Source: Octopus vulgaris (lineage: Eukaryota). Taken from it: a stretch of DNA of 64,000 nucleotides. The first letter of the stretch is position 1. Each line of letters begins with the position of its first letter. A model generated the notes under the pieces. That model did not search any database and had not been told where the DNA came from. It saw nothing but the letters and a program-made list of their open reading frames with translations. Positions 1-64,000 of the stretch are shown piece after piece. The stretch lies in contig OX597828.1 in NCBI GenBank assembly GCA_951406725.2, positions 71,424,001 to 71,488,000 on the forward strand. The letters run 5' to 3'. The position numbers were made by a program, and so were the translations under genes.

Positions 1-199
1 AGTTAACCCCAGAGAAGAGGCCTGACCTGAAAGCTTGCAATAAAAAAGGACTCTATCAAAGGAAACCAAGGGCAATGTGGTTACAATTACTATAAGAACC
101 GAAGGAAGTCGACAAAACCAATTATTTCGATCAGATAACAAAACCACGCGTTTGGTGGGAACCTTTTATGGAATAAATCGATTTCATTATTTGATTGGC

Positions 200-410
200 T
201 TAAGGCGGCAAGCTGGCAGAATCCCCAGCACGCCGGACAAAATGTTAAGCGGCATTTCGTTCGTCTTTAGGTTCTGAATTAAAATTCCACTGAGGTCGAC
301 TTCGCCTTCCATCCTTTCGGAGTCGATAAAATAAATACTAGTTGAGTACTGGGGTCGATGTAATCGATTTACACCCTACCCACGAAACTGCTGGACTTTC
401 AAAAATTGAA
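200..410 (+). mobile_element. tRNA-derived SINE (family A; most abundant repeat in the window)
   Basis: aaggcggcaagctggcagaatc...gaggtcgacttcgccttccatcctttcggagtcgataaaataa... matches many other copies (e.g. 36455, 39770, 44168, 57205). Boundaries approximate. Confidence 0.8.
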
Positions 411-511
411 ATAAAAAGTAATAGAATGGGAAATACAAAGATAACAAGATATATTTCTTTATTGCCCACAAGGGGCTAAACATAGAGGGGACAGACAAAG
501 GGATTAAGTCA

Positions 512-550
<39 letters not shown>

Positions 551-741
551 TGTGTACAGTGCTCAGGTGCACTACAACTCATCTAAAGTGTATATATAAT
601 CAGGTGAAGTTTCGGCGGATTTCGGAAAAGGGTATGCGTTTGGTTGCACGTCTCTGGACAGATTCCAGGAGGTCAATGTTCTGTGCAAGATAGGGGTTCC
701 AAACTGATGATGCGAATTCCAAGTCTATTACATAGACTCCA

Positions 742-890
742 GTGCGTAACTGGTACTTAATTTATCGACCCTGAAAGGATGAAAGGTAAAGTCGACCTCG
801 GCGGGATTTGAACTCAGAACGTAACGGCAGACGAATGCGGCAACGCATTTCGTCCGGCGTGCTAACGTTTCTGCCAACTCGCCGCCAAAC
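742..890 (-). mobile_element. SINE family A, reverse orientation
   Basis: Reverse complement of the family A body (ctggtacttaatttatcgaccctgaaaggatgaaagg...gatttgaactcagaac). Confidence 0.75.
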
Positions 891-1612
891 CCTCACCATG
901 GCAACACCAACGTCCTCGATTTTTTGTTGCCCACAAGGGGCTAAATATAGAGATTGCACATTACTAAGACAATACAAAACATATAATCGGGGAAATAGAA
1001 ATCGAGCAAGGAAGAAAAAATAAAAAGAAACGAATGAAATTATGAAAATGATGAAAACGAGGCGCAATGCCCACTCGACCTCCGAAGTCGAGTCGTTATA
1101 TTTAGACATTACTTCAGACAGTTTTTTTCCTCTCCCGCCTTTTTTTTTTAAACAAGAAGTTCACATCTTCATCATTTTCTTATATATTGTTCATATCATA
1201 TTTTACATACCTTATCAATTTTTCAAAACTCTTTACGTTCAATTACGAGTGGGAGGTCATCAAACCACACCAGACCGTCAATTGAAATCAAAAGCTCCAT
1301 GAACGCGTCGTATCGATCGTCATCCAATGGTACAGACCTTTCCACCTCCTTGAATTTCTCCCTGGGCAGTTTCTCCCTCATCACTCCCTTCCACTTGGAG
1401 ATTCTCCTCTCTCCACATCTACACTCTTTTGGTAGAAGATTATGAATGCCTTATTTCTATATCTGTGCTTCCACCGATTCCCTGCGACCGCTCTTCCTCC
1501 CTCCCTCCGACCGACAAACCCGTCACTCCCCCATCGCCCCCCTCCCCGTCCTCACCTCCGCATCTCTGACGCACACGTCATCTCTCCCGCCATCTCCGTC
1601 TCAACTGGCACA

Positions 1613-1890
1613 CTAACCTCCGTTTCTTCTTGGTCCTCTCCCACAGCCTTCCCACTCTGAGGAGGCTTGCGCCCTCACACGGCCTCCTAACCCACACTCG
1701 CAACAACTGGGTCGACGACCCCCAACAACCACCCTGAGGGAACCCCCTTCCGCAATCTCCATCTGGTAGGGGATCCCCTCAATGTCCTCGAAAGCGGTAA
1801 AAAGCATACCCTAACCCTAACCCTACACTGCATGTATTTTATACAATACGCTAACGACTTCGCGAATTTACCGCCTTTCAATCCATTCAC
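1613..1890 (-). pseudogene. Degenerate non-LTR retrotransposon ORF1 (gag-like zinc knuckle) fragment
   Basis: Translation LRVVVGGRRPSCCECGLGGRVRAQ resembles a decayed CX2CX4HX4C knuckle preceded by the V.GR.P.C motif typical of LINE ORF1. Frameshifted. Confidence 0.45.
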
Positions 1891-1909
1891 CCACCTGTCT
1901 CACTAGAAG

Positions 1910-3735
1910 TAGGCATCCGTCGGTCTCGAGAGGCTTTGGGCCTGCGCTCTCCTTCCAATCGTGTCAGGTGCGGATGGTGGTGCAGTGTCTGTTGTGGCTG
2001 TACAGGCCCACACGGGAGTGGAAGTCACGTATACAGCGACTGTATTTGAAGGAGTTCTCTGTCGGTGCCCCTGATTTTCCCCTTCCGTCGAGTGAGCTTT
2101 TCTTTGATAGCGAGGACGTGTTTTGCTCCCGCTCTCTTCATTCCCTTTTGCAGCATTTTCTCCCAGTCTGGGCAATCATTTGCAATCTCCTCATATCTCA
2201 GGACGTCCAGATCAAGTGACTTCACATCTCTCTTACAGACGTCTTTGAAACGAAGATGAGGTCGTCCTCGTGCTCTTGTTCCGGTTGCCAATTTCCCATA
2301 GAGGAGGTCTTTTGGATCCTTCCGTCTGGCATGCGATGAACATGACAGAACCAGCGCAATCGACGTTGCTGGAGCAAGATGTGTGTGCTGGGAATCTTGG
2401 CTCGGTTGAGGACTTCAGTGTTGGTGATGTGGTCGGTCCACTTGATGTCCAAGATTCGTCTCAAATTACGAAAGTGAAAGACGTTGAGACGCCGCTCCTG
2501 TCTGGAGTAGAGGCTCCACCTCTCACTGCCATTAAGTAGCGTACGAAGGACGCGCGCCTTATATACAGCAAGTCAGGTGTTTGCAGCCAGTTTCTTTTGT
2601 TTTCCCAGACTCTCTTTGTGAGCCTGGCAAATGTGGGGGGTGTTTATCCGATTCACTTGTTGATCTTAGGATCAAGGGAGAGGTCATCAGCGATGGTAGA
2701 GCCGAGATACGTGAATTGATGGACTACCTCCAGCTTGTAGTTGTTGATGGTAATGGCAGGGGCGTGCTTTACACTTTGACCCATTACTGGAGTCTTCTTC
2801 AGACTGATAGTCAGGCTGAATTCCTGATAGATCTTTGAGAGTTTGTCCACGACGTGCTGCATTTGCTCTTCAGAGTGTGCTGTCAGTGCTGTATCGTCTG
2901 CGAACAGCATTTCTCCGACACACTTTGGATTTTGCTTTCAACCTCTGTGAAATGATTGAACAATCCTGAGATGTCTTGGAGGACAACCAATCTTGGCAAG
3001 GATTTTCAACAGGCCGTCTCTACTGATTAGGTCAAAAGCCTTTGTGAGGTCGATGAAGGTGATAAAGAGTGGTTGTCTTTACTCTCGGCACTTTTCCTGT
3101 AGCTGTCGGAGACAGATCGATGGTGGAGCGTGTTGCTCTGAAACCACGCTGAGATTCGGGGTATCTCCTCTCAGCGATTTTCTGTATCCTATTTAGGACC
3201 ACGCGGGCAAAGACTTTTCCAACGATGCTTAACAGCGAGATGCCTCGGTAGTTATAGCAGTCGCTTTTGTCTCCTATGTTCTTAAAAAGGGTGACAATGT
3301 TGCTATTCAGACCCGGTTCCAGTGGACAGACCATCAATGGCTCTGCTCAGTTCTTCAGCAGTTGGCAGTGCGTCCAGCTCCTCCGTGACGGGTGGGTGCT
3401 GTACGATGTCTAGCGCACTGTCCGAGATGTTCTTTTCTTTGGCGCAGTGTTCGGACTAATGTTCCACCCATCTCTCTCGCTGCTCTCTTTTGTCCCTGAT
3501 AACTTCCCCTGTTCTGTATTTGAGTGGAGCTACCTTGCTCTGGGTTGGGCCAATGGCTTCCTTCATACCCTCATACATCCCATGAATGTTGTCTGTAGCA
3601 AACGACAGTTGGATATCTGCGTATAGTTGTAACCAGAAGTCATTTGTACATCGCCTCACTGTCTTCTGCATGCTTTTCCTTGCTGATCTCAATGCTTGCA
3701 GCGTTGCCCTTGTGGGTTGTCTCACTACAAGCTTA
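1910..3735 (-). mobile_element. 5'-truncated, frameshifted RTE-clade LINE (reverse transcriptase and C-terminal region)
   Basis: Minus-strand ORF pieces: NYRGISLLSIVGKVFARV, PESQRGFR, MLFADD (RT catalytic motif), FTYLGSTI, LRWFCHVHRMPDGRI, GRPHLRFKDVCKRD. Several frameshifts. Confidence 0.9.
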
Positions 3736-3827
3736 TCTGTCTGCCTGTCTATCTTTATCAATCAATCAATCAATCAACCAGGCACTGGCTAAACTGCCAC
3801 TATCTTATCTAACTATCTATCTGTCTG

Positions 3828-3879
<52 letters not shown>

Positions 3880-3933
3880 ATCTATCTAATCTATCTGTCT
3901 GTCTGTCTGTCTATCTGTCTATCTATCTATCTA

Positions 3934-3991
<58 letters not shown>

Positions 3992-4005
3992 AATCAATCA
4001 ATCAG
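3735..4005. repeat. (TATC/TGTC/AATC)n microsatellite
   Basis: Directly visible tetranucleotide run. Confidence 0.95.
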
Positions 4006-4314
4006 ATGTTAGCTAAACTATCGATCTATCTACTTACCTATCAAACACTGACTGAACTATCGATCTATACCTATCACCTTATCAATCAAACGCTAGCTAA
4101 ATTATAGATCTCTCTACTTCTGTACTTCTACTGTTACTCAAATAATCTGATTGAACTTAGTATTAAGTCACCTGTTACCCTGAAGGTGAGACCCATATAG
4201 AAAGGCATACAAGCCATATCACCTCGAAGACTATATTGACGTACCCCCTCTTTCCTTAAGGCGGGTAGAGTTCGATTTAAAGGAGATATATTTTATTTAT
4301 TCTTTATATCACTA

Positions 4315-4706
4315 CCAGCAGTATCGCCCGGCGTTGCTCGGGTTTGTAAGGGAAATAACTATATAAGCATTTTCAGAGAGTTATAGCCAAAAAATAGCAA
4401 AAAAATGCATTAAAAATGGAAAAAAATGATGGTAAATTTTTTTTAAAAATCGTTGACTCATCGTAGACATTTTTAGAGAGTTACTTCCCTTATATAATAG
4501 CGAAAAAAATGCATTCAAATGGAAAAAAATGATGGCAATTTTTTTTTTAAATCGTAGACGCGCGCTAATACCCAGAAGGGCTCGATATGAATCACGACTA
4601 TAAGATACCCGGTTTTGGTTACACTGCACCGCAAAATGTGGGAGTAGTTAGGAATCTAAATCGTAGGAGACAGACAGACACACAACTTGACTTTTATATA
4701 TAAAGA
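4315..4706 (-). mobile_element. Non-autonomous Helitron
   Basis: On the minus strand it begins A|TCTTTATATATAAAAG, has the subterminal hairpin cccgagcaacgccggg and ends CTGG|T. Near-identical to 26190..26574. Confidence 0.8.
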
Positions 4707-6164
4707 TTAGTGAACAATAACGTCGTTTGTCCAGAACCAATAACTGGTTCATTGCTTTTCTGCCGGTAAGAGTAAGACAACATCGATGTAGACCAAATAT
4801 CTTAAGGGACTTCTTTTGTAAAGCACCGGGTTTTAGGTTTTCTCGCCGATGTTTACACAATTCCTTCAATTAACAATTTTCTGTTTCCACTTGCGACGAA
4901 TTGATTAATCCGAAGCTATGATAAAAGACACTTGCCCAAAGTGCCACGTTGTAGGACCGAACCCGGAATCACACAGTAGCTAAGCGAACTTCTTACCTCC
5001 CACAGCCATGCTCATACTGCTATTTCTAGCAGGTCGAATAACCGGGTTAAGTTCCCTTTCATAAACGGAGAGAAAAACATTTTTTTCTCTTTGTTTTGAA
5101 GGGATTATTTCTACTCTCCATACATACATTCTCTCACACACACATGCATTGTTTCTTTTCATATACACCCACCCACATTAATGTGCTCAGAAAGGATTAC
5201 ACACCCATCGTCTCATATATTCTCTTTATCTTCCCATGTACTTACATATACTCTCTCTGTCATTCATACATTCTCTCAAGTCCACTCAAATAGGGTCTCA
5301 TACATACATTGTCACTCGTACACATTATCTGCCAGTGTCTTATACACACACACACACACACACACATATATTGTCTCATATGCACACATTGTTTCTTCTA
5401 CACTCATTCATACACTTTCTACCCCCCTCTTCTCTCTTTTTCACACTCTTGTAACGAAAGAATATTTTAGTGAGTTTTCAGGGTTGACGGTTGAACGCTT
5501 CAAGAAACAAAAAAAAAAAAACCCGAAAAACACCAGAATAAAAATAAAAATAGTTGGCTGGATTTCCCCCTCCCCGCACCCGTAAATAAATATTTATGTC
5601 TACAAAAAAAAATAAAAAGAAAAAAGTGTATCTGCTTTGTTTGTTTTATTTTAGCCGACCCAGGCCATCATTAAATGCTGCTTTTCACTTCCTAGCAGCT
5701 GTGTGACCGGAAAACGACTGGGGGCGCCTAACAACCACAGGGAAGGTGAAAACACGCATCAGGGTGAAATAGTGACACAGTAGTTTAGTGAAGAGGTGAA
5801 GAGAAAAGAACAAACAAAAAACATACTAGTTGTACAATATTTTAACTTTGATTTTAAACTTAGCATAGAAGTTAGTTCTCCATCGAATTTTTACACTTTG
5901 TAGTTTATTAATCTACCGTTATTTTCCTAGACTTTAACGTACTTTTTCAACGACACAACAACCTGAGTTTATTTATTTTAACTGAGATTTCTCTCTCTCC
6001 ACCCCAGTCAGATTTTTACTTCCTTCCACTCAACATAGACTTTCCTTAAGATCGTGGGGGTTGTCTATTATGTTTGTGTATTATACGTGTTGTAAAGACA
6101 ATCACATGTCCTCAGAATATTGAACATAATAAATATTGTAAGACATTTGGGTACCCAGCCAGTC

Positions 6165-6455
6165 ATGGAAATAATAAAGAGTCCGTTTGGAACAGATATG
6201 ATCATTTTCAGAGATTATATTTATAGAAAAGATAAAGCCAAGTTGAATACCATGTACTGGCGATGTGTTAAAACGAATTGTAAAGGGAGATTGGTGAGCA
6301 TTCTGGATTATAAAGAAAAAAACGTGGAAGAAATTCAACTGAAGGTCAGAGGTCAGCATTCTCATCCTCCTGATCCTGTGGATGTGAAAGCAAGGAAAGC
6401 ATTAATTGAAGCGAAGTCAATTTTGAACTGCCACGAACTACCCAGAAACGAAAAG
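6165..6455 (+). CDS. Cassette exon 1: FLYWCH zinc-finger protein N-terminus (97 aa), phase-0 donor
   Basis: MEIIKSPFGTDMIIFRDYIYRKDK..MYWRCVKTNCKGRL..HSH fits the FLYWCH pattern. In-frame TAA at 6093 upstream. Ends AAG|GTAACC at a codon boundary. Confidence 0.8.
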
Positions 6456-9232
6456 GTAACCGTCATTCGACTTAAATATTGACTTAAAAACTTTCGAAAT
6501 ATATTTCAGCTTCAAAATGATGTTTATTTATTTTGTCTTTATTTACAAAACATTTTTTTATTTATAAAGTATATATTTAATAGCTGAATATGTATATCTG
6601 ATAGACACACTCTCAACTATTTCTCTCTCTGTCTGTCTGCCGGTCAAATCGGTAGAAAGTTACAAAAGTGACTCTGGGGCCGACATTTTCGGGCAAACAC
6701 ATTCTCCAACCGACTTTAAATCTGAGTTTGTTTCTTTTTTGTCAATCGAATCATATATTCTTTTGCTGTTGGTGAACTGCAGCCTTCCTATGAAACCTAG
6801 TGACTTCTATAGTTTGGAACTAAGTATATCGATCTGTATTTGTAGAACCGGTTTAACAACAGCGATTTGGTTTTGAAAACCCTTGTAAACATTAACCACG
6901 CACACACATTTTCAATTTTTTTTTTTTACATATATACCGTCTGTTAAATTCCATCATTATAGTTGAGTAGAGCCCCGTGTAATGTGCCGCGCAGTGAGAT
7001 CGAACCCCAAATCTCGGTGTTGCAAAGCGAACTTTGTAACTAAACGGCCATAAATGCATATGGGCGGAGGTAAAGAATACGCGCCCCACCCGTTTTCGGT
7101 GTAACCCAAACCGCCGAAAACGGGTGGTGTATACTATTTATCTTTTACTTGTTTCAGTCATTAGACTGCGGCCATGCTGGAGTACCGCCTCCAAGAATTT
7201 CTTGTCGAACGAGTCAGACGCTTTCGGAAATTCCCGATGTGAATTTTCCGAGGCCTCTCCCCCATTCCCGTGCGCGCATTTTTTCCTATTCGTTTAGAGG
7301 AAGTTGTTTTACACCTATTACACACGTTTTTTTGTTTGTTTATATACGATGGGCTTCTTTCAGTTTCCATCTACCAAATCCACTCACAAGGCTTTGGTCG
7401 GCCCAAGGCTATAGTAGAAGGCACTTGTCCAGAGTGTCACGCAGTGGGATTGACCCCAGAGCCACGTGGTTGGGAAACTAAATTCTTACCATGTGAATTT
7501 TCCGAGTCCCCACCCCCGTTCGCGAGCGCGCATTTTTTTTCATATTCGTTTAGAGCAAATTGTTTTACACGTATACTATTTTTCTTTTGTTCTTTTTTGC
7601 TCGGGTCAAACGCTTTAGTTTAACCTGAAAGGCTTTTATAAGTCAATACTGTATCCTACTGTTTGTGGTGTTAGCAGTGCTATATATAGTTGTTTACAAG
7701 ACAGTGATTGTTGGTACCAAGTTCTATTCAAGTCCAGGCCCCTAAGGACAGTTGGTTCTTGTAAACAACTGTCCTTAGACAAAAGACTGACTTTTCATTG
7801 ACCAGTGTTTACTCATCCCATCTTCTGGTGTGGAGGATTTCCCGCTCCTTGGTACCAACAAGTTCTTATTCATTTCAGTCGTAGATACACAAGCGTTAAG
7901 TTGTCTGTCTATCTCTCCACATCTCTGTCCGTCCGTCCGTCTATCCATCCCAAAAATTGGTATTTTTTAATGAAATACCATTCAGACTGCATAAATTACG
8001 ATGATATCGGAATTTAATGTGGAAAAAAAAAATGTTAGGCACACACACGTACATACTGTTATACTCGTCATATTTATTACAGAATCTTGAAATTCTGAAC
8101 ACATAATGTGTGTGTGTTAGTATGTATGTGTTCACACCAACCTGTTTTTTTCCCTCTTTCACATTGAATCCTGATATGATCGTAATCTATACACACGCAC
8201 GCACATGAAGTCTGTTTTTTGGCCATCGTGTCTCGTCACTTGTCGCGATTATTTCCTTCAGGAGGTTTCCCAATTTCTTGAAATCAGCTCTCTTCGTCCA
8301 CTTTCCCCTTATATTTTCCCATTTTGCAGGTTCCTTCCATTGGAATCACTTGCCAATATTCTAACCAGGCGCCACCCCGTTCCACACACATCACATGTCA
8401 CAGAACCAGTGCAGGCTTCTCTCTTGCACGTTACATCTGATTCCATGAACCAACGCCGTAGCCTCTATATAGTCACTCGACGCGCTAGAAACAGCAGCCA
8501 AATCTCTCTCAAATTAACATCGTTAGCATCCTAAAAGATCGAACATCTTGATTAATGGAGTCTTGGGTTCCTTGCTTATAGGAAAATTACTGGATGGTCA
8601 CGGTTGGAATGTCCGTGATCATTGGTTTGTTCAACCAGGGCTTACATAGGACTATAAACCATAACATTCAATTAGTCTTTCCCTGACCCGTTATTCACTT
8701 TCTCTGTAATGTCACCGTACTGGTGTTTATAAGAAATACAGATTTTATCGCATGTAATCCTTTCTCGGACAGATATATCCATCAGAATGGTCGAATTTGT
8801 TTCCGCCTTAAATAATTCCAATCTCGTGGAAACATGCCATTTGTAATAACAATATCTTTTCTTTCTGAAAAGAATTATTTTTAATTCCTTTTGTTGTTCA
8901 AGGTCTGCGATATCTGCTCCTGTATCAGTTATTATTAAATCAACAGCTATTTATTAACAGAGTTTTAAATATCATTCACAACAGATGGATTGACTTAGCT
9001 TCCTGAATGAGGAACTGCCTGGTAACACCAAGAATGTCCTTTTTATATGCATTAATAAGAGAACATTTACGTGGTAAATATTCTTTAAAACCCATTTTGA
9101 CGTACGCGATTATTCTGCCAGTGTTTCCATTTGATTGTGGATGATATACAGAGGTGTTTTCGTAGGTCTACACCCAGTTTTAACGAAGCCAGATGCTCGA
9201 GTTTATTAATTATGAAATTCACAGACATTGCC

Positions 9233-9520
9233 AGGAAATCCGCCAACTTATCGCCGCCGATTCAGCGCGGAGTCAAGTTAGCGGTAAACTAACTCATCGC
9301 CCCAATTAACTTACTTTAAAAAACTGAAATTCACAGAGGTGAAATGGAATGGAAAAAAATACCTTTATTTAAAGAAATGGAATGTTAATTAAAATATCCT
9401 ATTTTACTAAAGTATAAATGTTTAAATCACTGGTTCGCTACTAATTCATCGCCGCCAATTCATCGCGAGCCAAGTCGTCGCTAACCAAACTCATCACCGA
9501 ACCACTTCATTATCAAACCA
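9233..9520 (+). repeat. Two blocks of short tandem (c/a)attcatcgcc-like motifs; possible MULE terminal-repeat remnant upstream of cassette 2
   Basis: aacttatcgccgccgattcagcgcg...aactcatcgcc (9233-9305) and aattcatcgccgccaattcatcgcg...aactcatcacc (9432-9520). Confidence 0.45.
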
Positions 9521-9691
9521 AAATAATTACTAATCAGACTAAATTAACAAATTACAAGTTAGCTAATTGTCAATTTAAATGTGACAGCGTTTACTTATTT
9601 ACTGTTCGACGCTGGCAACTTCGGTTCATGCAATTAATTTAGAACTGTTTGAGCTACGGTTGCTTAAATTTCCCAAGGAGGCCCCTTCACA

Positions 9692-10000
9692 ATGGAACGT
9701 GTTTTCAGTCAGCGAGGCAAAGAGAAGTTCTCACACGATGGCTATTTGTTTATATTTGATAAATTTAGTAGGACCGACACTGACTTGATGTTTTGGCGCT
9801 GTGAATTAATCGGCAGATGTAAAGCAAGAATTCACACAAAATTTGGCGATGTTGTGAAATTTATGAATACTCACACACATGATTGTTCACCAATAAAGGA
9901 AGTAGTACAAATGGCCAGAAAAACGAAAAGCTGCTCTCGGAAGTCAATGGAAAGTCCAAATATAGTAATTGATGAAATATTGGGCAGTGTTTTCCGACCG
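9692..10000 (+). CDS. Cassette exon 2: FLYWCH zinc finger resembling a MULE transposase N-terminus (103 aa), phase-0 donor
   Basis: SQRGKEKFSHDGYLFIFDK..FWRCELIGRCKARIHT..HTH. In-frame TAA at 9665. Ends CCG|GTAAGC at a codon boundary. Confidence 0.85.
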
Positions 10001-10829
10001 GTAAGCACTTAAAATAAGCATTTTTCCTTCTATATTTCTATGTACATAATAATAATTCTTTCTAATTTTGGCTCAAGGCCAGCAATTTTGAGAGGAAGAG
10101 AAAGTCAGTTATATCGATCCCAGCGTTAAGCTGGTACTTCATTTTATCGACCCAAAAGGGATGGAAGGCAAACATTGATTTCGGCAGGATTTGAACTCAG
10201 AGCGTAGAGAGCCAGAAGAAATACTGCTAAGTACTTATGTCGGATGCGCTAACAATTCTGCCAGATCACTGTCTTAATAATATATATATTTTTTTTTTAA
10301 TAGCAATTAAGCATAAATTAAATGAGTGGGAATTGAACCGGTATGTTAAATTAAGGCACTGTGACTCTCCACGTACAACAAAGTTTGTTTCAACACACGA
10401 ATTCACACAAGGAATCTTGCAAACCAGATACAAAACATTTTATTATTTTGAATAAATTTGTTTTCATTTCCAGTGGAATAATTTGAATAATTTCAGTATT
10501 TAAGTGTGAAGTGATGAAATGGTTTGTGAAAAACTTGCTCGGCGCTGACAAGTTTTCCACGAATAGTCGTCTCAGTTTGTTTTCATACACAAAATGCTCC
10601 AAGAATGTCATTTCTGAAAGAAATACAGTTCTTCATAGCTCCTTAACTCATTCTCTTTCTTTATCCTTTATTCTTAATACTTAATTCACCCAGAGTATCA
10701 GTAGCGTAGCTTGGGGTAGAGTGAGCCGCCCCTGGCGACGCTTTTCGGAAGGGGAGAGAAGAAACAATTTTGGGGATGACCTTCCTAATACTAGCAACTT
10801 TACAGATATATATATATATATATATATAT

Positions 10830-11303
10830 GGGTTCTCCTGCTTGTGTGGCATGGTCCAGAGTCCTGTTGTCAGGTATAGGGTCTTCCAGCAGTCACCTTG
10901 ACCCAGGGCAGCACTTCCTCCTCCAGGCACTTGAGGTAGGCCTCCGTGTTGAGTGCGAGGCCGTGTTAGAAGATAAATGGAAGCATGTGTCATCACTGGT
11001 GATCAATCCAAACACCTGGATGTTGACTGGATGTTTGATTTTTATCACTCTTGGTACATGTCCTCAGATTGATACCCAGACACTCTGAAATGTTCATATT
11101 GGAGCTTCTGGCTTGAATGCCATGCACTACAACATGTTGTTTCCAAAATTCTGGCTGAGTGAATTGTGTCATGGTGCTGTTTCTCTCACAGACGGTGCCC
11201 AACTGACCCTACTGTACTGTGTAATCGACAAAATCAAAAACAAACAATGCACATGCTCAAAATTAAAAATATAAAATGGCAACAATTTACCCATCACACC
11301 CTG
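10830..11303 (-). mobile_element. Degenerate Tc1/mariner-type transposon fragment
   Basis: Terminus TA|CAGGGTG on the minus strand (ccctg|ta at 11299-11305). Decayed transposase-like sequence around 10835-10880 (QQD.GPCHT-like on the minus strand). Confidence 0.55.
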
Positions 11304-11309
11304 TATGTG

Positions 11310-11347
<38 letters not shown>

Positions 11348-12079
11348 AGTATACACAAAACATAAAGAAGAATGAATAATTATACATCTTCAAAAATTGT
11401 TTATTACAGCATTATCCCTATTTTGGGAATAATGCTGTAAAATCCATATTGGTATCAAAATCTATACCAGCCCCCGTTCCAAAGGTCCCAGCTATCCCGT
11501 CTAAATTCAAGGGCACACAGCTATTTAACACCTTGCTAAAATACCTGAGGGATCTTCATTGAGTAGGGGAGATGTTTTCAAGAAACAACTTGAGCTCCTG
11601 CTATCCAAACTTTGGATATTAACTTAAATCAAGGCAGGAACCTCAAAAGAGGGCAGCAGTGTTGAACTCCCTCCTTCAGCAAAAGTCAATCACATATGAT
11701 TGGCCATTGAAAGGGCTGAAAGGTATAAAAGAATTCAAAGAATTTACTTCCAATCCAATACGTGTTTCAGGTGCATTTAGTTGGTTCAGGCGCAGTAAGT
11801 ATTCATCCAAGGTAAACCATTCCCATGTAGTTTTGTCCATGTTCAAAGAACATGGATACAAACTGTTAACACCCAATTTTATTTCTCTTTTTAATATTTG
11901 ATAAGATGGATACCATCAAAACCGGTTATATTTTAAACCACTCACAAAAATATTAAACATTCTCTAAAATATACTTTTGTGCCTTTTCCAACTTTATTTA
12001 CTTTTTTATCCAAAATTTTTGATTTGTATGAACTCTTAGCCCCTTTTCAACTATATATATATATATATATATATATGAC

Positions 12080-12325
12080 TCCTGTGCAGGTGGCACATAG
12101 CATGGTCATAGCCAGTACCGCCTGACTGGCCCTCGTGCTGGTGGCACATAAAAGCATCCACTACATTTGCAGAGTGGTTGGCGTTAGGAAGGGTATCCAG
12201 CTGTAGAAACTATGCCAGATCAGACTGGAGCCTGGTGCAGCCATCTGGTTCGCCAGTCCTCAGTCAAATCGTCCAACCCATGCTAGCATGGAAAGCGGAC
12301 GTTAAACGATGATGATGATGATGAT
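12080..12325 (+). mobile_element. Retroposon family B (ggttggcgttaggaagggcatccagctgtagaaac...ggacgttaaac(GAT)n)
   Basis: Same conserved body and (GAT)n tail as copies at 19265-19752, 21495-21970, 23635-23990, 41345-41435, 43730-43862, 45010-45340(-), 59350-59530 and 63800-63925. Confidence 0.8.
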
Positions 12326-12339
12326 AATTGGGGGAGAGG

Positions 12340-12620
12340 GATTATCACCCAGATATCCAATTAAGTTATACAAGAAGGAATCATTCCTAATAACTGGTAT
12401 TGCAGTATCATCATAAACAGCTATCAAGGTAAAGGAGATGTCTTAGAGAGAAGTAACTATTTAGGAATCAGATTATGAAGGTCATGGAGAGAGTTAGAGC
12501 TCAATTGATTTGTGACAAGATTGAGCTAGATGAGATGTTGTATGGCTTCATATCCAGAAAAATACCACAAATGTAATCTTCCTAATGAGGCAACAGTAGG
12601 TGAAATGTTTGGCTCAGAGC
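12340..12620 (+). pseudogene. Decayed LINE reverse-transcriptase fragment
   Basis: Remnant IP..W..SIII.SYQGKGDVLERSNY.GI-like translation with stops. Confidence 0.55.
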
Positions 12621-13204
12621 ACAGTAATAGCTTACTTTATGGGGACCCACTCTACGAGACCCTGGGTTTACGAGCTTTATTTTATTATAAATTTTTCTAG
12701 GACAAGATCCAAATTTTGAATCAAGTGCAAATGTTTCTACTACCATAACAAGTGCTTCTGCATATTACTGAGAAATTTATTGAGAGCGAATAAAAGCTTC
12801 TTCTAAGCAAACAACTCTACACTTGATTTTTAAGAAAGAGATCTACAAGTCTGTCTATGAGTGCTTGTGAATCTGCAATCACATCTCCAAGTGATGGTGT
12901 GCATGTGTCTAGTGCGAGTGAAAGTGGTTCAGAAAATGGTTATAATAATATTTTTAATTATAAGTGGTCTTGACATTCTTTTTGCTTTATATAAAATGAT
13001 CTTTACATTCTACTGTTATTCTATTGCCATTTATTTACGAGTATTATAAATTTTACAGGTAAAATATTTTTCTGGGAACGAATTGCGATTTATAACATTG
13101 CTACTATGGGAAATTATTGCTCTGTTTTACGAGTTTTTGCTTTAAAAGTGACCTCCAGGGTCAAATTAACTTGAATATTGAGGCATTGCTGCGTGTGCGC
13201 GCGT

Positions 13205-13330
13205 GTGGTGTCACTGATTTTTTCCCAGTCGCATTTTCCCAGCCGACATTTCCTAGTCACATTTTCGTAGCCGACATTTCTCGACAGCAGTTTTTCTCCC
13301 AGCAAAACTACTTTAGACAATATTTTCCGT
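13205..13330 (+). repeat. Tandem (c)gacatttccc-like motifs; possible MULE terminal-repeat remnant upstream of cassette 3
   Basis: gtcgcattttcccagccgacatttcctagtcacattttcgtagccgacatttctcgacag. A related motif occurs at 6680-6715. Confidence 0.45.
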
Positions 13331-13638
13331 TTTTGTTTGCAATAATTCTATGAAAATTATAATTAAACACAAGTAATCAATAAGGAAATGGATTACATGA
13401 CGGGAAATGTTTTTTCGTTATGTTTAATTAAGGCTGTAAATTAATTATTTTCACTGTAAAAAGGTTATCAAACAATTAACTTCACAATTTCTCTTTATAA
13501 AATCGTCAGAAGATTTAGAAATAATAGCGATAAATACTATCAAGTTATAAAGTTTGGTTCTTTTAGTATTTGCTTCCAGGAATATTCGAGAAATGTTCGT
13601 TTGCTATAATTAAGTATTAACAAATTTTATGCTGGAAT

Positions 13639-14001
13639 ATGGACAACAGCATTTCATATATCTCGAGTATCAGAGGCAAGGAAAAAGCTTGCAACAACGG
13701 CTATGTCTATGGGTTCGACAAGAGAAGCAAGCTGGACAACCAGCTGTTCTTTTACTTATGCGAGAGACAAAGATACGAGCAATGTCCAGCGAGGATCCAT
13801 GTGAAACACGACACGGTGGTCAAACGCATGCATCTACACAACCATGTTCCGAACAGACCAAGGAAAAAAACCTTGAAAATAGCTTCTGGGATCAGAAGTC
13901 ATGCGGCCGTGGCCGCGGCGGACCCGATGATGAATGCCATCGTGGCAAACAGGACAACCAATATACCACCAGCCTCTCTTGCAGCAGCAATGAGACCAAA
14001 T
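13639..14001 (+). CDS. Cassette exon 3: FLYWCH zinc finger plus Ala-rich linker (121 aa), probable phase-0 donor
   Basis: SIRGKEKACNNGYVYGFDK..FFYLCERQRYEQCPARIHV..HNH. In-frame TAA at 13618. Ends AAT|GTAGGT. An alternative phase-1 donor TAG|GTACAA lies 4 nt downstream. Confidence 0.78.
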
Positions 14002-14124
14002 GTAGGTACAACCGTTTACTTTGCCTGTTCATCTACATATAGAAACCCCCCCCCCATATATATAAGAAAAAAACACTTTCTTGAAATGTATCCGGTACTT
14101 TCGGTACCTATACCGAAGTTACGC

Positions 14125-14174
<50 letters not shown>

Positions 14175-14324
14175 TCAATAATAATATAGGGTGAAATCAA
14201 TTAATTTGGAGTAATCATTAATTTCACCAAGTAGATTTATTCGGTGTGTGGTGAGGCAAATCGTTGCTAAACCCTTAATTACTTAGTATATATATATATA
14301 TAATGTCTTTTTGTTGAGATAGAC

Positions 14325-14515
14325 CAGTGCTTTTCAACCTTTTTGCTGGAACGGAACCCCAAGAAAACATTTCACAGGCTCGAGGAACCCCTGTGCAATA
14401 ATTTAATTGTCTTATCTGCACAGGAGAATTAAAAATTACTGTCGATTTTAGCATTTTTGTAACTTCTTGCGGAACCCCTGGACTGTCCTGGCAAAACCCT
14501 GGTTGAAAACCCCTG
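14325..14515. mobile_element. hAT (Charlie-like) MITE
   Basis: TIRs cagtgcttttcaacc / ggttgaaaacccctg. 8-bp TSD agatagac/atatagac (1 mismatch). Confidence 0.75.
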
Positions 14516-15023
14516 ATATAGACACACACGTACGCAGATGTGTTTATATATACATACATGTGCGTGCGGCTGTGGTGGTCTCTCTTGGCTGGGATATCGA
14601 TCGCTGGGAAAAGCGGCTGGGAAATGCTTTACATTGTGTGTGTGTGTGAACATTTTATATTGTCGAGAGAGATTCTTGGTCTTGGCATAACCGGTCTGGT
14701 TTTCTTTTAGAGTGTATCCTAGTTTTTCCTGACTTTATAGACTAACTGATCACACACGCGCACGCAAAGGTGTGTGTGTGCGTATATAATTTCATTTACG
14801 TACCTGGAAATTCTACGAACAAATTCTGTTCATCGTTTCAATATTAATATATATATATGTGTGTGTGTGTGCTTGTGTGTATATATACATGTATGTGTGC
14901 GCGCGAGTGTGTATGTGTATACGAGTTCCTTTTTATGTGTTCGTTTGTGAGTGCTTGCATCGACGTTACTCTGTATATATGAGTGTGTGTGTGTTTCGTT
15001 TTACATCCGTTTTTCCACAGTAG

Positions 15024-15059
<36 letters not shown>

Positions 15060-15075
15060 CATAACTTTATTAATA

Positions 15076-15774
15076 CAGTCAACTCTCGCGCTACTTTGCC
15101 AGTTTTGCGCGGTCCCGCTCAAATAATTAACAAAAGATTTTTTACTATGCCACCTTCAACTCTCGCTACTATGTCACTTGTAAACTGAAGCGCACGCAAC
15201 TTTTCGAAATTTTGTACATTTCATATTTGTAATCTTGTGGAAAAGTTCAGAAAGTGGCACACAATGTCAGCTCCGAAACGCAAGCGGACTGAGTTTACGC
15301 TGAAGGAAAAGAAGGAGATTATCGATGCAGCGAAAAACGAGCCGAACCAGTCTAAGCTGGCTAGAGACATGAGCAAGAAATGGGGCATCGAAGTGAAGAG
15401 GACCACGGTGAAGGGCATTCTCAACAGAAAGGATGCAATCGAGGCAGCCATCAACGTTGGAATTCCATGGAAGTGCACGAAGCTGACGCAATCTCACAAC
15501 CCGAAGCTCGATGATGGCGGGCTAATGTGGCTGAAACAAGCAAGAGGACAGAATCTGCCGGTCAGTGGTGATCTTTTGAAGGAGAACTTAATAAACTTGG
15601 AAGTCTTCTTTTTACCATTGCATTGAACTTCTTATTGGCCTTACTTCCTACCCTGTGAATTTTTATTCGTATGTTCAGTAAATTTTTGGTTATGTAGTGT
15701 TTAGATAACAGACCCTCGGTACTATGCCACTTTGGCTCAGTCCCGCAGGGTGACATAGTAGCGAGAGTTGACTG
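15076..15774 (+). mobile_element. Internally deleted Tigger/pogo DNA transposon
   Basis: TA|cagtcaactctcgc...gcgagagttgactg|TA TIRs with TA TSD. Repeated subterminal tactatg(c/t)cac motifs. Encodes a CENP-B-type HTH. Confidence 0.9.
15264..15626 (+). CDS. Truncated Tigger/pogo transposase: intact N-terminal HTH (psq/CENP-B-like) DNA-binding region, no DDE domain
   Basis: MSAPKRKRTEFTLKEKKEII..QSKLAR..RTTVKGILNRK..LDDGGLMWLKQARGQNLPVSGDLLKE. Possible phase-0 cryptic donor CCG|GTCAGT at 15560/15561. Confidence 0.65.
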   Translation: MSAPKRKRTEFTLKEKKEIIDAAKNEPNQSKLARDMSKKWGIEVKRTTVKGILNRKDAIEAAINVGIPWKCTKLTQSHNPKLDDGGLMWLKQARGQNLPVSGDLLKENLINLEVFFLPLH

Positions 15775-15858
15775 TAGTGACTTCGAATACCACTTTCAAG
15801 TGTGTGTATATTTTTATATGACTACGTGTATGTGTTATGCATGTGTGCATATATATGT

Positions 15859-15891
<33 letters not shown>

Positions 15892-16096
15892 ATATATATA
15901 TACGCACAGATGCGCACGTTCTCAAGCATATATATATGTGTGTGTGTGTGTGCTTGAGTATGTGCACATAAGTGTGTGTATAGCTTATTTAAAGCAACTT
16001 CAATAAGTCAGTTCTATATTTAAGAGACGAGGAATTATGTACATTATTTACATTATTTACATTTGATGGATATTTGTCCTCATCTTGTTTGTTGTT

Positions 16097-16142
16097 AACA
16101 CAACGTTTCGGCTGATATACCCTCCAGCCTTCATCAGGTGTC
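16097..16142 (-). ncRNA. Minimal type I hammerhead ribozyme motif (Penelope-type)
   Basis: Minus strand GACAC-CUGAUGA-a-GGCUG(gagggtatat)CAGCC-GAAAC-GUU-GUGUU: intact core, stems I and II, and a palindromic minimal stem III. Confidence 0.65.
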
Positions 16143-16161
16143 TTGGGGAAATTTCGAACCT

Positions 16162-16233
16162 GGCATATGGCGTAGTGGTTAAGAGCATGGACTACTAACC
16201 CCAAGATTCCGAGTTCGATTCCAGGCAGTGACC
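16162..16233 (+). mobile_element. tRNA-derived head (Pol III A and B boxes)
   Basis: TGGCGTAGTGG (A box) and GAGTTCGATTCC (B box), followed by (AAT)n. The acceptor stem does not pair well. Confidence 0.6.
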
Positions 16234-16328
16234 TGAATAATAATAATAATAATAATAACAATAATAATAATAATAACAACATCGAAAAATACCTTCGGAA
16301 TGAGAACCCTGGTTCGAAATTTCCCCAA

Positions 16329-16374
16329 GACACCTGATAAAGGCTGGAGGGTATACCAGCCGAAACGTTGTGTT
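16329..16374 (+). ncRNA. Second hammerhead motif, probably inactive (core CUGAUAA, G8A)
   Basis: gacac-ctgataa-aggctggagggtataccagcc-gaaacgttgtgtt. Confidence 0.5.
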
Positions 16375-17389
16375 AACAACAAACAAGATGAGGACAAATA
16401 TCTGTCAATTGTAAATAATGAACTTCAATAAGCCATGCAACGAGTAAAACTTTGAATTCACTGTCTGTAAAGTCATTTAAAAATTTTGGTGTCTGCATTT
16501 GTATTGTTTTCCATTTAGTTAATTCCTCCTCTTCCTCCTCCTCCTCCTCCTCATCATCATCATCAAGATGATCACCACCATCATCACTTTGCGTTTATTT
16601 TCCATTCTGGCATTGATTGGACTGTTCATTCTGGTTTGAGTCAGTTCTTATTTGGAGATACTGACCCCATAGATGGGTTGAAGAACAACATCTCACTTTG
16701 TTGTCTCACTTTTGATTTGGTTTCTATGTTTCTATGCCCTCTCTAAAACCAACAGCTTGATAGTGTGTATTTAGGCATATTTCCTCATGACAGCAACTCT
16801 AAGGATGTTACCTGGCCCTCAATAAGATCTGTCTTCTTTCAACTCTATATTTGTCTTTGTTCAGTTGGCCAGCCATTCTACACGGGGTACCAGGTGCTTT
16901 ATTTCATGTCACTAACATTTTGAGGTTACTTACAATACCAAAAAGCTTCCACAACCATGGTTCCAGGTTCATTTCTACTACATGGCACCTTCATCAAATG
17001 TCTTCTGCTATGATCCTAAGCAAATTAAGTATTTGTGAGTAGATTTGTGTGGGTCAGCCACAATTTGAAGAAGCAGATTTTTTTTCATGGCCAGATACTC
17101 TTCTTTCTATCACTTCTCACCCGATTCAAAGCAGGTAATACTTTTTTTTTTCTAGTTCAGACATGGTTGTAAATGGAAAATTGCAAACAAATGATACTGT
17201 TGTATAATGGGATTGAACCTGCAATCACTTGGTTGTGAAATGTAACACTTAACCATACAGCCATGACAGCACCTCTCTGTCTCTGTCTCTCTCTTTCTCT
17301 TACATACACGTTCTTTCTCTTTTCCTCCCTCATCTCTCTCTGTATATGTTTCTGGAATGTGAGGAAATATTTCTTTCATATTTTTGCAG

Positions 17390-17488
17390 AATGCTAACTA
17401 CGGCACCAGAAAGAAACTAAGCAAATCTTCAAGAGCAAAACCCATTTCTGACTTGGATCCTTTCAGTTCTGAAGTTAGTAAAGTAAAG
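17390..17488 (+). CDS. Internal micro-exon A (33 aa, phase 0/0)
   Basis: ttctttcatatttttgcag| NANYGTRKKLSKSSRAKPISDLDPFSSEVSKVK |gtaagc. 99 nt, open frame. Confidence 0.7.
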
Positions 17489-17675
17489 GTAAGCAAAAAT
17501 ATACGATATAGGTTAGGTGTGTGTGTGTGTGTGTAGGGGTGCAATGGGTTGTTGTTTTGACACAGTGAGTTGAGAGAAATTTGGCTGCTCTTTTTAGCGT
17601 ACTGAATAACTATGTAGGGGGTCTCCCTATTGTCTTGTGTTACAACTGGTTGATAACGAGTTGGGGTAGTTGACA

Positions 17676-18160
17676 GAAGATTGAGGTAGATGACTGAAGA
17701 CTGAGGTAGGTGACACTGTAGTAGATGACTAAAGTTTGTGGTAGATGACAGATTGTGGTAGATGCCTGGAGATTGAGGCTGATGACAGAAGATTGAAGTA
17801 GATGATAGAGAATTGGGATAAATAACTGAAGATTGAGATAGATGACAGAAGATTCTGTTAGTTGACTGAAGATTAAGGTAGAAGACAGAAGAATGAGATA
17901 GTTAACAGAAGATTGAGTTATATGACATAAGATTGAGGTAGATGACTGAAGATTGAGGTAGATGACTGAAGATTGAGGTAGATGACTGAAGACTGAAGTA
18001 GATGACTGAAGATTGAGGTAGATGACTGAAGATTGAGGTAGATGACTGAAGATTGTGGTAGATGACTGAAGATTGAGGTAGATGACTGAAGATTGTGGTA
18101 GATAGCAGAAAATTGAGGTAGGTGACTGACAATTGTTGTAGATGACTGAAGATTGAGATT
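17676..18160. repeat. 20-bp minisatellite (gatgactgaagattgaggta)n, roughly two dozen copies
   Basis: Direct tandem repeats, most homogeneous at 17930-18100. Confidence 0.95.
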
Positions 18161-18207
18161 GATAAAAAAAATGTGAGGAAACTGAAAATATTTCTAATAT
18201 ATTTCAG

Positions 18208-18324
18208 CAATATAGTCATTTCAACCGAAGAAAGAAAGTGACCAAATGTCCAAGAGTGGAAAATATAGAAATGTTGTCCACCCCTGTCGCGGCTCCCTTC
18301 ATTCATGAAGTCACTGAATTCAAG
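18208..18324 (+). CDS. Internal micro-exon B (39 aa, phase 0/0), paralogue of exon A
   Basis: tttctaatatatttcag| QYSHFNRRKKVTKCPRVENIEMLSTPVAAPFIHEVTEFK |gtaagc. 117 nt, open frame. Confidence 0.7.
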
Positions 18325-18464
18325 GTAAGCAAACAAATGTATAAGGTTTCGTTTTGTTGCTGTTTTTCTTTTTCACTCAGTTTACTTAGTGACCACCAAG
18401 GCAGTAGGGAACCTTCCCCCCTGTCTTCACTTGTCGTAATGTATGTATGTATACTAATCATATC

Positions 18465-18892
18465 TGTCAGGCACGTGGAAGAGAGTGTAATTCGGCAGGA
18501 GGACTTAAACGACATGCAAAGGTACATGAAGCCCAGTTACAACTACAGCCGGCTATTACCAGTAAAGGTCTTAGTTGCCAATTCTGTACAAGACATTGTA
18601 GATCTTTAGCTGGGCTAAAAAGTCACATTCGATCACAGCACCAGTAACAGTTAAGCTTCGTGCAATGGCCATACTCGATAACGAGGGGGGCAGCCATAAT
18701 GTATGTATGTATGTGTATATATGTATGTGTATATATACTACAGCCGGCTATTACCAGTAAAGGTTTTAGGTGCCAATTTTGTACAAGACGTAGATCTTTG
18801 GCTGGGCCAAAAAGTCACATTCGATCACAGCACCAGTAACAGTTAAGCTTCATGCAATGGCCATACTCGATAACGAGGGGGCAGCCATCATG
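18465..18892 (+). mobile_element. RTE-type LINE 3' end, locally duplicated
   Basis: C-terminal CQFCTRHCRSLAGLKSHIRSQH, then a short 3' UTR and (ATGT)n tail. 18542-18700 is repeated at 18738-18892. Confidence 0.65.
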
Positions 18893-21800
18893 TATAGTAT
18901 ACTATCTGTGTGTATGTATGGTATAGTATGTATGTATGTGTGTGCATGCGTACATATGTATGTATATATGTAAAATATAACCGGTGTGTATATGATGAGA
19001 ACACTAATTTATAATTATCACTCAGTGTCAGGACATTTGCATTGCATGGTATATTGGACTAATTGCTTCTGTTATAAACTTACATGTCCATATGAACGAA
19101 TGGTTCTTAACCTGGGTTGTAGTGTCCAGTTGTGGGCATTGTGGGATCACAAGATGGTAGCAAATGCCTAATGGGAACTGGATGTTTAGGCAAGTTGTGA
19201 ATGTTCTCAGAAACAAAATGTTTCAACTCAGTGGAATCCTTTTATTTTAAATATCAATAAAAAATCATTGGAAATTGTAGCTCTGATACCAGTGCCGGTG
19301 GCACGTAAAAGCACCTTCCGAACGTGGCCGATGCCAGCGCCACCTTGACTGGCTTCTGTGCCAGTGGCACATGACCTGCTGTGCTTGAGGAGACCTATTG
19401 AGTCAAGTACATCAACATCAAAATAAATATCAAATGGAAATTGTAGTTGTGATACCTGTGCCGGTGGCACGTAAAAGAACCATCTGAACATGGCCGTTGC
19501 CAGTGCCACCTCAACTGGCCTCTGTGCTGGTGGCACGTAAAAAGTACCAACTGATTGTGGCCGCTGCCAGCCTCGCCTGGCACGTAAAAAGCACCCACTA
19601 CACTCATGGAGTGGTTGGCGTTAGGAAGGGCATCCAGCTGTAGAAACACTGCCAGATCAGACTGGGCCTGGTGTAGCCTCCTGGCTTCCAAGACCACGGT
19701 CGAACCGTCCAACCCATGCTAGCATGGAAAGCGGACATTAAATGATGATGATATTACAAAAATAAAGCAGAAGTCTGTCAGGATTAGAATGTAAGTTAGA
19801 CATTGTGTTATCGGTGAGTAGAAACTTGACTGATGATGTGATAAGGTGTGTAACATCACTGCTTTAGTCCTCACTTTGATAATTTCTGTTAATAAATTCA
19901 ACATGGTGCCACTTGTCCTTGCAAATGTCGAAAAAGAGGCTCCTGTTTGAGGGTTTAACGAAACCACTCAGTGCAAAATTAGCTACTGTTAGGTTACGGT
20001 GATATCCATGTGAATGCCATTTGTTGAAAGACGGTGATGAGATACAGGAGAGAACCACCGTAGAAAGTATGATGGACTTAAAATGATATTGAATATCCTT
20101 ATAGAAATGATTCTTTTCTTGAAAACTGGTGGAAGTCTGTAAAGTGACTGAACAATTGTGTCCACCGATTAAATAAAACAAAGGGGAGGTGGTGGCAGTG
20201 CCGTTTTCAGGCATGGAAACCTAGAACAGTTGCTCGGGGGCCACACCACTCTAGGCACCCAGTTCTGATCTACGTACGAGAGTGGTTCTCAGCCATTTTT
20301 TGCCCATAGATCACTTTGATTCCCATTTTACTCTGCAAGATCGAAATAAACATTTGTTTTTTTTAAAACAGTCCCATTATATTTTCATAATTAAATATCA
20401 TTAGGACTTATATAAAAAAAATTTTTAATATTTTGTAGAAGTAAAACCAGTTTTTATTGCACATGAATTTTAACAGCAAAATCTTATGTAAACCCCAAGA
20501 AGAGCCATGTGGACAGCGTATATTGTATGCTGTCAATAAGTAAATAGTATGAGGCCTATAATCCTGTTAAGACTGCTCTGGGTGGTGGTGGTGGTCGTGA
20601 AATAGAAATGATTATTTCCACCTTCCGGCTGAATGTGTCTCTCCGTAGTTATGTCCCTTTATTTTCTCGCCAACTTCGATATTCGTAGTAAAAAAAAAAA
20701 TCAATAATACGAGATACCAGTCTTATACTGAGGATATAATTTATTGACTTTAGCTTTTAGCACTAGAATAGCTTCAATTTACAGTACTGATTAATGTTAT
20801 AAATGGAATCGCACATAATCTGATCGAAGAAATTCTTGCATATATGCAAACGTTGGGTGAGGATGCAGTTTCCAGTTTCAAAAACCAATTTATCATCGAT
20901 CTTTCACTTTGGGACATTAAACTGCTTTTAAAAAATATTTAAATAAATTTCATGACCGTCTCCAAGCACTTGATGTAGACCTCCATGTTGAGTCTGAAGC
21001 CGTATGTATGTATATATACATATAGGTGCATGTATATATATGTCAGGTCACTCTGACATATATATGTCAGAGCGACTGGTAACATGTAGCTCAGTACAAC
21101 CTGTTGCCTGGTTGGGCCATTGGCAAATAAACTTGCAATATTACAAATCCTGCTTGGTGAGTCAGGTGGTTTTTGAACACCTTGTAGGATGAAAAACAAG
21201 CCCTGTCAAAGGGTGGGACTTAAAAATGACCGGTTTGGTACCAATGAGCACATTTAACCTACCGAGGTGGGTTAGACTCTAATCCATGGCAAAAGCAAAT
21301 AACCCAGAAGATGAAGAACTCAAGTCGAAAAGCCTGAGGTATGTTGTTTGTTGAGTCTGTGGCAATAATTTGTACCAAATTCCTGCCATCTGCATTTCCA
21401 AAAAGTGTGGTTGGTCCTACACAAGCCTTCACCACTTGAAATAAATCATCTGTTGTGTGGTCTGACAGCTAGGCTGTTGGACTCTCTTATTTCATGAGGG
21501 TGATCGTTGACAGAGCGGCTAACCGGCTTCCGTGCCCATGGCACATAAGAGGGCACCATTCGAGTGTGATCGTTACCAATGTTGCCTTACTGGCACTTGT
21601 GCCCGTGCTAGTAGGGTGTCAAGAGCACCATCCGAGCATGATCGTTGCCAGAGCAGCCAACTGGCTTCCGTACCTGTGGCACGTAAAAGGGCACCATTCG
21701 AGCGTGATCGTTACCAACGTCGCCTTACTGGCACGTGTAAAAAGATTCGAGCGAGGTCGTTGCCAGTACCACCTGACTGGCCCCGTGCTGTTGGCACGTA

Positions 21801-22029
21801 AAAAGCACCCACTGCACTCTCGGAGTGGTTGGCGTTAGGAAGGGCATCCAGCTGTAGAAACTCTGCCAAATCAAGATTGGAGCCTGGTGCAGCCATCTGG
21901 TTCGCCAGCCCTCAGTCAAAATCGTCCAACCCATGCTAGCATGGAAGGTGGACGTTAAACGATGATGATAAGAAAATCCACCAAGTGTATGTACATACAT
22001 GCAAATATACACTCATGTATTGCTGAGAG

Positions 22030-22800
22030 TTATTGATCAAAATTGTGGCTGGAGCAAGATCCTAGCTAGATGGTATAAGGGGATATGATGCTGTAGACAG
22101 AACCATAAAAGGGAACAGTAAAGGGGGCAGTAGAGAGAAATACTAAGTTGTTACAAGAGAAGCTAGGGGTCAGATATACTTAGCGAGGGAAGAAACAGAA
22201 AGTAAGAGGTTTGCTCATGTTTTATGGCATGAGGATGAGGGAAGTGAGGTGTTGAGGATTGCAAGACAGTTTTTTTGGAAAAGATCAAGACATCATTAAG
22301 GGTTTGTAGGGGGAATTTTATTTAGAATGATTGTAGCATGCCCTTACCAATACTGAAAAGAAAGAGGCATGGAAGAAAGAGGACTTATGTCAAATAGACC
22401 CAACTAAGGGACTTTCCAGCCAAGTTGGTAGCAATATTGAAGACATGGCAATTAAGGATATGAAAGCAGGGAAGGCAGCTGAGGGGCTGAAAATATCTAA
22501 AAGGCTGGGTCATGTGCTAATCACATGTATAGTCAATCAGGTAGTATAGGAAATTGTCATACCTAATGACAGGTGTAGCAGTTCAGTTTTGTGCCAAGAA
22601 GGGTCACTACTGTTTCCCCTCTTGCATGACTAGAAGTAAGTTGATGTACCAAGCATTTGATGATCGAGTGGAGGCCTTTGACTGGGTTCCATGCTTTGTA
22701 AAGTGGTGGTCATTAAGAAAACCAAAAAAAAAATGCAAAGTAGTGGCTTGTGAGGGTCATCTGAGCCATCCATAGTGGTGTGAGTACAGTGATGAGTTAG
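22030..22800 (+). pseudogene. Highly decayed LINE ORF2 fragment
   Basis: Purine-rich, with remnants such as AIKDMKAGKAA and AFDDRV..W.P. Related sequence on the minus strand near 41640-41720 and 42150-42330. Confidence 0.5.
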
Positions 22801-22828
22801 CTGATAACAGACTACCAGAATGTAGTTT

Positions 22829-22854
<26 letters not shown>

Positions 22855-22861
<7 letters not shown>

Positions 22862-23165
22862 CTTGTTCCTTCTCGAGCCATGCCTGGCTCATAAAGGGCT
22901 GGTTTCCTGGTTTCATTGGTGTATAGGTTCCCCACCTGGACAGGATGCTGGTCCGTTGCAGGTGAACTGCTAGATGCTGGAGGAAAGAGTGAAAGAAAGT
23001 TGTGGTGGAAAGAGTCGGCAGAGGTTCGCCATTACCTTCTGCCGGAGACACGCGGAGCTTAGGTGTTTTGCTCATAAACATACACATCGCCTGGTCTGAG
23101 ATTTGAACCCGTGATCCCTCAACTGCAAGTCCACTGCTCTAACCATTAGGCCATGTGCCTCCACT
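22855..23165 (-). mobile_element. tRNA-derived SINE (family D)
   Basis: Minus-strand head gaggcacatggcctaatggttagagc...gggttcaaatctcagacc (A/B boxes) with (CAA)n tail. Related copies near 37285-37740, 38260-38500 and 61550-61740. Confidence 0.65.
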
Positions 23166-23999
23166 AGTTATATATATGTAATGACTTCAAATTTTGGCAC
23201 AAAGCCAGCAGGTTTGGGGAGGGAGTAAGTCGATTACATTGACCCCAATATGCAACTGGTACTTATTTTATCAAACCGCAAAAGAATGAAAGGCAAAGTC
23301 AACCTTGGCAGAATTTGAACTCAAAATGTGAAGACGGACGAAATGCTGCCAAGCATTTAACCTGGCGCCCTAATGATTCTTTTCTACTCTAGGTACAAGG
23401 CCTGAAATTTTGGGGGAAGGGGCCAGTCGATTAGATTGACCCTGGTATGCAACTGGTACTTAATTTATTGACCCCGAAAGGATGAAAGGCAAAGTCGACT
23501 TTGGTGGAATTTGAACTCAGAACATAAAGACAGGCGAAATACCGCTAAGCATTTCGCCCGATGTGCTAATGACTCTGCCAGCTCGCCACCTTAGTTATTT
23601 ATATAATGATATAATAATAATGAATTTATTGTATCAAAATAAATATCAAATGGAAATTGTAGTTACGATACCTGTGCCGGTGGCATGTAAAAAGCACCAT
23701 TTGAATGTGGCCGATGCCAGCGCCGCCTTGACTGGCTTCTGTGCCGATGGCACGTAAAAAGCACCAACCGATCGTGGCCGCTGCCAGCCTCCCCTGGCAC
23801 CTGTGCCAGTGGCACGTAAAAAGCACCTACTACACTCACGGAGTGGTTGGCGTTAGGAAGGGCATCCAGCTGTAGAAACTCTGCCAGATCAGACTGGGCC
23901 TGGCGCAGCCTTCTGGCTTCCCAGACCCCGGTTGAACCGTTCAACCCATGCTAGGATGGAAAACGGACGTTAAATGATGATGATGATGATATATATACT

Positions 24000-24480
24000 G
24001 TGCTCAGGTGCACCACAACTGATCAGAAAAGGTAGCCAAATGTGCATGTAGAGGACATAGAATAATGCACAGGAAGAGAACAGTAAATGAGTGGTTAAAA
24101 AAAGGAGTTGAGGAGATATCAGGTGTACTGTTGATGAGTTTCAGGAAGTGTGGAAGTTTTGAAGGATGTAGTGTCCTGACAGCTAACAACTGATTCAGGG
24201 AGTTTATTAAATTCTTCAGCAATTCCGAGTGTGAAAAAATGTTTCTGAAAGTTATGGTTCTTATGTTGTTTTTTGATTTTGTAAGCATGTCCATGAGCGC
24301 TAGACATATGGAATTCAGAAAGGTGCCCCCATGGTTGTTGTTATTGGAAAGATGGTGGATAATCTTGTGGGTGTCTACCATGTTAGTTACCACATGTCTG
24401 TGCCCAGGGAAGTAAGACATTCAGAGCATGGTAGATGCCTGATGGTGGGTATTTGTCTGGGTCCTAATTTCTAAACAGTT
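24000..24480 (-). pseudogene. CR1/L2-type LINE 3' fragment
   Basis: HGHAYKIKKQH..FFTLGIAEEFNKLPESVVS on the minus strand. The same tail (gtgctcaggtgcac.acaact) is seen at 558-580. Confidence 0.6.
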
Positions 24481-26189
24481 TCCAGTTCACAGCATTCTTC
24501 TATTTATTTTACTTCCCTTTACCATAACAGAGAAGTTTAAGGCTGACTGTAAATGGGAACTCCTGTATGTTTAACCCTTTAGTGTTCGCATTATTCTGCC
24601 AAAATTAATCCTTTTTTATTCACATTGTTTTGAACTAATCAGGCATTATCTTGGTGCTATGAGATTTTGATCTAGTTCTTATAGCTGGATTGGTCAAAGA
24701 TTTGGAGAAAAATTCCAAATATGGAAACCAAATCTAAATTAAAGATGTCTCACAGTAAACTTAGCAAAGATTAAAATCTAGTCAGTAGGAAAGAAAGCAA
24801 AACTTGCTATTATCAGACATGACTGCATTGGTGTATGAGATACATATTGAGGAGAACAGCTGTAGAAAGCAGTGTGGTGCATTCAGAGGGGATATAAGAA
24901 GGTGATCGAGGAAAACATGAGACAACATGGTGATGACCAGCTTGAGGAACCTGGCCCTTCTGAAGAAGATGACAAGGGAATGGAATGATTTGTGATATGC
25001 AGTGTTTGATAAACCCTGTCCACTGGTGAAAGCACAGTGAAACAAACACTGAATAGATGGTATTGATGTTGTGATCTATCCTTCCTAGGTTATTTATATC
25101 CCTTTAACATCCCCCCCTTCCCTCCACATTGGTATTTTCCATCAACCACTCTTCCCCCTTTGTTCATCACTTGCTACATTCACTCCTTTCTTCAATCATC
25201 TGTCACTCTCCCCTCACACTCTTATGAAACTCCTCGTCCCCTATGATCCACTGTCTGTGTCCTCTCTTCTTATACTTCTTGTACCTTGAGGGTTTTCTCT
25301 GGCATCCCAGCACTACCATCTTTATTTTCTTCCTAGCTACTCCCACCCACCATTAGATAATTGGAAATAGCCATGTACCTTCCCTACAGTAAGACACCTG
25401 TGTTTGTCCCTCTACCATACTTCAGCCTCTCAACACCCAACGTAAACACCACCTCCCCCGTCAATTACTCTCCCTTACCACTTAGTCAGGGAGAGCTTTT
25501 TCTTTTTTCTTTTCCCCTCTTCCTGTTCTGCAAATGAATCGACAACCTCACTAGTGCTGGTGGTATGAGAAAAACACCCAGTACACACTGTAAAGTGGTT
25601 GGCATTAAGAATGGTATCGAGGTATGGAAGCCATGCCAAAGCTAACAGTTGAGCCTGATGCAGCCCTGTGGCTTGATGTAGAGTCCAACCCATTCCAGCA
25701 TGGAAAACAGATATCCAACGATGACGATAATGGTGATGTCTGTCTGAATCCAGAGTTGGGTTTCTTATCTAATACATCCCTGTTATTCCTTCACCTATTT
25801 TGACCACCCCTTTCACACCCTTTAATCTCTCTATCAGACGCTCGTTTCTTCCCATCACTCAACTCTCTCCATTCACTGATGCCACTGCAACCAGGAAACA
25901 ACACCGAAGCGTCTCCCTTTTTCATCTCCCTGACACTCACCGCTGCTCTACTCCCTTTGTTCACTGCACCATGCGGTCCATGCAGCATAAAATTGTATTG
26001 GACACGTGCCCTATTCTACTACCACTCTAGGGTCGGATTAAGACTCATAAAAGCCCTAAACACTTAAAAGGGTGGCCCCATGTATATGCAATTCAAAATA
26101 TAAAAACCATAAGATAAATTATTAAACATTGATTAAACTATTAGGCGAATATTAACAATATTCAGTCGCATTAATCATGGTTACTCACA

Positions 26190-26574
26190 TCTTTATATAT
26201 AAAAGTAAGGTTGTGTGTCTGTCTCCTACGATTTAGATTCCTAACTATTCCCACATTTTGCGGTGCAGTGTAACCAAAACCGGGTATCTTATAGTCGTGA
26301 TTCATATCGAGCCCTTCTGGGTATTAGCGCGCGTCTACGATGAGTCTACGATTTAAAAAAAAATTACCATCATTTTTTTCCATTTGAATGCATTTTTTCG
26401 CTATTATATAAGGGAAGTAACTCTCTAAAAATGTCAACGATTTAAAAAAAATTTACCATAATTTTTTTTTCATTTTTAATGCATTTTTTTGCTATTTTTA
26501 GGCTATAACTCTCTAAAAATGCTTATATAGTTATTTCCCTTACAAACCCGAGCAACGCCGGTCGATACTGCTAG
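26190..26574 (+). mobile_element. Non-autonomous Helitron
   Basis: A|TCTTTATATATAAAAG 5' end, subterminal hairpin acccgagcaacgccgg, CTAG|T 3' end, no TSD. Confidence 0.85.
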
Positions 26575-26849
26575 TACAATATAAAGTACACGTAATTACA
26601 TAACAGCACTGGCGTACGAACACGCACGCACGCTCAAAATACGTTGTTTCTCAACTTCATTAATCTTTTAAATGATTAATATTGAAATTAAAAACAGAAA
26701 ATATTTTAATCCAAAGAAAAGAAACTTCATTGGGTTCCGTGAATGAATATCTCTGCCGAAATATCGAACAAATTGGGACAAGAAGCAACTTCACGAAATA
26801 TATATAAACATTTGAAAGTTTTATAGTAATTTCGGCATAACCACATAAA

Positions 26850-27200
26850 AGAGTTTGATTTCCCCATAGCTTCCAGAAAAATGGATATTTGTAATGAAGT
26901 TTTCTACAAATTCCTCCTAGATAAGGTGGATGAAGATTATATCGGAATTTAATGCCAAAAACAATCGAGGGCGCGCACACATACGCACTGACACACACCA
27001 CATACCTTAAAATGAAACTCGAAATTTTGAAAAAAATTATGTGATTTGTTTCAGTGTGAAATGTGCGCGCGCTCAGTATTATTATTTTTTTACATTAAAT
27101 TCCAATATAATCGTAACCTATACGACCAGAAAGTTGCTTGTACAAAATTTCATTATAAAATATCAAATTTTCTGGAAGTTATGAGGAAAAAAAGTCAGGG
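26850..27200. repeat. Unclassified interspersed repeat with inverted ends (cataacttccagaaaaatggatat.. / ..ttctggaagttatgagg)
   Basis: The same motifs recur at about 7945-8190, 30395-30880 and 34235-34430. Confidence 0.55.
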
Positions 27201-27769
27201 CGGCACAGTTGTGTTGGTATGCTTCCAAGCAAAAGTAATTTTCTGTCCGGGTTGATAAAATTACTTATGATCCAACGAATTTTGAAATGTTTGAATAATA
27301 GACACTCACTCTGACTATTTCACTTCTTCATTTTTTATTAATCATTTGGTTAACCAAATCGTTCGGTCAGCTACGTTTGTGAAAGTCCTACTGTCATCGT
27401 TCGCGATCCCATCATCGACATGCTCGCTTTACTCCAAGTCTGTCTCCTAGTTTACAAGTTCTATATTTATATTTATATGGACGTGATTGAGAAATCCTCG
27501 TGAGATACAACAAAATGCATTTCAACGCACGGATCTTGCAAAACCAAATACAAAACCCTAAACATTTGAAAAATACGGAAAAATAAAATAAAAATATGAC
27601 TAGATGGTTACGTGTGAAAATCTGGTAGGAATCGAAACCTTTACGTCGAGTACTTGCTTTTTTTGGTATGTATTGTAGTTTATAAGCTTACTACACTCAA
27701 TAGAATATAGTCTTGGATAGAGAGACAAATGCAGCAGAGATAAGGGAGGAGGTGTGCTGGTTCTTAACA

Positions 27770-28070
27770 CGATCGTTTGACAGTGACTTTACAATGACAG
27801 AGTGTAGCTGTCATTTTTACTGACTCATCGATTTGCCTGTCACACAGCAGCCAGTCACAAATACACGCAATTAAGTTCACAGCTTTCCTCCTTTACAGCC
27901 ACAATATGCCGTGGCGATTTGCTGTCATCTCATTCATTCATTGATTAAATTTTCAATAATAAACAACCTTTCTTTTCCCTTCTTTTGCCAACCAATTCAC
28001 TTTGTAATCATTTGACACATGTGCGTCATTAAGCGAGCTGTTTCTCACGTGATTCGGTTCCTCCAATCAG
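27770..28070 (+). promoter_or_regulatory. Putative promoter of cassette 4
   Basis: Repeat-free. Five TGACAG/CTGTCA sites (27778, 27795, 27808, 27837, 27922), TGACTCA at 27821, TCACGTGA at 28045 and CCAAT at 28063, just upstream of ATG 28117. Confidence 0.35.
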
Positions 28071-28116
28071 ATGCAAGAGTTAGATATACGACAGTTTCTC
28101 GGGAATTTTGGTGATC

Positions 28117-29334
28117 ATGTCGGATGTAGCTGACTCAAAGCCATTACCGTCTTCGCTTACGCAATCCTTTATGAATGACTTCAACGCTGATATTGTTAGC
28201 AGAACCAAAAGCGATAAAAATGTTCTGTTAGTTGCAGATGATCCCCCTCCTGCAATGAATTCTATAAACTTCATAAACCTAGACGAATGCAACCAGCTGG
28301 CTGGTTCGAGGAACACTAAACGGGTCACCGCCAGTTCTGTTAAATTGTTTCGAGCCTTTTTAAAGGAGACCAATAATGGAAGGACTGATTTTGAAAATTT
28401 TGATGAAGAAATCCTTATCAATCATTTGATAACTTTTTTTAAGCGGGTAAGAAAACCAGATGGTGATCTCTATACGAAGAATGGTTTGCTGTCAATTCGT
28501 TTCGGACTCAGAAGGCGCTTGTTAGACTTACGTAAAGTTGATATTACTAAGCACCCTCACCTTAATTCAGTTTTTACTGCTCAGATCAATAAATTGAAAC
28601 GAGAAGGCAAAGGAGATATAAACCATTACCCTCCCATTAGTCACGATGACATGTTCAAAATTTATAGTTCAGGGATTTTGTCACCCGACACGCCGAAAGG
28701 GTTGTTAAGGAAGATTTTCTTTGAAACTGAAATGTTTTTTTGTCGACGAAGTAGAGAAAACCTAAGGGATTTGAAAGGAAGTCACTTTAAAATTGAAACC
28801 GACGATCAGGGCAAAAAATATTTGACCACAGATTTTGATCCATCATTTGGTGGTGGACCAATCAAACGGATTTATGAAACTGGCACAGACATATGTCCCG
28901 TGAAAGCTTTCCGCAAGTTTTTGCTGAAACGTCATTCTAGCTGTGAGGCGTTATTTCAACGTCCCGTGGATATAATTCCGTTTTCTGAGCAGGATCCTTG
29001 GTTCCATTGTTCAGCTCTCGGCCTCAATAAACTCGCCAACATGATGAGAGAAATTTCTTCAGAAGCCTGCCTATCCAAGATATATACAAATCATTCCATA
29101 AGAGCTACCTCAAAATCGGTCTTTGATCTCGTCTGGAACGGGCTCTTCTCGCAGAATTCAGCGAATCCAATAGCACCTGCCTCTAGTGAGATCAGCAATA
29201 TTAGTGACACAACTTCTGTTTCAAGAGAGAAGCCAGGGCAGCAACGGTCATCGTCATCTCAAGGAAATGAAACTGATATCGATTTGAAATCGAACTTAGA
29301 CATACAAGAAATTGAAAGGAAACACGCCCCTGTG
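28117..29334 (+). CDS. Cassette exon 4: Crypton tyrosine-recombinase-derived DUF3504-like domain (KCTD1/KIAA1958/ZMYM/QRICH1-like; 406 aa), phase-0 donor
   Basis: SRNTKRVT..FF..VRKPDGDLY..LLSIRFGLRR..FCRRSRENLR..CPVKAF..LFQRP..W...LGLNKLANMMREIS..YTNHSIRAT. In-frame TAG at 28081. Ends GTG|GTGAGT at a codon boundary. No TE termini seen. Confidence 0.88.
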
Positions 29335-30883
29335 GTGAGTTCTTCATTAATACTCATCTTTATAAAACAGACCCCCATCTCTACTTCTTCACATGTTGCA
29401 CCTTGTTTCTCTTCCACGGTCCTCCAGTCTTCTAATTTCACCTCTTTTATGACTCGTCGTAAATTAAGTGACGTCACAAATTTGGTCTTAACTGACATTG
29501 ATATACCAATAACGAAAGCAGTCTTAAGACTGAATCACACTCAAATATAACTGGGTGTGACCTAGATATTAAGCTACTATTTCTTGCAGATTGAGCGACC
29601 ACTATACTCTTCGAATCGGGTATAGTGATGTATAGAGTGAAAGAAGTTGCGGCTATTATGCCTTTCCGTAATCCTTACTACAAACAATAACTGTAACATG
29701 TAATATGCCCACACTCTGATGTATACCAGCCAATGTATCATTTGAGTAAGGTGAAGGGTTCCATATGTGTTGCTCTTGTTTAGCCCAAGGTCAACTTCAT
29801 TGAGGCAACCTGTAATCAGAGCCTTTCCGACTGTGACAATTTCGTGTTTTTTTACTTAAAACGAAATTCAGCCACTGTGTATCGAGGGTAAACCCTACCA
29901 TCTTAAGGGTGGGGGGGGAGAGAACTGTGTTTCTTTTCTTTAAAACGGTGAGGATATAATCTGAAGAAGAGCTGACTATTATTTCTAGCAGGCCGAGTGT
30001 CCACGTAGAGGGTCGACCTGCAAGAAATTGGGGGTTTAGTGGTATAAAAAAGTGTGGGTTGTATTGTGATAGGAGGGTGGGCGATATAGGTGTGCGAGGG
30101 CCCTATTATTGTTGTTGGGAGGAGTGGTGGGGTTTAGCTCCCCCAGGTCAACTCTGATTGAGCAGATTTTTTTCCCAAAGACATTTCAAACGTGACCATC
30201 CCGTCTTTCTTAAATACAGGCAACCGAAGACGTCATCTAACGGAGCCAGTTTAAAGATGATAAGGCGTGATTTGAGGGAGATTTAGTTGCTATTTCTAGC
30301 AGATCTAGCTACAATGAAAAAGTGTCCTTTGGACCGAGTGCAGGGATGGATAGGGAAGAGATATTACCTATACAAGTGTGCTCCCCACCGACTTTGTTTC
30401 CTCATAACTTCCAGAAAAATGGATATTGTTTAATGAAATTTTCTACAAATATGCTTCAGACGATACAGTTTTCGATTACATCGGAATTTGTTGTTAAAAA
30501 AAGTTTTTCCGAGGGTAGGGAGATGGATTTCGGAAAATACACAAGAATTAGCTCTGGTTTCTCATAACTTAACGAAAAATGGATATTTTTTTAATGAAAT
30601 TTTCAATAAATGCTTTTCAGATCGTGTATATTACGATTATATCAGAATTTAAACCCTAATCCTAATCCCCTCCCCAAAAGACAAAAACTGGTGGGTGTGC
30701 ACATATACTTACTGACACATCACGAAATGAAACTTGAAATTTCGTAAAAATTGTGACGTGTGCCAAGTATGTGTGTGTGTGTGTGTGTGTTTACCGTTTT
30801 GTTTTCATATCAAATTCCGATTTAATCGTAATTTACAATTATCTAGAAGGTACTTGTAGGAAATTTCATAGAAAAAAAAGTTA

Positions 30884-31304
30884 GGCGATCTTTCGTCTCT
30901 CGTAGACCTTTCCGTCGATTTCCGTAAAAAATTTTTTTTTTTTTTTACATATGGGCTTGCGGGAACTTTTGAAGTAATATACATACATATATACACATAC
31001 ACCGAGTAAAAAATTTCAGTTATCTCTTTCTTTCACACATTACTGTCTCTTCACACACACTAACAGAAGCACTTCACTTACACAACATACTGTCTGTCTC
31101 CCACACTCCATCAAACACACACATGTACATCAATGCTTCACATGCACGGTAACTTCAAAAGAACTTCCCTCGTCATACAATCGCTTTCTCTTAGTCTCTT
31201 TCGCTCTCATTACTTCAAAAGTTCCCGCAAGCCCATATGTAAAAAAAAAAAAAAAAATTTTTACGTAAATCGACGGAAAGGTCTACTAGAGACGAAAGAT
31301 TGCC
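30884..31304. mobile_element. MITE with ~95-bp TIRs (GGCRA ends, ~8-bp TSD; Merlin-like)
   Basis: ggcgatctttcgtctc..gggaacttttgaagtaat vs attacttcaaaagttccc..gacgaaagattgcc. Flanks aaaagtta/aaaaggta. Confidence 0.7.
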
Positions 31305-31318
31305 AAAAGGTACCATTT

Positions 31319-34012
31319 GGTACTTGTCAATTGTCGTGGTCCCGGTTTTGCACACGCGAATTCGCGCGTGCGCGCGCGCCAGACGTAGGTACTCGATACT
31401 CGAGATCCTACGAGGTGACTTGCGCATGCGCAGTGCAGAATTCGCGCGTGCGCGTTAAACCCCCCCCCTAAAAAAAAAGGTGTTGGATTTCACTAAAAAT
31501 ATATGTGTGTGTGTGTGTGTGTGTGTATATATAACATTTTCAATTTTACACAAAAAAATTACATAGTCGCTTTCCTCGCGGATTTACAGAGAAATGAATT
31601 AATTACTATTTTACAGAATAAAATTAATGAATTAATTATATAAATTAAATAATTCTTGAAAATTAATTAATATTAATAATATTTTTTGAACAAAGTAAAT
31701 AATTTATAAAACTTGGTTAATAATTTTTTTTACACAAACGCGAACGTATATAATTTGTGAAACTTTTTTTTTTACAGACGTATATAATTTGGTAAACTTA
31801 ATGAATTAATTTCTTCTCATCATCATCATCGTTTAACGTCCGTTCTCCATGCCAGCATGGGTTGGACGGTTCGACCGGGGATCTGGGAAGCCAGAAGGCT
31901 GCACCAGACTCCAGTCTTATCTGGCAATGTTTCTACAGCTGGATGCCCTTCCTAACGCCAACCACTCCGAGAGTGTAGTGGGTGCTTTTACATGCCACCC
32001 GCACAGGTGCCAGGCGAGGCTGGCAACGGCCACGGTCGGATTGGTGCCAGTCGAGGCGGCTCTGGCATCGGCCACGATTCGGATAGTGCTTTTTACGTAC
32101 CACCAGTCCAGGGGTCCTGGCATTTGCCGGGTGCCACACTTGCCCCAACATGTCTTCGCAAGCAAAGGGGGTTGGCATGGGTGCCTGTCGTGGGATGAGG
32201 TTCGATATCAACTTCGCTTGCCTCAACAGGTCTTTGTGTATAAATGTATAAATTTTTCGCACTAAATTCTTTCCGTAGAATTTATAAAAAAACGCGCAAA
32301 ATTATTCCGTAGACTTTATCAAATTAAAAAACGCAAAATTAATATATTTTTTGAAATTGCAAATTATTTAGAATATAAAACAAATTAAGTTAAATTTTAA
32401 AAATAAATGTCATATACTTATACTCTGTAAGGTGCTGTGTTCACACTTCAATTTACTATTTTCTAGAAATGTTGCTTTTCTAATTGAAACAATTTTTCTC
32501 AATCTCCATTTAAAAGTCCATAATGCCTCTTGAGCCATATCAAAATGAACAACTTTGAATTACCCGGGGTGTGGTGGTGGTGGTGGTGTGAGGTTCTAAT
32601 TTTTTTTCTGATCTCTCTTTGCCCCCTCTTTATCTCAGTTGTTCATTCAGCTAATATTTAGAAAAATTTTCGCGCCCAATTTTTGTTGTCGCGGGAAAAG
32701 ATGAACGATTTAAAATAAATATATCTTAATTGTAGTGTGAGAAAGTATATATATTCTGATGACAAAATATATTATCTTTCAAAAACATCCCAAATTTATA
32801 GACTATATCGTGTAGGCTTAAGAAATATATATATATATATATATATATAGATATAGATATATATATACATATATAGTAGAGAATGAAACATCTTTCATCT
32901 GTCTCCCCACCACACCTCCATCTAGGGGGGCAAAGAGAGATCAGAAAAAAAAATTAGAACCTCACACCACCACCACCGGGTAATTCAAAGTTGTTCATTT
33001 TGATATGGCTCAAGAGGCATTATGGACTTTTAAATGGAGATTGAGAAAAATTGTTTCAATTAGAAAAGCAACATTTCTAGAAAATAGTAAATTGAAGTGT
33101 GAACACAGCACCTTACAGAGTATAAGTATATGACATTTATTTTTAAAATTTAACTTAATTTGTTTTATATTCTAAATAATTTGCAATTTCAAAAAATATA
33201 TTAATTTTGCGTTTTTTAATTTGATAAAGTCTACGGAATAATTTTGCGCGTTTTTTTATAAATTCTACGGAAAGAATTTAGTGCGAAAAATTTATACATT
33301 TATACACAAAGACCTGTTGAGGCAAGCGAAGTTGATATCGAACCTCATCCCACGACAGGCACCCATGCCAACCCCCTTTGCTTGCGAAGACATGTTGGGG
33401 CAAGTGTGGCACCCGGCAAATGCCAGGACCCCTGGACTGGTGGTACGTAAAAAGCACTATCCGAATCGTGGCCGATGCCAGAGCCGCCTCGACTGGCACC
33501 AATCCGACCGTGGCCGTTGCCAGCCTCTCCTGGCACCTGTGCGGGTGGCATGTAAAAAGCACCCACTACACTCTCGGAGTGGTTGGCGTTAGGAAGGGCA
33601 TCCAGCTGTAGAAACATTGCCAGATAAGACTGGAGTCTGGTGCAGCCTTCTGGCTTCCCAGATCCCCGGTCGAACCGTCCAACCCATGCTGGCATGGAGA
33701 ACGGACGTTAAACGATGATGATGATGAGAAGAAATTAATTCATTAAGTTTACCAAATTATATACGTCTGTAAAAAAAAAAAAGTTTCACAAATTATATAC
33801 GTTCGCGTTTGTGTAAAAAAAATTATTAACCAAGTTTTATAAATTATTTACTTTGTTCAAAAAATATTATTAATATTAATTAATTTTCAAGAATTATTTA
33901 ATTTATATAATTAATTCATTAATTTTATTCTGTAAAATAGTAATTAATTCATTTCTCTGTAAATCCGCGAGGAAAGCGACTATGTAATTTTTTTGTGTAA
34001 AATTGAAAATGT

Positions 34013-34044
<32 letters not shown>

Positions 34045-34229
34045 TATATTTTTAGTGAAATCCAACACCTTTTTTTTTAGGGGGGGGGGTTAACGCGCAC
34101 GCGCGAATTCTGCACTGCGCATGCGCAAGTCACCTCGTAGGATCTCGAGTATCGAGTACCTACGTCTGGCGCGCGCGCGCGCGCGAATTCGCGTGTGCAA
34201 AACCGGGACCACGACAATTGACAAGTACC
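31319..34229. mobile_element. Foldback-type non-autonomous DNA transposon: ~1.3-kb near-perfect inverted arms, ~300-bp spacer, 9-bp TSD (MULE- or Merlin-like)
   Basis: Arms 31319-32626 and 32926-34229 (ggtacttgtcaattgtcg.. / ..cgacaattgacaagtacc). TSD gtaccattt at 31310-31318 and 34230-34238. Both arms carry the same family B retroposon. Confidence 0.92.
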
Positions 34230-37200
34230 GTACCATTTTTCTGAAAGTTATGAGGAAACAAAGCTAACAAGTGTTAATTTTCAGAAACTGCCCCCCCCCC
34301 ACCACCTCGGTAAACATTTTAAACAACAATTCCGATATAATCGTGTCTACATCATCTGAAGCGTATTAAAAAAAAATCATTAAAAAAAATATTCATTTTT
34401 CTGGAAGTTTTGAGGAAACAAAATCGGGGTATGGTTGGGGTATGCCACACACACACATAATGTAAAGAAGTGGTACGAATGTATATTGTGGTAGGTAGAG
34501 GGTGAATACTCTGGTACAGTGTACTATATAATAAAGTAGAAGAAAAATAAATAAAGTCGGTGCTTCAGCATGGCCGCAGTCTGGTGATTGAAACCATTAA
34601 AAGAATAAAGGAATGCGTGTGTAAAATGGTTTTGTTAAGGCAGGCCAGTCCTGAGTGAGTGGAACTATGATCAGAGGCATGCCATCGATGACCATCTCGT
34701 CTTTTTCTCATGTGTAGGTAACGTAGAGCCACAGTATCGAATGGATCCTTTTCTAAAACGTTAGGGTATGTGCTTTGGCTGCTATTTCTAGCGGGTCTTG
34801 TGACCACATGAAATTCCCGCCGCATGTGTGTAATAGACGTACGATTTAGTAAAGGGGGCAAATTTTTACGAGTACACCCCCCCTCCACGCGGTTCACTAA
34901 GTAAAATAAAATCCCTCGGATTTACCGTAGTGTGGAGATATGTAACAGGGTGGAGAGGCAGTGTGTGTCCGTGTCCCTTATCGTTCACTTGTTTCAGTCA
35001 TTAGACCATAGCCATGTTGGGGCACTGCCTCGAAGAGTTTAGTCGGGTGTATCGATCCCAGGTACCGAATTATTTAAGCTTGGGTTCGATGGCCACCCGT
35101 CTAACTTACGAGAAAGTAAACAAACTTACGTGCGCACACGTAAATACGACGGGCTTCTTTCAGTTTCCGTCTACCAAATCCACTCACAAGGCTTTGGTCG
35201 GTTCGTGGCTATAGTAGAAGACACGTGCCCAAGGTGCCACGCAGTGGGACTGAACCCGGAACCACGTGGTTGGGAAGCAAACCTCTTTCCACACTTCTTA
35301 CACACACACACACACACACACACTTAGTAATTAGCGTCTAGCGATGTTGGATGTACGGAGGAGCGTGTATATATAGCCTTGTGTATATATCAAACTGTGT
35401 ACTAGCGTGTTGTTTATCTGCTCTTATTTCAGTCCCGAGTAAAGCTATGACAGCAAGATTCCAACCATGACCATCCTGTCTTTTTATATATCAGTGACTA
35501 CATGTGCTTCCCTTTTCTTCACGACTCTAAGGTACTATTTGGCTGCTATTTCTTGCAGTTCAAGCTTACCACGTAGAAACACCCTTGTTGGCTTGTAGTG
35601 TCGTGGTGTGTGTCTCTGTGTAGTTGTGTATGCATATTGGTGGTGTGTGTGTGCGCGTATGTACATACAGTTGTGTGTATAGTGAGGTGAGTGCTGTGTG
35701 TGTATATATTGGTGTGTGTGTGTGAAGCTCTGTATGTATGTATATATGTGTGTGTATGTGTAATATGTGTGTGTGTATATATATGTGTGTGTGTGTATAT
35801 ATATGTGTGTGTGTATATATATATGTGTGTGTGTATGTATATATATATATCATCATCATCATCGTTTAGCGTCTGTTTTCCATGCTAGCATGGGTTATAT
35901 ATATATAGATATATATATATAATGTGATTGTGTAGTGGTGTTTCTATGTAGTTGTGTATATTGGTATGTATGTGTAGCTGTGTGTGTGTAGTGCTATGAG
36001 TTCAGTGATGTCTTTGTACAGGTGTGTCTGTGTTTGGGTATTTAGAGGTGTATGTATAGCTATGTTTGTTGTGTATATGAGTGTATATGATGTAGTAATG
36101 TGTGTGTGTGTGTGTGTCGAGTCAGATGATGATAAGGCCCCCCAAAATCACAAATTGTGTCAGTCAGGTGTCTAAGGTATTGATTAATCAGTTTAGGACA
36201 GATTGATTTGATCAGCATTAGTTTCAAGATTTGGCGCAAGGCCAGCAATTTCGGGAGAGGCGGGGACTAGTTGACCCCCAATGCTTGACCTGTACTTATT
36301 TTATCGACCCTGAAAGGAGCAAAGTCAACTCCAGTGGAATTTGAACTCAGAACGTAAGGATGGGTGAAATGCTGTGAAGCATACTGCCCAGTGAGCTAAC
36401 GTTTCTGCCAGCTTGCCGCCTTTCATTTGATCAATATCAATTAATATTGATTAAGGCAGTGAACTGGCATTTTGGCCATCTTTGCAAAGGTGGCGAGCTG
36501 GCTGAGTTGTTAGAACGCCAGGCAAAATGCTTAGTAGTATTTCGTCTGTCACTATATTCTGAGTTCAAATTCCGCCATGGTCGACTTTGCCTTTCATCCT
36601 TTCGGGGTCGATAAATCAAGTACCAGTTGAGTACTGGGGTTGATGTAATCAACTATCCCCCTCCCCCAAATTTCAGGCCTTGTACCTCCAGGAGAAAGAA
36701 TTTTGTCCATCTTTACATTCTGAGTTCAAATTCTACCAGGGTCAAATTTGTCTTTCATCCATTTGGGGGTCGATAAAATAGATACCAGTTGAGCATTGGG
36801 GTTGATGTAATTGACTTATACCCTCCCCCAAACTTGCAGGCCTTGTGCCAAAATTTGAAACCAATATAAATAACTTGATTTGATTATCTCCCCTTATTTA
36901 GTGTGCATGTATGTGGGGGAGGGGTGGACATACTAACAGTAAGGACTAAACTCTGCCCCACCCCACAAAAAAAAACGGGTCCTTATTTTGTTGAAGGAAA
37001 TGTATCTGCTACAGTCACTTGCTAGATAGATAACCATTATATAGTTGCATATAATGGTTATCTATTTAGAAGGCTGATCTGGGCCTTATTTTTAAACAAT
37101 GTAATTTGTTATAGGGGTCTGAAATAATTCACTGCTGTTACAAGTGGGTTGTGAGGTTTGGTAGAAGATCTCTAATAAAAAGGGTCAGTGCAGTGGGTTG

Positions 37201-39420
37201 ATTATATGGTAGGACCGAGGAAAGAGAGCAGAACTACTCACTCGCTCATAACACCACTTGGTTCTAAGTTGATCTGTTAGTGAAGGCTTGTGGCTTAATG
37301 GTTAGGGATATTCAGTCCATGAAGGGCATCCTGCTGTAGAAACTCTGCCAGACCAAGATTGAAGCCTGGTGCAGCCATCTGGTTCGCCAGCCCTCAGTCA
37401 TTCATCCAACCCCTGCTATCATGGAAAGCGGACGTCAAACTTTGATGATGATGATGATGATCGTAAAGTTGGGAGTTTGATTCCTGGCGGAGTGCCATGT
37501 CTTTGGGAAAGGCACTTTATTTCACATTACTCCAGTCCACTCAGCTGGCAAAAATGAGTGAAACCTGTATTTCAAAATGCCGGCCTTGTCACACTCTGTC
37601 TCACACTGAATCTCCCTGAGAACTACGTGTGTCTGTGGAGTGCTCAGCCACTTGCATGTTAATTTCATGAGCAGGCTGTTCTGTTGATCGGATCAAGTGG
37701 AACCCTTTTCGTAACTGTAATCAACCGAATGCCAGTTAATGAGGACCTGTTGATTTTTATCAAAATTTACCTAGCCGCCTGTCACTTGTACATACATACA
37801 TGACAACTGCCTCATCTTGTCAGATGATAGTCATCTCACAGAAATGGTAGTGAGACATCTGTATGTCATTGGGTTTAATTGAGAATAGCCTGCACAGCAT
37901 TTTTGGTCACTCTCTTGGTCACCTTAGCAGGTTCCAGTGGCAAGCATTGCCAAAATGTCTGCTACTGTTTTGACTGCAAGTTTTACATCAGAGTATCTTC
38001 CTTCTAAAAGGGCTGCATTCCTCCATAGCCTTGTCAAAAATAAAACAAGAACCTCCTCTACCCCCAAGAAATCTATTTAATCCAGAGATGGCACTCTGAG
38101 CAGGACCACCATTCTGGGTCAGAATGGCTCTGCGAGTAATGGTGATTAGAGGTGATTCCATACTCCCCACAACTTCGGAACTTCCAAACTTGAGTGTCGC
38201 CAATGGTTGCAGTTTAATGTCATACCTAGAACATACATGCATACATAATAAAAAATAAATGCGCCCTTTTAAAGCCTAGCCAGGTTCATGGGCCCGGTTT
38301 CCCAGTTTCTATGGCGTATGTGTTCCCCAGCTGGACGGGACACCAGTAGCATCGCAGCGTTACTCATTTTTGCCAGCTGAGTGGACTGGAGCAACACGAA
38401 ATGAAGTGTTTTGCTCAAGAACACAATATGTCGCCTGGTCGAAACAACAACCATACGATCATGATGCTGACACCCTAACCACTAAGCCATGCTCCTCCAC
38501 ACATGCATAAATACATAGGGTAAATGTGTTTGAAGGTTTTTTTTTGGTATGTTTGTTCCCAAAGAACACTTCTTTTAGTGCTGTTGACACTGCCGGATTG
38601 ACTGGTACTGCCCAGGTGTCAAAACCATCATGATATCCATGTGGCAGCTGATGAGGGAGGTATGTTGGATTGTTGGTATGGCTGTTTTTGTATATGTGGA
38701 ATAGTGTTATAAACACATCATTTTGATACATACATACATATATAATATGCAAGACTTTTCTCAAGTTTAAAATGTGAATTATTTTTTGTTATCTATATTC
38801 CAACAATGGAGTTATGTATTTTCCTTAGAGGAACAATTTAAATAATTTAAAACAGAAGGGAACAGGCATATGCAATACTTTATTTCAGGGTTATCTCCCC
38901 TGCTCCACTTTATCAGAATTAATCACAACACTAATGATTTTTTTCTCATTACAAATGTAATTTTTTAAGTGAATATATTAATGATTCTTGGCTCACTACA
39001 TTATCTATGTTAATGCCCACTTTACTGTTTGTTTTTCATATAAAGGGGAGACCCTGAGTACTTCTCCCCCCCTCCCTTTCTCTCTCTCTTTCAGCCTTAT
39101 TCGTTGTTTATAAAGAAAGGAATAGTCTTACCATGTCTAGAGATTGCGTGTTACAGCAGTGTGGTGGTGGTGGTGGTGGTGGTACACACCGCACTGCTGT
39201 GAATACAGAAGTGGTTGCTGTGTGTGTGTATGTGTGTGTGTGTGTGTTTACTGGTTCTAGCTACACTCTCTAGTGTGAGTATCTAAGATCCACCCTCCCT
39301 CCAACGTATACTCTGATACTCTGCATGACTCAACATGACCAGCTGACAATAGGTGAAACCTAAGATCTTGATGTGATGTCCTACTTACCACACACAAGTA
39401 CACACACACTGTGTGTGTGC

Positions 39421-39456
<36 letters not shown>

Positions 39457-39515
39457 TTGTACACATCTTTACTAATAAGCATGTGTATCATATAACTTTT
39501 GAAGAAAGAAAAATA

Positions 39516-39548
<33 letters not shown>

Positions 39549-40236
39549 GTGTGTGTGTGTGTGTATCTCTGCACCCCCTCCACACACACACACACATAAG
39601 CACAAGCAGACACACAAACACCCGTATCATATATCTTTGGTAGATCTCAACAGACAGTTCATCACTTGTTTTCCAGATGCTGTATTCCAATAATAATATC
39701 ACCCGATATATTTATTTATCAATAAATATCATTATACATATTATTTTAATGTATATTGATAAAATAAGGTGGTGAGCTGGCAGAAACATTAGCATGCCGG
39801 GTGAAATTGCTCAGCGGTATGTCATCTGTCTTTACGTTCAGAGTTCAAATTCTACCGAGGTCGACTTTTCCTGTCATCCTTTCTGGGTTGATAAATTAAG
39901 TACCAGTTGTGTACTGGGGTCAATCTAATCGACTGGCCCTCTCCCCCAAAATTTCAGGCCTTGTGTCTAGAGTAGAAAAGAATATATATTGCAAGCTAGC
40001 AGAAATGTTGGACAACGTTAGAGGTGCTGGACAATATGCTTAGTGGCATTTCAACTGTCTTACATTTTGAGTTCAAATTCTGCTGAAGGTCGACTTTGCC
40101 TTCTATCCTCTGGGGTCGATGAAAATAAGTACCAGTTGAACACTGGAGTTGATGTAATCAACATACACTATTCCTTGAAAATGTCAGCCTTGTACCAAAT
40201 TTGGAAACCAAAACATCGATAAGTTATCATATATAT

Positions 40237-40615
40237 AGGTGCAAGAGTGGCTGTGTGGTAAGAAGCTTGCTTACCAACCACATGGTTCCAGGTTCAGTCC
40301 CACTGCATGGCACCTTGGGCAAGTGTCTTCTACTATAGCCTTGGGCCGACCAAAGCCCTGTGACTAGATTTGGTAGACGGAAACTGAAAAGAAGCCCATC
40401 GTACACACACACACATGTTTGTGTGTCTGTGTTTGCCCCCACTACTGCTTGACAACTGATGTTGGTGTGTTTACATCCCCGTAACCTAGCAGTTTGGCAA
40501 AAGAGACCAATAGAATAAGTACTAGGCTTACAGAGAATAAGTCCTGGGGTTGAATTGTTCGACTAAAGGCGGTACTCCAGCATGGCGAGTCAAATGACTG
40601 AAACAAGTAAAAGAA
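40237..40615 (+). mobile_element. tRNA-derived SINE (family C), near full length
   Basis: ggtgcaagagtggctgtgtggtaagaagc..ggttcagtcccactgcatggcaccttgggcaagtgtc..gactgaaacaagtaaaagaat. Other copies at 46006-46335(+), 7140-7490(-), 34985-35295(-), 41950-42110(-) and 55440-56085(-). Confidence 0.8.
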
Positions 40616-43208
40616 TATATATATATATATATATATATACATACATTACACACACACACACCTTGCAAATATTCATATATTGGTTTTCCATACACATGAT
40701 TTGTCTGAATCTTCTCCTGTCCAGTTTCTCATCAATTAATTACTCTCCTGAATAATTATCCCCAATGTGAATTTCAGTTTCCTGAGACCAGCTTTTACCA
40801 TATTTATCACCATGGTTTTCTTCTTCCACAGATTCCCTTTCGTTTGGATCACTTGGTGCTCCTTTACTCAACAGTTGTCCTCCATATCCATATCAACATG
40901 GTCCCTCTCTTGCACACAACTCCTAATTCCTTGTCTGCCCAGTCTTATTCTCCGTTCGCTACTCGTTTACCATTGCCTGTTTACTCCACCAATGCATGTC
41001 AAACGAAACAGAAACATGCTTGCTTCATTCCTTTCCAACCATTGCTAACAATCTCAGCTTCCAATGTCCACGTTTGCCTTCCATACAACAATTTCACACT
41101 TGATGCACATACATCGTACAATCTCTGCCCTTCACTCAAAGAACCCCTTTGTTACCCATCGTGGTAATAAGCTCCTCAAACTCCATCCACCTTCTTCTTA
41201 CTCTAAGAGGTTTGCAGAACAGCCCCCCCCCCCCACTGGTGGTGTGGGTCAGCTAGGAAATAGAAGCTGTCAGTTACTTTGATGGAACATTCCAGGCATT
41301 TGGAGGAATTCATTTCATGCCTGACTGTCATCTGTTTATCCCCTTGGGCCTGGTGCAGCCCCCTGGCTTCCCAGACCCCAGTTGAACCGTCCAACCCATG
41401 CTAGCATGGAAAGCGGACGTTAAACGATGATGATGACATCTGTTATTTACAAGTCTTTCCCTGTCAGCTTCAATGGGGTCTCATTGCAGTTCTTGTGTAC
41501 CTTAAATTTCCATTTCCATGCTGGTGCCACATAAAAAGTACCCAGTACGCTCTGTAAGGTGGCTGGCGTTAGGAAGGGCATCCGGCCATAGAAACCATGC
41601 CAAAGCAGACAATGGCGCCAATTAGTTAACGATTTTAATTTGGTGTTTCTCTGCTTGCTTCTCTCTCTTTGGAGCATCTCCTTTGTCCTTATAACAGTTT
41701 ATGATAATGCTGTTATGCCATTCATTGGGTGGATATCCCACATCATCATCATCACCATCATCATCTTTTAACATCCACTTTTCCATGATTGCATGGGTCA
41801 GATGAAATTTGTTGAGACACTTTTTTTTTGCGGATGGATTCTCTTCCTCACCTGTCTCCAAGCAAAGTGATATATTTCTCCATGGAACACTGGAAACGAA
41901 CCACATCGCTTGCATGATGTCAAGTTACCCACAAACACACATATACACAGCAAGCTTCTTTCAGTTTCTGCCTACCAGATCCACTCACAAGGCCTTGGTC
42001 AGCCCTGGGGCTGTAGTAGAAGTCATTTGCCCAAGGTGCTGTGCAGTGGGACTGAACTCAAGACCACATGGTTTGGAAGCAAGCTTCTTAACCACACAGC
42101 AATACCTGTACCTGAACTAACTGATCCACTGCACGAGAGATGACTGTGTCCAGCTTTGCAGAATGGTTTTAGCATTCCACTGACTGTTCTCAAGGGCTTG
42201 GCTGCTTTTCCTGCCTTCATATCGTTATTTGCTGTCACCCTCAATATCTGATCCCTCTTCTGGGGTCAATAAGAGGTAGTCCTTCTTTCACCGTTTCAAA
42301 GTAGCATTTCCATGCCTCTCTCTCTCTTCAATGTGGACAGGATTGCTTTTATCATTCTGTTCCCTTCTTCCTCAATAAACCCCTGATTTGTACTGGTGCC
42401 ATGCCATACTGTTTGGCAATTGGGAACACCTCGTACTCTTGATTCTCTCCCCTTGCAGAACATTGGCAAAGCACTTTCATCTCCTTTCCTGGCATATCAG
42501 CTTTTCTTCTGGGTTCGGAATTGCTCTTTGGTCAGTCCTTCCAATTACACTCTCATCCTAGTCTGTGTCCTGAAAAGGACCACTGATTGACATGAAATCA
42601 CTCATAAGTACTCTTCAGCCTCGCAGATGCACTGTCTCTTCTTCTTGCTTATGCTACCACTACTATAATGGCCTCTGGCTGGGCTCATGCCATCTCCACT
42701 CAGGCATTCTCTCTCCACTCATCTCTTCTCTTCTTCACATTCTTGTATCCAACCCTTCTCCTACCCCAGCACTTATATCACTCTTCCCAATCCTTCCTCA
42801 CCCAGAATGTTATCCCTTTGAGATCTTCCCCCCCATACCCCTCCCTCTTGCTCATATCTTCCCCTACAAGTGGAAAAGTTCAAGAAAAACATTAATAGCA
42901 TCAATCTCTCCAGTGTTGGGGAGTCCTTGAAGGTGATGGAGACTGGCCTTTCTTTCTCTACCAACTAACTTCTCCCCCCCTCCCCCCAAATTTCAGCCCC
43001 TTATCTGCTGAGAATCGGTAATGCGTCAGACAAAAACACCTTTTACTATTTTTTTCCAGCTCTTTATGTTTTGAGTTCAAATGCTGACAAAATCAACTTT
43101 GCCTCCATCTTTTGCTTGATCAAATAAAGTACCAGTCAAGTACTGGGGTTGATGGTATTGCACCCCCCCCATCAAAGAAATTGCTGGCATTGTGCCAAAA
43201 TTTGAAAC

Positions 43209-43253
<45 letters not shown>

Positions 43254-45348
43254 GGCAGTGAGCTGGCAGAGTTGTTAGACAATATGCTTTGCAGTTTTTC
43301 TTCTGGCTGCTTACATTCCGAGTTCAAATCTCACCGAGGATCCACTTTGCTCTTCATCCTTTCAGGTTCAACAAATTAAAGTATCGGTCAAGTACTGGAG
43401 GTTGGTGTTATCGAATTGCCCATTCCTGCTAAAAAGTTACCGACCTTGTGCCAAAATCTGAAACCATCACAACCACCACCACCACAACCATCATCACTAT
43501 CATTAATCTTATCATCACCACCACAACCATTATCATTACCACCTCCACCACCACTACATTGGGGCATACATTTTCAGAATCACTCGTGCTTTGGGCAAAA
43601 TACAGTAACCCTTCGACTATTGCGGGTGTTACCTTCTAGAACACCCCTGTGGTAGGTGAAAATCTGGGAAGTAGAAACAGTACTGTATATTTTTTTATTA
43701 TTTTTAAAATTGTATATATTGGTGTTATTAAGGGCATCCAGCTGTAGAAACACTGCCAGATCAGACTGGAGCCTGGTGCAGCCTCCTGGCTTCCCAGACC
43801 CCGGTCGAACTGTCCAACCTGTGCTAGCACGGAAAACAGACGTTAAACAACGATGATGATGATTTATTTTATAATAAATGCAAAAAAACACCGTGGAGGA
43901 ATCGATGTAAGCTTAATTAATAAACCGTGATATGGCGAGGGATTATTGTACCTTGTTGTATTTAGTTGTGTTTCATTGCATTCAGTGTTCATATCTCACC
44001 AAAGGGTCAGTCGTGCCTTTCATGGTTCTGGGGCCAATGAATTGAATGCTGGTCAAATACTGGGGTTAATTAAACCAACTGTTTCTTCTCTCTTCTGATA
44101 ATTTGTGGCACCTGCATGGAAGTCAGCAATTAATGTTTTTAGAGGTCCATGGTTGGTAGAATTGGTAAGGCGGCGAGCTGGCAGAATCGTTAGCATGCCG
44201 GGCGAAATGCTTAACGGTATTTCGTCTGTCGCTACGTTCTAAGTTCAAATTTTGCCGAGGTCAACTTTGCCTTTCATCCTTTCGAGGTCGATAAATTAAG
44301 TACCAGTTATGCACTGGGGTCGATTTAATCGATTTTACTGTTCTTGTTTGTCCTTTCTGTGTTTAGCCCCTTGTGGGTAGTAAAGAAATAGGTATTTCGT
44401 CTGCCGCTACGTTCTGAGTTCAAATTCTGCTGAGGTCAACTTTGCCTTTCATCCTTTTGGGAGGTCGATTAAATAAGTACCAGTTACGCATTGGGGTCGA
44501 TATAATCGACTTAATCTGTTTCTCCTTGTTTGTCACCTCTGTGTGTAGCCCCTTGTGGGCAGTAAAAAATAAGAAGTGGTAAAGTGTCAGATAAGATGGG
44601 GAGGGAGGGGGGAGAGAAGGTGCAAAAAGGAGGCGAATGGTGGGTGTGGTGAGGGGGGTGGAGAGGAAAGGTAACTGAGAAATCCAGGTGATGTAGTATG
44701 TGCTTAGTCTGTTCTTAGGTAATAGAGGATTGATGGGTGGTAGGGGATGAAATGTGGGGGTGGGGGCAGAGAGGATGGAGGTAAGCATTACGGAGGTGGT
44801 CTTCTTGAGTGCAGTAGAATTGAGAACCTAAAACCACTTTGGTAATGCTTATCTCCATCCTCTCAGCACCCCCCTCACATTTCATCCCGATACATTATGT
44901 GTGTGTGTGTGTATAAGTGCCAACATACGAAACTCTTGGACCTTGAGTCACTCTTGCTTCTGCTAAATATTAACAAATACACTCACACACTCACAAACAT
45001 GTACATGTATCATCATCATCGTTTAACGTCCGCTTTCCATGCTGGCATGGGTTGGACGATTTTGACTGAGGGCTGGCGAACCAGATGGCTGCACCAGGCT
45101 CCAATCTTGATCTGGCAGAGTTTCTACAGCTGGATGCCCTTCCTAACGCCAACCACTCCGAGAGTGTAGTGGGTGCTTTTTACGTGCCACCGGCATAGGG
45201 GCCAATCCGGCGGTACTGGCAATGACCTCGCTCGAATCCTTTTACACATGCCACAGGCACAGGTGCCAGTAAGGCGACGTTGGTAACGATCACGCTCGAA
45301 TGGTGCCCTTTTACGTGCCACCGGCACAGGTGCCAGTAAGGCAGTATG

Positions 45349-45383
<35 letters not shown>

Positions 45384-45910
45384 CACATACATACAGTTTT
45401 GTCTATCCTGATTGCATTGTGAAACCTCTTTATCTGTCTGTGTGCCCCTCTGTATATATTAGTTAATCGTCTTCAGCGCTTAGCTGTTTAGGATCCGATC
45501 CTTGTGTGATTTGAACCCTGGAAATAAAGAGACAAAACGAAATACTACCTATCTATTTTGTCATCCGCTCTCGTAATTCTTTATCCATACACCACCACCA
45601 TAACAGTTTCTAACACTTACACGGCGAGTTTACGTCATTTTGGTGGCGGGAAAGTCGATTAAACCGACCTCAGTAGGATAAATGATAAAAAAAAAAGATA
45701 TTGCAGTATTTAACACCAGGGCTTTGTTATATACCACTTGTTTATGTTCTTGCTTCTAGAGGCCACTACAAGTTTTTGTATCAGGAAGGACTTTTCCGCC
45801 GTAAAAGCCTCTTTCTTACCAGCATAGGAAACAAATGAACGCAAAACTGATCACGATGACCCTCTTTCCCCCAGATCCCTGTCTAGGTTACCATCAGATA
45901 TATACGAGAT

Positions 45911-46339
45911 CAGTGGTTCCCAACCTGTGGTCCGCTTAGGTAACACTGGGGGTCTGTGAACTAAATTTAAAATTTCATAGAGAGATAGAGAGAAAGGGAT
46001 AGAGATAGGCGCAGGAGTGACTGTGTGGTAAGAAACTTTCTTTCCAATCACATGATTCCACGTTCAATCCCACTGCGTGGCATATTGGGCTAATGTCTTT
46101 TCTGCTATAGCCTCGGCCCGATTAAAGCCTTGTGAGTAGATTTGGTACCCGGAAACTAAAAGAAGCTGATCGTATATATGTGTGTGTGCGTGTATCTGTC
46201 CCCCACCATCGCTTGACAACCGATGTCAGTATGTTTTCGTCCCCGTAACTTAGCGGTTCGGCAATAGATAACGATTAAGTCATGGGGGTCGATTTGTTCG
46301 TCTAAAGGCGATGTTCAAATGACTGAAACAAGAAAAAAA

Positions 46340-46411
<72 letters not shown>

Positions 46412-46560
46412 TATATATATATATACACTATATATATATATATATACACTATATATACACACACAAACACACAAAAGGATAAGCATATTAAAAGGGGTCC
46501 GTGGGAAAACTCATCTAAATAAAAGGGGTCCTTGGTAGTGAAAAGGTTGGGGAACCACTG
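45911..46560. mobile_element. hAT-type MITE with nested family C SINE
   Basis: TIRs cagtggttcccaacct / aggttggggaaccactg. A SINE and (TA)n are inserted inside. Confidence 0.65.
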
Positions 46561-48770
46561 TCCTAGGTTCTGCAATGTTATCACCGGTTCGAATGTGTTA
46601 GTGGCGTATTTGAAAACAAGCCGTTTACTGTGTTTTGTCATGGAGAAAATTTCTCTCTGCTTCGCGCTCCCACCTTACAATATTAGGTTCTGTTACAAGG
46701 GCTTGGACGTCCACAAAGCCTTTATGCTCCCTAAACGACGGAACTTCTACTGGTTGCCCGACTTGCTAGAAATAACACCCACCACTATTCCCTCATCATG
46801 CCCCGTCATCTTAAAAAATATAACGTAGTCTTAGATACACTAGGCCTGCCAGAAAGAAAAGGAACAGAAAAAGCGAGAGAGTCGCGACTAGAACGTCTTT
46901 GGTCATTGATCTGTTTGATCAGATCTGACCAAGAGCCAAACGGCAACATGGCCTTCGTTTTTGGCTTTAGTATTATCATTGTGTTGGTCATTTCATAAAA
47001 AAAATATTTCGTTGGAGAAAATGGGAGAAAAGATAACGTCGTTGAACGTCTGCGCGGCCGTCCTCCGCCATTCATGGTGTGAACCTATAGCATTTCATTA
47101 TTTACCCCAGAGATTCCTTTAGGAAAGGCATCAACACCTAACTCCCACTAAAATCATTTCAAACTTCGTAATTCAGTCCAAATGATGTAGGCCCGTGTTT
47201 CTCAACCATTTCTTTTTACATATGGACCCTCATAGCCATTTGATGTTAAAAAACCCCAATTATTATATTTTTATAATTAAATAGTATTACGAATTGTAGA
47301 AAAGAAATTGTTAAAAATTTCTTTCCTATTGTAGAAAAAACCCCCCCAATGGTTCACAGAATTTAATTTTGTCCCTGTTCATCTCGAGTGAAAATCCTGG
47401 CCGTCGGATAATCCCCTTTTTTCTCGGTGTCGGGGTGAGTTGATTAAACCGACTCTACGCCGCCCCTCATCATATTCTCGGTTCTGTACCAGTGGGAGAA
47501 ACCAATGTAATAACTGGTACCAGAATATGAAAGGGATAAAGTAGTCAGGGAGTCAAACCAGTGACTCAGTTTCGAACTCCGACTGGAATAGTTTCTCTTC
47601 AGTTAGTCCCTTACTTATCTCGTTGGAAGAGCCATGAACATCACAACATCCTCTTTATCGTTTCGTATAGTAGTAACACAAAATTGGTTTCTGTTTTTTT
47701 TTTCTTTCTTTTCTATTCTTTGTTTGTTTGATGAATTGAATTCAGTCCTGCCAGGATTCGAACTCGAGTTCTGGGAGAGACTAAGTTATTGTAACGAGTT
47801 TTATAGTCCAACGCTCTGATGTCACAACTGCCTCAGCTTGCTTCTATTTATATTAGAAATTGTTAGCATTATTCGATTGTTGTATTAACACCGCCGCCGC
47901 CACCCATCGCCACCCGCCATCGTCATTATTATCATTACCATCCCCACCACCGTCACCCTAACCATTATCAACACCACCATTATTATTTTTATTACCATCG
48001 CCACAGCCACCGCCGCCACCACAACCATCATCATCACCATCATCATCACCATTAACAACAAGTCGACAGTCTATAACAACAAATATGGCAGCTGGTATTG
48101 AAGGTTTTTGTTGTTCTGTTGTTTTGTTTTGCTTTTGTTTAGTTTTTGTGTGTGTGTGTGTTTTTCTTTTCTTTTCCTTCATCTGAAAGGAATTCTGATG
48201 CTATCATATTTGACTATATAGTCAGTCTGGTAACATTGTTATTTTGCTAACAATGTGAGGTTTTTTCGCCTTGATTTTGTTGTTGCTGTTGTTAACAACA
48301 CTACCGCCGCCGCCACCACCACCACCACCACCACCACCACTACGTAGTAATAGTAGTTGTGGTGGTAGCAGTAGTAATAGTGGCAGAGCATTGTAACTTT
48401 TAATTGTTCTCTAACAAAGCACTTGGTATTCCCCCTCCTCTCCGTGGAACTGCACCCAAATGTTATGGTGTAAATATATATATATATACATATATTATAT
48501 AATATATTGTATAATATATTATATAATATGTTGCATAATATAATATATATATATATATTATGTATCTCTCGGTTAAATATATCTCTGGGTAGCACGCAAT
48601 ATGTGTATGAATCAGTTGTTGGTTTTTCTTCCCTTTTTCCCTCCCCAAGTTCAATTTAAATGTTGTTTCGATGTTGGAAGAAATAAAAAGTCAGGAATGA
48701 GTGAATGGAGGGGAGGAAGGGTGAGGCGAAAAAAAAAAGCTTTTGGTTTTAGTAGAAAGAATAAGAATAA

Positions 48771-48804
<34 letters not shown>

Positions 48805-49300
48805 CGAAGCGATGAAGCTAGAAAGAGTTGTGTGTGAAGTAGGTTTGCTGTTGGTAGTTAGGCAGCTGCTGTCTGCTTGCTTGTTCTACTTTTCTCTTGA
48901 AAACCAACCTACCACCATCAGCAGCCTGCTGTTTGTTGTTGTTTACAGTTAAACTGCTTGTCGATATAACAACCCTGTTGTTAGGCTTACTCAGAGAGGG
49001 GCGGCAGTCAGTTGTTGGTGGCTAGCTACACTCAGTACACATCGATTTACTGCAGTCTGACCTAAATCGACCATCACACAGAACGGTAAACAACGCACCA
49101 CAAGCTCGAGAACATTCGCTGAACGCAGTTTAATACACATGTACTCAAGTTGTGATTTGGTTAGAACATCTCAGCGCCCAGCTTCTCTTCTTCTGCTCAT
49201 ATAAAACCAAGCGATATTCTGTCTAATGTCTCATGTCTGCTCTTATTTGAACAGTTTAGTCGTGGTTTAGCCGTTTTTTTTCCCTCACTTCTCTGCACAG

Positions 49301-49367
49301 ACTCGTGTAACAATTTTCATTTGATATATTAAAACCAGTCGAAAGTTTTTGATGTCGAATCTCTCAG
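49301..49367 (+). other. Candidate non-coding 5'-UTR exon of cassette 5
   Basis: Strong acceptor tttttttttccctcacttctctgcacag| and donor CAG|GTAAAT. Contains a stop codon. Possible next acceptor ctttgtatag| at 49490. Confidence 0.35.
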
Positions 49368-49514
49368 GTAAATCTTATTTCACAACTTGACACAACAAGC
49401 TAAGCTTATTACTGTGTTAATCGGATTAAACAGTTTTTTTTTCTGGTTGGCAACGTGGCTGACGCACAACTGCAAAGAAGCTTTGTATAGAGAGTCTCTG
49501 TTGTGACATCCAAA

Positions 49515-50690
49515 ATGGCCGACCCTCCGTTCGTTGGAGACCTCAATACATCTGCTGTAGATGGTGGTTTGTACCTCACAACAGCGTTGAACAACGAAGA
49601 ATTTGAAGGTTTATTAACGAAAGACTCAAAGTCCAGTCAACAGGCTGAGAAATACGCGGTGTTGAAATTCCGTCACTATCTGACCAAGCGAGGTGAACCA
49701 TTGTCTTTGGAGAATTTGTCCTACCATGTGACCAGCGGTGACATGCCTGCCAAGGAGCGACTGCTTACCTACCTGACAACCTTCTTTAACGATCTCAGAC
49801 GGACTGATGGCAGCAAATATAAATTCAATGCCCTCAGAAGTATTCGTTACGCCTTAAATCGCTTTACTTTGAAGTTTGGAGTTGATTTTCTCAACGATGC
49901 CTATTTGAAAAAACCATTAAATGATGCATGGGTGGCGTTAGGCGAATGCCTGAAGCTGGAAGGGAAAGCCGATGTCCAGCATCACGATATTCTATCGTTG
50001 GAAGAAGTTAAGAAAGCATATGCCTGGTGTAATCAAAATCTTTCCGATCCTGATCGACTCCAAAAGAGAGTTTTTATGGATATTTACCTCTACTTTGGAC
50101 GCCAGTGCCGACAGAATTTACCACACCTGACCAAAGATAATTTCGGCATGGACGTCGATGCCAACAACCAGCGTTATGTTTACTTTATCGACAAAACCGG
50201 CGACACAACCCGTAAAAGCAACACCCAGTTAGTGATGAAAGAACGCGTAGGATTTGCTAATTGTCCCGTAAAGATGTTCCTGAAATATGTTTCCAAATTA
50301 GACCCACATTACCCGCGATTCTTCTGCCATCAAAAGCTAAACGTTGACCCGCTCTACCACACGGTTTGGTATACAAAACAGCCGATGGGCGAGAAGAGAA
50401 TGGCCGAGTTTATGAAATCCATTTCGAACGACGCCGGTTTGTCTAAAGTTTACACAAACCATTGTTTGCGTTCCACGCTGCTCTATCTGATGGAAGAAGG
50501 TGGGTTGGATGCTAAGGATGTCAGTCGAATAACTTGTAGTCAATCATCTCACGAAGTATCCATACCCGAGGTCCCTTCACCAGCACAACGTCCCTTACAA
50601 ACACCACATGCCGCCGCCGCCACTACAAACACGTGGCCCTCCTCACATTCTGGCACCTCACTTCACTCTCGGAATAAAAAATCATCTCAG
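49515..50690 (+). CDS. Cassette exon 5: second Crypton-derived DUF3504-like domain (392 aa), phase-0 donor
   Basis: FFNDLRRTDGSKYKFNALRSIRYALNR..LQKRVFMDIYLYFGRQCRQNL..CPVKMF..YVSKL..VWYTKQPMGEKRMAEFMKSIS..YTNHCLRST. Context aaaATGG. In-frame TAG at 49488. Ends CAG|GTAAGT, a perfect donor at a codon boundary. Confidence 0.88.
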
Positions 50691-52576
50691 GTAAGTTATA
50701 TTCTACACACATTCACCTTCGTCCTCGTTAAACCACCCACCTCGAGCATATCTCTCTCTCTCTCTCTGTACCCAGCAGCCTCAATGTATCCACCCCTATT
50801 TATATCCTCATTTTGTAAATAAAGGAAGGTAACTCTAACATTAATCTGAGAAGTTGAACAAATTCTGGTAAATTATTTCCACCCTTTCAGTTGTTTAGCG
50901 AAGTCCTTGAGGTACCCTGATGTGTCTATTATAGTTGTTGCTTGGCTCCAGGTTAGCTCTATCCCTAAAGGGATTCCGACCATAACCATCTCGTCTTATT
51001 TTTGTGCGACGGTAAATATGATTTGAAGGAAATTTGGCTGCTATTTCTAGCAGGTCGTGCGCCTCCGTCGACTCGTCTAGTGTGGCTATCTTGGTATGCT
51101 AGCTGCTATGGTACCCTGACGTGCCTGATTCTACCCTAATGTGTTAGTCTGTGATAACCAAATGTATCTATGGAACCATAATACCTGTCTTACCCTGATG
51201 CATCTGCTATGGTACCCTAAAATTTCTTGGGATACCATCACTGTGACACCTTGATGTACTTGCTGTGGTACTCTGCTTGTATATACCATGATACCCTAAT
51301 GGTGCTCGGTTGTATTAACAATGGTACCCCGATCTTCTGTTTACTATAATACTCTGATGTTTTTAAATATTCTATTTTCTGTTAGAGTTTTTCTCTTACG
51401 TATCTGTTTACTGAAGTTCTACGGTGGTTTCTGTGCTACAATTTGTAGTCCTACCTCTAAGCTGTCATACCCTTATATGCTATAGGGGTACCTGGCTAAT
51501 TGTAACGCATTTTCACAGGTCCATTTTCACCCTTACGTGCCTGTGACATTCATAGATTGTTGTAATACTTCTGTATTCCGTTGGTGCTTATTGTCTGTTG
51601 TGTGATAGCTATACATACCCCATAATAATACCCGTATACTAACTATAGCTGTCTTCAACTATACATATGAGATGTAGCGCTATACTATCAGGGAAGCTGT
51701 GCTGTGGTCAGTCGATCACACACACACACTGTCACAATCGATCCATTTTGCTTCTTCACAGTTGAGAGGGAACAGCTGGGTTTTTAGTTCTCCTTCACAA
51801 CCACTCAACCAATATACCCCTTCCTTAGTGACTCTTGTCGTACTCGTACTTATTTTCCTGTACTTTCAAAGGCTTTACACACACACACACACCCTACGTT
51901 TACTAATTTCTTCTTAGCTGTTTGAAATTGAAAGAGGTAACTGATCAAAGTTTTGGGGCAGAAAGCAAGTCCTTGAAGGGCATTTGTGGATTATGATAAA
52001 AGCAGGGTTTCTTGATAGCTTTTGAAAATAAACTATTATTATTATTATTATTTTGGTTTGGCTCGGATTCGGTCTTATTTCTGGTAGGACTCATGTGGGC
52101 AGCGGGTTACTACCTGTAACCTTAGGTATCCACACGTTTTCAGCAGTCTTTCAGGTGCTTAGAACCCTTGTGATAATCCTTGCTGTCCCTAAGAGACAAA
52201 CTTTCTGTAGGAGCTCCAATCTAGGCATTCTATTTCAATCTCCTTCAGCCATTTGTCTATATCTTGGCTTATTATTATTATTATTTTATTATTATTATTA
52301 TTATTCAGGGTCGATAAAATAAAGTACCAGTTTAATACTGTGATCCATGCAATTGACATGCCCCTCCCCTCAGAATTGTTGGCCTTGTGCCAAAATTAGA
52401 AAGAATTATTATTATTATTGTGATTTGGGTGTGTTGTTAGTGTCTGGGAAAACACTTAGTGGAGATCAACTTTGCCTATCGTTCCTTTGAGGTTGATGAA
52501 ATAAGGTACCAGTTGAACACTGGGGTCAGTGTAATCGATCAGCCCCTTCCCCTCATTTCAGGCCTTGTGCCTATAG

Positions 52577-52753
52577 CAGGGGCCCCCAAACTGTTTAGAC
52601 CATCAGCTCCTTCATGGAATCCTTTGATTAGGTATGTACAAGAAAATAAATAAATAAATAATAAAGTAGATATGCAGTTTCAGGCATTTATCAACCCCTT
52701 GAGTAGACCCATCAACCCCCAGGGGTCGATATTGACCAACTTAGAAACCCCTG
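52577..52753. mobile_element. hAT MITE inserted in a SINE tail
   Basis: TIRs caggggcccccaaac / agaaacccctg. Perfect 8-bp TSD gcctatag. Confidence 0.75.
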
Positions 52754-53537
52754 GCCTATAGTAAAAAGTAGTTTTTTTTTTGTTCTTTTTGAAAAGGCGA
52801 TGATCTGGTGGTTACGGTGCCAAACAATCTGCCTAACACCATTTCTTCCAGCTTTTACTTTCTGAATTCAAATTCTGCCGAGGTCGACTTAGCCTTCCAT
52901 CCTTTTGGGGTTGATCAAATAAGTACCAGTTGAACACTGGGGTCAGTGTAATTGACTAGCTCCCTCCCCACTGATTTTAGGCTATATGCTTAAAATAGAA
53001 AGGATTATTATTTTCGTGGTTTGGGCGAAACGTTAGAGCGTCTGACGAAATGCCTGGCAATGTTTGTTCTGGTTTAGTACATTGTGAGTTCAAATGCCAC
53101 TGAGGTCAATTTTGTTTTTTATATTTTCAGGGTCAAAAAATATACATCCCAGTCAGGTACTGGGGATTGCTATGGTTGACTGTCTCCCGTCACCATCAAT
53201 TTCCGACTTTGTGCCTATGTAATTTTTATTGTTACTTATTTTTACGTATTTATATATTTTTTTAAAACACACACACACACTTCGATCTAAAGCCTTGTCT
53301 GTCCTTGCAACCCATCTTAGTAATGTCGCTCATTAGTTACCCTTGTGGCAAAATAAAGAACCTTATTATTGGTGAGCTGGCAGAATCATTAGCACGTTAG
53401 GCAACATGCTTAGTGGTATTTCATCCATCCTTATATTCTGAGTTCAAATTCTGCCGAGGTTGACTTTGCTTTTTATCCTTTTGAGGTTGATAAAATAAGT
53501 ACCAGTTGAACTCTGGGGTCGATGTAATCCATTTACC

Positions 53538-53945
53538 GGATCTTTTCGGTTTGAACGGCAGTTTTTAAAAATAATTTCCATGTAACTAAACACTTTCAAA
53601 CTATATTGGTAGAATGTGTTTATAAAACGTCTTTTTCTCTTGGCTTTATTGAGAAAATTCTATAGTTTGTAAGATATTTGTTGTTTTTTTTCTCTTCAAT
53701 TTCTGCAATTTCAACCAATCAATGACATCTATTGAGGTAAAAAACATTCTGTGCCATATGAATATGTCCCTCATTTAATAAACAGATTGAGTTTATTTAC
53801 ATTTGTGAAGAAAAAAATACCCTTCCCCCTACCCCTAACCCTAAAATAGATTGAAATGCAATAGATCGATACTAGGGTCATAATTATGGGTGACAATTTT
53901 ATATGACATCGCTAGAAAAAACTGCCGTTCAAACCGAAAAGATCC
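53538..53945. mobile_element. MITE with ~29-bp TIRs and 8-bp TSD, inserted in a SINE
   Basis: ggatcttttcggtttgaacggcagttttt / aaaaaactgccgttcaaaccgaaaagatcc. TSD catttacc on both sides. Confidence 0.85.
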
Positions 53946-56900
53946 CATTTACCCACTCCACCGAAATTGCTGGCCTTGTGCCAGAATTTGAGACCATTAT
54001 TGTTATTGTTATTGTTGTCGACTTTGTCCTTCGTCCTTTCAGGGTTGATAAATTAAGTACCAGATGAGTATTGGGGGTCGATGTAATTGACTATCCCCTC
54101 CCCCAAATTTCAGGTCTTGTGCCTAGAGTAGAAAGGATTATTATTACTTTTGGTTTTCCATTCTCTTGGGGTTGCTGGAGTAAGTACCAGTTAAACACTG
54201 GGGCTCTGTAATTGACTAGCCATCTGCCTTCAAAATTTCAAGCCATGTGTCAGTCAGTAGAAAAGGATTATTATTATTGGCAGAGAGTTTATTAGAAGGT
54301 TGGAAAAAATAAAAAGCTTTGATGCGATGAGATTTTTATGAGTTCAAATTCCTTGGTGTTCTATAAAATAAAGTATCAATCAAGCACTGGAGCCGATGGT
54401 ATTGACTAACCCTTCTCTCCTCAGAAGTACTGGCCTTGAGCCCAAATTAAAACCATTTTTTTTTCTGCAATAGCTTTATTGCAGATCCTACAACATCACC
54501 AATTACTCCATCTCCATGTTCCTGGGGTAGGACAAAAAATATTATCTTTTGGGAAGGAAATGAATCCATGTTTGTGTGTTAAGTCAGTTTTATTTTGTTG
54601 TCTCTGCTGTTATTTTAGGGCTTCGTGTTTTACTTGTGCAGAATATGTGTTGTGCAGGTGTGTGTGTTGTGAGATGTTTTATGCCTATTTGATTTCAATT
54701 TTAGTCTGCTGGGCTTCCATAGCAGTTCGATGTATATATCATCATCATCATCATCATCATTTAACGTCTCTTTTCCATGCTGTCATGGGTTGAAATGTTT
54801 TATGTATTGTAGAAATATAAGCAATTTATTACAGATAAATTTTAGCAAAATCTTACATGGGGCCCCTATTGAGAACCACTGGGTTAGAATATGTGTTGTG
54901 TTAGAATGTTCTCTGGTGATTCTGTTGCCTTTTGAGTTGTGTTCTAATGTTGTCTGTGTGTTGTGTTATAATGAGTGTAGAGTATATACAATGTCAGTTG
55001 TGCTATTTGGTTTCAGGTTGATTGGGTAGAGCAGGGGTGGAGGTCAGCAAAATGATGAATATTGTCCCCTGGGGAGGTCTCTGTGGCCATCCAAAGGCTC
55101 GATAAACACCTGAAACAACTTTTAGCATTAAGGGCACTGACTCATTTAGCAAACTGAATCTGCAAGAATCCAGTAATTTGTGGCTAAAACTTAGTCATTT
55201 CCTATCAAATAGCAACATAATTACTAACATTTGCCAAACATGGTTTCACATTAAATATTATTCTGATCACATCAATATAAAACGACTGAATTTTCATTGT
55301 TCTTTATCAATTTTGTCCAATATTTTCATTAAATTTCGTTTAGATGTACCTTATTAAAAAGTGGTAATGATTCAAAACAATGAAAGAATTATTGTTTTGT
55401 TTTTTTAATCTTTTATCAAGATGTGTTTTTATCATCTCGTGCTTATTTCAGTCATTAGACTGTGGTCATGTTGGAGCACCGCCTTGAAAAACTTTTAGTT
55501 AAATGAATTAACCCCAGCACTTATTTTTTAAAAGCCTGGTACTTGTTGAATCGTTTGCCAGACCGCTAAGTCATAAGGATGCAAACATGCCAACACCAGT
55601 TGTTAAGTAGTGATGCGCAACAAACACAGACACTGAGATACAAACAATTACATCCATCCATCCATCCATCTTGTTGCTATTATGCAAAAGTGTCGTAAGT
55701 CCAAAATGTTGTTTTTTCAGATAATGAAACAATAGCCTCACCATTCCATAGCAAAACCGTTCTACTACACTTTGACACTTTTTGATATTTTGGCATCTGA
55801 AGCAGCTGGAAATACGATAGTTTGACCAAAAGAACCAGCAAAAATAAATATTGGAAAAAACCGCATTTGGCCAAATTTTGGACATACGACAGTTTAACAT
55901 AATAGCAACGATACACACACACACACACTCATCTATTTGATAGGTTTCTTTCTGTTGACCAAATCCACTCATAAGGCTTTGTTTGGCCTGAGGCTATAGT
56001 TGAAAGATACTTGCTCAAGATGCCATGCAGTGGGATTGAACCTGGAACCATTTGGTTGGGAAGCAAGCTTCTTACCACACAGCCACACTAATGACTCAAA
56101 ACAACAATGGAACTTGTTAATATTTTTATTAATTACATTTTTTAAATTTAATTTTAGAAATTTACTTGTTGAAGGTTGATAAATTAGCAGCAATTCCATC
56201 AAGGGAGTTGATGCTGTATGAAATGTGTTGAGCCATGGCATCGAGTGTTATGTTATAGAATTTGCTGTAATTCCACCCATTTCTTGGAAGCTTTATCAAC
56301 TCTGAAACCCAGAAAGAGTGAAAGATTCAAGTTGGTATCAGTAGGATTTGAACTCTAAACATTAAAGGCTGTAACTAAATAATGTTTCCAGTTTAGGTGC
56401 AAAGCCAGTAATTTTTGAGGGGAGGGGTAAGTCAGCGTCATCTGACCGGTACTTGGCACTTTATTTTAGTGACTTCCCCATCCCAAAGCCAGAAGGGTGA
56501 AAAAAAAAAAAATGTCAAAGTCAACCTCGACAGTATTTGAACTCAGAACGTAGAGCTGCAACAAGCATTTCATCTGATGCTTTACTGATTCTACTACTCC
56601 ACTGTTGCTGGGTGTCAAGTTGTCATTGTGAGGAGAGAGAGAGAGAGGGTCTATGCTGTGGATTGTGTTTTATTGTAGGGTGGTATTTGTGTAGAATATG
56701 GGTTATGCGAGTTATAGATGACGAGGGTGGTGGTGATGGTGATAGACATGTTAGAGTATTGGGTGTTGCTTGGTGGTGATTGGGTAGACTTTGTGCTGTG
56801 TGTTGTATTATTGGGTGGTACTTCTGTAGATTATATGTGTTATGTGACTGGTGTCATAGTGGAGTGGTGGGTGGGAACTGCGTAGGGTATGTGCTGTTGA

Positions 56901-58419
56901 ATTATTATGATGATTGGTGATGAGCTGGCAGAATTGTTAGCAGGCTGGGCGAAATGCTTAGCGGTATTTTGGTCTGTCTTCACATTCTGAGTACAAATGC
57001 TGTCGGGGTTGATGAAATAAGTACCAGTTACGCACTGGGGTTGATATAATCGACAATCCTCCTCCCCTAAATTCCAGGCCTTGTGCTTATAGTAGAAAGG
57101 ATTATTATTTTTATGATTGGCGGCGAGCTGGCAGAAACGTTAGCATGCCAGGTGAAATGATTAGCGGTATTTTACCTGTTGCTATGTTCTGAGTTCAATA
57201 TAATAAGGCAGCGAGCTGGCAGAATCGTTAGCGTGCTGGCCGAAATGCTTGGCAGTATTTCGCCTGCCGTTACCTTCTGAGTTCAAATTCCGCCGAGGTT
57301 GACTTTACCTTTCATCCTTTCGGGGTCGATAAATTAAGTATCAGTTAAACACTGGGGTCAATGTAATCGACTAGCCCCTTTCCCATAAAAATTTTCATGG
57401 CCTTGAGCTTAGAGTAGAAATAATTATTATTATGATTTAATAAAGTGGCCAGCTGGCAGAATTGTGAGCAGGCTGGGCAAGATGCTTGTGGCATTTCATG
57501 TGATTATGTTCTGAGTTCAGATTCTGCTGAGGTCAACTTTGCTTTCTTCCTTTCAGATAAAATAAGTAGCTGCGGGTTGACGTTATCAACTTAACCCTTT
57601 TCTGAAAATTGCTGGCTCTGTTCCAAAATTTGAAACCATTAGGGCAGTGTACTGGCAGAATCATTAGCCTGCCACACAAAATGCCATTAACCATTCTGAG
57701 TTCAGATTCTGCTGAGGTTGATCTTTTGGGGTCAAAGTGATTAACTTACCATATTTTAACGTGTATAAGGAATACCCTAATTTTTGGGGCTTAAAATTTG
57801 GTAGAAAGGTTTTGTAAGGGATTATGATACTATCCATGTGTAAAAAAAATCTCCGTATTTTTTTAACCTACTTTTTGGCAAAAAAGGGTTCCTTATACAC
57901 CTTAAAAGGTGGACCTCTTGTCTGAAAGCTGATGATCTTGAAACTATTAGGGCAGTGTACTGACAGCATCGTTAGCGTGCCATACAAAATGCCGTTAAGC
58001 ATTGCGTCCAGTTTTACATTCTGAGTTCAGATTTCACTGAGGTTGACTTCGTCTATCATCCCTTTCAGGGTCGATAAAATAAGCACCACTTGTGCGCTGG
58101 GGTCGATATAATTGCCTAGGCAGCCCTCCCCCAAATTTCAGGCCTTGTGCCTATTATAGAAGGGATTATTATGAAATGCTCTGGATTAGTACGGAGGCTG
58201 AGATGAAATGTTTTACAAAATATATTTTTGTCTTTCTGCCTTGGTTAAGAAGTTCATTTCCCAACCACATGGTTCTGGGTTCAACCCACTGTGTGTGGCA
58301 GCTTGGGCCCAGACCTATCTTAGCAACATTGAAGGCGCCCCCGCTCCCAGGTAAATTCAATACATTGGGTCCTCATTGTAAATATTCATTGACACCACAG
58401 CATATACATGATCAGAACT

Positions 58420-59240
58420 GGGCCCTAGGCTTCTGAAGCCCCTGAGCAAATTCTCAGTGTATGCATGCCTTAAGACAGCATTGCTTGAGCAAGTGTCTTC
58501 TTTTCTAATCCCAAACCAACCAAAGAATGGTAGAGGGAAACGTAGAAGAGAAGTGGTAGTAGAAGTGTAGAATGAATGATTCTGGGAAGTCGTTTGAGGT
58601 GGGGTGGCCATCTGGTAAGAATGAATGATGAAAGACTTTTCAAGCAACTTTTGTATGGTGAGCTGGAAGATAGGAGACCAGCACATGAACCCAAAATGAG
58701 GGTTCAAGGACTGCCTCAGAATTGCTCTGATGCAGACAGGTATTTCAGGTGTTGATTGGGAGTGGGAGGTGCAAGACTGAGATGGGTGGAGGAAGAGAGT
58801 GCCCAGTGGTTGCTCGAGATTTGAGAGGGGGGGGGGGGAAGGAAGCAGGAAAAGGTTTAGAAGGAATGAACCTGTGGAGAATGAGGGAGTGTTGCTTTTT
58901 GTGTGTGTGGTTTGTTGGAAGAGGGGGTTGAGTCGTGTGGGCCTGGTCAGCCTTCAGAGGACTCACAGGAATCGCCCCATGGTAAATTGTGATGTGGCTT
59001 TTGTTCACAACAAAACATGTGGAAAGGGGTGCCTCTCAGTTGGAGGATAGAAAAGGCATGTCAGAAGAGTTCATACTGTGGCCCCTGGTCCTTCTGCTAG
59101 TCTGCACAGCTGTGCATTATGCAATAGAATGTGCAAATCTTTGGCCAGGCTCAAGAGTCATACAAGGGCCTCACATTGCATCAACGTTGACTCATTTCAG
59201 CGATTCTTTCTAGCAATGGCTTTGCTCGTATACAACAAAG
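58420..59240 (+). pseudogene. Decayed RTE-type LINE 3' portion
   Basis: Remnants of LYGEL..G.R...PKMRFKDCL and terminal CALCNRMCKSLARLKSH. Interrupted by a purine-rich insert. Confidence 0.55.
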
Positions 59241-59243
59241 CAG

Positions 59244-59312
<69 letters not shown>

Positions 59313-59527
59313 CACACACATATCTATCTATATGTATGTATATGTGCTGGCGTCATGTAAAAAGCACCTAGTACACTCCGTAAAGTAGTTGGCTGTTGGA
59401 GGGGCATCCAGCCATAGGAACTATGCCAAAGCGGACAGTTGGAGCCTTGTGCAGTCTTCCAGCTATGTCAGCTTTTGTCAAACTGTCCAATCCATGCAGC
59501 ATGGAAAACGGACATTAAATGATGATG

Positions 59528-59584
<57 letters not shown>

Positions 59585-62500
59585 TCCTTGTTTTGACATC
59601 ATGTGATGGTTGTAAACGAGCCTCTCTGTTCTGCAAGTGGTGTCCTTTGTTTCCAGTCCAGAGTGAAAAAACCTGTCTGACCATGGAGGAAATATTACCT
59701 TGCTTGGAAACAGTTGAGGGCTCCAGAACGGGAAAGTTTGCCTCAAGCAATTCTATTCAGCCATGTAAGCATGGAACAGTAATCGGTAAAACAACTCTGA
59801 TGATGATGATGATGATGGTGGTGGTGACTTTTCAAGTTTAAGCCCAACTTTACTTTTTTTTTCTCCTGGAAGTTGATAGATTTATTTAACCAGTGGTATA
59901 CTGGAGTGGGTCAGCTCTGTTGATTTTTTTTTTTTTTTATCCAACTCAGCTGTGGTATTGTGTCTCAATAAAACACAATTACTGTTGTTGTTGTTGTTAG
60001 TATAGTGGTGGTGGTGGTGGTGGAACTCTGCTGTGTGTGAAAAATATTGAACCAGTTTTCGATCAGATAACAATAAATAATAATAGAGCAACATATTCCA
60101 ATTGTTACGGCACACCCCAGAAGCTATTAATAGGTCAATGAACTGAGATATTTGTTGTTAGTTCTCGCGTGTACCACCACCACCACCACCACCACCACCA
60201 TAGTACTTGGTTGTCAGGAGGGTGGACTGGTCTTCATATGTTTTCATACATTCAATCTTGTCTGTTTTCTGTCAAGTAAACTCAGCAAACAACAGCCACC
60301 AGTGATAGCTTAGAAGGACTTGTAAAGGGGTGGAGAGGGTGGTAGTTGGAGGTAAAGAGCTGTGAGGTGGTAGAGCACCACACTCCATGCTTTATGTGGT
60401 TTGTTTGAGCTTTCTACATTTGCCTCAGTTGATTTAACCTTAAAATACCATAACTTAGTTGTTGTTCAGTTCCAGGTCATTCCTGCCGGAGCAGACTTGT
60501 GATTAAAGACATGCCAGCCGTGACCATCCCTGTCTTTTCCTGTGTGCAGGGAAGCCAGAACCACATTATCCAATGTATATTCTTTCCTAAGATGGCAAGG
60601 TGTGATTTGATGGACTTTGGCTGCTTTTTCTAGCAGACTGAACAACCATACACAGACTTCCCCTAATGGTTGGAATAAGTACCAGTAATATATCATGGCC
60701 ATTGACTAACTAAACCAACAATGATTTCAAATATTGGTACGATGCCAGGAATTTATAGAGATGACCCAGAGTCTTTGAGAGAAATTTTGCAAGATTGGGT
60801 CCCACCTTGTCAGGAAGTTTTTCTTGGGTCTCTGGCCCCACCGTCAGTCTTATGTAGCAACTGGACCTCTCTTCTCAAAGACCTTGCAGAAAGCATATGA
60901 GTTTCTTGAATTGATACTTATGTTCTTGACCCCAAGAGGGGATGAAAAGCAAAGCTGTCCTAGAATTGAACTAAGAACATTTACCCTTCAGCATTTAAAG
61001 TGGCCACATCCGGCCCAGTTATTCTATGTATTTTATGATCTGGCTTTTCACACATACCCTTCAACGTCGTCCCCAAAATAAACAATGACATCATGGAAAT
61101 CTCAAAACGAGATAATGCACAATTAATTCAAAACAATGGGATTAGATAAGCATTATATTTGACAGAATAATTTGAATGCTAAGGGGTCAGCCCTTTAGCA
61201 TTTAAACCAGCCACAGCAGGGTAAAATATTCTACCCGATTAAGCGACTAGATCTGACCTCTCAGACCTACCCTTCAATGTCATTGTAAAAATAAACAATC
61301 GCATTATCAAAATGTTAAACCTACAAGATAATACATGATTAATTGCAGAAAATGTGGATAAAGAAGCATTATGTGTTAAGAGAATGATCAGTATAGAGAA
61401 GGGTCAAAGGTTGATTATCAGTTCTTTTATCATTTTCATCATTCCACCATTCCAAGAAAAGGATTGAGGCTTAGACCTAAGTCTGTTACAAGCTCCAGGA
61501 CTCAAGACTAGAGCTTCACCCTGTTTCCATTGCAGTAGAGATTACAACACAACAGCACCCCCTCCACCCCACAGGATGGGATGCCAGTTCCTCACAAGGT
61601 TAACTTCCCAGCTGAGTGGATTGGAGCAACATGAAATGAAGTGGCTTGCTCAAGGACACAATGCATTGCCTGGTCTGGATATTGAAACCTGTATCTTCTG
61701 GTTGTGAGCACAGCACCCTAACCACTAAGCTATGTGGCTTCAGGAAAGCCTTACAAAACTATCTCAAAAGAAGCCCAAAGTTCTCTTGATACCATTCTAC
61801 CTGAAGCCACCACCCATGGTTCTGTGTCACAAAATTCTTCAAAATTATCTTAAAAAACTTCCATCAAAACGTCACGTTAATTTATGTTCCAAACATCAGA
61901 TTAATAATGACAAAGTTATTTTACTGAGTTGTCTGTTATTTTAAAAATAAATCAAAACAAAGCAATGAATTTCAACAGAAATATGGGGACTGAAGGGTTA
62001 AGGTGATCCTTTAGAATTTCATGTTTCTTCATGTTCCAGACACCTGCTGAATAATAATGAAGTTATTTTACTAAATTCCCTGTTATTTTAAAAATAAATT
62101 GAAACAAAGCCTCTTTTTTTTTACTTTGTGGTAACAAAAGAACTTCTGTAGTTTGAAGTGGTTGGACTGTCATTAAATATTTTCTTCTCTTCATTAACAA
62201 CAACAAAAAAAAAAGGGTTAAAATGGAAATTCTTTACAAAACCTCTAATAAATATTCATTCTTCTGCTTTGGCTGTGACTGAGTTGCTTTTTTAATTTTG
62301 GGAGTAAAATTGAATATTTTGATATTGTTGGATGATTGTTTTTATAATTGCTATTATCTACCTAGTGTCCCCACATGTTTTATAAATCTGCCACATGTGT
62401 TGTAATGATTCCAACCGTAAAAAAATACTTCATTGTTTTGTAAACATCACACTGTTTTATAAACCTGCCACATATGTTGAGAATTACAAAACATGTGGCT

Positions 62501-63028
62501 CTCAACTGGTTTAAAAATCTGCCACATGTCATACCATCCCACTTGTTTTATAACTATACTACATGTTTTATAACCATCCCCATATGTTTTGACTTCTCAA
62601 ATGCATAACTATTCCACATCTCATAAATACTCCACATGTTAAAAGTTACTCTACATGTTTTATGATTCTGTATACATTGTATTTCTACCTTACCTCATAT
62701 ATAACAACCACACATGTATGATACCCCCCCCAGTTTATCCTACTGTTTATAGTGTTCACTAGGTAGATCACATGGTTCACTTATTAGTTTACATAATTTC
62801 CTACATGTGTAATTTATGAACAGCTTACACAGTTCACTGCACACTTTTCACTGCACACTTTTCACTGTTTACTGTACTGTTCACATGGTTTAGTGGCCCA
62901 TAGAGGATAGTTAACATTGTTCATTGTTAATGTGGTTCATAATAGAATATATTGTATTTTCTGGCATAAAAGTTGAATTATTCAGACAAAAACTTTCAGT
63001 AAAGATTGTTTGCCAAAATAACATGATT

Positions 63029-63308
63029 GTCCTGGTTTAGGACGAATGTTGCTGTAATTTAGCCCCAGGAGACATTGTCTCCAGCTGGCTATACGACATG
63101 ATCTGTGTCCTTATATTTTCGAACAAGGGAATCTAGCACCCCAACTCAGCTCAAAACAATATCTGTGTATCATGATTTCCAGATATTGTTTTGAGCTGAG
63201 TGGGGGTGCTAGATTCCCTTGTTCGAAAATATAAGGACACAGATCATGTCGTATAGCCAGCTGAAGACGGGGGCTAAATTACAGCAACATTTTATCCTAA
63301 ACAAGGAC
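63029..63308. mobile_element. Palindromic hairpin MITE-like element
   Basis: About 130-bp arms (gtcctggtttagga..ctcagctcaaaacaatatctg / cagatattgttttgagctgag..tcctaaacaaggac) with a ~13-nt loop. Confidence 0.75.
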
Positions 63309-64000
63309 TGCTGCTGAATATCTCTCGTTGTGAGATTTAAGAATAGTAATTTTCTAAAAACTTTCAGCTAAAAACAGTAGGTTTTGACTTCTACACCAAG
63401 ACAATGTTGTAGGACCATGACTTCCATGTGAAATGCAGCAGAATTTGGAAAGATAGGGATGATGTTTGTGTGTGTTGTTTGAATGTTTACATTATATATT
63501 ATGTCAATCTGTTTGCTGAAAAATGCAGTAATTATCTTAGTTTATTGTTAATGAGGTGATAGAAAGTAGTTCACTTATTTTGCTGTAAATATAATTTATA
63601 GGGTAAAAAGCATTGGGGCTGCTTCCATGTAATAATCACTGGTATTGGTGCCATGTAAAGAGCTCTGGTACTGGTACCTTGTAAAGAGCTCTGGTACTGG
63701 TGCCATATAAAGAGCACTGATGCCACGTAGAAAGCACTGGTGTTGGTGCCACACAAAAAGCACTGTACCATGTAAAATGCTCTGATGATGGTGTCATGTA
63801 AAAAGCACCCATTACACTCTAAAGTATTTGGCATTAGGAAGGGCATCCAGCTGTAGAAATATTACCAACCCCTGTTGAGCCATCCAACCCATGCTGGCAT
63901 GGAAAACGGATGTTAAATGATGATGATATGATTTATATGGCGATATCTAGTTTTCATTGTCGAATCCCTATGAGCACAGTCCATGGTGGACAGTGCACGT

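Follow-up and report, generated by a model that had tools for sequence, protein, structure and literature searches.

Organisation of the locus

The window, that is, the whole stretch of DNA that was analysed, comprises 64,000 nt of the Octopus vulgaris genome (assembly GCA_951406725.2, contig OX597828.1, positions 71,424,001-71,488,000, forward strand), with the cassette region at positions 6165..50690, and represents the 5' half of a BTB gene orthologous to LOC115220336 / LOC106879774 (Table 1). An earlier note on this DNA had described five uninterrupted open reading frames (ORFs) as alternative first exons of one locus. All five are ATG-initiated, open, of a length divisible by 3 and end directly before a GT; the donors that had been read at codon boundaries (GTAACC, GTAAGC, GTAGGT, GTGAGT and GTAAGT) were confirmed, as was an in-frame stop 21-72 nt upstream of each ATG, counted from the start of the stop (the stops end 69, 24, 18, 33 and 24 nt before the ATG, respectively). 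In public models from three Octopus species, each of these ORFs is an alternative N-terminus of one BTB protein, in agreement with the proposal that transposase-derived modules of unrelated superfamilies serve as interchangeable N-termini of a single locus. A common C-terminal region was found as well, and the BTB domain (PF00651) that the analogy with mod(mdg4) had predicted lies in the common region of all long isoforms. The five O. vulgaris protein models matched the genomic exons with 0 mismatches and the O. sinensis CENP-B isoform with 5; the O. vulgaris models bear O. sinensis names and may be transfers rather than independent evidence.

Table 1. Features of the BTB locus in the window and beyond its end
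Feature	Position	Strand	Description
Variable exon 1	6165..6455	+	FLYWCH zinc finger (Pfam), phase-0 donor to exon A; isoforms P0005, P0006 (0 mismatches), P0012
Variable exon 2	9692..10000	+	FLYWCH from Mutator-type transposase; isoforms P0002, P0007, P0008
Variable exon 3	13639..14001	+	FLYWCH (Pfam); isoforms P0009, P0014, P0015
Tigger/pogo-like element	15076..15776	+	Young, internally deleted; both terminal inverted repeats, TA flanks; contains variable exon 3b
Variable exon 3b	15264..15560	+	CENP-B_N helix-turn-helix; phase-0 donor (CCG/GTCAGT) in transposase frame; O. sinensis isoform X5, P0010
Short domainless alternative 5' exon (candidate)	17087..17134	+	16 codons, phase-0 donor; 80% match to N-terminus of O. 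bimaculoides isoform X6
Shared exon A, tier 1	17390..17488	+	Phase 0 / phase 0; in all FLYWCH and CENP-B isoforms
Shared exon B, tier 1	18208..18324	+	Phase 0 / phase 0; followed by exon C outside the window
Variable exon 4	28117..29334	+	Crypton-type tyrosine-recombinase fold, predicted (DUF3504); directly to exon C; isoform X1, 911 aa
Variable exon 5	49515..50690	+	DUF3504; directly to exon C; isoform X2, 897 aa
Intron toward constant exons	50691..64000	+	Constant exons C, D and E lie past the window end
Constant exon C	L011:365-666	+	365 nt past the window end; phase-0 acceptor common to all isoforms
Constant exons D, E	L011:4626-4767; L012:3135-4208	+	Encode BTB domain and Ser-rich tail

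Overall, the gene has at least six alternative front ends, derived from three unrelated kinds of transposon, and one common BTB core. According to the gene models, each cassette contributes its own ATG, one N-terminal transposase module and a phase-0 donor spliced in frame to the common exons, in two tiers: the three FLYWCH cassettes and the CENP-B cassette are joined to exons A-B and then C-D-E, and the two DUF3504 cassettes to C-D-E directly. The cassettes share one strand, and their order is compatible with cis-splicing. The original count of five stands for the ORFs then listed but overlooked a sixth cassette, the CENP-B_N exon, and the short exon upstream of exon A, which its match to O. 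bimaculoides isoform X6 makes a candidate alternative 5' exon in O. vulgaris. Likewise, the single downstream acceptor that had been expected gives way to two, one at exon A (17390) and one slightly past the window at exon C, because the shared exons A and B sit between cassettes 3 and 4. The isoform models use exactly the five donors predicted, including 14001 of cassette 3, which had been called ambiguous and where probable RNA contigs also end; the accompanying argument that five matching phases would arise by chance at about (1/3)^4 is weak alone, the donors having been picked afterwards, and these models supersede it. Inspection of the flanks, as had been suggested, located the constant exons past the window end, but detected no further cassettes of the 12 profiled families, whether in the window introns, past the 3' end of the gene or over the 66 kb that precede cassette 1. 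No Rfam match was obtained within the window.

We regard this architecture, in which cassettes are joined to the common exons of one BTB gene, as almost certain. Independent single-exon genes are ruled out because spliced models exist in three species, and none of the five ORFs is provided with unrelated downstream exons of its own, all being spliced to the common ones in the isoform models. A single match to cassette 5 as a stand-alone ORF was an effect of the length window of the protein search (215-686 aa), which missed the fused isoform.

Cassette domains and conservation

FLYWCH domains originate from Mutator transposases and DUF3504 from Crypton recombinases. Pfam searches identified FLYWCH in cassettes 1-3 (E 7e-10 to 5e-13) and CENP-B_N in cassette 3b, all above the cut-off, and DUF3504 in cassettes 4-5 just below the 29.7-bit cut-off (E 6e-6 and 1e-6); the statement that each of the five ORFs encodes a different domain was hence too strong, three being FLYWCH and two DUF3504. 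The FLYWCH cassettes share 28-45% pairwise identity and the DUF3504 cassettes 30%. Cassette 2 is nearer to the N-terminus of a shark FLYWCH-MULE protein (P0003; 64% over 101 aa) than to its neighbouring cassettes (45% with cassette 3), the array comprises three unrelated domain families, and the variable exons do not behave as tandem-duplication paralogues of the protocadherin or UGT1A kind.

In searches that give lower bounds, the next best genome matches amounted to 30-34% amino acid identity for cassette 1, 44% for cassette 2, 39% for cassette 4 and 42% for cassette 5, cassette 3 retrieved only itself at the DNA level, and the close copies, terminal repeats and full transposase that together mark an active transposon were not found for cassettes 1-5. 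The 5' flank of cassette 2 is transposon-like, a second genomic site matching window positions 9494-9786 at 72%, and nine of 20 genomic FLYWCH matches to this cassette contain stops. Neither a downstream MULE transposase remnant after cassettes 1-3 nor paired terminal repeats around them were found. Compared with O. bimaculoides, cassette 4 (95.6%), cassette 5 (98.2%) and the cassette 2 domain (98.5%) are about as conserved as the constant region (97.6%), whereas identity drops to 84.5% for cassette 1 and 75.8% for cassette 3, which may reflect weak constraint. Four of the five variants listed in cassettes 2-3, among 40 of 133 rows listed, are silent. Cassette 5 is 77% identical to P0001, which likewise has Q-V at the donor position.

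The predicted structure of cassette 4 (pLDDT 84.5) matches the QRICH1-containing Zincore (9hjt, E 1.9e-6) and Cre (E 8.6e-6, TM about 0.5), and on the strength of this model cassette 4 has a tyrosine-recombinase fold, a mark of domesticated Crypton genes; no PDB sequence match to cassette 5 was found. Both DUF3504 cassettes retain H-x-x-R, and their catalytic tetrad R-H-R-Y is incomplete. Following this motif, there is no Tyr before the donor in cassette 4 and a single one in cassette 5, five residues on; since no Tyr occurs at the position of the nucleophile, which we take to be about 30-35 residues past H-x-x-R, the nucleophile is missing in both. By analogy with QRICH1, DUF3504 isoforms may not recognise sequence by themselves but hold DNA as a clamp or associate with zinc-finger factors.

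A cassette inside a Tigger-like element

For cassette 3b, the splice site can be traced to the transposon. Forty of 87 Tigger-element candidates were scored, the best 5' matches being 87-94% identical, and at least 40 scored family copies keep their ends; the element that houses cassette 3b has both copies and terminal repeats and lacks a full transposase. High-copy decaying fragments, as a description of the ORFs, apply solely to this element family. The three sister copies checked all have the same GT donor, but all three carry stop codons in the cassette frame. Among the 15 of 16 cluster members listed, cassette 3b is modelled only in O. sinensis.

Transcript evidence and start sites

The sequence runs consist of contigs of presumed RNA nature, a form of data from which start sites cannot be read. 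Four donors coincide, to within 2 nt, with the ends of contigs that carry overhangs in three runs, probably of RNA and originating from three studies: at 6455 in runs X1 and X3 (6453 in run X13), at 9999/10000 in three runs, at 14001 in runs X1 and X13, and at 15560 in run X1. Donors 29334 and 50690 are represented in gene models only. Contigs of run X15 pass through three of the four donors. The overhangs probably correspond to exon A; of the junction positions that had been proposed for checking, 6455, 9999/10000 and 14001 coincide with contig ends, but the joint between a cassette and exon A was not among the 15 of 632 joints listed, with 24 of 3242 loose ends listed.

Upstream of the ATG, contigs are continuous with the genome for cassette 2 (from 9438 in run X1 and 9498 in run X3) and, for cassette 3, cross an acceptor-like site unspliced in runs X1, X3 and X13. 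A separate start site for each cassette is rather probable. An unlikely alternative treats the cassettes as second exons that exclude one another and follow a common non-coding leader, or that are trans-spliced, so that splicing and not the promoter would make the choice. The acceptor-like site just mentioned, 59 nt upstream of the cassette 3 ATG, would fit such a leader, as would an O. bimaculoides isoform starting with 'MRQ', which suggests an unlocated upstream exon (none matching this start was found in window 1-17400), and one contig of run X13 that departs from the genome at 6141. Against a leader stand the unbroken contigs of cassettes 2 and 3 and the bypassing of exons A and B by cassettes 4-5, for which internal promoters are a simple explanation.

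BTB family and paralogous arrays

The genome contains 23 related BTB exons. At the paralogous C3 locus, 30 transposase-type domain matches lie upstream of the BTB, all on the sense strand; within 664 kb, all 44 domain matches are on the BTB sense strand and 0 are antisense, 20 of them being independent of the query set. In all 18 C3 cassettes nearest the BTB, the best-scoring donor is in phase 0. The C3 array spans many superfamilies, including THAP, Tc1/mariner and others. It also contains half-THAP exons for which a shared exon supplies the remainder, an arrangement that abalone has too; the half-THAP exons are 39-58% identical between octopus and abalone. The isoforms of Haliotis LOC124116851, whose numbering reaches X14, have THAP, FLYWCH, MADF and C2H2 N-termini. 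A quick tree (140 of 149 rows, 131 columns) gave no single supported clade for the octopus and gastropod BTB domains.

Proposed mechanism and alternatives

Most known cases of transposase capture are isolated, one to a gene. The present captures are serial and concentrated, with six cassettes, 30 paralogue domain matches, 23 BTB exons and the same layout in abalone. We consider it likely that a BTB transcription regulator acquired its variable front ends through serial capture of transposon 5' ends, and that the gene yields a set of nuclear regulators, one cassette being chosen per isoform. A DNA transposon would insert in sense orientation upstream of a shared exon, and a donor early in the element would remove the catalytic part and fuse the binding module to the BTB core. 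An early donor keeps this module because the DNA-binding domain is situated at the start of the transposase, and since acceptors A, B and C are all in phase 0, any phase-0 donor stays in frame. Useful captures would be retained, each probably with its own start site, so that promoter choice would set the DNA targets of the protein, while the common BTB core would supply isoform pairing and cofactor recruitment; self-pairing of BTB domains is a textbook case. That most isoforms act as chromatin or transcription regulators appears likely.

The captured domains might instead form an anti-transposon trap, binding the ends or the transposase of their own donor family, which the BTB core would silence or degrade. 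In the family that gave rise to the newest cassette, at least 40 scored copies do retain their ends, and the C3 array draws on many superfamilies; however, the old cassettes 1, 2, 4 and 5 are conserved without a close donor copy (next best 34-44%), and the octopus-abalone identity of the half-THAP exons fits host targets better, making this an improbable general explanation. Tolerated exonisation, in which sense insertions splice into a permissive gene and most isoforms are functionless, may hold for the young cassette 3b alone, seen in one species' models, and finds some footing in the faster divergence of cassettes 1 and 3 than of the constant region, but as a general account it is very improbable given the constant-region-like conservation of cassettes 2, 4 and 5, the 44:0 strand bias, the broken frame of the three sister Tigger copies, the stops in genomic FLYWCH matches to cassette 2 and the mostly silent listed variants.

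Combining serial capture with these observations, we tentatively envisage mollusc BTB 'domain trap' loci, in which phase-0 shared exons would have turned well-placed DNA transposons into DNA-targeting isoforms from before the gastropod-cephalopod split to the present. At the large paralogue, a THAP finger would be split, its final zinc ligand coming from the shared exon, and only splicing would yield whole fingers; a new capture would begin by silencing the transposon family it came from and would become a host regulator later, and promoter choice together with BTB pairing would constitute a combinatorial transcription-factor code. This combined picture is doubtful as a whole. The loci do form a natural series in time, with exons common to octopus and abalone at one end and, at the other, a young capture that has many sister copies; this allows testing of the steps by which a transposon domain turns into a host transcription factor, and of whether such a domain acts first against its own element. 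The octopus gene is a candidate source of regulatory diversity in cephalopods, and related mollusc genes, repeating its design on a larger scale, suggest a long-running route from transposons to gene regulators.

Comparison with known systems

In clustered protocadherin and UGT1A loci, tandem 5' exons are spliced to common constant exons, and the rows arose by duplication of one exon, whereas the octopus exons are largely unrelated and of outside origin. The lola gene, like mod(mdg4), joins a constant BTB domain to variable DNA-binding exons. As far as the available part of the source describes it, Drosophila mod(mdg4) combines, at one locus, a constant BTB/POZ with many exchangeable zinc-finger exons, including FLYWCH (PMC1702500), and the octopus locus shares both the constant BTB and the exchangeable DNA-binding-type exons. 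The polarity is reversed, as had been anticipated: in mod(mdg4) the BTB is N-terminal and the variable exons C-terminal, whereas in octopus the variable exons are 5', each with its own ATG, and the BTB follows them. Unlike those described for mod(mdg4), the octopus exons come from Mutator, pogo/Tigger and Crypton elements (in the paralogue also THAP, Tc1/mariner and others). The octopus locus works like the mod(mdg4)/lola type and is not a member of it.

In the accessible portion of PMC3212892, KCTD1 isoform b is the long form that resulted when a one-exon Crypton DUF3504 inserted 5' of a BTB gene, and KIAA1958 a/b has two alternative DUF3504 exons in one gene, with no BTB described there. KCTD1 has one captured exon, compared with six cassettes of three superfamilies in octopus, and the vertebrate proteins lost the second Arg (PMC3212892), whereas H-x-x-R is kept in cassettes 4-5. 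KRABINER, SETMAR and CSB-PGBD3 are reported, in the text available for bioRxiv 10.1101/2020.05.07.082677, as captures by alternative splicing via a splice site pre-existing in the transposon; in eight of nine traced host-transposase fusions the site used was an acceptor preceding the transposase, and the term 'BTB' is absent from that text. The octopus locus likewise has transposase-derived domains spliced in frame to host exons and, like those fusions, links a DNA-binding-type domain with a regulatory domain of the host; in contrast to them, the donor used lies within the transposase, and a single locus has undergone such capture many times.

The component parts are accordingly known from KCTD1b, mod(mdg4) and host-transposase fusions, and no description of this octopus array was found in the literature searched. 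PMC10027918, whose main text does not use the words 'isoform', 'alternative' or 'fusion', reports a BTB/POZ domain in most THAP and CENPB factors of Octopus; THAP-BTB and CENPB-BTB are counted there as separate genes, and the BTB is regarded as a transposon component. The present array suggests that cephalopod THAP, CENP-B, FLYWCH and DUF3504 'gene' counts include isoforms of a few loci.

Gene structure and two-tier splicing

The window (G000:C15:71424001-71488000) holds a real transposase-capture array that draws on several superfamilies, is joined to a BTB core and belongs to a wider family. All five ORF blocks named in the earlier note (cassettes 1-5) have an ATG, an open frame with a length that is a multiple of three, a GT immediately 3' and an in-frame stop shortly 5' of the ATG. 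Pfam matches were to FLYWCH in cassettes 1-3 and, slightly below the cut-off, to DUF3504 in cassettes 4-5. A search of longer proteins with cassette 2 as query found isoform X4 of O. bimaculoides LOC106879774 (FLYWCH + BTB), whose cluster holds isoforms of three Octopus species differing at the N-terminus only (15 of 16 members listed). With the constant part as query, isoforms of 911 and 897 aa, starting with cassettes 4 and 5, respectively, were recovered in all three species; a Sepia model carries a DUF3504-like fragment ahead of its BTB region, which is orthologous and 68% identical.

Isoform mapping revealed two tiers of splicing: cassettes 1, 2, 3 and 3b are joined to A and then successively to B, C, D and E, and cassettes 4 and 5, placed 3' of exon B, are spliced straight to C. 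The shared C-terminal region proposed in the earlier note holds, but is entered in two tiers, via A or directly at C; likewise, its five blocks stand, but the CENP-B cassette 3b had been overlooked. Acceptors A, B and C are alike in phase 0. Five O. vulgaris isoforms were reproduced by the genomic exons with 0 mismatches, the O. sinensis CENP-B isoform with 5; the O. vulgaris models bear O. sinensis names and could have been transferred from that species. The isoforms are present in public annotation, labelled 'uncharacterized'. These data establish the exon structure, phases and domain types of the locus. Exon C (L011:365-666, in the stretch just past the window) repeats a Q-Q-A-E-F-[MI]-E-A-Q-K unit, with copy number varying among O. 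bimaculoides models (P0026 versus P0027, P0029 versus P0032).

Coordinates of features in the window, past its end (window numbering extended) and in the C3 array
Feature	Coordinates	Strand	Remarks
Cassette 1	6165-6455	plus	
Cassette 2	9692-10000	plus	
Cassette 3	13639-14001	plus	
Cassette 3b, CENP-B	15264-15560		mapping of isoforms
Shared exon A	17390-17488		mapping of isoforms
Shared exon B	18208-18324		mapping of isoforms
Cassette 4	28117-29334	plus	
Cassette 5	49515-50690	plus	
Exon C	64365-64666		past window end; mapping of isoforms
Exon D	68626-68767		past window end; mapping of isoforms
Exon E	77135-78208		past window end; mapping of isoforms
LINE-type reverse transcriptase remnant, frameshifted	window 1900-3760	minus	named by eye from translation
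20-nt minisatellite, 25 copies	window 17661-18157		intron between exons A and B
192-nt tandem duplication	window 18542-18925		directly 3' of exon B
~500-nt repeat, two inverted copies	window 31837-32341 and 33202-33707		face to face
Larger array of same kind, O. bimaculoides LOC106877732 BTB gene	G000:C3:149174208-149354295 (L039-L050, L071-L077)	minus	tiered shared exons; 30 transposase-type domain matches
Split THAP finger	L041:7378-7473 + four exons in L043-L044	minus (L041)	exons stop ahead of last zinc ligand, supplied by shared exon

RNA contigs at cassette donors

Four contig sets, three of probable RNA and one of unknown kind, were aligned to window 4100-17600, which spans cassettes 1-3b but neither cassette 4 nor cassette 5. 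Of the 32 listed pieces, the X1 ones end at 6455, 9999, 14001 and 15560 with 12, 28, 12 and 12 unaligned letters, those of X13 at 6453, 9999 and 14001 with 31, 30 and 30, and those of X3 at 6455 and 10000 with 12 and 0, respectively; X15 pieces continue through 6455, 10000 and 14001. Given letters common to the cassette ends, the overhang lengths would fit convergence on one exon with 31-letter words; the 15 of 632 joints listed include none from a cassette to such an exon. At cassettes 2 and 3, contigs follow the genome 194-352 nt 5' of the ATG, in cassette 3 across an acceptor-like site, and this unbroken reach favours, but does not prove, their use as first exons; splicing of cassettes behind a shared leader is an improbable alternative. 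One X13 contig (window 5829-6141) departs from the genome at 6141, 24 nt 5' of the cassette 1 ATG, with 30 unaligned letters and a GT nearby at 6138; either a variant or a non-coding 5' exon may account for this.

Transposon origin and proposed mode of capture

Against the start of a shark FLYWCH-MULE protein, cassette 2 shows 64% identity, compared with 45% against cassette 3; cassette 1 reaches 28-31% against these two cassettes. A second genomic place aligns at 72% with cassette 2 plus 198 nt of its 5' flank, so the flank probably arrived with the element. Cassette 3b lies inside a 701-nt element having both terminal repeats and TA flanks; among 40 of 87 candidates scored, the best 5' matches were 87-94%. 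In each of the three sister copies checked, the GT donor is the same and stops interrupt the 99 codons open in 3b. Structure search with the cassette 4 model recovered a tyrosine-recombinase fold, the top match being the QRICH1-containing Zincore complex on DNA and the next Cre. Cassettes 4-5 retain H-x-x-R and appear to lack the nucleophile Tyr, judged by its expected position relative to this motif. Because QRICH1-SEPHS1 is called a zinc-finger coregulator in PMC13538652, DUF3504 need not read sequence by itself. Genome searches, which give lower bounds, found no close copies of cassettes 1-5 (best non-self protein identity 30-44%) and, at the DNA level, only cassette 3 itself for cassette 3. 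Cassettes 2, 3b and 4-5 are of transposon source, and the donor was already present for 3b. Short direct repeats 5' of cassettes 2 and 3 (window 9213-9498 and 13220-13280) presumably resemble transposon ends and are possibly their remnants.

Capture would come from the 5' side if, as we infer, transposase DNA-binding modules adjoin the element's own start, and phase-0 acceptors would ease it; isoforms would be selected by promoter choice. BTB domains pair proteins and recruit cofactors, and by analogy this one may do so for the isoforms. An anti-transposon trap would be compatible with the locus architecture, yet we consider it doubtful.

Sequence conservation of cassettes

Compared with O. 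bimaculoides, cassettes 1, 2 and 3 show 84.5, 92.2 and 75.8% identity (98.5 and 87.1% for the domains alone of 2 and 3), cassettes 4 and 5 95.6 and 98.2%, exons A+B 84.7% and the constant region 97.6%. Relatives of cassette 5 at 77% identity also read Q-V at the donor position, and four of five variants listed in cassettes 2-3 (among 40 of 133 rows) are silent. By these comparisons, cassettes 2, 4 and 5 look constrained, and 1 and 3 less so; that the array is tolerated noise is very improbable.

Relation to known systems

Clustered protocadherin, UGT1A and lola are comparison systems. KCTD1b is a one-exon precedent (PMC3212892), mod(mdg4) a mirror image of the octopus locus (PMC1702500) and host-transposase fusion the general process (bioRxiv 10.1101/2020.05.07.082677). 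PMC10027918 notes that Octopus THAP and CENPB proteins carry BTB, leaving isoform arrays unrecognised; some of these proteins may appear in its supplements or in Table S1 of PMC12062965. Full-text literature, from which subscription journals are largely missing and of which two result lists covered 15 of 113 and 20 of 580 papers, yielded no description of the octopus array and 0 papers for six locus ids.

BTB exon family and the C3 array

Seven of the eight best genomic DUF3504 places lie 5' of a related BTB exon on the same strand, the exception being C24:13.43 Mb. There, the DUF3504 frame of L004 (G000:C24:13431640-13432503) is intact over 514 aa; no BTB exon of the family is listed close to it, and it may be joined to a different host gene. 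The genome has 23 related BTB exons: a tandem group of 12 at C3:148.96-149.17 Mb, another of five at C3:151.27-151.38 Mb and six elsewhere; the five examined share the intron ahead of V-H-K. Examined members of both C3 clusters have their own FLYWCH, CENP-B or STPR-like exons 5'.

Searching 664 kb from four loci, in both orientations, with profiles of 12 domain families produced 44 matches, every one on the BTB sense strand. Of these, 24 are queries or their orthologues, hence circular, and 20 (19 ORFs) are independent. Thirty lie within 180 kb 5' of the BTB exon at C3:149172600, where THAP, DUF3504, CENP-B, Psq, DUF4817, Tc1-type HTH, FLYWCH and other types occur, and 16 of 18 C3 ORFs tested have a Pfam match. 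Public models splice a THAP cassette and a CENP-B cassette 178 kb away to this BTB exon. By a crude donor score devised for this analysis, within the nearest 62 kb the best donor is phase 0 in 18/18 scored cassettes; farther 5', nine cassettes give four phase 0 and five phase 1, perhaps another tier.

At the C23 BTB exon, a DUF3504 exon (L064:3609-4691) lies 24 kb 5'. Its relative P0043, from a cuttlefish cluster, retains Tyr residues ~30 positions past H-x-x-R, so the recombinase site may be partly preserved. In the family member LOC106872006 (P0047, P0193 and P0194), an optional internal segment made of a near-whole Tc1-type transposase (DDE_3) separates BTB from a start of THAP or CG-1 type.

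Split THAP finger in octopus and abalone

Four octopus THAP-finger exons terminate at C-[ST]-K|GT, and the shared exon opens with the missing His (H-F-V-G-G). The same split occurs in Haliotis LOC124116851, where 12 H. rufescens isoforms examined comprise five half-THAPs joined to H-F-V-G-G, two other THAP, two FLYWCH, two C2H2 and one MADF. Because octopus and abalone half-THAPs share the split and 39-58% identity (24-47% for five whole octopus THAPs), the common layout points to an origin before the gastropod/cephalopod split. In a quick BTB tree, the window gene groups with the cephalopod family (29 rows, SH-aLRT 99), and gastropod rows fall in a separate, unresolved clade. N-terminal-BTB clades with differing C-termini (BEN, C2H2, CENP-B/Brinker types) include proteins P0085, P0086, P0089, P0090, P0093 and P0097, with further such groups in P0063/P0066/P0082, P0064/P0065 and P0059/P0061; these are possibly true mod(mdg4)/lola-polarity loci.

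Follow-up and report, generated by a model that had tools for sequence, protein, structure and literature searches.

In the 64,000-nucleotide window of Octopus vulgaris DNA analyzed here (contig OX597828.1, positions 71,424,001 to 71,488,000, forward strand), two exons encode remnants of Crypton recombinases (DUF3504 domains). In a single octopus gene with six interchangeable heads and one BTB tail, these exons, termed cassettes 4 and 5, serve as alternative first exons. Each dead-recombinase exon on the common tail likely provides the non-cutting, DNA-gripping head of a transcription regulator paired through its BTB domain, a reading to which a probability of about 0.6 was assigned. We infer both the DNA binding by the heads and the dimerisation of the BTB domain.

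Cassette 4 (28117-29334, + strand) starts with an ATG at 28117, encodes 406 aa and ends at a phase-0 donor (GTG/gtgagt); its dead recombinase domain is followed by a Ser/Pro linker up to the donor. Cassette 5 (49515-50690, + strand) starts with an ATG at 49515, encodes 392 aa and likewise ends in phase 0 (CAG/gtaagt), with a contiguous 5' leader reaching back to at least 48902. Both exons matched Pfam DUF3504, cassette 4 with E 7.6e-6 (26.5 bits) and cassette 5 with E 1.4e-6 (28.9 bits), slightly below the curated cut-off of 29.7 bits. A profile built from the cassettes found QRICH1 (9hjt) at 2e-17. A fold search, performed for cassette 4 only with its predicted structure (pLDDT 80.9, pTM 0.57), matched the folds of QRICH1, Cre, Xer and lambda Int and indicated that the two-lobed recombinase fold is retained, with Foldseek TM-scores against Cre of only ~0.4 and an rmsd of ~10 Å.

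The first-pass annotation had described two distantly similar domains that keep the H-x-x-R box and the upstream recombinase motifs but lack the later His and Tyr. The cores of the two cassettes are indeed 30% identical (82/272), and the box was located as HSIR in cassette 4 (residue 326) and HCLR in cassette 5 (residue 316). According to the alignment, the later G-H...Y motif is missing from both, so that the second His and the catalytic Tyr are gone. Cassette 4 keeps R1, H and R2. For cassette 5 a correction applies: it keeps H and R2, but its first catalytic Arg is replaced by Q (FGRQCRQ versus AKRGRE of the intact ATF7IP Crypton, a by-eye comparison with supplement 4 of PMC3212892 as available). 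Because the Tyr and the second His are absent, and R1 too in cassette 5, neither exon carries the R-H-R-Y tetrad with the second His. Counted from the His of H-x-x-R, the shared exon begins only after 77-81 residues, well beyond where active-like relatives have their Tyr. Each cassette occurs once in the genome: the best other match to cassette 4 is 40% identical (22/22 candidates scored), and genome searches found no close active relative for either cassette. Core pI values were 9.7 and 9.4. With neither an intact active site nor multiple copies turning up, the earlier reading of domesticated, catalytically dead domains gained support: the cassettes qualify as domesticated DUF3504 by a recombinase fold that is conserved and expressed despite lost catalysis, expression being read from runs only guessed to be RNA.

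The dead cores are strongly conserved, with protein identities (not dN/dS) of 76-99%. For cassette 4, core identity was 97% in O. bimaculoides, 81% in Argonauta and 76% in record P0033, versus 88%, 41% and 25% for its tail; the same comparison for cassette 5 yielded 99, 95 and 84% for the core versus 90, 55 and 49% for the tail. Both cassettes are kept across Octopus, Argonauta and more distant records. Within each orthologue set, the stretches mapping to helices 1 and 3 of the modelled cassette 4 structure hardly vary, and they are not the same in the two heads.

That the two domains lie in separate first exons with a downstream spliced partner was corroborated by RNA-like contigs. Contigs X1 and X14 cover cassette 4 from 28101 and 28131, respectively, to 29335 and then continue into the shared exon, which they enter 365 bases beyond the window end, skipping cassette 5. 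This junction was seen in these two of four runs; the other two stopped short of the donor. Positions 366-393 of the shared-exon locus match the RNA-like loose end of cassette 4 in 27 of 28 letters. For cassette 5, all four RNA-like runs stop matching at 50691, with 22, 22, 1576 and 1530 letters beyond; the long overhangs belong to X7 and X13 and, counted past the donor (1577 and 1531 letters), compare by length with the 1518 letters of coding sequence that the constant exons contain. The runs are assembled contigs whose RNA nature was guessed, and transcript start sites are therefore not given by them; the cover of cassette 4 opens a mere 16 bases before the ATG. Spliced contigs for the two cassettes occur in runs from separate studies. 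In database models, cassette 4 corresponds to isoform X1 (P0011, P0014, P0015) and cassette 5 to isoform X2 (P0005, P0007, P0008). Counter to strict exclusivity, the Argonauta model P0006 holds both cassettes in one protein.

The intron after cassette 5 occupies the rest of the window (50691-64000, + strand; splice sites, tblastn) and leads toward three constant exons on the + strand, at 64365-64666 (with QQAEFMEAQK repeats), 68626-68767 and 77135-78208 in window numbering continued past its end, located by tblastn and splice sites. Together they encode 505 aa comprising a BTB domain (PF00651, E ~5e-11), an IKLEP motif and, at the C-terminus, a basic patch. A shared downstream BTB entered in phase 0 beyond 64000 on the + strand had been anticipated, and tblastn, contigs and Pfam agreed with it. 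Its proposed KCTD1/15 type was not borne out: in all eight proteins scanned, PF00651 was found and neither PF02214 (BTB_2) nor PF20871 at E<=0.1, and BLASTP gave no match between the constant-tail BTB and that of the KCTD1-type protein P0054. The sole genomic match of PF20871 lies on a separate contig (C1:32.53 Mb), at the octopus KCTD1/15 locus. The best PDB sequence matches of the BTB were weak (E 0.003) and comprised Kelch-like, SLX4, BACH1 and ZBTB proteins; the nearest Atlas clusters were a mollusc cluster, NACC1-like and Broad-complex-like (0.90-0.91, leads only). By sequence comparison, the tail BTB is assigned to the ZBTB/Kelch class and not the KCTD class.

Four further first exons lie upstream of cassettes 4 and 5 in the window, all on the + strand. 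Three encode FLYWCH domains, at 6165-6455 (Pfam 1.3e-9; isoform X6 model P0020), 9692-10000 (1.1e-11; isoform X4 model P0022) and 13639-14001 (6.2e-12; isoform X3 model P0023), each model mapping at 100%. The fourth, a CENP-B-type HTH (15264-15560), is the first exon of the O. sinensis isoform X5 model P0024 and lies inside a young pogo/Tigger-like element (15076-15776) that carries terminal inverted repeats and is flanked by TA, for which 85 genomic match segments were recorded, 82-98% identical besides the self-match. Two linker exons, both in phase 0 (17390-17488 and 18208-18324, + strand; isoform mapping, splice sites), serve the FLYWCH and HTH isoforms, not those with DUF3504. The splices of the FLYWCH and HTH heads rest on database gene models; across three Octopus species, the database isoforms amount to six heads on one 505 aa tail. 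Paralogues share this layout, one having ~27 candidate heads, and a psi-K-x-E-P motif occurs in 15 of 16 paralogue tails. In the C3 paralogue, DNA-binding-domain or DUF3504 families were matched by 27/76 same-strand ORFs versus 0/48 on the opposite strand. The DNA-binding interpretation of the dead heads is favoured because of these counts, because the sibling heads are FLYWCH and CENP-B HTH domains, and because some relatives join DUF3504 to KRAB, the usual partner of captured transposase DNA-binding domains.

Under the preferred reading, each head would have its own promoter, and promoter choice would select the head. The BTB may dimerise like ZBTB-class domains, bringing two heads, same or different, into one dimer; a dead head could grip DNA via its core-binding lobe and the remainder of its catalytic lobe, and the tail, with its SUMO-type IKLEP motif, might bring in co-regulators. 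As to origin, DNA transposons inserting upstream of the constant exons probably brought along promoters together with N-terminal DNA-binding domains, and a splice donor tied the inserted part to the tail; an early step of such a capture seems to be preserved in the young CENP-B-type element (15076-15776). Old fixed captures would then stand beside a young one at a single locus, and the gene likely yields several different gene regulators. More tentatively, and with somewhat less than an even chance, such genes may form cephalopod "transposon traps", in which upstream DNA transposons donate promoter and DNA-binding first exon, BTB pairing mixes heads into a growing combinatorial repertoire, and dead Cryptons are old fixed heads of a new sequence-specific DNA-binding class. 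The role of domesticated DUF3504 matters for KCTD1, KIAA1958, ZMYM2/3/4 and QRICH1, and with two such domains swappable with FLYWCH or HTH on one scaffold, DNA binding and target sequence become directly testable.

With the gene structure unchanged, the dead heads might instead be protein-docking modules like QRICH1 in Zincore, reaching DNA via partner zinc-finger proteins. This is rather unlikely, though the top sequence and fold match is QRICH1 in the entry "Zincore (SEPHS1:QRICH1) binding to ZFP91 on DNA"; QRICH1 (9hjt), the sole solved DUF3504 among the structures matched, is reported in the available part of 10.64898/2026.10.26.761783 to use this domain for binding the protein SEPHS1, and head conservation suits a protein interface equally to a DNA interface. 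Against docking, the sibling exons are all of DNA-binding-domain types, and cassettes 4 and 5 retain a much larger part of the recombinase (H-x-x-R, basic cores) than do QRICH1 and ZMYM, whose domains end before the H-x-x-R motif in the accessible alignment of PMC3212892 supplement 4. A slim chance was given to transposon defence, in which each head would recognise the termini of the transposon family it came from, with the BTB tail silencing that family or poisoning the active recombinase. KRAB-transposase fusions do bind cognate transposon ends (10.1101/2020.05.07.082677, as far as available), and the genome carries a multi-copy Crypton-like family of seven loci (L008-L010, L012-L015) with H-x-x-R and G-H...Y motifs; this family is merely 24-25% identical to cassette 4 and falls outside the cassette clade, and the genome yielded no close active relative of either head, although both are conserved in Octopus, Argonauta and more distant records. 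Slightly less probable again is a nuclear ubiquitin ligase set with the BTB as Cullin-3 adaptor and the heads as substrate receptors: Kelch-like proteins are among the weak PDB matches (best E 0.003), but Pfam detected no BACK or Kelch domain in the isoforms, and the nearest Atlas clusters are those named above.

A genuine kinship with vertebrate long KCTD1, by descent of both from a single ancient Crypton-BTB fusion, is hardly credible and largely refuted by the BTB class, with the KCTD1/15 C-terminal domain missing as well. The heads share, by eye, motifs of the CryptonA subgroup of the KCTD1 domain, KCTD1-type proteins are among their top phmmer matches, and a clade uniting the KCTD1 domains with both cassettes was not rejected (p-AU 0.20). 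However, octopus KCTD1/15 sits on C1, with no DUF3504 found within 130 kb; the second Arg, kept in both cassettes, is lost in KCTD1 (HCIG); and the KCTD1 capture is dated after the vertebrate KCTD1/15 duplication in the available text of PMC3212892. Accidental splicing of decayed transposon copies, or an annotation artefact, has a comparably negligible probability. The young multi-copy CENP-B-type head may be neutral; for cassettes 4 and 5 this explanation is refuted by conservation, core far exceeding tail, and opposed by open frames, single copies and the independently obtained spliced contigs.

The octopus gene likely arose separately and converges on KCTD1, which would make it a second, independent union of a dead Crypton recombinase with a BTB domain. 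As described in the accessible parts of PMC3212892 and 10.1101/2024.06.14.599007, the long KCTD1 isoform also has a single-exon dead DUF3504 of the CryptonA subgroup as an alternative start upstream of a BTB gene. KCTD1, however, combines BTB_2 with a C-terminal domain in a pentamer, whereas the octopus gene has a PF00651 BTB and a long low-complexity tail; KCTD1 captured one head and the octopus gene six, and the catalytic residues lost differ. KIAA1958 likewise has two divergent intronless DUF3504 exons as alternative isoforms, 26% identical there and 30% here; a BTB is not described for it in the available part of PMC3212892, whereas the octopus exons are first exons onto a shared BTB tail.

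Clustered protocadherins and UGT1 also join variable first exons to constant exons, but the variable ones all derive by duplication from one exon, in contrast to the unrelated folds of the octopus exons. In Drosophila mod(mdg4) and lola, one BTB is combined with many alternative DNA-binding domains including FLYWCH (PMC11426971, accessible text). The octopus gene is their mirror image: they have a constant N-terminal BTB and variable 3' exons, whereas here the first exons vary and the BTB is C-terminal and constant. It exchanges heads from several unrelated transposon classes; every head lies on the BTB strand, with no sign of trans-splicing. Going by the range given in the same text, where no TTK motif is reported in Mollusca and the hexameric TTK type is arthropod-specific, the octopus BTB would not be of that type.

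In the literature searched, no description of a swapped-head BTB gene layout was found. According to the available text of PMC10027918, most Octopus CENPB and THAP factors bear a BTB/POZ domain, which is taken there to stem from transposons; its main text contains neither "isoform" nor "Crypton" (0 occurrences each). The partner that usually captures transposase DNA-binding domains is KRAB, and KRAB-transposase fusions similarly join transposase domains to a host regulatory domain via alternative splicing (10.1101/2020.05.07.082677, in the part available). In those fusions the host domain is upstream and an acceptor precedes the transposase frame, whereas in octopus the first exon is the transposon-derived piece and splices out from a donor, with many captures stacked at one place. 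Among the 44 relatives scanned, KRAB was joined to DUF3504 in three.

Both open frames proposed in the first-pass annotation were recovered on the + strand: cassette 4 at 28117-29334 (406 aa) and cassette 5 at 49515-50690 (392 aa), each ending at a phase-0 GT donor. The encoded proteins were identical to named Octopus database entries and matched DUF3504 in Pfam with E-values of 7.6e-6 and 1.4e-6, respectively, both slightly below the curated cut-off. QRICH1 (9hjt) was matched at 2e-17, and XerA weakly, by a profile built from 11 related domains of the octopus genome; QRICH1 also appeared with Cre, Xer and lambda integrase among fold matches of the cassette 4 AlphaFold model (mean pLDDT 80.9, <50 beyond model residue 276), at TM-scores of ~0.4 or lower. 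Each head was single copy in the genome; the multiple copies weighed earlier as a counter-argument did not occur.

Catalytic residues were compared by eye with the rows for the intact ATF7IP Crypton and Cre in supplement 4 of PMC3212892, and also in our own alignment. Cassette 4 contained R1, H and R2 and lacked the second His and Tyr, while cassette 5 contained H and R2 alone, with R1, the second His and Tyr missing. The claim that H-x-x-R was kept and the downstream His and catalytic Tyr were lost was thus correct for both. The shared exon begins 81 (cassette 4) and 77 (cassette 5) residues past the H-x-x-R His and is therefore unable to complete the catalytic site; completion by downstream exons, an outcome the annotation had envisaged, did not occur.

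The expected downstream partner was found. In RefSeq and GenBank models from three Octopus species (LOC115220336, LOC106879774; all labelled 'uncharacterized'), each cassette was joined to a common 505 aa, and mapping of these models placed the three constant exons 365 to 14,208 bases beyond the window end. Contigs from sequencing runs presumed to be RNA supported this. The cassette 4 match ended at 29335 in two of four runs compared, from two studies, and 27 of the 28 letters beyond were identical to the first shared exon; this contig enters the shared exon directly, so cassette 5 is skipped. For cassette 5, the match ended at 50691 in all four runs compared, with 1531 and 1577 letters beyond the donor in two of them; the coding part of the constant exons measures 1518 letters, a comparison of length alone. 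No contig contained a spliced exon upstream of cassette 4, and the two longest 5' ends for cassette 5 (runs X1 and X3) aligned to the genome to the last letter, although contig ends do not define transcription start sites. CACGTG and CCAATCAG motifs at 28046-28072, which may be promoter-like, lie 30-55 bases upstream of the start of cassette 4 cover.

The constant region matched PF00651 (E ~5e-11), and PF02214 and PF20871 were both missing from it in Pfam. The suggestion of a KCTD1/15-type BTB was therefore right as to BTB and wrong as to type. Weak PDB matches comprised SLX4, Kelch-like, BACH1 and ZBTB domains. The octopus KCTD1/15 gene lies on another contig (C1), with no DUF3504 in a scanned stretch of 130 kb that reached 36 kb beyond its first BTB exon on the upstream side, and none on C1 among the matches listed in genome-wide searches. 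Given the different BTB type and the separate KCTD1/15 gene, the likeness to long KCTD1 is best read as convergence, in which a single Crypton subgroup supplied heads to two classes of BTB. Taken by itself, the tree did not reject shared ancestry of the heads and the KCTD1 domain (p-AU 0.20). Among 148 relatives from a wide search, H-x-x-R plus G-H...Y was kept at 63 of 128 motif sites found, which places the source subgroup in a CryptonA lineage of active type, the same lineage that supplied KCTD1's domain.

Database models of the same gene include four other first exons, three of them FLYWCH and the fourth a CENP-B-type HTH, running via two linker exons into the constant region. The CENP-B-type exon is still embedded in an element of 701 bases that has inverted repeats, is flanked by TA and gives 85 match segments genome-wide. 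It was present in one model only, P0024, among the seven examined of 12 listed short-headed isoform models, and so looks like a recent capture.

A BTB-exon search of the genome gave 26 matches. Six further single-copy dead DUF3504 exons (on contigs C2, C23 and C24, and three on C3) each lay upstream of such a match on the same strand. At one large locus (C3:149174000-149354300, minus strand; L091-L109), about 27 candidate DNA-binding first exons precede one BTB gene. There, 27 of 76 same-strand ATG ORFs (>=65 aa, E<=0.005) matched DNA-binding-type or DUF3504 families, namely THAP (11), CENP-B/Tc5, Psq, Brinker, other HTH, FLYWCH, zf-C17orf113 and DUF3504 (3), against none of 48 on the opposite strand. 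The next 100 kb yielded one mariner remnant alone (2/27 ORFs). A number of these 27 matches are weak, or may stem from ordinary transposon remnants. Scans at other loci covered 28/30 (C24) and 18/36 (C23) ORFs.

Two THAP ORFs in this locus (L095:9623-9847 and L095:5876-6094, minus) have a phase-0 donor before the end of the domain. THAP exons also occur upstream, on the same strand, of BTB paralogues at C24:25.66, C14:52.07, C3:151.25-151.38 and C2:173.16 Mb. Eleven more tandem BTB genes of the family follow the large C3 locus, at C3:148964000-149143800 (L070-L088); for most of them the profiles used found no head.

A single origin of all ten cephalopod heads compared was rejected by a tree test, and cassettes 4 and 5 may have one origin or two. 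Cassette 5 clustered with one C3 head (support 100/99) and hence may be older than the divergence of these loci. The C23 head (G000:C23:26793609-26794793; L002, L119; P0037) keeps R1, H-x-x-R and G-Q-K-S...Y, with Tyr present and His replaced by Gln; it is the sole head that might retain some chemistry. In the Sepia model P0013, the cuttlefish orthologue of the BTB tail carries a DUF3504 fragment clustering with the C23/C3 heads, not with cassettes 4/5, and represents either an extra head or a faulty model. One Atlas cluster holds 98 proteins, most of them molluscan (BTB in all, DUF3504 in 11%); it is a lead only and may be the cluster of this BTB family itself.

The cassette 4 core was 97% identical to O. 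bimaculoides, 81% to Argonauta and 76% to a more distant record; the corresponding values for the cassette 5 core were 99%, 95% and 84%. The cassette tails showed 25-55% in the more distant species compared, and the constant-region BTB 93% in Argonauta and Sepia. On this comparison of protein identity, the dead recombinase folds are being maintained for some role.

The reading we favour (probability about 0.6) is that each head would be driven from its own promoter, the BTB would pair two chains, the dead recombinase would grip DNA without cutting, and the constant tail would recruit co-regulators. The gene structure behind this is observed; for BTB pairing and DNA binding we infer from the BTB class, the basic, head-specific conserved helices of cassettes 4/5, their sibling heads of DNA-binding types, and KRAB-DUF3504 fusions (3 of 44 relatives scanned). 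The main rival makes the heads protein-docking modules, like QRICH1, the protein matched by profile and fold, in Zincore. Docking is judged less likely than DNA binding by BTB-paired heads.

The component phenomena are known: published work describes Crypton domestication (PMC3212892, PMC13465315), transposase capture (10.1101/2020.05.07.082677), BTB cassette genes (PMC11426971) and Octopus THAP-BTB and CENPB-BTB proteins (PMC10027918), and the octopus isoforms are already in databases without a name. Neither the reversed, mixed-head layout nor a cephalopod Crypton-BTB fusion was found in the literature searched.

Other fusions of the same Crypton subgroup, pointing to repeated independent captures, comprise P0060 (BTB then DUF3504), P0095 (DUF3504-like then a different BTB) and three KRAB-DUF3504 proteins (P0104, P0149, P0157). 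H-x-x-R and G-H...Y motifs also occur in a Crypton-like family present in multiple copies (L008-L010 and L012-L015, on C4, C9, C12, C5, C18, C17 and C10), which has long open frames of 546-583 aa in some copies and belongs to a lineage distinct from the heads. Another DUF3504 exon, single copy and degenerate throughout, with a 599 aa frame (L017, G000:C15:72092685-72093515), lies 600 kb downstream. In the terminal exons of the BTB paralogues, psi-K-x-E-P recurs in 15 of 16 tails and YPV.L at the C-terminus in 12 of 16, the remaining sequence being divergent.
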